Of a stretch of 64,000 nucleotides of DNA, positions 1-64,000 are shown piece by piece. Below the pieces are notes generated by a model that saw nothing but the letters and a program-made list of their open reading frames with translations, ran no database searches and was not told where the DNA came from. The first letter of the stretch is position 1. Each line of letters starts with the position of its first letter. The translations under genes and the position numbers were made by a program. The DNA is from an uncultured Verrucomicrobiae bacterium (GTDB taxonomy: Bacteria > Verrucomicrobiota > Verrucomicrobiia > Chthoniobacterales > Terrimicrobiaceae): NCBI GenBank assembly GCA_963706955.1, contig CAVPOC010000008.1:128001-192000 (forward strand). The letters are read 5' to 3'.

Positions 1-475
1 TCTCGACGCGTCACTCTATTTTTACGGCCAAAAAGTCGCTCGTCTCTTCGAAATCGCACGACGGCCTCTCTTGGCGGAAGTGGGCAACAAGAATTCGGAA
101 ATCTTCGTATCTACAATCTCGGCGGGATTCCGATGCTGGTCCGCATGTGCGACCATCAAGTGAAGCGGGCGCGCGGGCGTGGATGCGGTATTCGAGCTGA
201 GCGGCCAGAGGCCTTACGATGTGGTCCCTGGGCTCTTCTTCGCTCTTAAGCTGGGCGCAACTGTTCTCGATCTGTCCTCTCCCAGCCGACACCCATCGGA
301 CATCGCCGATCTCGAGCAGGCTTTGTCACACCCGCAAGGAGTTCAGTTGCGATACTTGGCTGCGGCGCACGAGCGATTGGCGAACGAGCTATTCCCGATC
401 CTTCGGCGTCCAGAGCGGTAAGTTACTTTCGACGGCCGGTTGGGATCGAAGAACAAAAGTGTTAGCGCGTGACAA

Positions 476-652
476 GGGGAGCACATCCGTCCCGGGTGTG
501 GTGCTCGGCGTCCTCGCCGAACACGATCGGTGGTTGGCTCAAAATAAATGGAGAAAGCCGATTCCAATCGTCGCCAATGTCATCAGCCTTGTCGCTAAAG
601 GCTTGTCCGGCGGGGACGCCGGACAATCACACCCGGGACGGGTGTGCTCCCC
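476..652. repeat. Inverted pair of REP-type palindromic repeats (REPIN-like)
   Basis: GGGGAGCACATCCGTCCCGGGTGTGGTGCTCGGCGTCCTCGCCGAACAC (476-524) and its near reverse complement at 604-652; a third copy lies at 42660-42708. Confidence 0.8.
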
Positions 653-670
653 AGACAAACCCTGATCTGG

Positions 671-2449
671 TTACTTGGAAACCGCGCTCAAGTTCAGCTT
701 GATCGCGGCGGCAATGGCGGCAGCGCGTTCACCCGCGATAACATGCCAGACGTTGTCCGATGCCTTCATGACACTGCCGGCACCGGCGCTCTGCAATGCT
801 TCCTGGTCGGCCTTGCCCGTGTCGCGAAGCACGAACCGTAGCCGCGTCACCGCGACATGTTCGCCCTTTTGGACATTGGCAGGTCCGCCGAGCGCCCGCA
901 CCAATCGCTGAGCGATCTCGGTGTCTTCAGCGCCCGCCCCAACCGGCTGATCAGAGATCGACCGAGGGCCGGGCTCTGCGGCGACGGCCGGCATTGCAGC
1001 GGCCGGCGCGAGCGCCTCATATTGTCCGCCCGCCATCGCTTCCCGAATCTCGCCGGCAAGGATTTCAGCTTGAGGGCCGATTACCACCTGCAAGGCATTG
1101 CGACCCGGCCGCACTATGCCGCGCGCGCCCAAGCTTCGGAGCGCCGGCTCGTTGACCAAAGCATCGTCCACCACTTCGAGTCGCAGGCGCGTCGTACAGG
1201 CGTCCACGAGTTTAAGATTTCGATTGCCACCCAGCGCTCTCACATAGCCGACCGGGCCGGTCAGAGCAGCCGTCGCACCCGCCGCGGCTGCGGCTCCGGC
1301 AGGCAGTGGGGCACCTTCGGCAGAAGGCTCTACGACAGCATCTGCGCGCCCCGGCGTCGCAATGTTGAACTTTCGAATCGCGAAGCTGAAGAGAAAGTAA
1401 TAAATGATGAAGTAGGCGAATCCGACCGGTATCAACATCCAGCCTCTCGTTCCAAGTTTGTAGCTGATGATGTAGTCGAAGGCCCCGGCAGAGAATGTGA
1501 ACCCCAGCCTGACGCCGAGAAGATTCATCAACGCCATGGAAATGCCGGTCAGGATTGCATGGATGACGTAAAGGATCGGCGCGAGAAACATGAAAGTGAA
1601 TTCCACGGGCTCGGTTACCCCCGTCAGAAACGCCGTCAGCGCCATCGATAATAACATGCCCCCAACCAGCTTGCGATTTTCCGGCTTGGCAGCGTGATAC
1701 ATGGCTAGACAGGCCGCTGGGAGACCGAACATCATGACCGGAAAGAAGCCGGTCATAAACGCGCCAGCTGTCGGATCGCCGGCGAAGAAGCGATGGAGAT
1801 CGCCGGTGACCGCTTTGCCCTCCGGGCCCGGATAGCTGCCGAAGACAAACCAGACGAGACTGTTGAGGATGTGATGCAAACCAGTGACCAGGAGGACTCG
1901 GTTGAGCACACCGTAGATGAAGAGCCCCAGGCTACCCGCCCCGATAAGCGCGTGACCTAGCCAGTCGATGCCCGTCTGCACCACCGGCCAGATAAACCCG
2001 CACAATAACCCGAGAATCACGCACGCCAGACCGGTGATGATCGGGACAAATCGTTTCCCTCCGAAGAAAGCGAGATACTCGGGCATCTTGATGTCGTAGA
2101 AACGATTATACAAATTGCCGGCGACAATGCCGCAGAGGATGCCGGCAAGCACTCCCATATCGAGCTTATCATTGATCGACTTCAAGACCGCAGTCAGAAT
2201 GAGGTAACCGATACCGCCGGCCAGAGCGGCTGCACCGTGGTTCTCCTTCGCAAAGCCGACCGCGACTCCGATCGAGAAAATCAGCGGAAGGTTGGTAAAG
2301 ACCGCTCCTCCGGCGTCTGCAATCCATTTGATGTTGAGGAGGTCGGGCTGTCCCAAACGCAACAAGAGTCCGGCGACCGGAAGCACCGCAATCGGCAGCA
2401 TCAACGCCCGACCAAGTTTTTGAAATTTAGCAAACGCAGCTGCACTCAT
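671..2449 (-). CDS. nagE: PTS N-acetylglucosamine-type EIIC-EIIB permease with a second degenerate EIIB domain
   Basis: QKLGRALMLPIAVLPVAGLLLRLGQPD N-terminus, GLHH and GVTEPVEF EIIC motifs, EIIB motif DACTTRLR, second EIIB-like HVAVTRLR lacking Cys. Confidence 0.85.
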   Translation of the reverse strand: MSAAAFAKFQKLGRALMLPIAVLPVAGLLLRLGQPDLLNIKWIADAGGAVFTNLPLIFSIGVAVGFAKENHGAAALAGGIGYLILTAVLKSINDKLDMGVLAGILCGIVAGNLYNRFYDIKMPEYLAFFGGKRFVPIITGLACVILGLLCGFIWPVVQTGIDWLGHALIGAGSLGLFIYGVLNRVLLVTGLHHILNSLVWFVFGSYPGPEGKAVTGDLHRFFAGDPTAGAFMTGFFPVMMFGLPAACLAMYHAAKPENRKLVGGMLLSMALTAFLTGVTEPVEFTFMFLAPILYVIHAILTGISMALMNLLGVRLGFTFSAGAFDYIISYKLGTRGWMLIPVGFAYFIIYYFLFSFAIRKFNIATPGRADAVVEPSAEGAPLPAGAAAAAGATAALTGPVGYVRALGGNRNLKLVDACTTRLRLEVVDDALVNEPALRSLGARGIVRPGRNALQVVIGPQAEILAGEIREAMAGGQYEALAPAAAMPAVAAEPGPRSISDQPVGAGAEDTEIAQRLVRALGGPANVQKGEHVAVTRLRFVLRDTGKADQEALQSAGAGSVMKASDNVWHVIAGERAAAIAAAIKLNLSAVSK

Positions 2450-2881
2450 AATCGTTCAGAATCGTTCTACTTATTTCGTCGTCATCCCGCCACTCCCGGC
2501 GAGCGGTCCAAAATCGTTGCACCACAGCCGACCTTCGGCATGTCCACGCCACACCGCTCTTCGGCATCGATCGAGGAGCAATCGGAGCAGGGACTTCGCC
2601 AAATCACCGGCACCGGATCCCTTCGGGGAACAACATGTGAGATCCACTGGCTTATAAGTTTGCCTATCAGCTCTGTCGGCTCAATGGAAAAGGCGTCTGC
2701 CTGCTAAAATAAGTGTCCCGCCGAAGCTGCCTCAAACCTCGCAAGGCAAAAAGCCAAGTTTCCGCGTTCGTGATCGTCCCTGGATGGGCGTTCTAATCTG
2801 CGGCCATCCGCAAATCTGTGGATGAACCTCATAGCTCGGAATTTGCGTCCGTCTCAATTCTTCGCCAATTGTCCGCGCATC

Positions 2882-4630
2882 TCAGCGGCGTATTGATCCG
2901 CATTGAGGCCAGTCAACAAGATGGATGACGTGATCCGGAAGTTTTACAATCGCCTCAACGCCCGCCGCCCTTAGAGCCGCCTCGTCGAGTGCGCCGTTAG
3001 TGGTCACGACACGCAAACGCGTCTCGGCGCAGGCATCCACGCGCTGGATGTTTGCCTTACCTCCGAGCGCTTTGATCAGAGCGCTCGCCTTCTCGGCGGC
3101 AAGCGGATCGCGCAGCTTCGGCTGGATGCCCGCCTGGGCGGGCGCTTTCACCGGCGACGGCGCCTCCACTTCGTCAGCCTCAGGGCCCGCAACCTTCAAG
3201 TACTCGCCAATCTCAGTCTTCAAGACATCGGAGCGAGTGCCAAAGATCGCTTGCACGCCGTCGCCCACCATCACGACACCAGCAGCCCCCATCGCTTTTA
3301 GCTTGTTCGCGTTGACCTTACTTGGATCTTTGAGCTTCACGCGCAGGCGCGTGATGCAGGCGTCGAGATCCACGATGTTGCTTCGCCCGCCAAGCGCGCG
3401 CACGATCTGCAGCGAGAACTCATCACCGCCGGCCGAATGTGTCACCTCGGCTTCCTCGACAGCTTCGCGGCCCGGCGTCTTCAGGTCAAACCTCCGGATA
3501 ATCAAGCTGAAGATGAGAAAATAGACCGCGGCCCAGATCGGTCCGAGAACGAAGAGCCAGAGCGCATTGGTCGATTTGGGAAAGAGCACGACATAGTCGA
3601 TCAAGCCGTGCGAGAAGGTGAAGCCATGCCTGATGCCAAGCAGGATGCAGATGAGATACGCGGCGCCGGCCAATAGCGCGTGAATCATGTAGAGGAATGG
3701 CGCGACGAAGAGAAAGGCAAACTCGATCGGCTCGGTGATGCCGGTAAGGAATGCCGTCAGCGCGGCCGAAATCATAACGCCTCCGATCTTGGCGCGATTT
3801 TCCGGACGAGCTGCCAGCGTGATGGCGGCAGCCGCGGCGGGAAGACCCCACATCTTGAACAGATAGCCGCCCGTCATGTTTCCGGCCGTCGGGTCGCCCG
3901 CGATGAAGCGCGCAATTTCGCCATGCACTTCTTTTCCGGTGCTCGGATCCACGAAGTCGCCTGCCTGAAAGAAGAACGGCACGTTCCAAACGTGGTGCAA
4001 TCCAAAGGGGATGAGCGAGCGCTCCACGATGCCGTAGATGGTAAATGCGAGAGCGGGTTGCCCGTGCACCGCCCAATGGGAAAACGCATTGATGGCGCTG
4101 CCAATGGGCGGCCAGATAAAACTCAGAATCACCGCGGCAACGATAACCGCAAAGGCCGTGATGATCGGCACCGAGCGCTTTCCAGCAAAAAATCCGAGAT
4201 AGGAGGGTAATTGGACCTTATAAAAGCGGTTGAAAGCCCAGGCGGCGATAAGACCCACAATAATGCCCCCGAAGACGCCGGTCTCGATAGTGGGGATTCC
4301 CATGGCCGTCGCCGTTTCAATCCCGCGTATTTTCGCAAGGACGCCCATGGCAGCGAGGAAGACCGCAAACCCGACCGTGCTTGCCAGCGCGGCCACGCCG
4401 TCATTGTTGGTCAGCCCGATGGCCACGCCGATGGCAAAAAGCAGAGGCAGGTTGGAGAAAATCGCCCCGCCGGATTGCGCCATGACTTGCGAGACGACCT
4501 GCGGCAGCCAGGAAAAGTTGGCACTGCCAACTCCGAGCAAGATGCCGGCGACCGGCAGGACCGAGACCGGCAGCATCATGCACTTGCCGATCTTTTGGAG
4601 ATAGGAAAAGGCGTTCGAGAAAAAGGCCAT
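2882..4630 (-). CDS. ptsG: PTS glucose-type EIIC-EIIB-EIIB permease; probable frameshift near the C-terminus (alternative frame ends at 2854)
   Basis: [59 protein letters not shown] and DACAETRLR; shifted frame continues [19 protein letters not shown]. Confidence 0.85.
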
Positions 4631-4642
4631 AGCTTTGAAGAT

Positions 4643-7177
4643 TTAGTGGTTGGTTTCCGGAAGGAGGGCGCGAACTTCGGCGCCCGTGCTGCAATTGAGA
4701 GCGCGTCGCGCGAGTTCCTGGCAGTCTGCGTGAGAAAGGCGGCGCACCTGGGCTTTGATTGTCGGGATCGCCGGCACGCTCACGCTCAGCTCGTCCACGC
4801 CGAGTCCGATCAGGATGGGCACGGCCTGGGCATCGCCGGCGATACCGCCGCACACGCCGGTGAACCGGCCATGCTTGCGAGCGCCTTCGACAGTCTGAGC
4901 GATCAGGCGAAGCAATCCGGGATTCAAGGCATCAACCTTGGGTGCGAGCTTGGGATGCCCGCGATCCATGGCGAGCGTGTATTGGGTGAGATCGTTGGTT
5001 CCGATGGAAAAGAAATCTGCCTCCTTGGCGAAGATTTCCGCCATCACAGCGACGGCGGGAATTTCCACCATGATGCCGCACGGCATCGGTGCGATTCCCA
5101 ATGAATCCGCTTCTTCGGCGAGGATTGCCTTTGTATCGCGCAGCTCTGCAATTGTGGCGATCATCGGGAACATGATCCAGACCTTGCCGAATTCCGATGC
5201 GCGGAGGAGGGCGCGCAGTTGCGTGCGAAGGATTTCAGGCCGGTCGAGTCCGACGCGAATTCCCCGCTCGCCGAGGAACGGATTGTCCTCCTTCGGAATT
5301 GGCAGATAGGCGAGCGGCTTATCGCCGCCGACATCCAGGGTGCGGATGATGAGAGTTTGTTCCCGGCCGACCACCTGTGCGATCGCCTTGTACTCCTCGA
5401 ATTGCTCGTCTTCGCTTGGGGCGGCCACACGCTCCATGAAGAGAAATTCGGAGCGCAGCAAACCGACGCCATCGCCGCCCAGCTGCGCCACTTCGCCGGC
5501 GTCCTTGAGTCCTCCAATATTGGCGGCGACCTCGATGTGGCGGCCGTCGCTTGTTGTGGCGGGCTCGAGCGCGTGCGAGAGATCTTCCTTGCGCTGTTTT
5601 TCATGGCGGATCTGGGCTTCGCGAAGGTTTGTCATTTCCTCCCTGGAAGGATTCAACCGAAGGGTGCCCTTACTGCCATCCAGGATCACTGGCGTGCCAT
5701 TGGCGAGCTCCAGAGCGCGCGCCTCGACGCCGGCGAGGGCGGGAATTCCCAGCGAGCGTGCCAGGATCGCCACGTGCGAGGTGGCGCCACCACGCACCGT
5801 CGCAAAGCCCATCACCTTGCCACGCTCCATCGCGGCGGTGTCCGATGGCGTCAAATCCTCAGCGATGAGAACCGCGTTGGCCGGGTAGGAAGGAGCTTTC
5901 CGTTTGATTCCGGTGAGGAATTCCAGCACGCGCTCGCCCACGTCCCGAAGGTCGTTGGCGCGCTGTGCGAGCAGTTGGTTGCGCAGACTGGCGAGCCGGT
6001 CAGCGTGGGTCTTGACGGCGCTTTTCCAGGCGAAGGCAGCGCTCTTGCCCTTGGCAATAGCGGAGGTGGCGATCTCGATCAGATCAGGGTCCTCGAGGAG
6101 CTCGGAGTGGGCCGCGAAAATGGCGGCTTTCGCTTGCTCTTTGTGGCCATGCAACTGAGCGCGCAGGCCTTCGAGCTGTCCGGCGGCCTTATCCAGGGCG
6201 TCGTCGAGCAAGCGCCGCTCCTGGTCGGGCCTGCCCCCCTCTTCCTTCACTTGGATATCCACATGGCGGACCTGGTAAACTTCCCCTACCGCCAAACCCG
6301 AGGACGCCGCCACGCCGACGAGCAGATTCGGATCACCCTCCTTCTGTGGCGCCGGTGCAGAGATAAGCGCTGCATTCATCGCCGCCAGCGCGGTTGCTGG
6401 GACGCAGCCCTCATCTCCAAGTCCTTCGGCGATCATCGGCGTGAGTTTGTCCAAGGCCTCCCTGGCGTCGGGTCCCTTCGCCACCAACACGACCTTGTCG
6501 CCCAGCGCTGTCTCCAGAGCCAGCAACGACGTGACGCTGCGGGCGTTCGCAGAACGATCGCCGAGCTGGAGGCGGACATCGCTCTTAAACGTCTTGGCGA
6601 CACTGCTCAATACAGCCGCGGGCCGAGCATGCAAGCCATTGGGATTTGGCAGAATGATTGCCTCCGAAGTGACCGTCGGACCTGTTTGGGCCTCCGCTGT
6701 CGCGGCTGCGCCATTCAAGGTCAAGGTCAATACCGAGGTCTTGCCGACGACAGCCGTGCCGGTTCCATAGACAGTGTTGGTGACCCGCTCGCCGTTCGAG
6801 ATGATCACTTCCGTGAGCAGGCTCTTGGCGTTCGTCGCGACGTAGTCGAGATCGAATTCGATCAGCGCCGCGCCCGTATCGACCTTGTCCCCGATCTTTA
6901 CTCGCGGCGTAAATCCCTTTCCCTTCAAGGTCACGGTGTCGATTCCGACATGCATGAGCACCTCGATACCGTCGGCTGTCTTCAGGGTGACCGCGTGACC
7001 GGCAGCGTGCTGCTGCACGATCTCGCCGGGACACGGCGCTCTTAAAATGTTGTCTGTCGGGTCAATCGAAATGCCGTCGCCGGCGAGCTTTTGCGAAAAG
7101 ACCGGGTCGGGCACGCGTTCGAGGGGATAGATCACGCCGGAGACCGGCGCAAGGAGGGTAAGTTGGCCGTTGCTCAT
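4643..7177 (-). CDS. PTS multiphosphoryl transfer protein, EIIA(Glc)-HPr-Enzyme I fusion
   Basis: DPVFS and HVGIDTV (EIIA), GLHARPA (HPr), TSHVAILARS, GLLRSEFLF, NPFLGERGIR and SIGTNDLTQY (EI). Confidence 0.95.
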   Translation of the reverse strand: MSNGQLTLLAPVSGVIYPLERVPDPVFSQKLAGDGISIDPTDNILRAPCPGEIVQQHAAGHAVTLKTADGIEVLMHVGIDTVTLKGKGFTPRVKIGDKVDTGAALIEFDLDYVATNAKSLLTEVIISNGERVTNTVYGTGTAVVGKTSVLTLTLNGAAATAEAQTGPTVTSEAIILPNPNGLHARPAAVLSSVAKTFKSDVRLQLGDRSANARSVTSLLALETALGDKVVLVAKGPDAREALDKLTPMIAEGLGDEGCVPATALAAMNAALISAPAPQKEGDPNLLVGVAASSGLAVGEVYQVRHVDIQVKEEGGRPDQERRLLDDALDKAAGQLEGLRAQLHGHKEQAKAAIFAAHSELLEDPDLIEIATSAIAKGKSAAFAWKSAVKTHADRLASLRNQLLAQRANDLRDVGERVLEFLTGIKRKAPSYPANAVLIAEDLTPSDTAAMERGKVMGFATVRGGATSHVAILARSLGIPALAGVEARALELANGTPVILDGSKGTLRLNPSREEMTNLREAQIRHEKQRKEDLSHALEPATTSDGRHIEVAANIGGLKDAGEVAQLGGDGVGLLRSEFLFMERVAAPSEDEQFEEYKAIAQVVGREQTLIIRTLDVGGDKPLAYLPIPKEDNPFLGERGIRVGLDRPEILRTQLRALLRASEFGKVWIMFPMIATIAELRDTKAILAEEADSLGIAPMPCGIMVEIPAVAVMAEIFAKEADFFSIGTNDLTQYTLAMDRGHPKLAPKVDALNPGLLRLIAQTVEGARKHGRFTGVCGGIAGDAQAVPILIGLGVDELSVSVPAIPTIKAQVRRLSHADCQELARRALNCSTGAEVRALLPETNH

Positions 7178-7355
7178 AGGGATTAAGATGGCTTAGGGAG
7201 AGACCGTCCCCAGTATCAAGCTGACTTTTGAGCACCTCGTGTTCAAAAATCTCGCGCTCCGGCTGCAGCGGCCTCTGCCGGCCATCAAGAGCACAAACCA
7301 GTCGCCGCCGTGTCAACCCCAATCGCGCATGAGCAGGCTCACAGACGAAGAGCTT

Positions 7356-7454
7356 TGTAGCGACGATGTCCCCATCGTCGTCGTGTTCTTTCGTATCGGC
7401 AATGCCACCCCGCAGGCGCTAAGCGCCAGCGTTGCGGAGCCGTCCCTATCGTCG
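7356..7454. repeat. GTAG-type REP composite element
   Basis: TGTAGCGACGATGTCCCCATCGTCG hairpin followed by AATGCCACCCCGCAGGCGCTAAGCGCCAGCGTTGCGG, shared with 14771-14898. Confidence 0.75.
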
Positions 7455-7553
7455 TTGGCGGCTGAACGGACCGAATCCTCACGGTCGAGGGTGTTTCGGC
7501 GGTGCGGACACCGCCGCGACAGCAAACGCGCGCGAACCGAATACTGAAGGGAG

Positions 7554-7709
7554 CTATCTCGGTCTTCTGATGAACGAGATGATCGCCAAAATCAGAAAGA
7601 CAACAAAAAGGACTTTCGCGATCCAGGCGGCGGTTCCGGCAATCCCACCAAAGCCGAGGAAGGCAGCAATCAGGGCGATGACCAGGAAAACAAGGGCGTA
7701 GTAGAGCAT
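7554..7709 (-). CDS. DUF1328 (YtjA-like) small membrane protein, 51 aa
   Basis: [47 protein letters not shown] matches the family pattern. Confidence 0.9.
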
Positions 7710-7810
7710 ATGGGTTGGTTCTGAGTTGAGAGTTGAGGTAATAGCTAAGCGTTCACAGAATTGAAAGCTAGAACGCTTAGGCAATACAAAGCGGACGTGA
7801 ACATATCTCC

Positions 7811-7887
7811 TCCTCGTTCTCGTCCCTCGTCCTCGAAACACCCCCGTCGATTCGAGGACGAGCACGAGGAGGAAGGACGAGGACGAA
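7811..7887. repeat. Inverted array of CTCGTC/GACGAG short repeats (intergenic hairpin)
   Basis: TCCTCGTTCTCGTCCCTCGTCCTCGAA ... TTCGAGGACGAGCACGAGGAGGAAGGACGAGGACG. Confidence 0.65.
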
Positions 7888-7962
7888 CGCTGCTGCTACG
7901 TGAGATGCCTCCCCAGCAGGTATTTGGCCGGAGCAAAGCAGGTGAGGCAAGCCCCTACCCTT

Positions 7963-9222
7963 TCAGGTGCTGCTCAGAATTGAACGCCCACTATCGCGAG
8001 GGCTGCTCAGGACTTCGCCGAAATAGTTCCTCAAGGCATAGACCAGGAAAACAAGCGCACCTAAAGGCTGGAGGGAGAGCACGTAAACGTTCTCGTAACG
8101 GGGAAAAAAGGCGACGCGAAGGATCGCCGCGAGTTGAAAAAGGAATGCTGCAACAACTAGCCAACGCGAAACCGCGTCTCTCCGTCTGGAAAACGTTGCC
8201 ACGATTTCAAAGGCGACGGCTGGAGCGACTAGAAGGTAGGTGTACAATTCGCTGGCGGGTCCCAGCAAGGTCATCCAGGCGGAGACCAGCGAAAACGCGC
8301 CCGCCAGGAGTCGCTCACTCGGCAGATTGTTGATTCTTCCCCACAAGCAATATCCCGCGATGGCGAGGCCCACGGCAGCTTGAATCGCCCGATAGACGGT
8401 CTGACTGATGGGTAGGCCGGCAGCCTGAACGAGGACGAACCAGAGGTCCCTTGGAGCAATAGCGAGCGAGTACGCGAGCCGGTTGTCTGCCGTGCGGGTG
8501 TCATACCAAAGCTGATACTGGTCGATCACGTAGGGGGCGCTTTGGAAGAGAAACGGGATCAATCCGGTGATGACCACCGCCAACACGAAACGCCAACTGA
8601 AGCTGCGCGGAAATAGAAGCACGAGGAGCATGCCTGCCACCACCGGATAAACTTTCCAATGGATCGCCACCGCCAGGGCGATGGCTGCAATCGTCCATCG
8701 TTCCGAACACGCCGCGGCGAAGGCGATCATGATCAGGCCGGCCAGAAACGCATTCGCCTGAGCGCTATCGAAATTTCCAAGGGCCAGCGGCAAGACCAGC
8801 AGAAAAGCCAGTCCGCGACGTCGCGGTGGAAGATTCGAAAATGGACCCGAGGTCATCATGGCCCACATTCCGCCGAGCAGGAGCGCGGCCGAAAGAAGGC
8901 ACCAGAGTATCCGCGGCCAGACACCCGGCAGGTAAGAGGCCAGGGCGTAACAAACCGCCGAAAATGGCCCGTAAACAAATCCCTTGTTCGGCGTGTAGAT
9001 ATAGAGCGGTGATCCCTCGATCCACTCTCGGCCAGCCCGCAGGAAACGATTGACGTTCGTCACCCGATCGGGCGAGGCGAAAATCTTCCCAATGATCGCC
9101 GACAGGGCGATCGTCCACGCCAGGATTGCTACCGGATTCCAGAGTCGGTCTAGCCATTGAAAGACGCTCGGTTTCGCGGTGGTCACCGGATCCTTCGAGG
9201 CGAAAGGCGCGGGAAAACTCAT
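7963..9222 (-). CDS. GT87/DUF2029-like membrane glycosyltransferase
   Basis: Multi-TM protein with PLY..FVYGP, AQAN and KVYP motifs. Confidence 0.75.
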   Translation of the reverse strand: MSFPAPFASKDPVTTAKPSVFQWLDRLWNPVAILAWTIALSAIIGKIFASPDRVTNVNRFLRAGREWIEGSPLYIYTPNKGFVYGPFSAVCYALASYLPGVWPRILWCLLSAALLLGGMWAMMTSGPFSNLPPRRRGLAFLLVLPLALGNFDSAQANAFLAGLIMIAFAAACSERWTIAAIALAVAIHWKVYPVVAGMLLVLLFPRSFSWRFVLAVVITGLIPFLFQSAPYVIDQYQLWYDTRTADNRLAYSLAIAPRDLWFVLVQAAGLPISQTVYRAIQAAVGLAIAGYCLWGRINNLPSERLLAGAFSLVSAWMTLLGPASELYTYLLVAPAVAFEIVATFSRRRDAVSRWLVVAAFLFQLAAILRVAFFPRYENVYVLSLQPLGALVFLVYALRNYFGEVLSSPRDSGRSILSST

Positions 9223-9411
9223 CGGCTGCCGGTCTGCCGCTACCTTAACGAGGGCCGATACGCCGACGAAGCGCTGCTCGGATTTTTGCGACCAGCGGAA
9301 GATTGATAGGGTGGCATAGGAGAATCGCGATGGCCTCTCGGGCCGGGAGTTCGACAGGAGAAATAGCTTTCAACTATTCACAATCGCCCCAAACATCAAG
9401 CAGCTCTCCAA

Positions 9412-10680
9412 ATGGGTCTTCCTCTGCGTGTCTCAGTTCTTCAAAAGGCCGATCGCGTCGTCTTTGTTCCGGTCTGCTTCCTTCTCACGCGGCTCCGCAA
9501 ACTGTTGCCCGAGCTTCCAGCAGATCAGCCGCCGAAGCCCAAGCGGATTGTCATCGTCAAGCTGGCCGAACAGGGCTCAACCGTGCTGGCCAATAATGCG
9601 ATCCGGCGAGCCGTCGAAATGGTCGGACGCGAAAACGTTTACTTCGCGGCCTTCGAGGAAAATCGGTTCATCGTCGACGTCCTCGATCTGATTCCGAGAG
9701 GCAATGTGCTGACCGTCCCGACGACGTCTGTCGCGGCGATGTTTTTCGGGACAATCCGGATGCTCTTGCGCATGCGTTTGCTTCGCATCGATGCGGCCGT
9801 CGATCTGGAATTCCTCGCCCGTTTCTCTGCGGCCATCGCCTATCTCAGCGGCGCCCGCATTCGCGTGGGGATGCATTGCTACTTCGAGGAAGGCCCCTAT
9901 CGCGGCGACCTGATGACCCATCGCGTGCTTTTTAATCCGCAGCTCCACACGAGTGAAATGTTTCAGGTCATGATCGAAGCGCTCGCGTTTGCTCCGAAGG
10001 ATTTCCCCGCTTTCAATCTGAAGCTCAAGACCGTGGCTGCCGAGGAACCGGTCTTCAGCCCGCGGCCCGAAGAAATCAAGGGTGTCGAGCAGATGGTTCT
10101 TTCGCTTACGGGCGGCGTGCAAATCCCTCCGCTGATTCTCTTGAATCCAAACGCGAGCGATTTTCTTCCTCTACGACGGTGGCCGCTGGAATCCTACCGC
10201 GAGTTGGCCAAGGGATTGTTGGCGCGGTTCCCGGAAGTTCATATCGCCTTCACCGGCTTGGCCTCCGAGGCTGGGCCGAGCGCCGAGCTCGTCAAAGAGA
10301 TCGGCAGCGCGCGCTGCTTTTCCATGGCAGGGAGGACCACCCTGCGCCAGCTCCTTGTGCTTTACACCCTCGCCCGCGTGCTGGTGACCAACGACAGCGG
10401 CCCGGCGCATTTCGCGACGCTCACGCCGATCCAGGTCGTGTCCCTTTTTGGTCCGGAAAGTCCCAAGCTTTTTGCCGCACGTTCCCCACGGACGCGGGTG
10501 GTCTATGCGGGCATCGCCTGCAGTCCTTGCATCAACGCGCTCAATAACCGGCAGTCTGCCTGCCGCAATAACCTCTGCATGCAAACTATCGGCGTTCCAG
10601 AAGTGCTTGCGGAGGTCTCCGCAGCCTATCGAAAATCGTCCGAACGCTTTTCGATGCGAGATATTCGAGCCTCGGCATGA
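9412..10680 (+). CDS. Glycosyltransferase family 9 (heptosyltransferase-like)
   Basis: RRWPLESY, VTNDSGPAHFA, SLFGPE and CSPC...C...CM motifs. Confidence 0.9.
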   Translation: MGLPLRVSVLQKADRVVFVPVCFLLTRLRKLLPELPADQPPKPKRIVIVKLAEQGSTVLANNAIRRAVEMVGRENVYFAAFEENRFIVDVLDLIPRGNVLTVPTTSVAAMFFGTIRMLLRMRLLRIDAAVDLEFLARFSAAIAYLSGARIRVGMHCYFEEGPYRGDLMTHRVLFNPQLHTSEMFQVMIEALAFAPKDFPAFNLKLKTVAAEEPVFSPRPEEIKGVEQMVLSLTGGVQIPPLILLNPNASDFLPLRRWPLESYRELAKGLLARFPEVHIAFTGLASEAGPSAELVKEIGSARCFSMAGRTTLRQLLVLYTLARVLVTNDSGPAHFATLTPIQVVSLFGPESPKLFAARSPRTRVVYAGIACSPCINALNNRQSACRNNLCMQTIGVPEVLAEVSAAYRKSSERFSMRDIRASA

Positions 10681-10697
10681 GCGTAATTCTCCGGAAG

Positions 10698-10920
10698 AAG
10701 CGCGATTCATATTAGCCCGACCGCTGCCCGGCAGCCGCCAGACCGGACGCGTATTCGGCTCTGTAGCGACGATGTCCCCATCGTCGAGGGCTGTTCCCCG
10801 GCGGCGGGGACGCCGCCGCTACAACAATGAATCGCCCCAAAAGCGCGCTTCATATCAGCCTCGGGCATCGCCCGAGGACGGCATACAAGTGCACCCGCCG
10901 AGCGCTGAAAGCGCGATTCA
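10698..10920. repeat. Cluster of repeats: GTAG REP inverted doublet (10762-10823) plus GCTGAAAGCGCGATTCA-type repeats
   Basis: TGTAGCGACGATGTCCCCATCGTCG...CGGCGGCGGGGACGCCGCCGCTACA; AAGCGCG(A/C)TTCA at about 10698, 10841 and 10909, and a related copy at 12740-12756. Confidence 0.75.
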
Positions 10921-11014
10921 ACGCCGGAATCGCTCCCACACACAGCGCTCGTGCCATTCACCATTTGCACAGGAGGCTAGTGTCGCGCGAGATCAGAAAC
11001 ATGAGTCCGCTCGA

Positions 11015-12301
11015 TTAATCAGGTCGAGCGTCGAGCATCCTGCCAGTCAACTCTTCAGTCGTTGAGAGCACCGCCTCCCGAAGATTCAACCAAGCCTTTA
11101 AATACATTTGGGAATCTTCCCACGACCCTTTCTTGAGTTCAACACGTTGCAAGAGCTCCCAGTCAGTAGCGTCTAATGAGAACGAAGACTTTAGTCTGCC
11201 TATTCTTTCAGATCGAAAAGCGTCGCTCCAGGTGTCGGACAGTGCGTACACCTCTATTACTGCTTCCGAAAGAGTCTTCCAATCGGCCGCTATCTGCGGA
11301 TCCGGAAAGTAGCTACGGAGTTGCGTCCCAAGAGTTGCTTGCTTAAGCTGGAAATCCTTGAACGCACGATCGTATTCGGCTTGATCGATCGCATTTTGCT
11401 CGGCGAACTGGACGGCCGAGAGGAACTTTACGACAGATTCTGTTACTTCGCTTGCCAGGCGCGTGCGAGTCTCAACTGTCGGAGTTGCTGGCTCGGTCGA
11501 ACGCGGAGTCGATTTCGCCTCCTGCACATCCGGCTGCCGTCCGACTGCTGGCGCAGAATCCTGTTTCGCCTTATGAATGAGATAGGCTGCGAGCGTTATC
11601 GCGGCGAGCACAGTTAGTCCCACGAAAGCCGCCTTCCTCCACCTCGATTTCCGGACTTTCACTAATACCTGCGGCAACGAGAAGGGCGATCGGTTCTCGG
11701 GGGCAGATCCGCCCTTAGAATCGCCTTTCCCCCCCACACCAAGAGGATTCGTCGTATCTCTCAGGTCGCCCGTTGCGCTGTCAGGCTCCACGATTCCCGA
11801 AATCGTATTCTCTCTACTGGGCTGTTCTTCCCTCACTAAGCGCAAGGCTTGCTCCAACGCGGCGATAAGCCGTTCGCAATCATCGTTGAAACGACTATGC
11901 CTGATTTCAAATGCATTGCGGCGGGACAATGGTTTGAGGTCTTCAGGAAGGTCGACGGCCTTTGGCATTGAGGCATCCTCTACCAAGACCGGGATCACTA
12001 TTACGTTACGCTTAAGCGCCGCAGCTATTTCTATGCGAACGAAATCTTCCGGGTTGTCGAGTCGACGTCGACCTTTCTCATCAGACGAAACCAGCCAGTC
12101 TCTTCCAATAACCGCGATCAGCGCGTCACACGAACTTACGCTCTTTTCAATTGCGTCAACAAAGTCGACACCCGGGGCAAGGTTGGCGACATCCATGAAA
12201 ATGCGATTTGAAGCAAAATGGCTATGTAGCCGATCATATAGTCGACCGGCCGACGCTTGACTGTCATCGATACGATAGCTAATGAAAATTTGGCCGCCCA
12301 T
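11015..12301 (-). CDS. TIR-domain protein with one TM helix and a C-terminal extracytoplasmic domain
   Basis: IFISYR..DS...AGRLYDRL...IFMDV..PGVDF...RRLDNPEDFVRIEI; TM AAFVGLTVLAAITLAAYLI; ATG at 12301 chosen over the ORF-track start at 12337. Confidence 0.85.
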   Translation of the reverse strand: MGGQIFISYRIDDSQASAGRLYDRLHSHFASNRIFMDVANLAPGVDFVDAIEKSVSSCDALIAVIGRDWLVSSDEKGRRRLDNPEDFVRIEIAAALKRNVIVIPVLVEDASMPKAVDLPEDLKPLSRRNAFEIRHSRFNDDCERLIAALEQALRLVREEQPSRENTISGIVEPDSATGDLRDTTNPLGVGGKGDSKGGSAPENRSPFSLPQVLVKVRKSRWRKAAFVGLTVLAAITLAAYLIHKAKQDSAPAVGRQPDVQEAKSTPRSTEPATPTVETRTRLASEVTESVVKFLSAVQFAEQNAIDQAEYDRAFKDFQLKQATLGTQLRSYFPDPQIAADWKTLSEAVIEVYALSDTWSDAFRSERIGRLKSSFSLDATDWELLQRVELKKGSWEDSQMYLKAWLNLREAVLSTTEELTGRMLDARPD

Positions 12302-12822
12302 CTCTTGCCTTAGCCATTGGCTATCCAAAACTGCCAAACGTGGGTGCCTTGGCCACGTGAGAGGCCGTGTTCACGTAAGCACTTATATCCGAACAGGGCC
12401 GGAAAGGTCAAGTCCAGCAACGGATACGAATTTGGTTTGCGCGCTGTCGCGGATGGTCAACACAGGTTTTCATCCGGTCGGCGAAATAAGGTAAGCGTCG
12501 GTGAAGAGCTCTCAATTTTAAGGTCAGCGCGGTCACTGAGATTAGCAACAAACTGAGCGAGGCGCTGGGGCGCTTTGCCCATCGCTAGCTCGAGAGCGGA
12601 GTATTATCCCTATCTGATCCTGAGTCTAACCCGAAAGAGATACATTACAAAAGAGGATGGCCTATCCTTACAAGAGGGAATGCCAAGAGGAAGACCAGTA
12701 GCAGCAATTGTTCTGAGCCCTGCAATTACATCGCCCAGAGCTGAAGGCGCGATTCAAACGGCGCAATTGTTCAAATCCTAGACATCACGCTCGTGACATC
12801 GCTACAGCTTGCCTCGGCCAAG

Positions 12823-13551
12823 CTAGAACAACTCGTGCGCAAGAACGCTCAGACAGTAGAGCGCAGCCGTCTCCGCGCGGAGAATGATCGGCCCCAGCGT
12901 AACCGGCCGGCATCCCATGCTCTTGGCGAGGGCGAGCTCCGCCGGCGTGAAGTCTCCCTCCGGTCCGACGAAGACGCAGACGCTCCGCGGGTTCGGGTAA
13001 TCTGCCAGGACGCTCTTGATCCGGCGCGCGTCCGGCTGCAACGAGGCGATCAACATCAACTCGGAAGGCTCCTGTTTTTGAAAGAATGCCTTTGGACTTC
13101 GTGGAACCGCAATTTCCGGAAGTCTGTTTTGTCCGGATTGCTTGCATGCCTCGATGGCAATCTCACGCCACTTATCCCGCTTCTTCTCGGCATCCCTCAC
13201 GTCCAGCTGCACAATCGTGCGGTCGGAAAATAGCGGCGCGATCCGTGCCGCCCCGAGCTCGGTCGCTTTCTGAACAATGAAGTCCATGTGCTTCCCCTTG
13301 GGAATGGCCTGCGCAAGCGTGATCGCACAATCGAGCGGTTGCGAGCCGAGCTTTGGACCAATTCGCAAGATCACCTTCCCTCCCTCGAGACCTACGATAT
13401 TTCCCCGCGCTTCGCTCCCCTCGCCATCAAACACCGTCACGTGGTCTCCCACGCCGAAACGAAGCACGTTAAGAACGTGATGCGACTCGCCCTCGTCAAG
13501 AACAGGTGAAGGGGCATTCCACTCGTTGGGCGGAAGATAAAAGCGATGCAT
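12823..13551 (-). CDS. rsmE: 16S rRNA m3U1498 methyltransferase
   Basis: MHRFY, HHVLNVLR, QKATELG, EACKQSG, VGPEGDF and LGPIILRAETAA motifs. Confidence 0.95.
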   Translation of the reverse strand: MHRFYLPPNEWNAPSPVLDEGESHHVLNVLRFGVGDHVTVFDGEGSEARGNIVGLEGGKVILRIGPKLGSQPLDCAITLAQAIPKGKHMDFIVQKATELGAARIAPLFSDRTIVQLDVRDAEKKRDKWREIAIEACKQSGQNRLPEIAVPRSPKAFFQKQEPSELMLIASLQPDARRIKSVLADYPNPRSVCVFVGPEGDFTPAELALAKSMGCRPVTLGPIILRAETAALYCLSVLAHELF

Positions 13552-13792
13552 CTGGTCAAGTTGAAAGTTGAGGGTTGAAAGTTGAGAGGAAAGACAAATC
13601 CAGTGATTGCACAGATTTACACAAAGGGCTTCGGGCAACCGCCGATCGCCAGTTAGGACTCGTTCACCTATGGGGTCTTCTGCGATTCTCCGCACCCGAA
13701 GAACATTGCAAAGCTTTGCACGTTTCCCACCCTTCCCGGCCACCCTAGTCGGTGTAGCTCGGTGCAAACTGTGAACGATCAACTAACTTCCA

Positions 13793-13878
13793 CCCTGTCC
13801 GCTGAAGCCTTCGCAGGCGGCCCTGTCCACTGAAGCCTTCGCAGGCGGACCTGTCCGCCGAAGGCTTGGCGTAGGCGG
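13793..13878. repeat. Three tandem ~28 bp palindromic REP-like units
   Basis: CCCTGTCC(G/A)CTGAAGCCTTCGCAGGCGG twice, then CCTGTCCGCCGAAGGCTTGGCGTAGGCGG; TCAAC(T/C)N heptamer repeats nearby at 13560-13587 and 13880-13900. Confidence 0.8.
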
Positions 13879-13886
13879 ATCAACTC

Positions 13887-14756
13887 TCAACCATCAACTT
13901 CTTCCCCAGATACTCCTCCACTGCTTCCTGCCAGCGCCGCGGCACCATCCCTGTCACCGCGGTGAACTTGGCCGTGCTCACCATCGGTATGTGGCGGACG
14001 CGGCGCAACGAACGCCTTGAGGTCGGAGAGCGAGATCGGCTCCGCCTTGCGCGCCTTCAGCGGCAGTCCCGCGCGCGCGGCGAAGTCCAACGCGAATTGG
14101 CCATATTCGTGCCACGAACATCCTCCGGCATTGCACATGTGGTAGACCCCACCTGGCAAATCGCCATCGAGGAATGGACGCAGCCAGCGCGAGACATCCT
14201 CGGTGAACGTCATGCACGACGTCTTGTTGGCAATAGCTTCGACACGGTCGTTCGCGAGCGCCCGCTCGATGATCTGGTCCACAAAGCTCGGCTTGTCCGG
14301 ACCGAACACCCAGGCGACGCGGACGGCCATGTGCCGCGGAGACGGCGCCAGCGCTGCCCGCTCGCCTTGGAGCTTCGTCCGGCCGTAATGGCTGAGCGGA
14401 CGCGCCTCGTCCTCTTCGGTGTAGGGCGTCGTCTTGGCGCCATCGAAAACGTAGTCGGTGCTGAAATGGATGAACCGCGCCTGTTTTGCGGCGGCATCTT
14501 CGGCCATCACGCCCGGCGCGCGCGCATTGACGATCTCGGCCTCCTCGCGGTCCCTCTCGCAACGATCCACATTCGTCAGCCCGGTGCAGTTCACCAGCAC
14601 ATCGTAAGACTCGGACTCCAGAAGCTTTCCTAATGCCGGCAGGTCGGCCACATCGAGCTCCGGACGCGCCAGCGCCCGAACTTCATAATCCGGCGCCCAC
14701 ATCCGCGCCAACGCACCGCCCAGCCGCCCCTTGCTGCCCAACACCAGCACCTTCAT
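13887..14756 (-). CDS. rfbD: dTDP-4-dehydrorhamnose reductase; probable frameshift near 13980
   Basis: GSKGRLG, STDYVFDG, YGRTK; shifted frame gives the expected tail STAKFTAVTGMVPRRWQEAVEEYL. Confidence 0.92.
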   Translation of the reverse strand: MKVLVLGSKGRLGGALARMWAPDYEVRALARPELDVADLPALGKLLESESYDVLVNCTGLTNVDRCERDREEAEIVNARAPGVMAEDAAAKQARFIHFSTDYVFDGAKTTPYTEEDEARPLSHYGRTKLQGERAALAPSPRHMAVRVAWVFGPDKPSFVDQIIERALANDRVEAIANKTSCMTFTEDVSRWLRPFLDGDLPGGVYHMCNAGGCSWHEYGQFALDFAARAGLPLKARKAEPISLSDLKAFVAPRPPHTDGEHGQVHRGDRDGAAALAGSSGGVSGEEVDG

Positions 14757-14770
14757 AACAGCGACGCACC

Positions 14771-14898
14771 TGTAGCGCCGGTGTCCCCACCGGCGACGTT
14801 ATACGCGAACGCTGCAAGCGAATCCCCACCGGCGACGCGAAAAATGCCACGCCCGCAGGCGCTACGCGCCAGCGTTGCGGGCGGGTCCCCAGCGCCGA
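14771..14898. repeat. GTAG-type REP composite element
   Basis: TGTAGCGCCGGTGTCCCCACCGGCGA, a degenerate second copy, and a segment shared with 7401-7438. Confidence 0.75.
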
Positions 14899-15014
14899 CA
14901 CGACCGCTCTCATCACTGTGGAAAACGCTCGCACCGCCGCGCCCCAAAAAACCTCGCCCAAAGCACCCCGATGAAGACGATCCTTCGCCTCACTCTTCTT
15001 GACATCCGCTCCCC

Positions 15015-16010
15015 TCATCCCGCGACTTCGACCGGCTTGGCCAGCAGCGGTTCCCACCATTCGCGATTGTCGAGATACCACTGGACCGTCTGGCGAATCC
15101 CCTCGCGCGGATTATGCAGCGGCTTCCAGCTTAGCTCGGACTGGATCTTGCTTGAATCGATCGCGTAGCGTCTGTCGTGCCCCAGCCGGTCGGTCACGTA
15201 GCTGATCAACTCGCGCGGCTTGCCAAGCGTCTCGAGGATCAACTCGACCACGGCGATGTTCTCCATCTCGCCGTCCCCGCCGATATTGTAAACCTCGCCC
15301 GGCCTGCCTTCGAGAAGCACCGCCATGATGCCGCGGCAATGATCTTCCACGTGGATCCAGTCGCGCACGTTCAAGCCGTCCCCATAGACCGGCAGCTTCT
15401 TGTCCGCGAGCGCGTTCGTGATCATCAGCGGGATCAGCTTTTCCGGGAATTGATATGGACCGTAGTTATTCGAGCAGCGCGTGATGACGACCTCCTGGTC
15501 GAACGTCTTGAACGCCGCCAGCGCGAGCAAATCAGCCGACGCCTTGCTCGCCGAATACGGCGAACTCGGATCCAGCGGCGAGGACTCCGTGAACTTCCCC
15601 GTCGGCCCGAGCGAACCATAGACTTCGTCCGTCGAGATCTGGACGAAGCGCTTCACGCCATGCTTGCGCGCCGCTTCGAGGAGCACTTCGGTGCCGATCA
15701 CGTTCGTGTGAATGAAATTCCCCGGATCCGTAATGCTGCGGTCGACATGCGATTCGGCGGCAAAATTCACGATCGCGTAGAACTTGTGCTGGGAGAGGAT
15801 CGCCTCCATCGCCTCGCGGTCCGCGATGTCGGTCTGGAAGAACTCGTACCGATCCGCATGCTCTTCCGCCACGCCGGCCAGGTTCTCCGGGTTTCCCGCA
15901 TAGCTGAGCACGTCGACGTTCGTGACGAACTCCGGCTGGTAGTGCTCGAGCACGAAGCGCACAAAATTGCTCCCAATAAACCCACACCCGCCTGTAACCA
16001 GAAGACGCAT
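15015..16010 (-). CDS. rfbB: dTDP-glucose 4,6-dehydratase
   Basis: VTGGCGFIGSNF, AAESHVDRS, STDEVYGS, YSASK, CSNNYGPYQFPEKLIP, GHDRRYA. Confidence 0.97.
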   Translation of the reverse strand: MRLLVTGGCGFIGSNFVRFVLEHYQPEFVTNVDVLSYAGNPENLAGVAEEHADRYEFFQTDIADREAMEAILSQHKFYAIVNFAAESHVDRSITDPGNFIHTNVIGTEVLLEAARKHGVKRFVQISTDEVYGSLGPTGKFTESSPLDPSSPYSASKASADLLALAAFKTFDQEVVITRCSNNYGPYQFPEKLIPLMITNALADKKLPVYGDGLNVRDWIHVEDHCRGIMAVLLEGRPGEVYNIGGDGEMENIAVVELILETLGKPRELISYVTDRLGHDRRYAIDSSKIQSELSWKPLHNPREGIRQTVQWYLDNREWWEPLLAKPVEVAG

Positions 16011-16160
16011 CGCCGGCAGCATCTATCAGACCGCAAAGTCATGCGGCAATGCGCAAAATACAAGGCGAGCAGCCGACGCCAACCGGTACACGACGCTGAA
16101 GCGAGCCATAAGAAGCAATAATGCCCACATGGATATAAATCGAGTTCATTCTGCTCATTT

Positions 16161-16887
16161 ATGTTTGCTTGGTATGAAAAAAATCTGGCCAGATTCAAAA
16201 TGACGATGCTAGAAGCGCCGGGTGTCTTCGCCTCTCTATGCCGAAATACCTACTGCCAGCTCCCCTTACCTTCTATCCTGATTAGCGTCCTTTTGACCGT
16301 GAGCCCGGCAAGGAGCGAAATACCTAATCAAGCGCTTAACCAGTTTTTGGCTGGCCAAATTGCACCAGACCGCCACGAGTTCGGTGAAATTCAGATGACG
16401 AGAGCCGACATTTCGCAGTGGCTCCAGAAGCTTCGCACGGCCAAGCACCCGCAGGAGCGAGGCACCGCAGTCGCGAATCTTCAAAATTGCGCCTGGGTGC
16501 TTTTGGAAACTCCGGCGACAACACCTGCGGCGCTAGAACTGCTTAACCAATGGGTGGTGCCCAATGTCACCCTTCTGCGAAGCAAGCCGCGAACAAGCGC
16601 TTGCTCTTGGGAGAATGTCGTCCAAGGCGCTTATGCCTGCTACAAGAAGGCTGGCGATGCGCATGGTCAAAGGCGCGTTCTCGAGTTGCTTTCGACACAA
16701 GCGCGCGACCCCGACCTTCGCGATTTGGCCACGATTCGCCTGGCAGGATTAAAAGCTTCTCAAGGCAGCCTCAAGGAAGCGGTCGATGTCGTCCGCAAGA
16801 CTGACCCTAATGGCAAACTCGCCCAACCTCGCGCCAAATTGCTGCAAGACTGGCAGCAACAGCTCCAACCCAAAAAGTCCGCAATGA
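16161..16887 (+). CDS. Hypothetical secreted helical protein; probably a separate gene that appears fused in frame to the next one
   Basis: Signal-like ILISVLLTVSPARS; a second signal peptide starts at ATG 16884, which overlaps an out-of-frame TGA (ATGA) just after an A run. Confidence 0.45.
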
Positions 16888-19051
16888 GAACTGCGCATCT
16901 GATAGCTTGTGTGATAGTCGGCGTAACTTTTCATGCGTCAACTTCGCTCCTGCTTGGACAAGATGTGCAGGAACTCATTTACGACGTTACCGAGATGGCC
17001 AATGGTTCGGTTGAACAGGCACGCCTCGAGGCGCAGCGGCAAGCGGAAGGAATCGGGCCCTCCTATAGAAGTTATCAGAAAAATGAGCGCAAATCCTTCT
17101 CCGGAGAATATACTCCACCCGAGTTGCCCGAAGATAAAAAGGGCCGATTCGTCTACGGGCTTGCGCTATTCGCGGATGACGGTTGTAACGTGACCGTAGA
17201 AGGAAGTCAGATTCACTCACACTTGCAACAGCCTCAGCACCTGCCTGAATCTTGAAAAGTCATTTCACGTGCTTCCGGTCGCGGTCGGGCCGGGACAACC
17301 GATTAACATAACGGTAGATTATTCGAACACGATCTACAACGAGGACGCCCGAGGGCCCGGGATATCCCGACGTCGACGGATGTGCGTTGTTTCTTTACTT
17401 GATCCCCGTAGAACTTGCTGTCGACGCAAATAGCGACGGACAGATCCAACTCGGCAGGGCTAGGGATAGAACAGACCCAAATGAGCCCTTTCGTTTCTGG
17501 TGCAATGATGACAACGATGGAACCGGCAATGGGGCAGAAGTTTATAGGCGGAGCCGCAGGACTCGTCGGATACGGAAATCGCAGAGCAAACGCGACCTTG
17601 GAAGACTTTGCCCGACTGTGGCTGCGTATCGGTGGACTCCATAAGGAAATCGCGTGCTGGCACAATCAAGATTGGCCTGAAATGGCGGAATAGCACGAAT
17701 CCAAGCATCAAACTGTATCAGGCCGCTGAGGCCAATGGAAGGACACGATATCTCGAGCGCAATGGCCCAGCAACTTCGCAAATCAGCGGCGATTACAGGA
17801 CGGCCAAGGCGACGGTGACTGGCATAGCCGCCGGCAATCCTTCCAACGAGTGTCTTTTCAACCTTTACGCGAGCAAAGGCCTAACACCTACTTCTTATTC
17901 GAAGGTGTATCGGAAGGTAAAGGGCAGCTCGTTGTTACCCTCCATAATGCTAACGGAACCGAGACCGCCGAAGGTCCCGGCGTGTGGCTAGACTTGATGA
18001 ACATTAAAGAGCATGTACGCACGCGCTTCGGCAACACCAGACACTCTAGTCAAACCCTACGAATCCGATAGCTCCGACATTTGACGATTCCGATTTCAAC
18101 TTTACCGCCGACGCTTACACAACTCCAACGAATGAAGAGAAGAAGGCGTTGGTTTTCGTGCATGGGTGGAACATGAGCGATGAAAGCTATTTCAGTTTCA
18201 GTGAGACTATGTTTAAGCGCATGTGGCACCAGGGCTTTAGTGGGCGATTTTGTGCCTTTCGGTGGGCAACCCTGACGAGCTTGGATTCATACAATACGAG
18301 CGAGTATCGGGCGTGGAAATATGGACGATCACTCCACAACTATGTGGCAAGTTTGCCTGGCGATTACCTCAAGAGCGTGGTCGCGCATAGCATGGGCAAT
18401 GTAGTGACCGGTTCTGCGTTGCAACGTGGCATGTCAATCGATCGCTACTTTCTCATGGAAGCAGCTGTGCCAGGTGGCTGCTACAACGATGCTGTAAATA
18501 ATTACGAACGCTTTACGGTCGAAGAGGAGATTCGCCCAACACCCCACAGCATTCTCGACTTGGGCTATCAGCTTTACCTACAATCTGTTTACACGAACGT
18601 TGCGAGCGTAGTTAACTTCTACAATGTGAATGACTTTGCGCTTGCGACCGGTACGTATCCACTAATTGGCAGTACTAACTGGGAACAGAATCAAATATCC
18701 TACAAACCCGATGCCAATGCGACTTTGCATGGCAATAAGGTTTATGCCTACGATTCCGGACCTGCAAACGAACCTTATCCTGTTGGACAACGCTGTTTTT
18801 TAAGAAGTGTCCACCCTCCGTTTGATCAACGGCAGGTCAGCGACATGCATGAATCGATGGCCTATGTAGCGCGCCCTCGATCCAAGGCTCTGGGAGCGGA
18901 ACCAAACAGCACGACTATCTTTCCAAACTCCCTCGATTTAGCAGCACGGTATGGATTTGGCGGTGGACGATCGGATCATAGTGGTCAGTTTGACCGACGT
19001 ATTCAGCAGGTACACGAGCTGTATAATGCAATCTCGGACGAGCTTAAGTGA
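16884..19051 (+). CDS. Large secreted protein with a C-terminal alpha/beta-hydrolase domain; several frameshifts between 17.25 and 18.15 kb
   Basis: Signal MRTAHLIACVIVGVTFHASTSLLLG; pieces VELAVDANSDG, PFRFWCNDDND, LEDFARLW, YFLFEG in successive frames; hydrolase motifs VFVHGWN and VAHSMG, C-terminal SDHS. Confidence 0.7.
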
Positions 19052-20109
19052 CTTTGATGTCGAAAAGTATAGTCATAGCAGCATTCACCGCACTCGTTTT
19101 GATAGCGACCGCCGTCCTCTGGTGGCGCAGTCGCCCTTCGGCGACGGAATCTTCGCTAAACCATGTCAAAGCGACAGCTACACCGGTCCCAAAGGAGCCT
19201 CAGGTGCTTCTTGATGAATATCCGCAGTTGTCTTTGCGAGATCGCCCTCGACAAGAGGTAATCAAGGCATTCAACGAAAACACAAAACGTGACCCGCGTT
19301 ACGAATGGAAGATCCCAATCCGTTTCTTTGGGAAGGTTGTCGATCAAGATGACAATGCTGTTGCCGACGCCTTGGTTCATTTTCAGTGGGTCAACCTCCA
19401 AGGGAATGAAGGAGTGGAGGAAGCCGAAGCAACAACTGACCAACAAGGCCGGTTTTCCCTCGAGGGCAAGAGAGGAAAACGGTTAAGCGTAAGAATATCG
19501 AAGAAGGGCTATTACGATGTGACACGAGACGAAAACCAGCTTGACTTTGAGTATGCCAATCCTGCTGAGCATGTCTTCTACGAGCCCGACGCGAGTAATC
19601 CAGTGATCCTTCGAATACGAAAAAAGGGAAAAATGGAAGAGCTAATTGCTAATGAAGTACTGCTTGACTTGCGTGGCCAAGGCGCGACGGCAACGGTTGA
19701 CTTAGTTACAGGCAACGTGTCGCCATCGAACGGTCAACTTCAAGTGGCGGTTTGGAAACCGGGTATCACGGCCGAACAGATCAACACGGGCAAGGTCTTT
19801 CCTTACGAGTGGCGCGTTCAGCTTAAGATCAATGGCGGCGGTTTAGCTGAATACACGGATGTCGATCCGTTCGAAGCTCCGAAATCAGGCTATACTAGTC
19901 AGTATGATGCCCTTCTGCAGCCGACCCACGGAGCCAGCGCTGATGTTACGGTGGACAAGCAGTTTTACTTTTACTTTGGCCAACCGCCTAAGTACGGACG
20001 ATTCCAGCTACGGACAAATGGAGATCGCGCCTCCGTTTTCATTAAATCTTGGCTGAACCCCTCCGGTTCTCGCAATTTGGAGTATGACGCCCCCGAAGAG
20101 GACCCTTAA
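19048..20109 (+). CDS. Membrane-anchored protein with a carboxypeptidase-regulatory-like beta-sandwich domain
   Basis: N-terminal TM, IRFFGKVVDQDDNAVADALV, TTDQQGRFSL, WLNPSGSRNLEYD; start overlaps the stop of the hydrolase gene. Confidence 0.7.
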   Translation: MTLMSKSIVIAAFTALVLIATAVLWWRSRPSATESSLNHVKATATPVPKEPQVLLDEYPQLSLRDRPRQEVIKAFNENTKRDPRYEWKIPIRFFGKVVDQDDNAVADALVHFQWVNLQGNEGVEEAEATTDQQGRFSLEGKRGKRLSVRISKKGYYDVTRDENQLDFEYANPAEHVFYEPDASNPVILRIRKKGKMEELIANEVLLDLRGQGATATVDLVTGNVSPSNGQLQVAVWKPGITAEQINTGKVFPYEWRVQLKINGGGLAEYTDVDPFEAPKSGYTSQYDALLQPTHGASADVTVDKQFYFYFGQPPKYGRFQLRTNGDRASVFIKSWLNPSGSRNLEYDAPEEDP

Positions 20110-20303
20110 CACTTCTCGTCACATGAAGAAGGAGAATAGAAGAAAAAGTGGAGATTCAGCGAAGTCGTAGAGCTGTCACTGGTGCGCCCTTGTTAAACAG
20201 ATAATTGGTCCCTAGCTCGCGATTTCCGGATCATTGTCAACACCATAAATAATAGTAATAGGTAATAGGATCGTGTGCCATGAGCGGGCGCTAGATGGTG
20301 GTG

Positions 20304-20632
20304 ATGGCGAGGAGCTTGCGGAGTGTGTATGCGGGCGCCTATTACCATGTGATCGCGCGAGGAAACCGTCGTGAGGAGATATTTTTGGATGAGGAGGACC
20401 GGTGCTTTTTCTAAACGCTGTGTCGGAGGTGTGCGCTCAGACCGTTTGGATGGTGCACGCGTGGATGATCATGGGCGATCAGACCGTGGCGTCTTGCGGA
20501 TGGCTGGCGGCAAGCCTGAAAATGCGGAGCACGGCGAACGTGAGTCAGACGTTGAGAAGAACCGAATGGAAGAGCCTCTTAAAGAGGCCGCCCCGAACGC
20601 TCGCCGAGTATATCGCGAAGGAAAGAAGCTGA
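20304..20632 (+). pseudogene. Internally deleted and frameshifted REP-associated HUH/Y1 tyrosine transposase (RAYT-like)
   Basis: MARSLRSVYAGAYYHVIARGNRREEIFLDEEDR/FLNAVSEVCAQTVWMVHAWMIMG joined directly to the C-terminal QTVASCGWLAASLKMRSTANVSQTLRR; HUH and Tyr segment missing; followed by the end TTTGCACACTGAACCCC. Confidence 0.8.
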
Positions 20633-20681
20633 ATCAATTTGCACACTGAACCCCAATGCGGACCCCCGCTCGATGGAGAGG

Positions 20682-21170
20682 TTAGGCAGCCCTTTCGGGT
20701 GGCGCTCCGCGGTAGATGACCTCGAAACGCTCGCAGACGATTGGCATTCTCGGACTTGGCACTCTTCTAATACGTTTGCATACTCTTCCGAAGTACGCCC
20801 AATGGACTTCGCGCCAATAGCGCAATGATCCATCGCCTTCGCCTTCGATAGCGGCAAACTCCTCACTGACTTCCTCGAAGGGAACAGTCGCCACCGCCTT
20901 GGTTTCGATGACACACAGCGGCTCACCTTGCCAGTTGGTCACGACGCTAAGGTCGCTGGGCTTGGGAGGTGGCCTGTTTTCCGCTTCGAAGGACCAGGCC
21001 AACCCAGCAGTCGCTCGCTTCGTTCCGACAAGAACGAGCCGTCCGAGCTCATTTGCAGCTGGTTCGTTGTCGTCGAAGTGGAAGGCCTCGTAGAAGCGGG
21101 CTTGAACATCACCTCCGACGATGGCTTGAAACTCGAGCCAGAAGGGCTGAATGGAGTGGGGGATGGTCAT
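20682..21170 (-). CDS. ASCH domain protein (YhfF-like), copy 1
   Basis: ANELGRLVLVGTKRATA, FAAIEGEGDGSLRYWREVHWAYF, VCERFEVI. Confidence 0.85.
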   Translation of the reverse strand: MTIPHSIQPFWLEFQAIVGGDVQARFYEAFHFDDNEPAANELGRLVLVGTKRATAGLAWSFEAENRPPPKPSDLSVVTNWQGEPLCVIETKAVATVPFEEVSEEFAAIEGEGDGSLRYWREVHWAYFGRVCKRIRRVPSPRMPIVCERFEVIYRGAPPERAA

Positions 21171-21283
21171 TAGGCTCTCGGTTGCAGCGCGTGGCTGAGC
21201 AGCAGTGTCAGCCCAGGCATTGTGTTCCTCGCACCAGTGGCGCAAGAATATGATTTGCGCAAGCTGGACGCCCTCGAGCGACG

Positions 21284-21397
21284 CTAGCTAGAAAAGGCAT
21301 TTACGAGCATGCTCGTGATAATTCCCGCGATCATGACAACGTTGTGGCCCCAAATCAGGACGTTGAGTGCGGCTAGGAAAACAACTAGAGTGTTCAT
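21284..21397 (-). CDS. 37 aa hydrophobic peptide, copy 1
   Basis: MNTLVVFLAALNVLIWGHNVVMIAGIITSMLVNAFSS; ORF is intact in both copies. Confidence 0.4.
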   Translation of the reverse strand: MNTLVVFLAALNVLIWGHNVVMIAGIITSMLVNAFSS

Positions 21398-21933
21398 AGA
21401 GTGTTTATTGGGTAGAACGGTTTTTGCGGGCTGGGGTTTCCGGTTATTTCGGAGATCGCCTCGAACGCAGAGACCCGCCTCGGACATGCAGAATCCATTG
21501 ACCTTCATGGCTGCACTGATTAGCTCGTGCGCCCCGTGGAACAACGTCGCCCCTTCCGACGCCAGCCAACCGATCACAATTTCGGCTCGTCCTTGATGCT
21601 CGCCGTTACGGCCTCAGAACCAGCTAGTTCCACGTTTTACTACAAGCGCGGTGTTGGCCTGGCGGGCTCGGACGCCCGTCCTCGGCATTAAAGAGGTCCG
21701 CGAGAAGTCCGAGGGCGAGAAAGCCTGCGGTCAAGGATTTGATCGACCACTTCTCGCAGCAGGCCTTAGAGGCATATTCCGACCGCACGAGAAAGGATGT
21801 CTTGGCGTTTCCTCACAAGTCCCCAACATTAATAGGATAGCGGCAAAAATTCTGGCCAGAAATCCCGAAACTGCGCGTGAGTAAGGATTCGCTTTTAGAG
21901 CGCCACCGAAAGAGCTAAGAGCATCGTAATCCT

Positions 21934-22470
21934 GTGCGAACCTCGAGAGTGTTGGTCTTTGTGGATGAATCCAACGTCGTCAGCTCAGTGCGGCCACTCG
22001 GTCGAAAACTAGACTGGCTAAAGCTCCGCGATCACCTCGCGAGTGCCGATCGGGGACGGGAATTAATCGAGATGGTCATCTACGCTGGGTTACCTCCTCC
22101 AATACCCGACTGGCAAACTGAACGAGATAAGAAGAACAAGTTCCTGCATTGGCTTCGCTCCAACGGATTCCTCGTAGTGGCGAAAGATGGCTCGCCCGGA
22201 GATGGCAAACATTACAAGGCAAACGTCGACGTCTTGATGGCGATCGATGCAGTCGAGCTTTCCGTCGAGATGCGTCCCGACGTCGTCGTTCTGGTGACGG
22301 GCGATGCTGATTTTGCACACCTAGCTTTGCAGCTCCGGCGGCGTGGGATTCGAGTGGAAGTGGCTGCGACCGCTCAGACGCTGGGCACTGGATTGAAGGG
22401 CGCAGCAAATGAGGTGATCGACCTGGTTCCTCTGTTTGAAACATTTGAGCCAATGACACCCGCCGATTAG
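21934..22470 (+). CDS. NYN (LabA/DUF88, PIN-like) domain ribonuclease, copy 1
   Basis: VFVDESN, KANVDVLMAID, LVTGDADF, GIRVEV and LKGAANEVIDL motifs. Confidence 0.9.
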   Translation: MRTSRVLVFVDESNVVSSVRPLGRKLDWLKLRDHLASADRGRELIEMVIYAGLPPPIPDWQTERDKKNKFLHWLRSNGFLVVAKDGSPGDGKHYKANVDVLMAIDAVELSVEMRPDVVVLVTGDADFAHLALQLRRRGIRVEVAATAQTLGTGLKGAANEVIDLVPLFETFEPMTPAD

Positions 22471-22557
22471 GCGAGCGTTTCAAGAACTCGCTCGACGTTG
22501 TGAAGGTCCAGGAAACTCGGCATTGTGCCAGCTTTACCCGGAACTCTGCGAGCAGAT

Positions 22558-22756
22558 GGGGTCGGTCCTATAATTTAAACATGCGGCACGGCTTAGCCTG
22601 CATGCTCTTTAACTTTTCAGGACAGCGGTGGGAATCGATCGTCTTCGTCACAATCGCTCCTGCAAACCTGCCGACGCCAAATTCGGCTTCGCAGCGATCT
22701 CTCGGGTAGCCAACTACTGCCATCTGTATAAGGATGTGTATTATAGGACTGACCCC
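22558..22756. mobile_element. MITE-like element, 199 bp, with GGGGTC terminal inverted repeats
   Basis: GGGGTCGGTCCTATAAT ... ATTATAGGACTGACCCC; interior homologous to the other copies. Confidence 0.85.
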
Positions 22757-23009
22757 GCACCGCCACATATCTTGTTCTATCATCGGAGCAGTCACGACTC
22801 CGGCACCTCAAACACTTCACTCGGCGAGACTGTTTGCCTAAAACCGTTTGTGGATGTGAATCCTCCTGGCGCGGGAATTACGCCCCGGTGTGCCGGGCTT
22901 TGCAGAGATGCTTTCAAATTTAGGGAGACACCAAAAGCATGAGCGGCTCTTCTGGCCGGTCATCCAAGACTTTCGGAAGACTTAGCCTGACACGTTAATT
23001 CTCAAGGAC

Positions 23010-24422
23010 CTACCAAGAACCAAAATCTCCCTTGAACTTTGCGGGTATTGCCTTCCTAACTTCGACTGCAAGCGCCTTTCGGACTTCCTTGCGAGCCATT
23101 GTCGTTCCGTCTTCGCCTCTTTGGGTATCCTCTTGTTGGTTGTGCTTTATCGCTTCGTCCTGCGGAGCTGCTGTTTTCGGCTTCTGGCTATGAATAACGC
23201 CACTGACTTGAGGCGTAGAGGTATGATCCGAATTTGAACTATCCGGAGATTCGTGCGCCTTGATGCTGGACTTGATCGAAGTGTTTGCCCTCTTCTCCGC
23301 TTTTTCTCTGTCGATTCTGGCTGTCTTGCTCACAAGCGCCTTTCGGATTTCCATGCCATCCATTGTCGTTCCGTCTTTGCCTCTTTGGGTATCCTCTTGT
23401 TGGTTGTGTTTTATCGCTTCGTCCGGCGGAGTTGCTGCTGTTTTCTGGCTTTGAATAGTGTCACTGACTTGAGGCGTAGAGGTATGATCCGAAATTGAAC
23501 TATCCGGGGAATCGTGCGCCTTGATGCTGGACTGGCTCAAAGTGTTTGCCCTGTTCTCCGCTTTTTCTCCGTCGATTCTGGCTGTCGCGCTCACAGGCGC
23601 CTTTCGGACTTCCCTGCCATCCATTGTCGTTCCGTCTTTGCCTCTTTGGGTATCCTCTTGTTGGTGGTGTTTTATCGTTTCGTCCTGCGGAGTTGCTGCT
23701 GGCTTCTGGCTTTGAATAATGCCAGTCACTTGAGGCGTAGAGGTATGATCCGGATTTGAACTATCCGGGGAGTCGTCGGCCTTGATGCTGGACTTGCTCA
23801 AAGTGTTTGCCCTGTTCTCCGCTTTTTCTCTGTCGATTCTGGCTGTCGCGCTCACAGGCGAAAAGACAAGAAACAACGCATAGGCCGCAACTAGCAGTAC
23901 CACCGAACCAAGAAGAAGCAATGCAGCCTTCTTCCGGGGCGAAGATTTGATCACCTCGGGAGAGGGCGTAGAGGTCTTTATGCCCGAGTGAGCCTCCGCC
24001 CCAGCATGGATGCTTTGCCACCATTGAGCGTCATGATTGCTGATGCGTTCAAAGGCGGCCAGCTGCTCGATCATCGATTCCCTGCCTACGATTGTCTCCA
24101 CCAAGTCGCCTGCCAGATTCTCAAGTGCTTGGTCGCTGTGCTGCTCTGCTAGGAGAAGAACGCGATGAGCTTTCCTGTACATAACCCTGGATCCACACGA
24201 AAGATTCGCGTCAGCGAGCGCGGTCTGTGGATAATTCCTGCAAAAGTAGACGTTGAGTCTCCTAACGTGGCGCGCTCGTCTTTGCTGTGGATCCTCTCCA
24301 TTGGCGATCGCTTCGAGCAGTTCGAAGCCAAATTGCGAGACGTCCGGTTCGTTCATTTGCTTGCCCAGCGCAATCCCTGCACGAGCTAATTCTTCGTCTG
24401 ATTGTGTACCGTTCATTTTCAT
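23010..24422 (-). CDS. Hypothetical TM protein with three ~87 aa low-complexity tandem repeats
   Basis: TM ALLLLGSVVLLVAAYALFLVF; repeat unit VSATARIDREKAENRANT...EDTQRGKDGTTMDGREVRKA, period 261 bp. Confidence 0.7.
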   Translation of the reverse strand: MKMNGTQSDEELARAGIALGKQMNEPDVSQFGFELLEAIANGEDPQQRRARHVRRLNVYFCRNYPQTALADANLSCGSRVMYRKAHRVLLLAEQHSDQALENLAGDLVETIVGRESMIEQLAAFERISNHDAQWWQSIHAGAEAHSGIKTSTPSPEVIKSSPRKKAALLLLGSVVLLVAAYALFLVFSPVSATARIDREKAENRANTLSKSSIKADDSPDSSNPDHTSTPQVTGIIQSQKPAATPQDETIKHHQQEDTQRGKDGTTMDGREVRKAPVSATARIDGEKAENRANTLSQSSIKAHDSPDSSISDHTSTPQVSDTIQSQKTAATPPDEAIKHNQQEDTQRGKDGTTMDGMEIRKALVSKTARIDREKAEKRANTSIKSSIKAHESPDSSNSDHTSTPQVSGVIHSQKPKTAAPQDEAIKHNQQEDTQRGEDGTTMARKEVRKALAVEVRKAIPAKFKGDFGSW

Positions 24423-24639
24423 GCGGTGCGTTGCGGAGCTTACTTATCCCACCCCGTAGAAGCAAAGGCGTGACCAGAAGCTGCTTCATGTTGCCTTATG
24501 GAACCCCTCTGTCCAGATCATTCCCATACTCAAGAGCAGGAGCCGTACCTGGTGGGGCTCCCGGAAACACGCGCTTGCCTTCAGCCAGCCCGGTAGGACT
24601 GGAGCAATTGGGCAGCAGATGCGCTCGGTTCGAGCAGAT

Positions 24640-24889
24640 GGGGTCGGTCCTATAATTTACATGTTGCCGCGCAGATTGGCTTGCATGCTTCCCTTAGCTC
24701 ACCCACGGGAAAAGCGATTAAGCGCTCGACTGCTTTTGTTGCCGATCGCTCCTGCAAGCGCCAGGCTCCATGTCGGCTACCGTTTTCCCATTTCCTGTAA
24801 CCCTTAGTTCGGCCGCTCCGGCAAACTCTCGCCGCAATTTCCTAACAACACATGCTGGCTTGAGAGATGTATTTTATAGGACTGACGCC
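24640..24889. mobile_element. MITE-like element, 250 bp long subtype
   Basis: GGGGTCGGTCCTATAAT ... TTTTATAGGACTGACGCC; an orphan end of another type, TTCAATCTTCAAGTCCTGACCCC, ends at 24922. Confidence 0.8.
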
Positions 24890-25021
24890 GTCCATTTGGT
24901 TCAATCTTCAAGTCCTGACCCCTATAGTCGACGCGCGTGACGGGGCAATGCGGTCACTGCTCTGCCAGGAAAATGGTCAATCACTCTGGCTTAACTCTGG
25001 TTTGCATATCCTGAGCCTTTA

Positions 25022-25228
25022 TTACTCGTGAATGCGCAGCAGATGCTCCCAGGCGCGGAAGTCTCCATTGAAACCCAGGCTCTGCGCGATCTGGTAGCTT
25101 GAGAGGACCTCCCGCTCGATAGCCTTGTTTCCCTTGTTGGGGCGCTCGCAGACTTGCCGATACTGCTTTCTTGCCTGGTAGAGATGCGCCACGAACTTGT
25201 CAGCTTCACTTGATTCCAGCAGCGCCAT
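25022..25228 (-). CDS. Small hypothetical protein, 68 aa
   Basis: MALLESSEADKFVAHLYQARKQY...GFNGDFRAWEHLLRIHE; protein-like composition. Confidence 0.55.
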   Translation of the reverse strand: MALLESSEADKFVAHLYQARKQYRQVCERPNKGNKAIEREVLSSYQIAQSLGFNGDFRAWEHLLRIHE

Positions 25229-25654
25229 CAACTTGGCAAGCGTCTCCTGTGTGGCCTTCGCCAGCGAACTTCGATGCCGCGAACCTCTCAATCGCGAGCG
25301 GGCTTCCACTCACTCAAGTATTCGGGGCTGGTGCCCGCTATCCAATTCTAGCTAAATTTGCCGGGCTGGACTCGGTTTCCACGGCCCTCGCGAAGCATGG
25401 CCCCATGAAATTCCCAATCTGTCTCAACGCCTTGTGAAACCCTTACGGGGTCGTCGCATGCCCCATTTGCCGCAACCGTAGTTTAGCTAACGATGGCAAA
25501 CTTGGGTTGCGAATAGTCTAATGCTCTTAACGAGATGCGCCATTAAACCACTTAGTAACAAAACTAATGTAAAAAGCATTTTCAACAAGTTTACTACTTA
25601 TCGCTTGATTCCGCTAAGCTTCGTGGTAGCGATTGCGCCTCAAAACCGACAATT

Positions 25655-25996
25655 GTGGCTTCAAAACTCCCAGTCTTAGTGTTTGCGCTCGCTTTGGCGC
25701 AGGCAAGCATTGCTCAATCACAGATCTCGTTCGAATGGGTGACCATCGGCGATCCTGGTAACCACAATGATCCGCTAACCGATGTTCCAACCGGCGGTGT
25801 GACGCCACCTCCGCGCGGTGCGGTCCCATACGTCTACAGCATTTCGAAGTATGAAACCAGAATTGGCCAATACACCGCTTTTCTTAATGCCGTGGCAAAA
25901 TCCGATCCCCATGGCCTGTATCATCCGGACTTGGGCAAACTGGAGCAGATCAGGGGCGTACAACTTCCTTTCGGCACATCCTCAAGAAACACTTAG
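25655..25996 (+). pseudogene. N-terminal fragment of a secreted FGE-sulfatase/SUMF1-like protein
   Basis: Signal peptide, then ISFEWVTIGDPGN...GAVPYVYSISKYE..IGQYTAFLNAVAKSDPHGLY; ends far short of a full domain. Confidence 0.65.
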
Positions 25997-25998
25997 AC

Positions 25999-28785
25999 AT
26001 GAAAAAGCGACAAGCTTTACAAACGGCCCAGCGTAACGTCCGACTCGGAAAGGCGATTTGCGTAGCCGTCGCCGTTCTCCTTGTAGGTGGTGTAGCCAAC
26101 TTCGCGGCCTTCGGCATAATACGTTTTGAATATGACTTCACGTCGGAGACCGGAAGAGTCTTTTCTCAGGATCCTATCCCAGAGGGCATTACCTTTTCGG
26201 GCCTTACGTTGAACAACGTTGTCAAGCTCGGGCCATCCCCAATTCCCGGCATAGGAGGTACTTTATTTGGACCATGGGACCCCCCAATAGATCACTATAT
26301 ATCGTTTACAATTTTCGCGCCATCCGGATACCAGTTGCACGTGACAAGCTATGATGCGTTTGTGACAATTGGGGCTATTGCCCAGCTTGAATTGTCTGGT
26401 CCTGGCACCTCGGAAGAGGTCAAGATGCGCATCTTCAAAGGCGCTGGTATTCAAGATCCGCGTCCACTTTCTACTTTAAGGGGAGAGCTCAGTCTGATCT
26501 CCACTTACATGTTGGAAGTTGGATCCGGCAGCGGGGACGGTGCCTATGCGACAGGCACGATGGTCACAGTGATCGCCGACCCGCCGCCGACAGGCCAGCA
26601 TTTTGCAGGCTGGTCGGGTGACATTGCCATCCTTTCCAATCCGTTCCTGGCCACCACGACGGCGATAGTACCCTCCATGAATGTGAAGATTTTCGCGATG
26701 TACTCGGAGCTGCCAACATATACTGTAACAGTGACAAACGGGAGCGGCGACGGAAACTATCTCGCCGGAGCGCAAGTTGCGATCTCCGCGGACGCGGCGC
26801 CCCCGGGCCAGCAATTCGCGGGCTGGACCGGGGAGGTGACCTTCGGCGATGCCTCGTCGCCAACGACCACCTTCACGATGCCGTCTTCTGCAGTTGAGGT
26901 CACGGCGACCTACTCTGATTCCACTGGCACCGGTACGGGCCTGCGCGGGCAGTACTACAACGACAGCAGTAGTGCGTCGTATCCGCCGGCCAATCCGTTC
27001 GCGGGTTCCCCGGTTCTCACCGGCACGGACGCCACGGTGGATTTTAGCTGGGCCGGTGGTTCGCCCGGTTCTCCGGTCACCTCAAATTTCTTCTCGGCAA
27101 AGTGGACCGGCCAGGTGAAGGCGCCTATGACGGGAAGCTACACCTTCACGGTCACCGGCGATGATGGAGTGCGCCTGTTCCTCAATGGCGTCAAGGTCAT
27201 CGATGGATGGAGAGATCAGGGTGCCACGCCTTACACCTACACCACGACGCTAACTGCGGGCACATTGTATAACATCGAGCTGCACTACTACGAGCATGAG
27301 GGTGACGCCGCGTGCCGGCTGCAATGGAGCTATCCCGGACAGACAACTCAGGCTATACCGCAGAGCCAGCTCTATCCGACCATGGAGGAAACGCCGGGCA
27401 CAGGTCTGCGCGGGCAGTACTACAATGACGGCAGTAATACGACGTATCCGCCGGCCAATCCGTTCGCGGGTTCCCCTGTGCTTACACGCACGGATGCCAC
27501 GGTGGATTTCACCTGGGACACCAGTTCGCCAGGTTCCCCGGTTACCTCCAATTTCTTCTCAGCGAAGTGGACCGGCCAGGTGAAAGCGCCCGTGACGGGA
27601 AGTTACACCTTCACGGTCACTGGCGATGATGGAGTGCGCCTGTTCCTCAATGGCGTCAAGGCCATTGATGCATGGAAAGATCAGGGTGCCACGCCTTACT
27701 CCTACACCACCGCGTTAACGGCCGGCACATTGTATAACATCGAGCTTCACTACTATGAGCATGAGGGTGACGCCGCGTGCCGGCTGCAATGGAGCTATCC
27801 CGGACAGACGACCCAGGCTATCCCGCAGAGCCAACTCTATCCCACTGTTGAGGCAACACCGGGCGCAGGCCTGCGCGGGCAATACTACAACGACAACAGC
27901 AGTACGCCGTATCCACTGGCCAATCCATTCGGCGTTTCTCCGGTGCTTACACGCACGGACGCCACGGTGGATTTCAACTGGGGCGGTGATTCGCCAGGGT
28001 CCCCGGTAACCTCAAATTTCTTCTCGGCGAAGTGGACCGGCCAGGTCAAGGCGCCTGTGACGGGAACCTACACCTTCACGGTTACCGGCGATGACGGAGT
28101 GCGCCTGTTCCTCAATGGCGCCAAGGTCATTGATGCATGGAGAGATCAGGGCGCCACTCCTTACTCATACACCACGACGTTAACGGCCGGCGCACTGTAT
28201 GACATCGAGCTGCACTATTATGAACATGAGGGTAACGCCGCTTGCAGCCTGCAATGGAGCTATCCAGGAAAGGCAACCCAGGCTATCCCCCAAAGCCAGC
28301 TCTATTCGAATGAATCGACCCAGGGTCATGAATTAGATCAAGAGAATGTGCCGATTGGTGGATCAGGAGGACTTGAGATAACCAGAAATCAAACTGTGGC
28401 TCAATCGTTTTCTATATCAAAGCCTGGGAAGTTGTCGAGAGTCGATATTATAGATATTAGGCATCACAGATGCCCTCCAAAAGAGAGCTTATATATATCG
28501 CTTATCGATATGTCAGGCGACCAGTTGGGACAGAACACATACTATACGAGAGAGGTCTACCCACACGAAGTTAATGGAACAATCTCGTTGGAATTCGGTA
28601 ATTACGCGCCAACTGTATCTAAGGGCGACAAATACGCCATTTATTTGAAGACAGATGCAGAGCCAAGTGGATGTACATATGCATGGGGCGGTGGGATTGA
28701 AACTTACGATGGCGGGGACACATTTATCAATGAGAGGAAAAACATCAGGGACATGAAGTTTAGGTCATACGTCACAGACAAATAG
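25999..28785 (+). CDS. Secreted multidomain protein: two InlB-B/Flg_new-like repeats, three PA14 domains, unrelated C-terminal domain
   Basis: GSGDGxY..G..V...ADxxPxGQxFAGW repeats; three GLRGQYY...FSAKWTG...GDDGVRL...YYEHEG units with a 465 bp period (26938, 27403, 27868). Confidence 0.85.
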   Translation: MKKRQALQTAQRNVRLGKAICVAVAVLLVGGVANFAAFGIIRFEYDFTSETGRVFSQDPIPEGITFSGLTLNNVVKLGPSPIPGIGGTLFGPWDPPIDHYISFTIFAPSGYQLHVTSYDAFVTIGAIAQLELSGPGTSEEVKMRIFKGAGIQDPRPLSTLRGELSLISTYMLEVGSGSGDGAYATGTMVTVIADPPPTGQHFAGWSGDIAILSNPFLATTTAIVPSMNVKIFAMYSELPTYTVTVTNGSGDGNYLAGAQVAISADAAPPGQQFAGWTGEVTFGDASSPTTTFTMPSSAVEVTATYSDSTGTGTGLRGQYYNDSSSASYPPANPFAGSPVLTGTDATVDFSWAGGSPGSPVTSNFFSAKWTGQVKAPMTGSYTFTVTGDDGVRLFLNGVKVIDGWRDQGATPYTYTTTLTAGTLYNIELHYYEHEGDAACRLQWSYPGQTTQAIPQSQLYPTMEETPGTGLRGQYYNDGSNTTYPPANPFAGSPVLTRTDATVDFTWDTSSPGSPVTSNFFSAKWTGQVKAPVTGSYTFTVTGDDGVRLFLNGVKAIDAWKDQGATPYSYTTALTAGTLYNIELHYYEHEGDAACRLQWSYPGQTTQAIPQSQLYPTVEATPGAGLRGQYYNDNSSTPYPLANPFGVSPVLTRTDATVDFNWGGDSPGSPVTSNFFSAKWTGQVKAPVTGTYTFTVTGDDGVRLFLNGAKVIDAWRDQGATPYSYTTTLTAGALYDIELHYYEHEGNAACSLQWSYPGKATQAIPQSQLYSNESTQGHELDQENVPIGGSGGLEITRNQTVAQSFSISKPGKLSRVDIIDIRHHRCPPKESLYISLIDMSGDQLGQNTYYTREVYPHEVNGTISLEFGNYAPTVSKGDKYAIYLKTDAEPSGCTYAWGGGIETYDGGDTFINERKNIRDMKFRSYVTDK

Positions 28786-28815
28786 GGGTTCTCTCAACAG
28801 TCGGGGGGTCACGAT

Positions 28816-28978
28816 GGGGTCAGATCTTTGACTTATGACATTTGCGCGATCTCCTTCTGCAGAATCCTGAACGCGCGGTCCAGACCGGCATTTTCTGGAA
28901 TCCTCCTTGTCAGGCGGCGCACAGCTTGGGCCACCGCCGAGTCATCGATCCCGCCGGCCCATTCGGCGAGTTCTCGGT
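28816..28978 (-). pseudogene. 3' remnant of a RAYT-like HUH transposase (C-terminal HTH tail) running into its end
   Basis: Minus strand reads YRELAEWAGGIDDSAVAQAVRRLTRRIPENAGLDRAFRILQKEIAQMS*VK then ATCTGACCCC; resembles the DnaA-like HTH tail of these transposases (recognition, not a search). Confidence 0.65.
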
Positions 28979-29001
28979 AAAGAAGGGGTCATCGGTAAGA
29001 A

Positions 29002-29244
29002 GGGGTCAGGACTTGAATCTTGCGCAGACGACAGGGGACAAATTCATCCGTTTCTTTTTCTCGTTGCTATTCCTCCTATATCCCACATGTGGGTCAGCTC
29101 GGATAGTCGTGCTCACTCTAGAAAAGCGCCACGTATTTGACAGAGCTGACCCCATGCCCCCTCTGTGATACTCCAAGCGCGACTGCCGTGGCATCCTGCT
29201 CCTGACAACGGCTGCAGAATACTCAATGTTCAAGTCCTGACCCC
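29002..29244. mobile_element. MITE-like element of a second end type, with an internal extra end
   Basis: GGGGTCAGGACTTGAA ... TTCAAGTCCTGACCCC perfect 16 bp IR; internal GGGTCAGCT at about 29091 and AGCTGACCCC ending at 29153. Confidence 0.75.
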
Positions 29245-29719
29245 TTTCGTCGTGCACGGCGACATTGTGGTCATCGACTCTCACGAATCGATCAACACAG
29301 CTTTCTGGGGCGAGAACATGACGATGTCGGCGCTCAATCGAGGTGTGGTTGCCGCAGTGATTGATGGTGCGTGTCGGGATGTCGAGGAAATCCGGAGGAT
29401 GAGGTTTCCCGTGATTTGCAAGGGAGTTGTTCCCAACGTAGGCGCAATCGCAGGCTATGGGCACGTGAACGTGGCGATTCAGTGCGCTGGAGTGTCGGTT
29501 TTGCCAGGGGACATCATTGTTATCGATGGCAACGGCGTGGTTGTCGTGCCAATGGAAGAGGCTGCTGCGATTCTGCAGGGGGCGCAGCGCCTACTGGATA
29601 CGGAGCGTCTCCTTCAGGAGAAAATCAAAGCTGGCGCGACAATCGGCGAGCTTGTTAACGTCGACGAGATCTTTCGGACAGCGTTCTCGTATCAGAATAA
29701 GGCGCTGGAACACGGGTGA
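29245..29719 (+). pseudogene. 5'-truncated RraA/HMG-aldolase family gene
   Basis: GDIVVID..AFWGENM..GVVAAVIDGACRD..VSVLPGDIIVIDGNGVVVVP; the N-terminal portion is replaced by the element ending at 29244. Confidence 0.8.
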
Positions 29720-29852
29720 TATCCCAAGGCACTTACGCAACAGTTATTCTTGGCCCAAGCCCCCGGGACAATGCCTACGTGTTGATGGCGGACTTCGGGG
29801 GGCCCGCTCCCACCAAGGTAACGCCTGCCCATTTCGCAACAGCCTCTTTAGT

Positions 29853-30390
29853 TTAGTTAGGGTATTCGCTGCCAAGCGGGAATGACTGCCATTTCTCCTC
29901 GCCACTAGCGAAGATGGCACCGAGGCGGTGCGTTGTTTGCTCTTCGAGTCGGGCCGAATCGGCCAGCCAAATATCGATCATCTTTTGCGTCCAACCCCAC
30001 GGGTTAACACAGATGACGCACACGCCACCCGCCACATACCTGCACCGGGAGTGAGGGATATTTCCCGTCGATCCGCCAGCTATAGAGCCGACCAATGAGG
30101 GTGGTGGTTTTTACCATCCCCTGATGCTGGATACCGTTCCGGTAAATGTTCCAAAACCGCTTGAAGAAGGTGTGATTCACGCCGAGGAACTCCGCCGCTT
30201 TGTTTTGAAACGGGGCACCGTCTTGTACGTCTTGGGTGCCAGTCATTGAGCGGAAATACCGCTCGCAGAGGAAGAGGCCGATGGACATGGCTACGAATGC
30301 GCCACCGCCGCCCTCGACGGATTTGATAGCCTCAAAAGGCTCGATATACCACCGCGTGAATTTCTCACGGGAAGTTGTAGGGACGCCCAT
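29853..30390 (-). CDS. Putative HEPN-like (RxxxxH) protein; frameshift near 30035
   Basis: FWNIYRNGIQHQG motif; second frame continues GVCVICVNPWGWTQKMIDIWLAD. Confidence 0.5.
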
Positions 30391-30596
30391 TATTTCCTGC
30401 GCGGTGGGGTGGGTTTCGGGAGTTCGAGGTCCTTCCTTGCCTTCTCTTGCAAAGCCAGAAGCCGCCTTTGCAGGTCAAATGCCTGCTTGTAGAAATCATC
30501 CGTTTTGTTGTAATAGCGGTTAAAGTTTCGAGCGCAGTGGAGCTGATCGGCAAGCGACTGCTTGCCCCATTGGTCAAGGGGGTTTTTCTTGGGCAT
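30390..30596 (-). CDS. Small basic helical protein, 68 aa, translationally coupled to the HEPN-like gene
   Basis: MPKKNPLDQWGKQSLADQL...PPRRK; TAATG stop/start overlap at 30388-30392. Confidence 0.5.
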   Translation of the reverse strand: MPKKNPLDQWGKQSLADQLHCARNFNRYYNKTDDFYKQAFDLQRRLLALQEKARKDLELPKPTPPRRK

Positions 30597-30872
30597 GGTA
30601 TATCGCTGCCAAAGAGCCCGCAGCCTGTCGAGGCTATCTAAGCCTCTGAGCATTGGTTTCACGCCCCGCCACTGCATTAGAATGAGCATTCTCGTCGACC
30701 ATCCCTCCGGCGAGTTCAAGGTCATGGGGGCGCAAAGGACAGATGTGGCGCTGACCAGCAAAAGAGCCATCAGCGTTGCAAGCACTATCCACTCGTGAGC
30801 GACTAGACCTGCCCGAATTTCTCTCGTCGGTCTCTAAAGGGGACAACGCCGAGTCGCCAAAGTTAAAACCGC

Positions 30873-31280
30873 TCAGACTAGTCCGAGCTGTTTATCCAAT
30901 CCCTTTCGGTCAAAATACACTTCTTCTGAGCGAATCTTGTCTCCCTCCAGGTGAAATATGGAAGCTCCGCGAAGTGTGACTGAGCGTCCAGAGGGAGGTT
31001 TGTCATCGGCTCCCGGACCGGAGTTCGTGCCACGCACTATCCACTCGTGAGCGACTACACCTGCCCGAATTTCGCCGGCCTCGATAACCTCTACAGACAA
31101 GTCGGGAAAGGCCGTCCACACTCCTTTAACGAAGGCGGCAAACTCCTGTCCGCTGACACCCTCCGGCGGAGTATCCGGACTGCGGTATGTGCCGCCTTCA
31201 ATGAATGCTCCTACAAGCGCGTCAGCGTCTCGTCTGTTCCACGAATCATGGTAGCGTTGGGTTACGTCTTCAGCTTTCAT
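30873..31280 (-). CDS. SnoaL-like (NTF2-fold) ester cyclase family protein
   Basis: RYHDSWNRRDAD, TAFPDL, EWIVRGTNSG, PPSGRSV, GDKIRSEEVYFD. Confidence 0.85.
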   Translation of the reverse strand: MKAEDVTQRYHDSWNRRDADALVGAFIEGGTYRSPDTPPEGVSGQEFAAFVKGVWTAFPDLSVEVIEAGEIRAGVVAHEWIVRGTNSGPGADDKPPSGRSVTLRGASIFHLEGDKIRSEEVYFDRKGLDKQLGLV

Positions 31281-31360
31281 GTGGGGCGAATCAAGCCAGT
31301 GACGGTCGAATTAAAACCAGCCAACTTTTTCCTTTAAACCCGTTGAAGGTGTTTTGGCAA

Positions 31361-31538
31361 GGGGTCATTTGAGATTCTTTGAGGCATGGCGGAATCTCCA
31401 TACGGAACTCGGATTCACGTAGTTTTGCCTTCCGTATCACCAAACCAGAAGATCCCCGTTGCCTGTGAGAATGTCATTGCGGAGTCGATGTTGCACCGAG
31501 CACCGACGACAACCTCTTGACTTTGTTGACGATGACCC
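31361..31538. mobile_element. Degenerate GGGGTCA-ended element
   Basis: GGGGTCATTTGAG ... GACGATGACCC; only a 7 bp IR. Confidence 0.4.
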
Positions 31539-31539
31539 A

Positions 31540-31620
31540 AACACGTGCTGCCAGATCACGCCAGCGATCGGCGTGCCAGCCATGAATCCCAAGACGACGA
31601 TTTTTTCTTTCTCATTTCAT
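31540..31620 (-). pseudogene. N-terminal fragment of a glycosyltransferase-like gene
   Basis: KEKIVVLGFMAGTPIAGVIWQH, then breaks at the TGACCC end (31533-31538). Confidence 0.45.
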
Positions 31621-31664
31621 CGCCCGGCGGCTGCGTTACGCCATGCCGCTCATAAATCAGCGCT

Positions 31665-32735
31665 TCATTTCGGTTCGAGTTGAAATACGATCAGGCGCGG
31701 GTTCCTGAGCAGGCAACGGGAGCGGCTTTGCAGCTCTTCAAAGAGACGCGGGTAGATTTCCAGCCACCAGAAGGCCGAAAACAGGAAAATCAAGTATCTG
31801 ACGCCCTGGCGTTGCAGCCGCTCCAACTCCTGGAGCGCGGCTTCGTCGTTGACAGGAGCGCCCCAGTCCACGCCGTTGCGCTCGACGAAAAAGAACCGCC
31901 GATAGGCGGAGAGTTCCGCGTCCGTCCAGCGGTTTTCGGGGTCAACGAAAGCGACTGGTTCCCCTGGCGGTATCAGAGCCCTGACCTCTTCGATAGATTG
32001 GTCAGTCTGCGAGCCCGCAAGGCCATCAATCGCTTCCTGGAGAGCGAGCACTTCCCGATCGAGCCGATCTCCGCGACGTTCTATGCACAGGACATCGCCG
32101 TGCGACGCATCCTTGTAAGCAACGAATTCGCGAGCGTAGAGGTCCGAGATGAGTGACTTGGTTTTCTCCCGTTCTGCGTTTCTCGGATGCAGCTCCATCA
32201 CGATTTTTCGGACCGTTCGCAGATCAATCTCCGAGAACAGTTCGAATTCCCCGCCTTCGATGTCTATCACGAGCACGCTGGGCTGGATCCGCGCGATTTC
32301 TGCATTCAACAGTTTCGCAGGCACCCTCACCGCCCTCGTCCGCTCACCCCGCGAGGTGAGCGACGACTTCAGAAAGGTCTCTTCGAGGTAAAAGGTGCGC
32401 TCGCCGCCCTGATGGGCCAGGACACAGATTTCTAGATGCGGAGAAACCCCATTCAGCTCGTATGTGTCCCGTATCACCGCCTCCAGCTCTGGGTTTGCCT
32501 CGAACGCATAAATGTTTTCTGAACCTACCACCTTTGCACAATGCGAAGACAAAAAACCGATGCCTGCCCCGATCTCCATCACGACGTCTGTTGGTGCCAG
32601 GATGGCAGACAAGCCTCGCATCTCCTCCTGCTCATAATTTCCGGACAGGATGCGTTCCCTAATGTTTTGGGTAAGATGCTCACCGAGCCGAAGTCTGACG
32701 CCGGAAACCTCGGCGACTGTGCCTGTCACGGCCAT
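31665..32735 (-). CDS. FkbM family methyltransferase with an extra C-terminal domain
   Basis: VMEIGAGIG, YAFEANP, VIDIEGGE, MELH. Confidence 0.88.
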   Translation of the reverse strand: MAVTGTVAEVSGVRLRLGEHLTQNIRERILSGNYEQEEMRGLSAILAPTDVVMEIGAGIGFLSSHCAKVVGSENIYAFEANPELEAVIRDTYELNGVSPHLEICVLAHQGGERTFYLEETFLKSSLTSRGERTRAVRVPAKLLNAEIARIQPSVLVIDIEGGEFELFSEIDLRTVRKIVMELHPRNAEREKTKSLISDLYAREFVAYKDASHGDVLCIERRGDRLDREVLALQEAIDGLAGSQTDQSIEEVRALIPPGEPVAFVDPENRWTDAELSAYRRFFFVERNGVDWGAPVNDEAALQELERLQRQGVRYLIFLFSAFWWLEIYPRLFEELQSRSRCLLRNPRLIVFQLEPK

Positions 32736-33101
32736 GATGATTGAATGTTGGTCGGTAACTGATAGGACTGATACGAAAGCGCTTTGGCCCTCCGGTGCGT
32801 TGCCGGGAGTTTAAAGCCGCAAGCGTGCGTTTGGCCGCAGAGTGGCAAAAGTGGGGCTGGAAGTCAAACCACAGGCCGCTGGAGTGCAGGGGTGCTGAAC
32901 GCGGAGGAACCGAGCACCACTACTTCCGTAGCGAGGTGAAGCCGAGCCACAATTCGAGACCAAACCCGTACCAGTAGCAGGAGAATTAAATACCCATCAA
33001 CGATCCCGAAATTGACCTATCTGTTAGTTTTGACAGTATCGGAGGCTTCCAGCGTCTTTTTTAATGGTCGCCGTAACTAATCTGAGGATAGGAAGAACCA
33101 A

Positions 33102-33536
33102 GTGAAACGAATCTTCTTCATAATGATCGGTGCCACAGCGTTGTTGACGTTGATGGCTGGGTGCACCACCACGACGACCAGTACACAGGACGAAGCGAGG
33201 AGCATGCTCGTAGCCTCCGGCTTTAAGATGATTACCCCCAAGAACGCCGCGCAACAGCAAAGGCTCCAACAACTTCAAACTGGCCAGGTAGCCACGATCC
33301 AGAAAGACGGGAAGACCTACTACATCGTCGCGGACCCGCCTCGGAACGTGGTCTATGTGGGTGGACCTACTGAGTATCAGGCTTATCAACACCTTCGCGC
33401 TCAAAGGCACCTTGCGCAAGAGAAGGCCGAAACTGCTGACATGTATGAGGACGCGGCGATGGACTGGGGTAGATGGGGTGGCTGGGGGCTTGGCTGGGGA
33501 AGAATGGGTTACGGACCACGCGTTGGGATTTATTAA
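33102..33536 (+). CDS. Putative lipoprotein
   Basis: GTG start with RBS; lipobox LMAG-C; Gly/Trp-rich tail. Confidence 0.75.
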   Translation: MKRIFFIMIGATALLTLMAGCTTTTTSTQDEARSMLVASGFKMITPKNAAQQQRLQQLQTGQVATIQKDGKTYYIVADPPRNVVYVGGPTEYQAYQHLRAQRHLAQEKAETADMYEDAAMDWGRWGGWGLGWGRMGYGPRVGIY

Positions 33537-34054
33537 ATATGGCGTCATGCGATCGGCTCCAAAACTTTGCGTGGCCGATCGCCTAGCCAATCGCTTTCGT
33601 TCCTTTACACCACAGGCGGCCGAAAGGTAGTGCCTCACTGATCAGATCCCCCACGCTGCGTTTATCTTGTGTGAGCGGACTCGTAGGCGGGCGATGGAAT
33701 GAACAGCGGTCATGGGGCCATTCGCCGCATCGTCTGGTTAGGTCTATTGGTCAGTTCTCGCCTCGGCGGAGAACTCCAACGGTCACGCCGCTGTTCTAGT
33801 AAAGCCGGAATGCGCTTCATGCATCTAAAACTACGACTGAGCGACGCGCAGTAGTCCATTCGCTCGAGGCGGCTAGTTCCGCGTGATTCGTTCGGTTCGT
33901 GAGTCTCAGAAGAAATCTCCCCTGAGAAGCTTGCCGTTGACTATCCAGTATGGCGTCGTCGCTTGATCATGATCGACGCCGGATACCTGTCTTATGGCGC
34001 TTGTGAGCGACAACTCGCCGTCGCGCAGAAATGCGAAGGGGCGTCAAGAAGTCC

Positions 34055-34300
34055 CTAGCGCGGCAGGTTGGACGATGCAATAATAGCAACAATCGAGACG
34101 ATGATCGTCCATTTCACGATCTGCACATCGCGGGCGTCTTCGCGATGCTGAAGCTCCTCTTGAGCCAGCTCTTTTTTGTATTCAGTTCCCATGGCCCTAA
34201 CGTTTAACAATTCAGTGTCGCTTCTCTGAGCCATTTCTCGCCGCTCTTTGTCGTAGACTTCGGCGGGGTCTCGGTCAGGGGTGCTCAAACAAGACGACAT
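34055..34300 (-). CDS. Small hypothetical protein with a C-terminal TM helix
   Basis: Charged helix, then VKWTIIVSIVAIIASS. Confidence 0.4.
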   Translation of the reverse strand: MSSCLSTPDRDPAEVYDKERREMAQRSDTELLNVRAMGTEYKKELAQEELQHREDARDVQIVKWTIIVSIVAIIASSNLPR

Positions 34301-34499
34301 TGCTGAGAATGGCGCGATGTCGTCATTGAAAATGTGACGAGAGCGTCAATTTTGCAATTGAATGACCTTCCCCAAGGAGTCCTCAAAGCGTCTCGCTTAA
34401 TCCTTGGCTTGCTCCCCCGGCTGGTGTGTTACCGTGTCGGTGCCGCTTCGTCCCCCCAAGTATTTCCTTACGCCGGCGGCTGGGTGACCTGAATCCCAG

Positions 34500-34730
34500 A
34501 GCAGATTTTTGAAGGGGCATCGGGCAGTTTGCAGCCTTTAGAGCCGGGACGAGCTCGTCCCGAATTCGCGGGACGAAGCCGTTCTTCACCTTCGCAACGA
34601 AAATGAACTTTTCATTCTCACATACGCCCACGAGCAACGCATCGAACCCGCGTGCTCCGGGGATGTAGCCGGCCATGACGAACTCCTGTTCCAGATTCGC
34701 GCGTTGCTTGATCCACGCGCTGTCCCGCTT
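34500..34730 (-). pseudogene. Fragment of an ATP-dependent DNA ligase (LigD-like OB domain)
   Basis: AWIKQRANLEQEFVMAGYIPGARGFDALLVG..FVAKVKNGF; both ends missing. Confidence 0.75.
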
Positions 34731-34856
34731 AGTCCAACAGAAGGGTCGCCATGCGGGCTGGATCAGCCCCTCCTAGAATTTACCATTTGTTGCCAGCCAC
34801 CACGTCGGATACCCTCTTATTCGTTACGCCTTCGGAGGAACGGAAGGAGATTGACG

Positions 34857-36540
34857 ATGCGCACTTTCTCACCGGAACCGAAAGCAAATCAGCAGACTAC
34901 GTCTGCCAAGTCTACTACGCCCAGTCGGGCACACTTTGGACAAAGCCCTGAGGTGAACTCGATCCTTCATTTACAGCGCACGATTGGAAATCAAGCCGCG
35001 CAGCGGATGTTGCAGACTCACGCTGAAAAACCCAATGCCGGGACCACGGCGCTGTCGCCTCGTTTCGGACACGATTTTAGCAGGATTTCCATCCATTCTT
35101 CGCCCACAGGAGTGATACGGGGGAAACTGGTGATCAACGAGCCTAGAGACAAATACGAACAAGAAGCTAACTATGTCTCCGAACAGGTGATGCGCATGCC
35201 GGAGCCGCAGCGACAGTGTGCCTGTGGCGGAACGTGCCCCAAGTGTCAGACCCAGCAGCTGGTTCAGGAACATGAGCGCTTGCGGACAAAGCGCGTCGGG
35301 TCCGACGACCTGGGACAAACGGCAGCACCGCCCATTATCAGCGATGTGCTGCGCTCCTTCGGCCAACCGCTCGATGCGGCAACGCGAGCGTACTTCGAGC
35401 CGCGCTTCGGGCACGACTTCAGTGGCGTGCGCGTTCATACGAACCCTAGAGCGGCAGACTCAGTGCGATCCGTCGGTGCTCTGGCATACACGGTTGGGCC
35501 CAACGTGGTATTCAGCGCGGGCCGCTACGACCCGAGCTCCACCGCGGGCCGGCAGCTGCTCGCGCACGAGCTCACCCACGTGCGGCAGCAGGCCGCGGCC
35601 AGGCCGACCGGACCGCTGGAGGTCGTCGACAACGCAGCAGCCGAAGCCGAGGCGGACGCGTCCCCGCGCACGGTCGCGCATCGCATGCCCGTCGCCGTGC
35701 AGCGCCAGCCCGACCACTCGCGCCTGCTGCCGGAGGCCCGACTTCGCCCGCCGCCGGCGCCGCTGCTGGTTCCGCCCGGCTCGATCCGCGAGACGTACGT
35801 CCTCCCGGCCCCGCCCGACATCCAGCTTCGGACGCCGGCGATCGGCGTGCCAACGGAGAAGCACCCGGACGTCCTGTCCGGGCGGCTACAGCGACCGACC
35901 CCGACGATCATCAAGCCGGTGCCGCGCTGCCTCCCGGACCAGCCGCTCAAGTGGAGCGACTTTACGCCCGGCTCCGTGGGAGGGTTCGGGGCCAAGACCG
36001 TGGCGCCGGTCGTGGAGGAGAACGTCCAGGGAAACATGATGTTCCGAGTGGTCATGGACCACGCGGCTTCGAAGGTGTTGCCCAAGCTTCTGGCGGCGGC
36101 CGACCGCACGAAGAACGGATGCGCGACGGACGTGGCGGCGTGCAAGCAGGTGTTCAGGGGCGGCGGCTTCGGCGATTTCCGGCGCACGCCGCCCCAGAAT
36201 TGTGACGCCGCGGAGTTCACCAAGTCGACCGCCACCAACGCGGGCGAGTGCGAGAGCGTCATCGGCGCGGACTGCGACCGCGACGCTGTCGCCGAGGCGG
36301 CGCGCCTGCTCCGCCACGAGCAGGGCCACTTCGACCTCACCTGCAAGCTCGTCGGGCGCGCCGACGACGCGTTGGCCGCGGGACGGCCCTTCGCGACCGT
36401 CAAGCAGTGGCTGAACACGAACAACAACGCGCAGCAACAGCAGTACCGAAAACGACACGATGAACGGCTGCGTCGCGAGCGAGCAGGCGAAGTGGCAGAC
36501 GGCAATCGCGGGCGGCCTGAAGGCGGTGCCGGGGCCGTGA
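34857..36540 (+). CDS. DUF4157 (eCIS core) domain protein with a C-terminal DUF922-like Zn-metallopeptidase; frameshift near 36447
   Basis: LQRTIGNQA, RFGHDFS, LLAHELTHV; C-terminal LLRHEQGHFD and shifted tail NDTMNGC..EQAKWQTAI. Confidence 0.85.
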
Positions 36541-36727
36541 CCTGGCGAGGTCGCGCAGACGTCACTTGGTCCTGCCGAGCCGCGCACATAATCGATAGCG
36601 GTCGATGGAGATTACGTGGCGGACCCTCAGATGTGACTACCAATACGCCATCAGCATCCTCGATTACGTGTTGATTGGTAAGAAGGAAACCTTCGGGATG
36701 AACAAAAACACCTGCATGGGAACGGAT

Positions 36728-36924
36728 GGGGTCGGTCCTATAATTTACATGTTGCGGCGGCTTAGCTTGCATGCTCTCCTTAGCTCAGAACGGGAAGCGA
36801 TGAGGCGATCGATTGCCTTCGTTGCTAATTGCTCCTGCAAACACCAGGCTCGACTTCGTAGCGATCTCACGACAGTCATCGAATCTTGTCGAAGGATAAA
36901 GATGTGTATTATAGGACTGACCCC
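36728..36924. mobile_element. MITE-like element, 197 bp
   Basis: GGGGTCGGTCCTATAAT ... ATTATAGGACTGACCCC. Confidence 0.85.
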
Positions 36925-37034
36925 ACGCCGACCCCGCTTGCGCCGTTGACCGGGAGGTTTTAGGAGCTCAATGGCCTACTGCTTGGTCGAGCGGCCAGTG
37001 TGCCCCGCCGTTGAATGCCCGCTCGATGGAGAGG

Positions 37035-37523
37035 TTAGGCAGCCCTTTCGGGTGGGGCTCCGCGGTAGATGACCTCGAAACGCTCGCAGACGATTGGCAT
37101 TCTCGGGCTTGGCACTCTTCTAATACGTTTGCATACTCTTCCGAAGTACGCCCAATGGACTTCGCGCCAATAGCGCAATGATCCATCGCCTTCGCCTTCG
37201 ATAGCGGCAAACTCCTCACTGACTTCCTCGAAGGGAACAGTCGCCACCGCCTTGGTTTCGATGACACACAGCGGCTCACCTTGCCAGTTGGTCACGACGC
37301 TAAGGTCGCTGGGCTTGGGAGGTGGCCTGTTTTCCGCTTCGAAGGACCAGGCCAACCCAGCAGTCGCTCGCTTCGTTCCGACAAGAACGAGCCGTGCGAG
37401 CTCATTTGCAGCTGGTTCGTTGTCGTCGAAGTGGAAGGCCTCGTAGAAGCGGGCTTGAACATCACCTCCGACGATGGCTTGAAACTCGAGCCAGAAGGGC
37501 TGAATGGAGTGGGGGATGGTCAC
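37035..37523 (-). CDS. ASCH domain protein, copy 2 (GTG start)
   Basis: Nearly identical to 20682-21170. Confidence 0.85.
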   Translation of the reverse strand: MTIPHSIQPFWLEFQAIVGGDVQARFYEAFHFDDNEPAANELARLVLVGTKRATAGLAWSFEAENRPPPKPSDLSVVTNWQGEPLCVIETKAVATVPFEEVSEEFAAIEGEGDGSLRYWREVHWAYFGRVCKRIRRVPSPRMPIVCERFEVIYRGAPPERAA

Positions 37524-37636
37524 TAGGCTCTCGGTTGCAGCGCGTGGCTGAGCAGCAGTGTCAGCCCAGGCATTGTGTTCCTCGCACCAGTGGCGCAAGA
37601 ATATGATTTGCGCAACCTGGACGCCCTCGAGCGACG

Positions 37637-37750
37637 CTAGCTAGAAAAGGCATTTACGAGCATGCTCGTAATAATTTCCGCGATCATGACAACGTTGCGG
37701 CCCCAAATCAGGACGTTTAGGGCGGCTAGGAAAGCAACTAGAGTGTTCAT
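37637..37750 (-). CDS. 37 aa hydrophobic peptide, copy 2
   Basis: Three amino acid differences from copy 1. Confidence 0.4.
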   Translation of the reverse strand: MNTLVAFLAALNVLIWGRNVVMIAEIITSMLVNAFSS

Positions 37751-38285
37751 AGAGTGTTTATTGGGTAGAACGGTTTTTGCGGGCTGGGGTTTCCGGTTAT
37801 TTCGGAGATCGCCTCGAACGGAAAGACCCGCCTCGGACACGCAGAATCCATTGACCTTCACGGCTGCAGTGATTAGCTCGTATGCTCCGTGGAACAACGT
37901 CGCCCCTTCCGACGCCAGCCAACCGATCACAATTTCGGCTCGTCCTTGATGCTCGCCGTTACGGCCTCAGAACCGGCTAGTTCCACGTTTTACTACAAGC
38001 GCGGTGTTGGCCTGGCGGGCTCGGACGCCCGTCCTCGGCATTAAAGAGGTCCGCGAGAAGTCCGAGGGCGAGAAAGCCTGCGGTCAAGGATTTGATCGAC
38101 CACTTCTCGCAGCAGGCCCTTAGAGGCATATTCCGACCGCACGAGAAAGGATGTCTTGGCGTTTCCTCACAAGTCCCCAACATTAATAGGAGCGGCAAAA
38201 ATTCTGGCCAGAAATCCCGAAACTGCGCGTGAGTAAGGATTCGCTTTTAGAGCGCCACCGAAAGAGCTAAGAGCATCGTAATCCT

Positions 38286-38822
38286 GTGCGAACCTCGAGA
38301 GTGTTGGTCTTTGTGGATGAATCCAACGTCGTCAGCTCAGTGCGGCCACTCGGTCGAAAACTAGACTGGCTAAAGCTCCGCGATCACCTCGCGAGTGCCG
38401 ATCGGGGACGGGAATTAATCGAGATGGTCATCTACGCTGGGTTACCTCCTCCAATACCCGACTGGCAAACCGAACGAGATAAGAAGAACAAGTTCCTGCA
38501 TTGGCTTCGCTCCAACGGATTCCTCGTAGTGGCGAAAGATGGCTCGCCCGGAGATGGCAAACATTACAAGGCAAACGTCGACGTCTTGATGGCGATCGAT
38601 GCAGTCGAGCTTTCCGTCGAGATGCGTCCCGACGTCGTCGTTCTGGTGACGGGCGATGCTGATTTTGCACACCTAGCTTTGCAGCTCCGGCGGCGTGGGA
38701 TTCGAGTGGAAGTGGCTGCGACCGCTCAGACGCTGGGCACTGGATTGAAGGGCGCAGCAAATGAGGTGATCGACCTGGTTCCTCTGTTTGAAACATTTGA
38801 GCCAATGACACCCGCCGATTAG
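38286..38822 (+). CDS. NYN domain ribonuclease, copy 2
   Basis: Protein identical to copy 1. Confidence 0.9.
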   Translation: MRTSRVLVFVDESNVVSSVRPLGRKLDWLKLRDHLASADRGRELIEMVIYAGLPPPIPDWQTERDKKNKFLHWLRSNGFLVVAKDGSPGDGKHYKANVDVLMAIDAVELSVEMRPDVVVLVTGDADFAHLALQLRRRGIRVEVAATAQTLGTGLKGAANEVIDLVPLFETFEPMTPAD

Positions 38823-38909
38823 GCGAGCGTTTCAAGAACTCGCTCGACGTTGTGAAGGTCCAGGAAACTCGGCATTGTGCCAGCTTTACCCGGAACTCTG
38901 CGAGCAGAT

Positions 38910-39108
38910 GGGGTCGGTCCTATAATTTAAACATGCGGCACGGCTTAGCCTGCATGCTCTTTAACTTTTCAGGACAGCGGTGGGAATCGATCGTCTTCGT
39001 CACAATCGCTCCTGCAAACCTGCCGACGCCAAATTCGGCTTCGCAGCGATCTCTCGGGTAGCCAACTACTGCCATCTGTATAAGGATGTGTATTATAGGA
39101 CTGACCCC
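38910..39108. mobile_element. MITE-like element, 199 bp (inside the duplication)
   Basis: Identical ends and interior to 22558-22756. Confidence 0.85.
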
Positions 39109-39239
39109 TTGCCTGACCTCTACAGCGGCTGATCTATCTACGCCATAGGAGGAGCCTTCGTGGGGCAGGTTGCCGGACCAGTGTTTGCAGAGTAGGCCCC
39201 GCAAAAAGAAAACGTCGACAGATGGTTGCAACGGCGGAT

Positions 39240-39483
39240 GGGGTTGGCCCTATAATGCATGTAGCAGCGCGGAAGCTTGCATGCTCTTACTAGCTCACTC
39301 ACGGGAAGCCATTAGGCGCTTAATTGCTTTCGTTGCTAATCGCTCCTGGGAAACGCCAGGCTCCATATCGGCTACCGCTCTCCCACTCTTTCAACCTCAG
39401 TTCGACATTCCTGCAAACTCAGGGCGCGGATTTCCTGTCAACACACAGTGTTCTTGCGAGATGCATTTTATAGGACTGACCCC
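39240..39483. mobile_element. MITE-like element, 244 bp long subtype
   Basis: GGGGTTGGCCCTATAAT ... TTTTATAGGACTGACCCC; interior aligns with 24640-24889. Confidence 0.8.
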
Positions 39484-39588
39484 ACCGTGCGCACCCGGGC
39501 TTGCGGACGCTAAGCATCGCGGTTTGCGAGACCGTGGAACTCATCAAGGGCATAGCTGCGAGACGAACCAGTGCTGCTGGGTCGTCAG

Positions 39589-40824
39589 TTACGAGCGTCG
39601 ACGCGCCAGCACCTGGAGAATACAAAGCTGCAAGACGATCATGGCGGCCACGCCCAGCGTGGGAACGATAAGCCCGAGGCGTAGGTCGGCGGTTTGTCCT
39701 GAGACGAATCCCACCGACCAAGGAATAAGCGCCCCGCCGAGCCCGCCCAAGACGAAGAAAGATCCGGTTAATTCGGAGCTCTGTGCGCCGAAATAGCGCG
39801 TGAAGATGGCGAACGTCGTGGGAAAGATCGCGGCCAATCCCAAGCCGGTCAGGCCGACACCAAGCGTGACACTTACCAGATTACTAGCAAAGAGGATGAT
39901 CAGCAGGCCGGCGCCGCCCACAAAGAGGCTAACCAACACCAGGGTCGCCTCGCTCATCAGAGTTAACACCGCCGGCGCGATAGCCCTCCCGATCAACAAT
40001 CCCAACCAGAAGACGGACGGCGTCATGGTCCCGAACTCGTTTGTTGGTGCGCCGAGACGCTGCGCATAAGTGGCGATCCACCCGCTGGTGGCGGTCTCCG
40101 TTCCCACATAGACGAAGACCAGCGCGCCGGTCAGCAACGAATAAAGACTCCTCCAACTACGCCGAGCAGATCCGTCAAGGTGCGGCGGATCCTTGCGGTC
40201 CGGGGCCCGCAGATCCAATCCAGAGGGCGAATCCACAAGGGCGCGCCACGCAATCACCATGGCCACACCAAGCAGCATGATAGCCAGGCCACCCAATGGT
40301 CGAACCAGACCTCCGTCGCGCGCAAGGAGGGTAATCATGGGCGGACCCGCGACCGCGCCCAATGCCCAGGCAAAGCCCAGGACGTTCAGCGCCATCGCGC
40401 GACGGTCCGCATACACTTCGGCCACGAGCAGACTCATGACAGGGCCCATCAACCCGAGGGTGAAGCCGAAGCAAAAAACCGATAGCAGACCAATCGCCCA
40501 GGAACTGACGCCCAGACAAACAACGGCCGCTGCGGTCGCCGCATAACCATAGGTCAGCACCCGCAGGAGGCCAAAGCGAGCAATCATGCGGCCCGATAAG
40601 GCTGAACCGATGATCCCGCCCGAGAATTGCGCCACAAATAACCAACTCACTTCCGCGTCACCAACCTGCCATCTCGCCGCCAGCATCGGCAGAATCGGCC
40701 CCAGCAGGGTGCCGACGACTCCAACCAGAAGGAAACCGAAATGCATCAAGAGCGCGAACTGCTTGCCGCGCCGCGCTGAACAGGCCGTAGCCTCTCCGAT
40801 TAATAGTGAATGGTTCTCCCCCAT
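39589..40824 (-). CDS. MFS transporter (sugar permease-like)
   Basis: About 12 TM helices; GPILPML, YVGTE...GW, LAAIFPT. Confidence 0.85.
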   Translation of the reverse strand: MGENHSLLIGEATACSARRGKQFALLMHFGFLLVGVVGTLLGPILPMLAARWQVGDAEVSWLFVAQFSGGIIGSALSGRMIARFGLLRVLTYGYAATAAAVVCLGVSSWAIGLLSVFCFGFTLGLMGPVMSLLVAEVYADRRAMALNVLGFAWALGAVAGPPMITLLARDGGLVRPLGGLAIMLLGVAMVIAWRALVDSPSGLDLRAPDRKDPPHLDGSARRSWRSLYSLLTGALVFVYVGTETATSGWIATYAQRLGAPTNEFGTMTPSVFWLGLLIGRAIAPAVLTLMSEATLVLVSLFVGGAGLLIILFASNLVSVTLGVGLTGLGLAAIFPTTFAIFTRYFGAQSSELTGSFFVLGGLGGALIPWSVGFVSGQTADLRLGLIVPTLGVAAMIVLQLCILQVLARRRS

Positions 40825-41256
40825 GGCGACGTCTGCAATGGCACAGGAGACCGAAGAAAGCAAATGAGGGGATGCAGCCAGGGCGTCGGTGCCAGATTAG
40901 CCCAAAGGCGAAGAACGCCCACCTTTCGTCGCCCTTGTGCTACATCCACAACGCTTTTGCGCCGAGCGTATGCCTGGTCTGCCCAAAGCTATGTTATTTG
41001 CAGATCTCCCAATCATCAAAGATCTGGATTGGTGAGCCGTCGCGCTGAACGAAGAAGAGCGCACACAGCCAAATACAAAGAAATTGAGCCAACGCTGCTT
41101 CTCGTTGCAAGCACGCGGAGACGCAATGGTAAATGGACGACCCCTTTTGCCATTTCGATCACCTTCCGCGCCGGCTGCGGCATCGGTGGCTCCGGAATAT
41201 CCGGAGGGGATTTGACCGGGTTCAGCTCCTTGCTGATCTTTGGTCAATTGCCCACG

Positions 41257-42522
41257 ATGGTGAACGAAGAACAGTTGGAAACGACAGCCACGATCCTTCA
41301 TGCTGACCTGGATGCGTTCTATGCTTCGGTCGAGCAGTTGCTCGATCCATCCTTGCGCGGCAGCCCCATCGCCGTCGGTGGCGGAGTTGTGCTCGCCGCT
41401 TCCTACGAAGCCAGGGCCTGCGGGGTCCGCGGGGGTATGCCAGGCAGACGAGCGCGCGAGCTCTGTCCGCAGCTCGTTTTTGTTAGCGGCCATTTCCAGG
41501 ACTACCAGCGGCTGGGCGATGCGGCCATCAAGGTAATTAAGGATTTTACGCCCCTCGTTGAGCGGATTTCCATCGATGAGGCCTTTGCCGACGTTGCGGG
41601 CTGCACCCATCTGTTCGGTCCGCCGGCCGAAATTGCCGGAGCAATCCGACGTCGTGTCCGGACGGAGCTCGGCCTTCCGATCTCAATCGGCGTGGCGCGC
41701 ACCAAGCACTTGGCGAAGATCGCCTCACAAGCAGCCAAGCCCGACGGGCTGGTGGTGGTCGATCCCGGCACCGAACTGGACTTTCTTCACGATCTGCCTG
41801 TCGAACTGATGTGGGGCGTGGGCCCGGTCAGTAAGGCGCGGCTGGCCGACATCGGTGTACATACCATCGGACAATTGGCGCGCACACCGGGACAGTCGCT
41901 CACGCAGTTGCTTGGTCCCGCAGCGGGAGAGAAACTCGCGGCGCTCGCGTGGAATCGCGATCCTCGGGAAATCAGGACTCATCGGCGGGCAGGATCGGCG
42001 GGCGCACAGTCAGCACTCGGCAGCAAGCCTGCTGAAGAGCGCGTTTTCCGACCCACCCTGCGCCATCTAGCGGACAGGATTTGCAGCCGGCTCCGGGCCA
42101 GGTCCCGGCCCGGCCGAACGGTGGCGGTCCGGGTTCGCTTCGTCGACCTGCGCTCCGTCAGCCGTTCCGTAACGCTCGGCGCGCCGATTTCGACGACAGC
42201 AATCCTTGCCGAGATCGCAGAAGAACTCGTGCGCACGGTGCTCGCGCAGCATCCGGATGAGAAGACCATCTCGCTTCTGGCGATTTCCGTATCGAATCTC
42301 GAGGAGCACCCAGAGCTGCAGCTCGAGCTTCCGCTCGGGCTTGCGGATGAGAAGCGCCGTCCTGGCAGCGAAAGAAGTATGGCGCGCTCGGCGGCCGATC
42401 GCGCTGTCGACGCCATCCGCAATCGCTTCGGATGGAACGCGGTTGGATACGGATCGGTCGCACTGGGAGTTTCCCGCTCCGTGCCGGACGCGTTTCGCGA
42501 GCTCGCCGAAAAGGAGCTTTGA
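41257..42522 (+). CDS. dinB: DNA polymerase IV (Y family)
   Basis: ILHADLDAFYASVE, AASYEAR, SIDEAF, LAKIAS..AKPDG, WGVG. Confidence 0.95.
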   Translation: MVNEEQLETTATILHADLDAFYASVEQLLDPSLRGSPIAVGGGVVLAASYEARACGVRGGMPGRRARELCPQLVFVSGHFQDYQRLGDAAIKVIKDFTPLVERISIDEAFADVAGCTHLFGPPAEIAGAIRRRVRTELGLPISIGVARTKHLAKIASQAAKPDGLVVVDPGTELDFLHDLPVELMWGVGPVSKARLADIGVHTIGQLARTPGQSLTQLLGPAAGEKLAALAWNRDPREIRTHRRAGSAGAQSALGSKPAEERVFRPTLRHLADRICSRLRARSRPGRTVAVRVRFVDLRSVSRSVTLGAPISTTAILAEIAEELVRTVLAQHPDEKTISLLAISVSNLEEHPELQLELPLGLADEKRRPGSERSMARSAADRAVDAIRNRFGWNAVGYGSVALGVSRSVPDAFRELAEKEL

Positions 42523-42586
42523 CTTCACGCGCGCAACAGTTGACGGCGAGCGTTTCGGTGCCCTTGAGGCGGGTGGAGGCGGACCT

Positions 42587-42791
42587 GGGGTCAAAAGGGG
42601 AGACAACAAACCCTTAGGAGCATCTGTCAAGATCCGACCCCAGCTGCAACCCACGCAGAGTGCTCGGCGGGGACGCCGAGCACCACACCCGAGACGGGGA
42701 TGCTCCCCGGAAACGCGCAGAACGACCGGTCACGCACCGACAATTTACCTAAGCATGCGAAAGCCGCCGCAATTTCTGGCTCTCTGACCCC
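42587..42791. repeat. Cluster of GGGGTC/GACCCC ends with a nested REP
   Basis: GGGGTCAAAAG at 42587, GTCAAGATCCGACCCC ending at 42641, REP at 42660-42708, GCTCTCTGACCCC ending at 42791. Confidence 0.6.
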
Positions 42792-42845
42792 AAGCATCGA
42801 CAATCCGCGGAAAGTGTTTCACGCTGCTTGGGGCTTGGAGGAACC

Positions 42846-43616
42846 ATGGAGAAAAAGAAAGTTCTACTGGTCGGCGAAAGCTGGGTCACTTCGGCAAATC
42901 ACACCAAGGGATGGGACACGTTCTCGAGCGTGACGTTTCACTTGGGGGCCGAACCGCTCGTCGACGCCCTGAAGGACAGCCCATTCGAGCTGACCTACAT
43001 GAAGGCGCATGAAGCGGCCCTCGACTTTCCACTCTCCCTGGAAGGGCTCACCCACTACGACGCTATTCTGCTGTCCGATATCGGTTCGAACACGCTGTTG
43101 CTGCATCCGGACGTCTGGCTTCAGGGAAAGACGGTCCCCAACCGCCTCAAGCTCCTGAAGGAATATTCGGCCCAGGGCGGCGGGCTCATGATGATCGGCG
43201 GCTACTTTTCATTTCAGGGGATCGACGGCAGGGCCCGCTGGCACAAGACAGCAGTCGAAGAGGTCTTGCCGGTTACCTGTATTCCCTATGACGACCGCTT
43301 CGAAGCACCTGAAGGGATTGTCGCCGAGATAACCATGCCGTCTCATCCCATCGTGTCGGGGCTCGACACACCATGGCCCGCCCTGCTTGGGGTAAATGAG
43401 GTGAAGGTCAAGGAGCGTCAGGACGTGCAGGTCATTGCGCGCCTCCCGGCAGATCAAGGTGGCCACCCCCTGCTTGTAGCTGGAAGCCATGGACATGGCC
43501 GGACCCTGGCATGGACGTCCGATATCGGGCCGCATTGGCTGCCAAACGCCTTCGTCGAATGGCCGGGCTACAAGCGGCTCTGGATTCAGGCGCTGGGCTG
43601 GCTCACCCGATCGTAG
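42846..43616 (+). CDS. DUF1355 / glutamine amidotransferase-like cytoplasmic protein
   Basis: VLLVGESW, ILLSDIGSNTLLL, GGGLMMIGGYFSFQG, WTSDIGPHW. Confidence 0.85.
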   Translation: MEKKKVLLVGESWVTSANHTKGWDTFSSVTFHLGAEPLVDALKDSPFELTYMKAHEAALDFPLSLEGLTHYDAILLSDIGSNTLLLHPDVWLQGKTVPNRLKLLKEYSAQGGGLMMIGGYFSFQGIDGRARWHKTAVEEVLPVTCIPYDDRFEAPEGIVAEITMPSHPIVSGLDTPWPALLGVNEVKVKERQDVQVIARLPADQGGHPLLVAGSHGHGRTLAWTSDIGPHWLPNAFVEWPGYKRLWIQALGWLTRS

Positions 43617-43622
43617 TCCCTG

Positions 43623-43765
43623 ATGCTCCATGTCCTTGGAAACGCAGACAGGGGATACCACGTTTCGCGTGGAGATCCTGCCGAGATCAGGGGATACACT
43701 CAATGCGCGCATCAAGTATGGCGGACTGGGCGGCAAAGGCTGAATCAGGCAATCGCCACCGGCAC
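43623..43765 (+). pseudogene. N-terminal fragment of a ribokinase (PfkB family)
   Basis: MLHVLGNA/DTTFRVEILPRSGDTL...GLGGKG/NQAIA across frames. Confidence 0.6.
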
Positions 43766-43857
43766 GGAATCCTGGCCGCGCGCGCCCGCCTGTTAACGGG
43801 CTGCCCGCTGCACCGCCGTACCGGCCGTCTGACACAAATGTTCCTGAGGCCCTTTTT

Positions 43858-44640
43858 ATGATATACGTAAAATGTTTTATGAAGAACGATCTGGAGAAAA
43901 TGAGGTCGCCTGGCTTTCGCCCCTTCCTGTTTCTGCGCGGCATTCTGGCGGCGGCGTCCATCTCGGCTTTTGCGTGGACTGATGCCGCGCGGGCGGTTGA
44001 TCAAGATCTCGACTGGGTCGGCTTATGGAGCGACTGTCTTGCGCGGCAAAAGGGCCTGATGTGGAACAAGGAGACCCGTCGCGCTCTGTCCGCCTATGCG
44101 GAACGCTTTGAAAGACTCAGGGACAGGTCGCTGGCGGAAAAATGCGCCGCCGTTAACGCGGCTGTCAACAAGGACATTGCCTTCGTATGGGACCAGTGGA
44201 ATTACGCGATTGAGGAACGTTTCGCCACCCCCGCCGAAACTCTGCGCGAGGGCAGGGGCGACTGCGAGGATTACGCCATCATGAAGTATTTCTTGCTGCG
44301 CCATCTGGATGTGCCAGCCGACAACCTGCTGCTGGCGGTGGTCGACATTCCCGACGGGATACACATGGTCGTTCTGGCGGGAGAGGTACTCCCCCTCTTC
44401 CAGGCCGGAAACCGCGGTTTCTTCGTGGGCACGCGCCCGAAGGGCATCCTGGTCCTAGACAACAAGAATCAGGACAAACCGCCGCCCGCGCTCGAAAGCG
44501 CGCCCTATCACGACGCCCATTTTCTCTTGAACGAAAAGAAGGCTCTGAAAAAGGGCGGCGACAACGTATGGCGGATGGAGCGGGAATATAAACCAGTTCC
44601 GCTGTCAAGACTCTTCCCGGTCAGAAAGGCTTCGCCATAG
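43858..44640 (+). CDS. Transglutaminase-like cysteine proteinase (BTLCP/LapG-like)
   Basis: ATPAETL..GRGDCEDYAIMKY, HMVVL, VLDN (Cys-His-Asp triad); signal peptide. Confidence 0.85.
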   Translation: MIYVKCFMKNDLEKMRSPGFRPFLFLRGILAAASISAFAWTDAARAVDQDLDWVGLWSDCLARQKGLMWNKETRRALSAYAERFERLRDRSLAEKCAAVNAAVNKDIAFVWDQWNYAIEERFATPAETLREGRGDCEDYAIMKYFLLRHLDVPADNLLLAVVDIPDGIHMVVLAGEVLPLFQAGNRGFFVGTRPKGILVLDNKNQDKPPPALESAPYHDAHFLLNEKKALKKGGDNVWRMEREYKPVPLSRLFPVRKASP

Positions 44641-44989
44641 CCACCGCCACGATGATCAGAGGGAGGATCGTCGGCACCTCGTCCGGAAGCGGTGGAAATC
44701 GCGGGTGTTCCCGTCGCGCTCGAAAATCTTGTGCCAGCGCGCATAGAGCCCATACACCGCGCTCATCAAGAAGGGCGAGCACGGCTCACCCGTCGTCTTC
44801 GCCAGCAATTCACGAAGACCGAACAGACGGAGGCAAGAAGGGGTCGGTCATTCAATATTGCTTTGTGGGAACATGCCTCAGCGAGTCGGTGTCGGAGCGT
44901 CCACTCTGCAGCGGATATCAGGAATTACTGTCTGACCCTTTTGCTTCCCGGACCCCTTTCGCTAGAGAGGGGCCTCCTCCGGTCATCGT

Positions 44990-45370
44990 GCATGGGCGGG
45001 GAATGAATGCCTGCTCCGAGGGGTATCGGCGCAACTCGGCAAGCATCAAACTATCGGCGCCAGCTGGCTGGCGCAGCTTCTCGAGACCATCAGTCGCGGC
45101 TGCATCGACCTGCACGACATTTTCTGCGCTCGTATAGACGGTGGGGATTCCTGCATCGATTTGAGGTAACATCAGTCGGCGTAAGCCGCAGGAAACAGAT
45201 CGTCACAGCGTCCGCCGAAATTCGCGGCGAAACTCATCGAGGGCACTAATCCCAGCTCGACGATCTTCACCTAACGCCGAACATCCCCAGTTCATAAGCG
45301 AGCGATTCCGAGAAACCCTCGAAGGCGTAGTTGCTCACCGTATAGGCCGCGAAGCAACAAGGGATCAGCA
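44990..45370 (-). pseudogene. Decayed short-chain dehydrogenase (C-terminal half)
   Basis: AAYTVSNYAFEGFSESLAYELGMFGV/VKIVE...PTVYTSAENV..AAATDG..LRQPAGADS, with stops and frameshifts. Confidence 0.6.
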
Positions 45371-45678
45371 TCAAATATTGATTATTAGATCGTCCAACTG
45401 GCCATCTCCATCGGGTCTTATTTCACCGAGGGGGAGATCCAGATCCTGCAAAAGGCTGTCGGTCCCGGTCATGCTGTCAACGGGTCAATAGGACTAGTCA
45501 GGTCGTCCTTAAGCACGTCGGGGATGTCAGCCAAGAAAGGCGCAGAGCTTGCCAAGGGGCGCCGGTGGTGCAAAGATGTCACAAATCTGAAGTAGGCGGA
45601 GGATACCCCCCGCTAGGTCCTTCGCCTCTTTCAGGCCGGTAATGGCAGAACGAATATGGCGGGGAAGAAAGGAAGCAA

Positions 45679-45870
45679 GTGAAACGAGCCTTAATCACAA
45701 TGATCGGTGCCACAATGTTGCTAATCGGCGCCACCACGATAGCCACTGCAGCGGACAAGCTCGTCGTCCCGGTCTACAAAATGCCCGGTAGCGACAAGCT
45801 CGTAGTGCCGGTCTACAAAATGCCCGGTAGCGACAAGCTCGTAGTCCACGTTTACAAAATGCCCGGTTAG
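45679..45870 (+). CDS. 63 aa secreted peptide with three 13 aa tandem repeats
   Basis: RBS AGGAAG, GTG start, signal peptide ending ATA-A, DKLVV(P/H)VYKMPG(S) x3 (39 bp period from 45754). Confidence 0.6.
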   Translation: MKRALITMIGATMLLIGATTIATAADKLVVPVYKMPGSDKLVVPVYKMPGSDKLVVHVYKMPG

Positions 45871-45957
45871 GCCTGTTCCAAAAAACGGGAAACCCCACTC
45901 CATCGTCGGGCCGCCTCGAAACCTGGTCTATGTGGATGGACCTACTGCGGCCAGTGT

Positions 45958-46359
45958 GGGGTCAGTCCTAATATTTTTACATTTTCCCGTAATCAGATTG
46001 CAGACCCACGGCGGGGGCGAGAAGAAGGGTCAGCCATTTGATATTGATTATCGCTAGCCGGCGGGAACGGATACACACACATTCGCCCTTATTTGGGAGC
46101 CAACCCCCTCGAGTCTCGCGAAGGCCTTACGGCCAAGTCGAGCGGCCGGCCGGGTCATTGTCCACTTCGCGAAGGGATGCTCCCACGCATGAAGCCGAAG
46201 GGAAGAGAGTTGGCGTTTTCCGCCATTCAATCAAGATCCGGATAAGCGAGCGTCCCGCTGAAGGGAAAAAAGAGCGCCGACAGCCAAACCAAGATTTGGG
46301 CCACGCTGCTACTCGTTGCAATTTCGTTGGAGAAAATTGCAATATTAATGGCTGACCCC
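45958..46359. mobile_element. Orphan GGGGTCAGTCC end plus an element of a third end type
   Basis: GGGGTCAGTCCTAATATT at 45958; GGGTCAGCCATT (46027) ... AATGGCTGACCCC (46359). Confidence 0.7.
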
Positions 46360-46476
46360 TTTCCCTCCGCGCTCAGCTCAACAGCACCCCAGAGTCGCTC
46401 CTGACCGTCTTAGCCGTCGCCTGTCCGTAACGCACAGTCTGCATGTACCATCGAGATGCGACCCCCGGGATTCTAT

Positions 46477-47460
46477 CTAAAACTTATGGATCCAGCGTAG
46501 GTTGATCCTGGATCCCTGGAAGCGATTCTGTGCTTCGACCTCATAATAGGCGTTAAAGAAGAGCTGGTCCCGGTTGGAGAAAACGTAGAGCGCGCCCGGG
46601 CCAATTGCGACGACTCTTTCCTTGCTATTCGGAATGGGTGTGCCGTTGAAGTTTGAATCGGTGATCTGCTGCAGATAGTACCCATTCACTCCGAGGTGCA
46701 GCTTTCCTTTCACGACCTCGACCGACGAGGCGAAGTTAAGGTGAATGGCTTGGCCAGGCTGGACGTTCGTGTCGGGGTTCCTCGAGTTCCAGAGATAGTG
46801 CAGGCGCCAGGACACGTTCCACCGAGGATGCAGGAGCAGTGTGGCGGCCCAATAGGGGTTGAAGCTGTAAATATTGCTGGCCGCGTTGACCTGCCTAAGA
46901 GAGTCGTAGGAGCCCGTCGGAAAAACAGCGTCGAGCTCGATGCGTTGCGCGAGAACGGGCCAGCCGTTGCCGCCGATCGGATCCCATTGGATGAAGGGAC
47001 CAAAGAAGATATCACCCAGGGAGAAGGACTTTTCCCGAAAACCGATGAAATCATCGGGATTAACGTCGGTGACAACCACAGGAATCGTCAGATCGAGACC
47101 CCAACGGCCCTTTGGCAGGATCTGCTGATTTGACTGATAAACCAACTGCGTGAGCATGATCCAGTTCTGCAGTTGGGGAGTTTCAAGCGTGCCGCGTGTC
47201 GTCGGAAGTTTGACCTCATTGCCTTCATAGTCGAGCAGTCGATTCGACATGTAGTACTGAAAGTATTGCTCCAGGTAGAGGCCAGGTCCGCCGGGCGGGG
47301 GAAGTCCATCAAAAAAGCTGGTCGCGCCCAGGTTCACGCCAGGAAGCTGGGCGTGGCCGGAAGCCGCAAAGCCAATACCGAACGCACCCAGTATGACGCA
47401 AATGAGGAGTGGCCGCCCGCAGGTCGACGCTTCACTGCCTCGGCGCGCCTTAAAGATCAT
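46477..47460 (-). CDS. Outer-membrane beta-barrel, SphA/phenol-MetA degradation family
   Basis: NLGATSFFDG, LGDIFFGP, FPTGSYD, GYYLQQITD, AIGPG, C-terminal Phe. Confidence 0.85.
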   Translation of the reverse strand: MIFKARRGSEASTCGRPLLICVILGAFGIGFAASGHAQLPGVNLGATSFFDGLPPPGGPGLYLEQYFQYYMSNRLLDYEGNEVKLPTTRGTLETPQLQNWIMLTQLVYQSNQQILPKGRWGLDLTIPVVVTDVNPDDFIGFREKSFSLGDIFFGPFIQWDPIGGNGWPVLAQRIELDAVFPTGSYDSLRQVNAASNIYSFNPYWAATLLLHPRWNVSWRLHYLWNSRNPDTNVQPGQAIHLNFASSVEVVKGKLHLGVNGYYLQQITDSNFNGTPIPNSKERVVAIGPGALYVFSNRDQLFFNAYYEVEAQNRFQGSRINLRWIHKF

Positions 47461-47849
47461 AGGTTATACGGATTGTGACCCGCTTTGATGGTGCGGACGG
47501 GTGACATCTCTCTCTGGCGTTCAATTGCGTAATCCTGCGAAGTTAGATAGACATAGGTTACCTGGCACTCTCCTCACATTCGATAGTGACGAGTTGGCCG
47601 AAATCGCTCTAAAGTCTTTAATCCCCGTAGGCGAGCGGTCGGCAGGGATGCAAAAAGCAGCCTCGCCGAAGACTCGTCAGCATGCGCCCCATCACGAGGG
47701 AGGTCAGTCCGCAGCAGGTCCTCCGTCGCCCGGCAAATAGCTCCGTTGGCCCCAAACTTGCCAAACAGGGATCTCGATAAAAATGCCTGCGCTCGAAACT
47801 TGTTTGGATTAAGTACGAGCACTTTCGAAAATCTGTGGTAGATGTATTG

Positions 47850-48197
47850 ATGCCTTCAAATTTCAGCTCCTTCTACCGTCGCGTCCCGGACAATGTCACT
47901 GAGGAGCTGGTGGCGGCCCTTTCGGGCTCGAAATCCTACGAGTTCAAAGCTCTTTTTAGCGTCATTCATGCGGCTCTCAGGGCTCGGAATGCCGCCGGCG
48001 GCGGCGAAGAAATGTTGCGGCTGCGCACTTACGAGAAGCTCCAGAACCTCGTGCGAGCGGGCCAGGTCAAGAAGACCGGCAAAAAATACAAGGGCGTGGC
48101 CAAGGCCCTGCTCCTTCTGAGCGAGACTCTGAAAGATTATCGGAAGAACGGTCCCTCCTTTTCCCGCAGGCTCGCGCTCGCTCCCAAACCCCTCTAA
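47850..48197 (+). CDS. Conserved-looking small basic protein (possibly nucleic-acid binding)
   Basis: GGGEEMLRLRTYEKLQNLVRAGQVKKTGKKYKG; codon usage looks coding. Confidence 0.65.
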   Translation: MPSNFSSFYRRVPDNVTEELVAALSGSKSYEFKALFSVIHAALRARNAAGGGEEMLRLRTYEKLQNLVRAGQVKKTGKKYKGVAKALLLLSETLKDYRKNGPSFSRRLALAPKPL

Positions 48198-48748
48198 GGG
48201 CAAGGGCAGATCAAAATCTGGCAAATCTTCCAGGACATTCCCCTGAAGATCATCGGGGAGCTTGGTCTGACGATGCTGGCTTGCCTGCCATTGAGCATTG
48301 CCAAAGACGGGTAGGACGACCGGCAGACTCATCAGGCCGTCGGCAGCGCAATCCGCCTTTTGCAAGCCAGACTCCCGAGTCTTACAAAGGCCGTTTGGCC
48401 GGGTCGTGCCGCCACCCCGGGTCAATGTCGATTTCGGGAATGGATGCGCCCACGACTGAAGCCGAACGGACAGACTCGGCGTTCCCCGCCACTCAATTAT
48501 CAAAGGATGCTGGATTTGGCGAGCGTCGCACTGAACGAAGAAGAACGCACATAGTCCCAACCACGCCCCTTGGGCAAAAGCTGCCACTCGTGGCACTCGC
48601 ACTAAAAAAACGCAATATCGAACTGGCTGAGCCCTTCGTTTCCTCTGCGGCAAAAAAATCGCGCCGATGTCCTGCGCGCGGCAAGTCGTTCGTCATCTCT
48701 TTAAGCTGAACGAACCGGCGAAAACTATTCACATAACGCAAAAAAGCT

Positions 48749-49276
48749 ATGAGCACTGCTACAGAAGAACCACCCACCCAAAATACGCCCGCCTGCAAGG
48801 AAATGCCCGGACCTGTCGAAGAACACGGACTGCTTGAAAAGTTTGTCGGTGAATGGGAGTCGGAAGGCGAAGCATTCATGGCCCCCGGGCAGCCGCCGAC
48901 GAAACTCAAAGGCGTCGAAAGCTCCCGCATGATCGGCGGCTTTTGGTTTGTTGCGCAAATCAAAAGCACCATTCCTGATTTTCCCTATGAGCAGATCCTG
49001 ACCGTCGGCTACGACCCTGCGAAGAAACAATACATCGGAACGGTGATCGATAGCATGACCAGCTACATTTGGCAGTTGGAGGGGACACTCGATGCCACGG
49101 GAAACGTTCTAACATGGGAAACGGAAGGGCCCGTGCCCGATCCGGCAAAGCCTTCCAAATTCCGAGAGGTGACGGAGCTGAAAAGTTCCGATCATAAAGT
49201 ATTTACCTCCTCGGTGCTTGGAGCGGATGGCTCGTGGAATACCGTGATGACCATTAATATCCGGAGGAAAAAGTAA
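48749..49276 (+). CDS. DUF1579 family protein
   Basis: EHGLLEKFVGEW, IGGFW, GYDPAKKQYIGTVIDSM. Confidence 0.85.
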   Translation: MSTATEEPPTQNTPACKEMPGPVEEHGLLEKFVGEWESEGEAFMAPGQPPTKLKGVESSRMIGGFWFVAQIKSTIPDFPYEQILTVGYDPAKKQYIGTVIDSMTSYIWQLEGTLDATGNVLTWETEGPVPDPAKPSKFREVTELKSSDHKVFTSSVLGADGSWNTVMTINIRRKK

Positions 49277-49364
49277 GCGCTACTATCGCAATTAAAAGCG
49301 AAGAACCCATACCGCTTCTTCCACAGATATATATTTGAAGATAAGAAAAGCCAAATAGCTAACG

Positions 49365-50096
49365 CTACTCTTTCTCAGTAGGGGTGTCGCGGATGATACT
49401 TTTCGTCGGCACTTCGACTGTTTTCCCATCGCTCGTTTTTATCCAGGAGACCTTCGGATCCGATACTATAATTTGCCCGATTAGGGTTCTGCCATCCAAC
49501 AATCGGATGATCTTCTGCTTGATGGAGTTTGGCGGACTTCCAGGAGGTGTTTGCAGCCGGGAGGGCGTGATTTGCGGCGTTGCAGAGGAAACGACCCGTG
49601 CTCGGACGACTTTGTTTCCACGACACGCAGGGCAAACCAATGTGCCAGTGCCCTTGCAGACTTTGCACAAGACCGTCGCCTTACCTCCACACGTCGGACA
49701 CTGACCAATATTCTCGGGCGTTCCGTTCCGTATTTCGATGACCTCCCCCACGTGGTCGCTCGTCCAAGCGTGCCATCCTTTGCTTCCAGTATACTTTTGC
49801 CAGAGTTCCTTGGGATCATGGCCCGGAACGTCCATGTGTTCCCATCTCCCCACGGAAAGCTTCATACATTTACCAGGACAATCGACTTGTCCGTTTTTGC
49901 ACCTCGAAGCTTTGCATACTACTGCGCCTGTTCCCTCACACCTTAGGCATTTTACAAGAGGTGCTCCCGAAGCGTCAACGGTTGGGAGTTTATCAGGCTC
50001 ACTGTTTGCAAGGATTCCGACAGAACTGTGGCCAAAATACCAATAAGCGCCTAAGGCCATCGCACAGACGGTCAAGAGATAAACAAATGATTTCAC
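49365..50096 (-). CDS. Exported protein with DnaJ-like CxxCxGxG zinc-finger repeats
   Basis: CLRCEGTG, CPTCGGKA, CKVCKGTG, CPACRGNK; N-terminal TM. Confidence 0.75.
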   Translation of the reverse strand: MKSFVYLLTVCAMALGAYWYFGHSSVGILANSEPDKLPTVDASGAPLVKCLRCEGTGAVVCKASRCKNGQVDCPGKCMKLSVGRWEHMDVPGHDPKELWQKYTGSKGWHAWTSDHVGEVIEIRNGTPENIGQCPTCGGKATVLCKVCKGTGTLVCPACRGNKVVRARVVSSATPQITPSRLQTPPGSPPNSIKQKIIRLLDGRTLIGQIIVSDPKVSWIKTSDGKTVEVPTKSIIRDTPTEKE

Positions 50097-50882
50097 GTAA
50101 CCTCAACCGTTGTCACAGGGAAGAGACGGAGGCCAGGTGAATCTTCCTCCCATAAGCAAACGGACTGGGCGCCGTCCAAAGGAGCGGTTTTGTTCGGACG
50201 ATGTGGGGCAATTGGCTTTTTGAAAATCCGCATCTGCCTCGCTGTGCCTGGAGGGCCATATACGGCGAGAAGACATAGACGCTCGGTCTGTCGAGCTTGA
50301 TTGTTTCGGCGGAAGGCAAAATTAGGGATGAATTGGCCGAGCGATTCTCAAAAGCGAATGTCTGGCCTGCCTAAGTTGCGCCTTGAAATGACAGCCGAAG
50401 ACATCAGAAGAAGCTGCTGGTAAATGGGATTGCCTGAGACGAGGGGACGGACGTCTTAGGAGGTAAAGGTGATATCACTTCGCGAATACTCTGCTGCGAT
50501 CAGAACTTTCCTATCAGGGCCACGAGTTCGCGGATCTTCGCATGGGCAAAAGCCCTCTCGTTCCCTGATCTAGCGGCTTAAGACGCGCGACCCTCAGGGG
50601 CGTCCGGCCATTCGGCCAGCCAAGGGCGCACTCCTCAACCAATTTTCCAACTTCATCACAATTCGCTACGTCCAGTTCAAGATCAGTTGATAAAAAGAGG
50701 CTGCGTTTGAGGCGACTTCAGCCGCTAGAACGGCCGGGTCGCCCCTTAGCATACCACTTTAGCAAATTCCTACCTCGGACAGATTGGGGTCGAAACTGAT
50801 TTCGCCTCAAACGCAACCGCCAAAACGACAAGGTCGATTGTGCTCGGCATCGATCTGCACGTTGAGGCCACTAACAAGAGAA

Positions 50883-52247
50883 ATGAAGCGATTGCTATTC
50901 TTCGCTGCGCTGCTGGCTGGGAACCTTCTCGCCGAAATCTCGGCACCTCAGAATCTAAGAATTGTCACCGGCGAACCATCACCAACCCCTAGTCCAGGTG
51001 ACCCGCAAGACATCGACCTGACCGGCTATAAACTGGTCTTCGAGGAAAACTTTGACGTCCTCTCTGTTGCCGACACCGACGCAAAGGGGGATAATACCTG
51101 GTATTCTTTCCCGCCCTATGGTCCGGCCGGAGCGTTCTCGAGCTCTCATTTCACTCCGGAGGCGATGCAATGCATCGACGGCATGCTTGTCAACACGGCT
51201 TCATGGAATCCGGATAGGCGCGACCCTCTCTACCAGAACTGGGAGACCGGTTGCTTGTCTAGCATGGACAAGACACGCTCTGGCTTCGCTCAGCGTTACG
51301 GGTATTGGTCGGCTCGGGTAAAAATGCCAGACGCCGGTTGGAGTGCGTGGACTGCTTTCTGGTTGGCATCGGTCAGTGGCATTCCGAATGGCGGCAGCAA
51401 AGGATACGAAATCGATATCTTCGAATGGTATGGCGATTTTAAGACCCATGTCGGACACGCGGTTCATCCCTGGAATGAGGATGGCAGCCAAGGCGACGGC
51501 GAGGGTGGCGGCTTTGGGCCGATACCTGGCGGCGACGCAACGAATACTTGGCATATCTATGGATGCAGGGTCGATCCTCAATGGATTACGTTTTACGTAG
51601 ATGGCTTCGAGAGTAAAAGATTCCCAACCAACAACGAGTATTTGGCAGAACCCTTATACATCATCATCAACTATGCTTTGAGGGGCAATCCGGTGTCTGG
51701 CGACAAGTTCGATACCAAGGAACCCTCGCACATGCTCGTCGATTGGGTTCGCGCCTATGAGTTGCCGGACGAGGAACCTGTTCCGCCGCCCACGGCGCCG
51801 ACGTCTCTGGTGACAAATCCTGGCTTTGACGACGACAAGGAGGATACCCAGACGCCTAGCGGCTGGGAAGAATGGAGCGACATGGGGTCAAATCCAAATG
51901 GCTTTACCAGGCAGGGCAACAGCTATAGCGGTTCCCACTACTATGTCATGGAGGCCGACGGCACATTTCGGCTGTTCCTAAGCCAGGTCTGCTCAATCCC
52001 GGAACCGGGACTCTACACTCTACGCGCACGGGTCATGAGTATTGGAGGATTGAATGAGGCAGCAATGATCGCCAAAGACTACGGCGGCCCCGATGTGGAT
52101 GTGGCTATCCCCACCAGCAACACCTGGACGCAAATTACGATTCCGAATATCAGGTGTGAGGGCGCGTCAGCCCGCGTCGGTTTCTGGGCCGATTCGAATG
52201 GCGGTAACTGGATCGCCATCGATGACGTGGAGTTCTTTAAGCAGTAG
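50883..52247 (+). CDS. Glycoside hydrolase family 16 with a C-terminal CBM-like domain
   Basis: Signal peptide, WTAFWL, catalytic EIDIFE, WHIYG, VDWVRAY; NPGFD...IDDVEF jelly-roll. Confidence 0.9.
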   Translation: MKRLLFFAALLAGNLLAEISAPQNLRIVTGEPSPTPSPGDPQDIDLTGYKLVFEENFDVLSVADTDAKGDNTWYSFPPYGPAGAFSSSHFTPEAMQCIDGMLVNTASWNPDRRDPLYQNWETGCLSSMDKTRSGFAQRYGYWSARVKMPDAGWSAWTAFWLASVSGIPNGGSKGYEIDIFEWYGDFKTHVGHAVHPWNEDGSQGDGEGGGFGPIPGGDATNTWHIYGCRVDPQWITFYVDGFESKRFPTNNEYLAEPLYIIINYALRGNPVSGDKFDTKEPSHMLVDWVRAYELPDEEPVPPPTAPTSLVTNPGFDDDKEDTQTPSGWEEWSDMGSNPNGFTRQGNSYSGSHYYVMEADGTFRLFLSQVCSIPEPGLYTLRARVMSIGGLNEAAMIAKDYGGPDVDVAIPTSNTWTQITIPNIRCEGASARVGFWADSNGGNWIAIDDVEFFKQ

Positions 52248-52474
52248 TTAGTGCGAACTATTCTGCTTGCTTAGTCAAAAAGACCTCTCCCAGGTCATTT
52301 GCTAAAAGATCGATAACGTCCTCGCCGCGAAAGGTCCGGCACCGTTCGTTGCGTGAGTCAGAATCGCCGCCGGCTGCGCCAAACCTGCGGAGATGCAGCC
52401 GAGCGTAGGAAACCGATTCTCGGAATGCTTGCACATTGAGATCCACAATGTTATGAGCTTAAAGCCTCACTCGC

Positions 52475-52834
52475 ATGAAGTCTTTGCTCGGCCTCGGAAA
52501 GGGCTTCGCCTTCATGCTCAGCTTCTGCCTTATCCTCTTGGGCAATGGTTGCGCGACGTATTATGTCTATCAGGGCGGTGGTCATCAGCCGGGCGGCCCC
52601 TGGTCGAAGCCGAGGCCACTCAATGCCTCGGCTTGGGGACTTTTTAGGGGGGATGACAGCCTCAAAGATCCGGATGTCTGTCGGCTGCCAGACGGAACGC
52701 AGGTAGGATTCGATGCTGTGAAGATCGAAACCAACGTGCTGGCGAGCGTGCTGACTCTGGGAATTTGGATGCCGGCTAAAGTTAGTTATCGCTGCGCACA
52801 AGCGCCTCCCCCCTCTGGAACTTCGGCGGATTAG
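52475..52834 (+). CDS. Bor/Iss-like lipoprotein
   Basis: Lipobox-like LGNG-C; C-terminal VLTLGIWMPAKVSYRC. Confidence 0.6.
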   Translation: MKSLLGLGKGFAFMLSFCLILLGNGCATYYVYQGGGHQPGGPWSKPRPLNASAWGLFRGDDSLKDPDVCRLPDGTQVGFDAVKIETNVLASVLTLGIWMPAKVSYRCAQAPPPSGTSAD

Positions 52835-52854
52835 TTCATATATCTTGTCCTGGC

Positions 52855-54399
52855 ATGCCAATCGTTCCAGCAGACCAAAGTCCGTACGAATGGGCCAATG
52901 AGCATCGCACCGTAGGGACCACGCTGGACAAATATTTCACGGCATATAATCCAACTTCGCCGCTGAATAGAGGACTATCCGCTATGGAGATCCTCAGGAC
53001 CGCGGCTCGGGAACTCGAGCAACTCTTAAAAGACGCCCGCTCGGCTAAGAAGCACTTTAGGGCGCAGGGGGCGGGCTGGGCGCTTAATGATCTTGCCATG
53101 ACGATGCCCAATGGTTGGATGCTCTGGACAACAAATTTGAACGGCCACTGGGATGTTAGTCCAGTGCACCGTCACCCCAAATACAGCGCCGCGAAACTTA
53201 AGAACCTTGTCCTGTGTCAAGGCGGGGCTACGGTCGGCAAGCTGAACGAGTATCTTGAAAACCGGACAGCCAATCGGCGTGCGTTTCAGACTTCCGGAAT
53301 CGGAAATGGCCAGAGCATTGCGGGAGCTATCTCAGGGAGTACGCACGGTTCGGCGGTCCGCTTTGGAGCGACGCCCGACTACGTCGTCGGACTACAGTTG
53401 GTGACCGGACGCGGGAAAAGCCTGTGGCTGGAACGCGCCTCATATCCTGTGATGAACGACCGATTTATTGCCGACCTGAAGGCGGATCTTGTGCGGGACG
53501 ACGATGTCTTCGCCGCAGCGCAAGTGAGTTTGGGCGCGTTCGGCATTATCGCCTCATTAGCCTTTGAAGCCAACGAGATCTATCATCTCGCATTTCCCAC
53601 CGCCCGGGAAATCACCCAACAACAATTGGGCCAAGAGCTGGAGACGTTGGCCGATGTATCAAACGAGGACGATAGCAAATGGTATCACTATGAGTTCATC
53701 TTCAATCCATATAGACTGAAACCGATCCTCGTGGCTGCCGCTAAGAAGGTGCCATATTCAGGGCATATTCCGCCCCCGAGAGGAGCGCCGTGGGAGCTTG
53801 ATAGTGCCTGCCTGACACCTTCGGATAATCTGCCCGCGTGGGTTCTGAGACTGCCAATTCCAAGGCAAATCACCGGTTATCAGTGGAAGTGGTACCGGCA
53901 AAACGCTCTCCTGGAGAACTGGACGGGCACACCCGGCCAGGTTTTCTCAGCCACTTCGACATACTTCAGGGGTATCGTGGAAACAGCGTTCGCAGTTTCT
54001 ATCGTTGATGCCATCAAAGCCATGGACATCAGCATAGATATTGTGAGGAAGCAGCTCGTCCCGAGTATGTGTCAAGCCCGTGTGGTTCATCCGACCAAGT
54101 CCATGCTGGGCTTTACACAGCATAGTCCGAAGACGGTTGTTTTCGAGTTCGCCATGGCGAAAGGAAAAGGGCACGCGAAGTTTGAAAACGAATTGCGAAG
54201 AAGGTTCGCCGATGCCGGTATCGCCCATACCTTTCACTGGTCAAAGAACTCTGGCCTAACCGCCGCACAAATTCGGAAGATGTATGGAGAGGAAAGAGTT
54301 GGGAAATGGTTGGCGGCACGCGGTTACGTTTTCGACAATGATCCGGAACTCCAAAGAGTCTTCGACAGTCCGCATACCGTCCGAGGCGGACTCGCCTGA
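52855..54399 (+). CDS. FAD-binding oxidoreductase (aldonolactone oxidase-like)
   Basis: RAQGAGWA, GQSIAGAISGSTHG, VSLGAFGII, HWSK. Confidence 0.85.
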   Translation: MPIVPADQSPYEWANEHRTVGTTLDKYFTAYNPTSPLNRGLSAMEILRTAARELEQLLKDARSAKKHFRAQGAGWALNDLAMTMPNGWMLWTTNLNGHWDVSPVHRHPKYSAAKLKNLVLCQGGATVGKLNEYLENRTANRRAFQTSGIGNGQSIAGAISGSTHGSAVRFGATPDYVVGLQLVTGRGKSLWLERASYPVMNDRFIADLKADLVRDDDVFAAAQVSLGAFGIIASLAFEANEIYHLAFPTAREITQQQLGQELETLADVSNEDDSKWYHYEFIFNPYRLKPILVAAAKKVPYSGHIPPPRGAPWELDSACLTPSDNLPAWVLRLPIPRQITGYQWKWYRQNALLENWTGTPGQVFSATSTYFRGIVETAFAVSIVDAIKAMDISIDIVRKQLVPSMCQARVVHPTKSMLGFTQHSPKTVVFEFAMAKGKGHAKFENELRRRFADAGIAHTFHWSKNSGLTAAQIRKMYGEERVGKWLAARGYVFDNDPELQRVFDSPHTVRGGLA

Positions 54400-54620
54400 T
54401 CTTCGCGGAATCAGCCAGCGAGTCTTGCGCCGCATCGTTGGTGTGGTTCGGCCTGCATCGGCGGCCTTGCGACACCGAACAAATTTTACAGAGGATTCCG
54501 ATAGCCCCCGCATCAAAGGTTTTTGAACATTTTCGAAAAGAACACTGTCTTGGCATCAAACAGGAGGAAGGTCGCTTACTGACAAGAATTGTTTTAGTGC
54601 CCAAAAACGCACCTTCATTT

Positions 54621-54863
54621 GGGTCAGACTTATGAATGATTTACGCTCTCTTTGCCGATAGAGCTTGGAGCGATTTTGCAAACCGCGGCGATCCAGCGCA
54701 ACATCACCGAATTTCCCGATGCAGCTTTGGGGCATCGCATTTTAGCGGATGTCGTTTCGGGATTGGACTAAGCGATCCCAGCCTACGCGTGCCATGCAAC
54801 GTTGCTCGGCACCTACCCTGCGAGCTTCAGCGGTGTGTCAACTCACTAACAAGGACTGACCAC
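54621..54863. mobile_element. Degenerate GGGTCAG-ended element, about 243 bp
   Basis: GGGTCAGACTTATG ... CAAGGACTGACCAC. Confidence 0.45.
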
Positions 54864-54942
54864 AATGAAGCACCGGACGAGACGACCGGCTGCAAATGAT
54901 TGCAACTGATTCGCGGATACGGCGAGACATGTTGGGGACTGT

Positions 54943-55593
54943 TCACAGGAATGTGTCATCCGGGTTGTCCTGTTTTATTTTCTTAAATATTCCGAACGGC
55001 TGTCCGACAGGCACCACAACTCGTCCAAAGTGCGTGTTCAGCACCGACGCCGCCGAGGCATAGAAAGCCAACATCGAGATGAACAGTTCGGAATAGGCGG
55101 CCAGGTTGTGCATGGCGTGCTGCATGATGCCCCAAGTGCTCAACGCAAGACCGACGAACAGCAAGTCAATCAGCACAAAGATGGCGAACAACACCTTGTG
55201 CGTCTCCATGGCGCCGATGGTCATGTAGAGGCTGAAGATCAGGTAGCCGAGAAAGGCCACGGCTAGCTGTTTAGAGTCCACGGTTGCCGCGAGCTTGTCG
55301 CCGAAAATACCCATCTGAATCAGCCACGACACGCTGACACCAAACCAGAAAAGCGCATACGCTCCGAAGGCGGTAGTGCCGAAAGTGTTGTTGTGTTTGG
55401 CGTCGTGAATGCAGGCGAACAACTGCGCGAATCCCCCCAGGAAAATGGCCCACGGCAGAACGAATGAAAGGCCGCTGGTTAAACCCAATTTCTGAGACGA
55501 TGCGACTAGCGTCACCATCGCAAGTCCAAACAGACCAATGGCCGATGGATCAGCGGTCGAGATTTTTACTTCCTGCGTCGGATGATTAATCAT
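54943..55593 (-). CDS. satP: Acetate/succinate uptake transporter (GPR1/FUN34/YaaH family)
   Basis: ADPSAIGLFGLAMVT, FLGGFAQL, NTFGTTAFGAYALFW. Confidence 0.88.
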   Translation of the reverse strand: MINHPTQEVKISTADPSAIGLFGLAMVTLVASSQKLGLTSGLSFVLPWAIFLGGFAQLFACIHDAKHNNTFGTTAFGAYALFWFGVSVSWLIQMGIFGDKLAATVDSKQLAVAFLGYLIFSLYMTIGAMETHKVLFAIFVLIDLLFVGLALSTWGIMQHAMHNLAAYSELFISMLAFYASAASVLNTHFGRVVVPVGQPFGIFKKIKQDNPDDTFL

Positions 55594-55702
55594 GATCCGC
55601 CGTTTGCTCGAAGAAGTGTTGCCACATTTCGGGCATGAGGCTCAAGCTCAGAAATAAGTCATGCCGGGCATTGTTTTCATTGGCGCGTCCGATGATTTAT
55701 TG

Positions 55703-55728
55703 CCGGCGGCGAGGAAGCCGCCGCTACA
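55703..55728. repeat. Single GTAG-type REP
   Basis: CCGGCGGCGAGGAAGCCGCCGCTACA. Confidence 0.6.
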
Positions 55729-55746
55729 TCAATGCGAACTTGCGTT

Positions 55747-56610
55747 CTAAAATCCGGACTTCTTCTCTTCGGGTGTTTGGTTGAACACCGCTGGCATCGC
55801 TAACTCTCCCTCTTCGAAGTAATATTCAGTGCCGGCCTGGATTGGCAGATCGAGGATTTGCGATCCGTCGACAATTTGAAACTGTGCCTTCGCCTGCTCG
55901 TCTTCCTTGATCCTTTGCGTCGCGGCGTTGCTCCGTTCAGGGAGAAGCACACGCACTCCCTTGCCAAGCTCTTCATTCGTGAATCGATGGCCGACCGCTT
56001 TCACGGCGACAATTTGATCAAAATCTGGCGGCTTGGTGATCAGGTGCGCCAGGAAAAGCTCGTCGCCTTTCCCAAAGAGGAAATATTCAAGCTGAGCCGG
56101 CTTCTCCTGGGATGGATCGAACTTGCGCGCATGGACAACTTTGTTGACTTTTACAACCACATCCTCGAGCCCTTCGATCGGCTCGCCATTTCGCTCGAGA
56201 TGATCGCGAAAAATGGTGGCCTTGAACGATCTTAGCGCGGGAGAATCAGCGTTTGGCGTAAACAACCTGGCAAGGACGAATCGCGCCGGTTGAAGCGTGT
56301 ACATTTTTATACCGGCGTTGCTCTGCCGATCTTTCATGTAAGTCCCGGTCACGTCTTTGCCATTGCGGATGAATTTCGCCTCCAGGATCACCTGATAGCG
56401 ATGCATCGAGGTGTAGTCGGACTTGTCCTCAATGAGGCTATCAAACATCGGCAGATGGGAGAGGAAGACGGTCTTTTCTCCAATCACGAGCATGTTGTGG
56501 GTTGCTGGCGGATCACTCTCTTCCAGTCCGCTGTTTTGCCGCGCCGACACGAAACTTCCAGTGATCAGAAGTGCGGTGAGGAGGCGTGAGCTCCGGCTAT
56601 CGATCTTCAA
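55747..56610 (-). CDS. Hypothetical secreted protein
   Basis: Signal peptide; THNMLVIG..FLSHLPMF..HRYQVILE, LAHLITKPPDFDQI. Confidence 0.7.
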   Translation of the reverse strand: MKIDSRSSRLLTALLITGSFVSARQNSGLEESDPPATHNMLVIGEKTVFLSHLPMFDSLIEDKSDYTSMHRYQVILEAKFIRNGKDVTGTYMKDRQSNAGIKMYTLQPARFVLARLFTPNADSPALRSFKATIFRDHLERNGEPIEGLEDVVVKVNKVVHARKFDPSQEKPAQLEYFLFGKGDELFLAHLITKPPDFDQIVAVKAVGHRFTNEELGKGVRVLLPERSNAATQRIKEDEQAKAQFQIVDGSQILDLPIQAGTEYYFEEGELAMPAVFNQTPEEKKSGF

Positions 56611-57785
56611 GGCTATTCTCCTCTCTTTTCATGCGCTCTGAACTGGGCCGACGCCGTCACAATTCTGCCTTCTCTGACGCAGCGAAGTCAAGCCCGAATC
56701 CGCTCGCACCCAGCCTCGGCCACTGGCCAGAGAATCCGACCGTTAGCCGACCTAATGGCAGTCCGACCGCGTAACATCGTCATCTCCATTGTCGATGTTT
56801 TGTCTCTCCTGGGTTCCAGGGAGATGGGGCATCTCTCTGAAAACAATGCCGCTGGAAGAATGACCAGTCGAACATCCGGGGTTTCAACTCCTGAGCGATA
56901 CTCGTTTCCGTCCTGCACCGACTGCACCGGGGCTAAGGCACGCGAACGAGGCTCTTCTTTAAAGAGGAGAACGCCTTACGGCGGGAGAATTTCATCGTCC
57001 CTTGAAACTTTGTTCCCTCTCATTAATTTCGACTTTGGGCAACTCGTCGTAGAAGCGAGAGCGTTCCTGGATACGATCGGACGAATCGACTAAGATGCTG
57101 GCCCGGAGACTTCGGATAATTGTCATGGATGGTCGGACGACTGAACGACGCTAGTAGGGCACATACGCTCGCGTGACCCGCTCCGCCCGCATGACAAGGG
57201 AGGGCGTTGACCAGAGGCGTTAGCGCCCTCGGGAACTCTGCTCCACTCAGGTCGGCAGGAAGCTGGGGGCCGGCGAAGCAGTAAAGAGTTGTTCGGCAGC
57301 TTCCCCACGAGACGGCGACTTCATGCGACGGTGAACTATTTGCGCCACTCTGGACTGCTCCGGTCGCTGAGCCGTGATAGCGTCTCGCCCCTCTTGCAGC
57401 CAGATGTGATACACTGAAAAGATTGTTTTTACTTCATCCCGTCTCATAAAGTCACCTGCGGCCGTGCAAGTTCCCACGCCCGCGCCAGAAACAAAAATAC
57501 TCACGATTTGCTTCTCAACTTAGGCAGGATTCAGCAAGAGGCCATGGTGCAAATGCACCAAAAAGCGGTCTAAAATAAATCGGATTTTAAGGGCATTTTA
57601 GCCGATCCCCAACAACGCCCGGCAGGACTGGACACAACCAGCCAGGCACCGAGGGGCGGGGCGCCCGCTGCTCATTCGGTTTCGCCACCTCACGGTCGCG
57701 CGTGTGCCTGGCCGCAACAACCCGATCGGTATTGAAACGCCCAAGTTAAGTTCTGGCGGCCGGCGTGATCCTTCCGAGCCGGCAA

Positions 57786-59012
57786 TCATGCGCGCAAATC
57801 GGCGATCTCGCGACGCCAGCTCGCGACCAACGGATCGCTCTCGGGATCTTCGCCGTTGGCGATGACAGCCTGTTTGCGGAAGGCGAGTTCGTGCTGCGCG
57901 TTGACGAGTGCGGCCGACCGGCGGCGGTCAACCCGTTTGATGCGCCGCGTGCGGAAGATGCCATCGCGGCGAACGTCGGCGAATTCCTCAGGGGTGACCG
58001 CTCCGCCCACTTCACTTGCGAGCTGTTCCTTGATGACCTTGCGCTCCCATTTACCGCTCGCGCGTAGCGTCACCAGGAGAATGACAACGAATGGAAAAAA
58101 CAGTAGCAGATTTTGGACGCTGGATACGACCCAAGCCTCAAGAAAGGGCGTTTGTGGAGGGGGTCCAGGCTCCGGCACTTCTTCGCCGGCCTGACGCAGC
58201 AGGATGGTAACGATCAAGCCGAGACCGTTGTTGAAAGAGTGTGCGAGAATGGCCAGTGCCAGGCCAATCAAAGGCGCAACCCAACGCAACCAGCGTCGGG
58301 ACGTTTGCCGGGCGATGCCGAGAAAAGCGCCGAAGATTCCGGTGAACATTGCATGACCGCCCAAGCCAAACAGCGCGAAGCGACCGCCGTATTGAAAGCC
58401 CCAGGGGGCAATTTGATATTCGGCGTACGATTGGGCGACGTAAAGAGGCGCCTCAACAAGATTGAAGCCGACGCCGACCAGTGCCCCATAAATAAACCCA
58501 TCGCGCATGTTATCGAATTCGGAGCGGAGAAGAGCAAAGAGCAAGAATACTCCGACCGCTTTCGTAAGCTCCTCAATTGGGGGCGCAGCCAGCGGAGCGC
58601 CGAGAAGAAACGCCCCCTGCGGGCCAAGGTACGCGCCGATGTGTGGGTATTGCGCCAGCCAATCTTCGACAGCGAGAATGACACCACTGTTGAGCGGCAG
58701 AGCGATTCCGGTCGCGATTACCGCGCCCCACAAGATGGAAATGGCAAAGAGCCAAGGCGACTCGCGCTCCCGCCGGTCGAGATACCGCAGTATGAGAACC
58801 GGAACGATTGACAGTGCCGCTGAGGGGAGAAGTCCGATGACGAAGAGCCGCGCCGCCTCGGCCTTCAGGGATCCCACTGCCGCGAAAATTACCGCGATAC
58901 ACACCAGAATCGTGGAGAGGAGCGCCAAGATCACGGGTATGGCAACCCTGCGCTTCCGAAGGGGAGACCCTAGTAGCAGGCGTTCGCGCGTCGAACCAGC
59001 TGACCTGCTCAT
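57786..59012 (-). CDS. PrsW family intramembrane metalloprotease
   Basis: LDRREREsP-like motif, PIEELTK, GFNLVE, HAMFTG, HSFNN. Confidence 0.9.
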   Translation of the reverse strand: MSRSAGSTRERLLLGSPLRKRRVAIPVILALLSTILVCIAVIFAAVGSLKAEAARLFVIGLLPSAALSIVPVLILRYLDRRERESPWLFAISILWGAVIATGIALPLNSGVILAVEDWLAQYPHIGAYLGPQGAFLLGAPLAAPPIEELTKAVGVFLLFALLRSEFDNMRDGFIYGALVGVGFNLVEAPLYVAQSYAEYQIAPWGFQYGGRFALFGLGGHAMFTGIFGAFLGIARQTSRRWLRWVAPLIGLALAILAHSFNNGLGLIVTILLRQAGEEVPEPGPPPQTPFLEAWVVSSVQNLLLFFPFVVILLVTLRASGKWERKVIKEQLASEVGGAVTPEEFADVRRDGIFRTRRIKRVDRRRSAALVNAQHELAFRKQAVIANGEDPESDPLVASWRREIADLRA

Positions 59013-59085
59013 CGAGCCTTATCACTACACGCAAGGCGCTTCGTGGCAAGGGGACTAACAGCGTTCATCGCGAGGCCTTCAGGTT

Positions 59086-59853
59086 TCAGCCACTCCCAGC
59101 GGAATGCAAAACCGTCCCCTCCTTGTCCATCTCGATGACCGTGCTGAGACTATCACGTTGCAGACAGTAGGAGACGTCGTCCTTCAGCTCGGGGATGGAG
59201 AGTAAGCGACGGCAATTGCGCGACTCCGACATCCCAGCCAGCAGGTCGTGCCGTTCAAGCTGGAAGAGCTTGCGCGCGATGAGTGCCGAATCGGAGGCGT
59301 CGTGCGCGCACCACTCCGTCCAAAGTAGATCGCAGAGTGCTCCGGCGCAGAGCACATCCTCATAAGCTGGTTCCTCTCGGGTGCCGGCGCAGACAAGGAT
59401 AAGCTGCGGAGGCGTATGCCTGATCAGCCAGTCGGCGGTTGCTTGCAGATTAAGGAAGGAGGCCACCAGTACCGTCTGCGCATGAGCCGCTGCGCGCAAT
59501 GCACGCGTTCCATTTGTTGTCGTCATGACGATCGTTTTACCTGCGACCATTCCGCGGCGGAACTCCCGAGGGGAATTGCCTAAATCAAAGGCGATTCCAC
59601 CCGTGAGCTCCCCTAGAATCCGCACGCCCTCCCGCTCGCCCGCGAGCAGGACGTCCGGCCGTTGAGCGCGAATCGCCAGCGCCTCCGGAATGCTGGCGAC
59701 CGGAACAATGGCGCGGGCGCCCTGGTTGAGCGCGACAGCCATCGTACTGGTCGCCCGCAGGACGTCGAAGACGACACACGTGGCCGCGCTCAAATCTTCC
59801 CGCTCCAGGGCCGCAAACTCAATCGGCGAAAACAGCACCTCGAGACTTCTCAT
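59086..59853 (-). CDS. comB: 2-phosphosulfolactate phosphatase
   Basis: VVFDVLRATST, LAGER, FDLGNSPRE, TTTNGT, EDVLCAG. Confidence 0.92.
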   Translation of the reverse strand: MRSLEVLFSPIEFAALEREDLSAATCVVFDVLRATSTMAVALNQGARAIVPVASIPEALAIRAQRPDVLLAGEREGVRILGELTGGIAFDLGNSPREFRRGMVAGKTIVMTTTNGTRALRAAAHAQTVLVASFLNLQATADWLIRHTPPQLILVCAGTREEPAYEDVLCAGALCDLLWTEWCAHDASDSALIARKLFQLERHDLLAGMSESRNCRRLLSIPELKDDVSYCLQRDSLSTVIEMDKEGTVLHSAGSG

Positions 59854-59969
59854 CAGGACGAAAGAGTGAGACGAGAGGAGAAGGCGGTAACGGGCCGGTC
59901 TCTTCCCAGCATTGTCGCTAGCTGCGTCGAAGCATTTGTCTTCATGGCCAAGCGCTGTTCAGGATGAAC

Positions 59970-60346
59970 AATGCCCAAACTCCAATCAAGATATGTGATG
60001 CGCTTACGCAAAGCAGCGATGTGGTTGAGATCGAACTCGATCAGAATTGAAGGCTCGCGGTTTCGAGCGTCGCCGAGCGACGCTTGTTCAACGATCGAGA
60101 GAAGCCCAAACACTGCTCCCGCCGAAAGACTTTCCAAGATCGGGTGCTTCTCTTCGCGATAAATGCCCACCTTTCCCTCGACGATGAGATAGAAGTATTC
60201 ACTCGGGGCATCTTCCTCGATGACGACTGCCGGCGGGTGGTTTTCGATGGTGGCGCACGCCGCCACGGCGCGAAGTTGTTCAGGGGGTGATACCCGCAAA
60301 GAGGGCTAACTCCTTCCAAAGAGCGAACATCTTTTTCGAAGTCCAT
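59970..60346 (-). pseudogene. Frameshifted cNMP-binding domain gene fragment
   Basis: VIEEDAPSEYFYLIVEGKVGIYRE...LSAGAVFG. Confidence 0.6.
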
Positions 60347-60482
60347 AGAGTCTGAGGTTCTAATTTCATTAAAGCGCGTGGGGCAACTAAGGGTGCTCCT
60401 CGCGAGCTGAAAGCTGAGTAACACGTCGGGAAACTAACCCTTAGAGGCGGGGCACGTGTGACATCGTTTCGCGACAACGAAT

Positions 60483-60518
60483 GAAAAAGAAAGTGGCCGT
60501 TCGGATGAACGGCCACTT
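60483..60518 (-). terminator. Rho-independent terminator
   Basis: Perfect 12 bp stem AAGTGGCCGTTC-GGAT-GAACGGCCACTT followed on the minus strand by TCTTTTT. Confidence 0.8.
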
Positions 60519-61195
60519 GTGTTTTACTGAGCCTGGCGAGGCTCTAGTTTGCGGTGCGAAGACCCAAGCGTCGGATCACCAGGACGCTCATAAAGGCTTT
60601 GTTCAGCACGAGCTAGGCTCCTCCGTGGGGCACTTGGGCCCTCTTTCTGGTTAAGCTGAAAACAGAGACGTTCCCTTTGCCGGTTCCCCTTCGCACTGAG
60701 AACTTCAGAGTAGTCAACGGGTGCGTGGCATCCATGCTAAGAGAAGAAATCATTCGTTAACCATAATTAGCAGCTGCTGTGCCAAGATGAGGACCCGTGT
60801 ATTACCAAATGCAAGTGAGGTATTTACAAACAGGACGCGGTCCAACGGTTCCCCATCGGAAAAGACGAATTTGTAAAAGGGACCGACGCGCGGGCCCGCT
60901 GCGATCCAGTGCAGTCTGCTCTAGCTGCTCTCGAACAGGTATTTGCAACGAGTGCCCGGGTGTAAAGCGGCCTGACAGGACGTTTAACTTAGTAGCTTAG
61001 TGATGCTGATCGAAATTATGACTAGCAGAGCGATTTCTGGTCGAACTTCGTCGTTTGCAAACAATCTTGCTCGCGTGCCAGAGCGTGTTGAATAATCCGT
61101 CCGTTTTCCAGCTCTTGGGAGGGTGCCTTTGGCCCACACTGCATGGCGTGAAGCGTCACCAAGCGTAAGCAGAGTCTAAAGGAGACAGCTGCGCC

Positions 61196-62432
61196 TCAGG
61201 GATGCGCCGCGCAGGGTTTGTCGCTGGCGGGAAGCGAAATACCGAGCAGGACAGCGGCAATTGTGCCAATTGCCAGATAGACCCAACCGAGCGGCGCCTG
61301 AGAGGTTTCCGGCAGATAGGCGGCCAGGGCCATTGTCACGCTAACCGCAAGGTAGCAAAGTGAACTAATGAAACCGCCGAGCAGTCCCAAGTTGCTGGAG
61401 AAAAGCCCGAGCGCCATTCCGTACATCGTCGGGCAAAGAGTTCCACATCCGGCGAGCGCCAGCATGCCGCCTATGGTGATGGGAAAGAACGAGGCGCCGA
61501 CAAGCAATCCGCTGATCAGAAGAATAAGAGTCCCGATAAGGTAGATCCAGAGGGCACCGAAGCAGAGTTGCCTCGGGCTGGTGCGCGTCGCCAACGATGT
61601 GCAGGCCATTTCGCCGGTCAAGTTGGCGCCGCCGATGACCAACGCGATTAAACCGTATGCTCCTGCGGAGAGTCCGAGATTCTGCTGAAAGAGAAATGGC
61701 GCCACGACCCCGAAGACCAGCTGCGCACTGGCGATAAGACCAAAAACGGCCGTGTAGGCAACAAAGCGGACGTTGGCAAGCGCAGCAAACAAGACTTTGC
61801 CCGCGCCTGCCGGACGGAAGCGGACACGTCTGTCGGTCGGAAGCGTTTCCGGGAGACGAAAGAAGACGAGCGCGCCAATCAAGCCTGCCAAAATCGCAAT
61901 GCCCGCGAAAACAAACCGCCAGGACAAATATTGAACCAGAAGTCCACCCACGGCAGGCGCGATCACCGGAGCGAGCCCCCAGGCGATGCCCAACAATCCG
62001 GAGATTGATGTCAGTTGTGACCCGCGAAAGAGATCAGCAGCCACCGCATAGGGAACGACCATGCAGGTGGCCGCAGCGATACCTTGCAAAAGTCGGAATG
62101 CAAGCAACGTCCAAATCTCGGTCGCAGCCGCACAGCCGAGACTGGCTACGATCAAGAGCGACAGCCCGGCGAGGAGGGGGCCTTTGCGCCCCCAAGAATC
62201 GGCCAGCATTCCGAGCGGGATGAGCGCCAGACACATGCCGACCACGTAAACGGTGACGGTGTTCTGGACGAGGGCGTTCGAGGAAGCGAGATCCCGCACC
62301 ATGTCGGGCATCGCGGGTGTATAGGCATCCAAAAGGAATTTGACTTAGCGGAATAACCGTAAGGAGCAACGCCACAACGCCGCGGGGCTCAGCCAGAGGT
62401 TGAGCCCGCGTTTCAGAAATCTGATCATTCAA
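61196..62432 (-). CDS. Bcr/CflA-family MFS drug-resistance transporter; frameshift near 62335
   Basis: DAYTPAMP, GMLADSWGRK, FRLLQG, APAVGG, LPETLP; N-terminus is in another frame. Confidence 0.85.
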
Positions 62433-62448
62433 CCCCGGCACGGCGGCG

Positions 62449-63969
62449 CTAGGTAAGACCGTCAAAATACCCGAAGAAGACACCGTCAGGATCATACTTG
62501 TCGCGCAGGTCTGCCAAACGCTTCCAACCTTCCGGAGAGAAGGCTCCGGTCGCCTCGGAAGGGATAGCGACGGGATCGGTCTCGCCGATATAATAGCCAG
62601 TGATGTAAGGCTTCATGAGCGCGACACATTCCTGATGCCATCTGCTATTGGATTCGTCATCGGCCGGGTCCTTCCACATTGTCCACGGACCTCCATAGAT
62701 GCGCGCACTGAGAGAAAGGGCGGCATTCGGAAGCGGCGCCGGAACGTTCGGTCCCGTGAAGATAGCAAAGAGGACGAGCGTGGTCGCCGATGGCGCTTTG
62801 GTCATGTGCTGGCTAACAGCCCGCACGATCTCTCCGGGATTGGAGTTAGAAAAGATCGCCTTGACGCGATTGCGCATCCCCTCCGGCCAAAGCGCGCCGG
62901 AAGCGTCAAACATTTCGTCAAAGACGAGGGGTTTGATCGGTGTTTGCATCAGGCATCTGTCGATGGCGGGACAGTCTTCGAAAGGCTGCAGAGCAGCCTT
63001 CGCCTCCTCCGCCGAATCAGCAAAGACAGCCGGTGAAACCATGCAGAGCTTGCCGCCATTGGCCGCCGCCGCTTCTTTTAACTCAGGCGGAGCGGTTAAG
63101 AGGAACACGCTTAGCTCGACAGCAGGCGACAACCGCGGAGCAATATTGCCGAGCCATTCGGCGACACTCGGCGCGTCGCTCAACGAGTAATAGTAAGTGA
63201 CGCCGTGAATGGCCTTCGGCAGGGGATAGAGTTTGAGGTGATAGCGCGTGACCACGCCGAAAAACCCGTAGCCAGCGCCCCGAGCCGCCCAAAAGTAGTC
63301 GGAATGATCACGTTCGTTAGCGGTGATGAGTTTGCCTTCGGCGGTGACTAGTTCAACGGCTTCGACGCTCTCATTGCCATAGCCCCAGACCCCCTGATTC
63401 CATGACATCCCACCGCCCAAAAGGTATCCACTTAGTTTGACCTGTGGACAGTGGCCACTCGGATAAGCCAGTCCTTCGGCATTGAGCACCCTTTGGATTT
63501 CGCGATTGCTAATGATCGGTTGCACCACCGCTTTGCGCGTCCCGGCATCGATGGAGATCACTTTGTTAAGATCTTTCAAATCGATGAGCAAACCGCCATT
63601 CCTGAGCGTCGGTTGACACCAGTTGTGGCCGCCACCGCGCACGACCACCTTCAACTTCTTCTCCCGCGCAAATTGAATCGAAGAAATGACGTCCTGTTCG
63701 TCGGCGGCGCAAACCACGATCTGCGGAGCGCGTTCGGGAACAAGGCGATTCCACAATCCACCGTAAACACGTTCCGCAAACTCCGGCTCACCAGCCCCGA
63801 TAACGGCTCCCCGGCAGACCTGCCTCAGCGCCTCGGGGCTTCCCGCTGGCATGGTGACCTCTGAAGGTTGCCCGCGGGCGGACGGGCCAAGGAGGGGGCC
63901 AGCGGCGGCGGCGCCGGCTCCCGCCACGAACTGGCGGCGAGAAAGCGAATCATTGCCGTCCATCGGCAC
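62449..63969 (-). CDS. Tat-exported FAD-binding oxidoreductase (berberine-bridge-enzyme-like)
   Basis: SRRQFV Tat motif, RGGGHNW, GHCPQV, FWAARGAG, KYDPDGVF. Confidence 0.9.
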   Translation of the reverse strand: MPMDGNDSLSRRQFVAGAGAAAAGPLLGPSARGQPSEVTMPAGSPEALRQVCRGAVIGAGEPEFAERVYGGLWNRLVPERAPQIVVCAADEQDVISSIQFAREKKLKVVVRGGGHNWCQPTLRNGGLLIDLKDLNKVISIDAGTRKAVVQPIISNREIQRVLNAEGLAYPSGHCPQVKLSGYLLGGGMSWNQGVWGYGNESVEAVELVTAEGKLITANERDHSDYFWAARGAGYGFFGVVTRYHLKLYPLPKAIHGVTYYYSLSDAPSVAEWLGNIAPRLSPAVELSVFLLTAPPELKEAAAANGGKLCMVSPAVFADSAEEAKAALQPFEDCPAIDRCLMQTPIKPLVFDEMFDASGALWPEGMRNRVKAIFSNSNPGEIVRAVSQHMTKAPSATTLVLFAIFTGPNVPAPLPNAALSLSARIYGGPWTMWKDPADDESNSRWHQECVALMKPYITGYYIGETDPVAIPSEATGAFSPEGWKRLADLRDKYDPDGVFFGYFDGLT

Positions 63970-64000
63970 CTCGGCAAGAAGAGCCTCTCGTCACCAGGGG

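Follow-up and report, generated by a model that had tools for sequence, protein, structure and literature searches.

The short ends that punctuate positions 20304-54863 of the window (the whole 64,000-nucleotide stretch analysed here) are the terminal inverted repeats (TIRs) of TIRtrons, a little-studied family whose TIRYT enzymes belong to Y1/HUH subclass 2.1, and of their MITEs. These ends stud a mixed foreign cargo and several gene pieces are joined at them; they are therefore probably splice points that aided growth of the patch, although not every join lies at an end. TIRs beside such genes are already known as TIRtrons, and what is new here is the evidence for the ends as joining points. 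An earlier, sequence-only reading had proposed that the island grew by insertion of end-bounded segments next to existing ends. Joining at existing ends is supported but tidy end-bounded cassettes are not: the island is no orderly cassette array because most paired ends delimit MITEs or remnants of 100-330 bp, 20 of the 26 sharp breakpoints are not at an end, and the joints at 33085 and ~43760, both made in this lineage, have none.

In 20304-54863 we count 20 copies of the motif GGGGTCRG where the average over the genome (220 in 4.16 Mb) would give 1.83, which bears out the predicted enrichment over the whole genome. When 35-kb bins are ranked, the bin in the window holds 20 and one on contig C10, where the genome has a second end-rich island, holds 16, with 5 at most in any other; 200 local shuffles of the island gave a mean of 3.5 and a maximum of 12. 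GGGGTCR is absent from 1-16 kb, in agreement with the reported lack of ends in this core. With a library built from other genomes, 21 of the 32 ends located lie within the two islands, which make up 1.3% of the genome, and 11 lie outside.

We counted a position as an end where alignment or homology to intact elements identified it as a TIR end or stub. About 20 ends (29 positions) had been listed, of which 22 hold: 20654, 20666/7, 22558, 22756, 24640, 24889, 24922, 28805, 28816, 28985, 29002 and 29244 in the left part, and 36728, 36924, 38910, 39108, 39240, 39483, 42641, 45958, 46026/7 and 46359 in the right. Four are not supported: 42587 lies at the 3' end of the dinB gene, with the same motif in the copy in genome G004; for 42791, the copies in G003, G006 and G013 have a motif nearly identical to it; and 31361/31538 have neither a TIR sub-terminal match nor a homologue. 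Positions 29153 and 54621/54863 belong to neither group, and five ends had been overlooked (36935, 41144, 44840, 44939 and 44956). At least five sub-terminal types are present in the window, where at least four had been claimed.

A search for an intact Y1 gene yielded both the cognate family and a copy in this genome (C8:542116-543165; PF01797, E 2e-11), flanked by TIRs fitting GGGGWSAS, and the assignment to HUH Y1 enzymes was thus correct as to class. The linked enzyme is a Y1 protein of ~300-350 amino acids with two like ends. Both the HUH motif and the catalytic Y..NP of the Y1_Tnp domain are found in 51 of 56 intact family ORFs, 44 of the 56 have both ends, and among 61 near-full matches the same ends flank Y1 genes upstream in 55 and downstream in 49. 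Judged from sequence, every TIRtron can be shown to carry its own matching sub-terminal box: left and right ends agree at 10.0 of 12 nt within an element versus 5.0 between elements. TIRYT matches occur in 83 of 102 genomes of the family. In the structural model (pLDDT 87), TIRYT shows a TnpA-REP-like HUH domain (Z 16.3, rmsd 2.1, 156 aligned) and a predicted C-terminal domain (residues 258-347) resembling DnaA domain IV (Z 12.4, rmsd 1.9, 89 aligned); Pfam alone picked up no DnaA_C/HTH-like C-terminal domain.

Two further attributions need amending. The enzyme had been placed with TnpA-REP, but the family is instead the already named TIRtron/TIRYT group: the TIRYT gene is flanked by linear TIRs, there are no GTAG/GTRG-tagged short hairpins beside it, and the score in the REPtron test (NF047646) is 65, below the cut-off of 80. 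The island had also been described as driven in trans. Window repeat types A, D and G match intact elements of G003, G004 and G001, respectively. The transposase of the main MITE (type A) lies in pieces on C5. This assembly, which is 92.5% complete, yielded no intact type-A TIRYT, and the only intact TIRYT found in it differs from the main MITE in sub-terminal type; present action in trans is therefore no more than a possibility.

At the left edge of the island lies a G-type TIRtron remnant (20284..20666, + strand), 88% and 82% identical to the intact G001 element and with protein matches. It is an internal-deletion copy, with ~58 codons of the 5' part fused to the 3' end, and retains its right end (20654) and a stub (20660-20666), the left end being lost. 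Copy 1 of a 2.09-kb unit made up of an ASCH gene, an NYN gene and MITE-A (20667..22756; 98.9% identical to 37018-39108, 24 differences) overlaps the 20666 stub by 2 nt at its start and runs as far as the MITE terminus. This MITE-A (22558..22756, 199 bp) is, from alignment A1, an internal-deletion derivative of a type-A TIRtron, and its sister copy at 36728 shows 75% similarity to the G003 type-A element over the element end and the beginning of the gene. A long form of MITE-A, identified by alignment, follows at 24640..24889, its left junction bridged in metagenome run X5 and its right side in X6, and a 23-nt type-B end fragment (24900..24922, - strand) is stacked head-to-tail outside the 24889 end. 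The type-D TIRYT remnant at 28805..28978 (- strand) consists of a stub (28805), a right end (28816) and the last ~50 codons; 28816-28978 encodes the last ~50 residues of the enzyme, at 84-87% to G004. Both RAYT-like transposase remnants reported at the motifs, 20284-20666 and 28816-28978, are thus confirmed. Next to the latter is a type-B MITE (29002-29244), the left 72 nt of which are 97% identical to C10:271415; a short tandem duplication covers its left terminus (28985..29244 in all).

In the right part, alignment and comparison of the duplicated copies place a MITE-A (36728-36924) with an outer stub ending at 36935 (36728..36935). Copy 2 of the 2.09-kb unit (36936..39108) is joined exactly at this stub, and at 36936 both C2:107823 and the contigs from runs X1 and X7 cease to match; it is 82 bp longer at the left than copy 1 and closes with MITE-A 38910-39108, its right junction being bridged in X1 and X7. 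Another long MITE-A, recognised by alignment and with a degenerate left end, occupies 39240..39483, and homology of the MFS cargo to G016 begins 14 nt outside its right end. The decayed right part of a type-C MITE (41012..41144, - strand) is carried with the dinB segment, as in G004, and a 17-nt type-D end fragment (42625..42641, - strand) plus 13 outer nt stand in the place of the 330 bp that G004 has between dinB and the GATase1-like gene. Homology of the BTLCP cargo to G017 stops 8 nt outside a type-C MITE of ~100 bp (44840-44939) and its outer stub (44956; 44840..44956 in all). A type-A-like end fragment (45958) sits head-to-tail on a type-C MITE (46026-46359; 45958..46359 together), and 54621..54863 is a possible decayed MITE with degenerate motifs only and without a homologue among the loci compared. 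A 51-codon frame in one MITE-A copy was rejected as a kept gene, the copies differing by indels. RNAalifold found little covariation beyond pairing of the ends, with two-sided change in 2 of 39 pairs, and the locus has no tRNA and no match to an Rfam family.

The cargo (20667..54620) is a mosaic of gene-sized pieces of 0.5-2 kb, several found at 88-98% identity elsewhere in congeneric species. Most of the original gene labels match Pfam families, namely PA14, RraA, SnoaL, FkbM, eCIS_core, MFS, IMS/DinB, GATase1_like, Peptidase_C93 and Phenol_MetA_deg; the 'HEPN-like' label has no Pfam or NCBIfam match. We take eCIS_core, GATase1_like, Peptidase_C93 and Phenol_MetA_deg to be the DUF4157, DUF1355, BTLCP and SphA of those labels. 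The sharp GC shifts that had been described are in fact moderate, with GC between ends of 0.53-0.63 versus 0.59 in the core. In other genomes, most loci with the same cargo (BTLCP, satP, NYN and DUF1355 genes) have no end listed nearby.

Evidence for joining at the ends comes from several kinds of junction. Both boundaries of the 2.09-kb duplication are ends, and its two cargo starts, 82 bp apart, each abut an end. Where two ends of different type lie within 250 bp as neighbours, they are arranged head-to-tail in 13 of 13 cases, five of them in the islands of this genome (p 1e-4), with no back-to-back pair among the 13. Exact tandem duplications span the terminus at 45 of 376 TIR ends versus 12 of 1515 other GGGTCRG sites; their inner junctions overlap +6..+8 in 23 of 45 cases and their outer starts are spread over -4..-14, a spread that fits more than one cut site. 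The flanks of like ends part ways within about 0-12 nt of the terminus, and at locus L122 a 98%-identical flank bears a different end type. Partial element copies ending at an end form direct repeats around cargo, as with DUF2270 beside the intact TIRYT and at the G011 and G082 loci. There is no target duplication, the abutting direct repeat being only 0-1 nt at 14 of 14 elements.

Two rearrangements near ends are seen in independent metagenomes. A single X6 contig (depth 4.8) joins a point 3 nt outside 29244 to the middle of the PA14 gene, with 7 other letters between, a join weakened because its 28004 branch lies in a repeated part of that gene; a single X5 contig has a deletion ending 10 nt outside 36728. 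Apparent MITE-MITE joints in X6 and X7 (24633-38905, 24689-36818 and 36787-38908) were discarded, the short side being 27-35 nt and perhaps derived from other MITE copies. Neither a circle junction nor a clean empty site was seen among the metagenome pieces listed, which leave out 313 loose ends and 953 pieces.

Comparison with relatives bears out the expected coincidence of breakpoints and ends in part. Six of 26 sharp breakpoints fall within -20..+8 of a terminus, compared with ~6% of intergenic positions (p 0.004), and the other 20 do not; against a 10% null the p value is 0.04, and in a relaxed set (7/36) it is 0.06. The 6/26 tally leaves out IS110 borders and the false end 42791 (9/30 with them), and the breakpoints are not independent, many having arisen in the other genome. 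Five junctions can be assigned to this lineage, including the two endless joints at 33085 and ~43760. G004 keeps both flanks of the locus with ~90 kb of other DNA between them, and its orthologous interval has 10 ends in 31 kb, with other cargo, and none in two 20-kb controls. The satP gene occurs in only one of 18 congeners, in another context, and no clean empty allele of the locus was found in this comparison. A subfamily of IS110 also inserts into TIRYT ends. Locus L123, which had seemed to be a 15-kb deletion from one C10 MITE to another and to prove a cut at +7, is such a case, IS110 inserted in a TIR, and both readings were therefore dropped. The IS110-in-TIR pattern was not found in 400 genomes of the phylum, only two of which belong to the same family.

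The reading to which we incline, if only somewhat, is one-ended, rolling circle-like TIRYT transfer beside existing ends combined with recombination between MITEs. After binding the sub-terminal box, TIRYT would nick the DNA at the terminus or slightly beyond it and leave a 5'-phosphotyrosine. A strand of variable length would then be displaced inwards, extending for 7 nt, tens or hundreds of nt, or past the MITE into ~2 kb of neighbouring DNA, and its free 3' end would be joined at another nicked end. Such transfer could give rise to stubs, short tandem duplications, head-to-tail stacks, partial direct repeats and the occasional end-to-end copy of cargo. Homologous recombination between co-oriented MITEs and insertion of IS110 into TIRs would add turnover, and a large share of the cargo joints would have arisen by ordinary illegitimate joining, either before the cargo arrived or afterwards. 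On this view the region downstream of rfbB would be a long-lived hotspot in which TIRtron sub-types, MITEs and one-ended fragments accumulate, with the ends as joining points. A replication-strand bias may also be at work, which counts against this reading. More speculatively, and with considerable doubt, TIRYT ends might serve as attachment sites for a gene-accretion platform that needs no integrase and is kept at orthologous loci across the genus. One-ended transfer would bring neighbouring DNA to the outer edge of an end already in place and so build integron-like arrays, and the IS110 subfamily would have retargeted itself to these ends.

Could the island have formed without the ends playing any such part? 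A passive pile-up, in which an accessory hotspot fills by general gene transfer and end-joining and tolerates the insertion of TIRtrons and MITEs, and the breakpoints at ends are element-adjacent deletions, seems rather unlikely to us but has several observations in its favour: the majority of breakpoints are off the ends, two lineage-specific joints lack them, cargo moves without ends in G017, 11 of the 32 library-found ends lie outside the islands, and end-adjacent deletion accounts both for copy 1 being 82 bp shorter and for the deletion seen in X5. It sits poorly, however, with 21 of 32 ends in 1.3% of the genome, and fails to predict the uniformly head-to-tail stacks, the lack of back-to-back pairs of different type or a cargo copy with ends at both boundaries. 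These stacks also count against the idea that the MITEs are passive homology blocks, made by TIRYT, given their orientation by replication-strand bias and used by RecA-type recombination between co-oriented copies for the gain, loss and duplication of intervening cargo. Recombination of this kind cannot stack ends of unrelated types or, within MITEs, make new just-outside junctions with different cargo starts; furthermore, type-C and type-G elements are in opposite orientation in both islands (type C as judged from its end pattern). We thus consider this account improbable, even though MITE-A is co-oriented in 5/5 window copies (4 independent) and 6/6 C10 copies, co-orientation also holds for TIRYT neighbours in 16 of 18 cases, the two contigs both have a negative GC skew, so that both islands face replication the same way, and C10:264570 is chimeric (its first part is 64-70% identical to two copies, its middle 98-99%).

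Gene-sized cargo between co-oriented repeats of ~200 bp might suggest an array built by an integron or by the MITEs that a DDE transposase mobilises, and Tn3-family ends also start with GGGG. We regard this origin as barely credible: the linkage of these ends to TIRYT genes, with Y1 genes flanked by them on either side, refutes it for the ends studied here. A simple pattern scan of the island found 0 attC-like RYYYAAC...GTTRRRY core pairs, none of the 7 PF00589 tyrosine recombinase matches lies in or beside either island, and the lack of an abutting target duplication tells against a DDE enzyme.

TIRtrons and TIRYTs (Di Nocera et al. 2013, PMC3733652) correspond to TnpA-Y1 subclass 2.1, subgroup 2.1.2 (Quentin et al. 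2018, PMC6006769), and to RAYT group 1 (Bertels et al. 2017, PMC5581495), as described in the accessible parts of these papers. According to the available text of PMC6006769, subclass 2.1 is the second largest Y1 group, present in 14.9% of strains; the literature that we found gives no substrate or job for it. Under the TIRYT/TIRtron names we found the 2013 and 2018 papers only, and none on cargo capture at TIRYT ends or their targeting by IS110, in a search with subscription journals and supplements mostly outside its coverage. With its named ends, its intact enzyme and junction footprints from which cut and join sites can be predicted, the locus makes the role of subclass 2.1 directly testable. 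If the ends recruit cargo, they would represent a further route, besides integrons and IS91/ISCR, for collecting accessory genes at fixed places, and were the accretion-platform reading true, RAYT group 1, which has no known function, would gain a role in gene capture.

As in the accessible account of TIRtrons (PMC3733652), the elements here have a Y1/HUH gene between GGGGWSAS TIRs, a C-terminal DnaA-like helical domain, TIR dimers and clusters, and element-specific TIR types; that account treats the TIRs as repeat families, whereas here there is cargo at the ends, stacking of end types, an island hotspot and a proposed mechanism. TnpA-REP of REPtrons shares the catalytic fold and, in the available text of Ton-Hoang et al. 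(2012, PMC3333891), has 5'-phosphotyrosine chemistry, CT cleavage with loose spacing and a proposed rolling circle-like amplification; the outward-reading TIR, CTGACCCC, resembles its C|TGA iREP site. Unlike the REPtrons described there, the present system has linear TIRs, no GTAG-tagged REP hairpins, repeats confined to islands and neighbouring DNA of kb size that is apparently carried along. The TnpA-REP group 1 genes next to prochlorosin genes (bioRxiv 10.1101/2020.03.09.984088), present as full and truncated copies among variable accessory genes, belong to the same subclass as TIRYT.

The proposed transfer recalls one-ended capture by IS91, ISCR and Helitron elements in that one end is fixed and the far one variable, targets are not duplicated and partial direct repeats lie around cargo. 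These elements have different, larger HUH enzymes and distinct ori and ter ends, whereas here one inverted repeat forms both ends and landing seems to take place preferentially at ends already present; by analogy, the TIRYT system would work like these elements while probably not being a member of the group. Integron cassette arrays hold unrelated accessory genes with repeats between them at a fixed chromosomal spot and have a high turnover. With its co-oriented repeats of ~200 bp between unrelated accessory genes the island resembles them in outcome, but it differs in having no IntI or attC and no one-gene-one-site rule, and in that gene fragments and endless joints are common.

The source genome (G000, a 4.16-Mb assembly) encodes an intact Y1 transposase of 349 amino acids on contig C8 (542116-543165), with matching inverted ends on both sides that start (G)GGGTCAG; it is an intact member of the HUH Y1 family for which the sequence-only reading had proposed a search. 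The structure model of this protein aligns with TnpA-REP (Z 16.3, rmsd 2.1, 156 aligned) and its C-terminus with DnaA domain IV (Z 12.4, rmsd 1.9, 89 aligned). Transposase and ends belong to the TIRtron/TIRYT group, with TIR consensus GGGGWSAS (PMC3733652), which is subclass 2.1 of PMC6006769. Of 102 family genomes, 83 contain TIRYT relatives, and both ends are present at 44 of the 56 distinct intact TIRYT ORFs whose loci were examined. Within an element, the left and right ends match at 10.0 of 12 sub-terminal positions, compared with 5.0 between elements, so the several sub-terminal types recognised earlier are explained as ends of different TIRYT sub-families.

MITE-A, a ~200-250 bp repeat with five copies in the window and six on C10, is by sequence comparison a derivative of a type-A element resembling that of the related genome G003; the type-A transposase itself lies in pieces on C5. 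The two transposase remnants that had been claimed are real (20284-20666 and 28816-28978) and represent two TIRYT types other than A. A shorter MITE-A form (~124 bp) is found in public metagenomes (L122, L128, L131, L141, L145, L153), with differing flanks and shared outer arms of 5-10 nt. Many times in one genome, type-A ends are paired back-to-back with a constant 9-nt spacer (L155, L159, L160, L174, L178, L190, L202, L203 and others; also L134); such pairs may represent a circle junction that has spread, or else a REPIN-like dimer. Two type-B ends on C1 (13970 and 15305) point away from each other, with 1.3 kb between.

The motif is in excess over genome background, and its reported absence from the core held: window 20304-54863 contains 20 copies of GGGGTCRG where the genome mean predicts 1.83 (local shuffles, n=200: mean 3.5, maximum 12), and the core at 1-16 kb contains no GGGGTCR. 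Only one other bin in the assembly comes close, C10:262-280 kb with 16; the next-highest has 5. This second island (C10:262541-279665; L015, L016) carries six co-oriented MITE-A copies, type B, C, D and G ends and unrelated cargo. Using a library from other genomes only, 21 of 32 distinct G000 ends fall in the two islands, which make up 1.3% of genome length. The original list of 29 end positions contained 22 true ends or stubs, four that are unsupported (31361, 31538, 42587, 42791) and three that are ambiguous (29153, 54621, 54863), and five more were found at 36935, 41144, 44840, 44939 and 44956. GC content between ends is 0.53-0.63 (core, 0.59). Directly past rfbB in the related genome G004 there are 10 ends in 31 kb, mainly type C and with different cargo, and none in two 20-kb controls. 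End-rich stretches are seen too on G004:C28, G010:C4 and G017:C3, which were picked owing to earlier matches and so show existence, not frequency.

Five lines of sequence evidence say that the ends act as joining points. The window contains two copies, 98.9% identical, of a 2.09-kb unit (ASCH gene, NYN gene, MITE-A), both terminating at the MITE terminus; copy 1 begins at the 20666 stub, whereas copy 2 begins 82 bp earlier in the cargo, precisely at the 36935 stub, the point from which a C2 paralog and contigs from two independent studies diverge. Neighbouring ends of different type ≤250 bp apart are head-to-tail in 13/13 cases, five of them in the G000 islands, the island-derived motifs in the library influencing which ends were found and not their orientation. 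Exact short tandem duplications span the terminus at 45 of 376 TIR ends versus 12 of 1515 other GGGTCRG sites, several of these 12 resembling ends absent from the library. Partial element copies reaching an end bracket cargo as direct repeats at loci in G011 and G082 and beside the intact TIRYT, where a DUF2270 gene (L018:9221-10148, equal to C8:543221-544148) lies between two copies of the TIRYT left end, the outer retaining ~127 bp of the element. Lastly, of 26 distinct sharp homology breakpoints, six fall between -20 and +8 nt of a terminus, versus ~6% of intergenic positions (p 0.004). In one metagenome contig a join 3 nt outward of the 29244 end leads into the PA14 gene, in another a deletion stops 10 nt outward of 36728, and at a further locus (L122) the flank is 98% identical but bears another end type.

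The best explanation, and on balance a probable one, would be nicking by TIRYT, inward displacement and joining at another end. The DnaA-like domain would bind the sub-terminal box, the enzyme would nick the terminus or just outside it, the inward-reading strand would be displaced over a variable length, and its 3' end would be joined at another nicked end. The established chemistry of this fold involves a 5'-phosphotyrosine and free 3'-OH; cleavage is at CT, and rolling-circle-like amplification has been proposed (PMC3333891). The TIRYT mechanism put forward here would keep one end fixed at the terminus and let the far end vary, stack ends head-to-tail and leave short outer arms; each of these features is observed. 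Outer starts of the duplications spread from -4 to -14 and inner junctions overlap positions +6 to +8 in 23 of 45; the latter would be equally compatible with outward-strand cleavage at C|TGACCCC.

That the ends form an integrase-free accretion platform is a more tentative proposal. The prediction that breakpoints coincide with ends stood for the six described, while the other 20 of 26 lie elsewhere (p = 0.04 under a 10% null), many having arisen in the other genome. Two junctions that arose in the G000 lineage, 33085 (shared by G004, G011, G013 and metagenome run X5) and ~43760 (shared by G003, G012 and G013), have no end, leaving 3/5 polarisable junctions at ends. The same cargo genes also occur at sites that lack ends, as BTLCP and satP do in G017, and no circle or empty site was seen. 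A passive pile-up of ends and cargo is somewhat unlikely.

All 11 MITE-A copies, in the window and on C10, share one orientation; as GC-skew has the same sign on both island contigs, strand bias could explain this. Types C and G run the opposite way in each island. One MITE is a chimera, showing that homologous recombination also acts. Recombination between MITEs as the main explanation is improbable. An integron or DDE MITE is hardly credible: target duplications were absent in 14/14 elements, a simple pattern scan of the island gave no attC cores, and no integrase lay nearby. There was no tRNA.

The window holds other repeats. One, short and distinct from the TIRtron ends, lies at 10760-10920, 7400-7890 and 14843-14880 and has dozens of copies genome-wide; two other Y1 genes (L002 and L004, the latter flanked by short GGGGACAC repeats) may be its transposases. 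Small genus-wide repeated pieces (32765-32869, 24937-25237, 33276-33372 / 45855-45947, 34456-34720), including fragments of an ATP-dependent ligase gene, suggest that the island contains additional mobile segments. The protein encoded at 23010-24422 (470 aa) has no Pfam match and its gene has internal repeats of ~264 bp; the one at 25999-28785 (928 aa) carries three PA14 repeats. A TPR-like frame at 16161-17255 has 364 aa, and matching genes in most relatives extend to 600-975 aa, so accessory or broken DNA begins before 20304.

Outside the window, one IS110 sub-family appears to target TIRs. An element of the IS110 family (PF01548 and PF02371) sits inside a TIRtron end on C5 (174808-176346; L433), splitting the terminal octamer from the remainder, and IS110-family sequence at C10:277874-278538 and 262754-263239 marks an insertion in a MITE end. 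In five congeners (L437-L448), 9 of 13 IS110 left ends are preceded by the TIR octamer; the remaining four are more distant paralogs preceded by an A-rich site.

Literature searches, covering running text, found nothing on IS110 targeting of TIRs or on TIRYT ends as joining points at island hotspots; the TIRtron elements themselves are already known.
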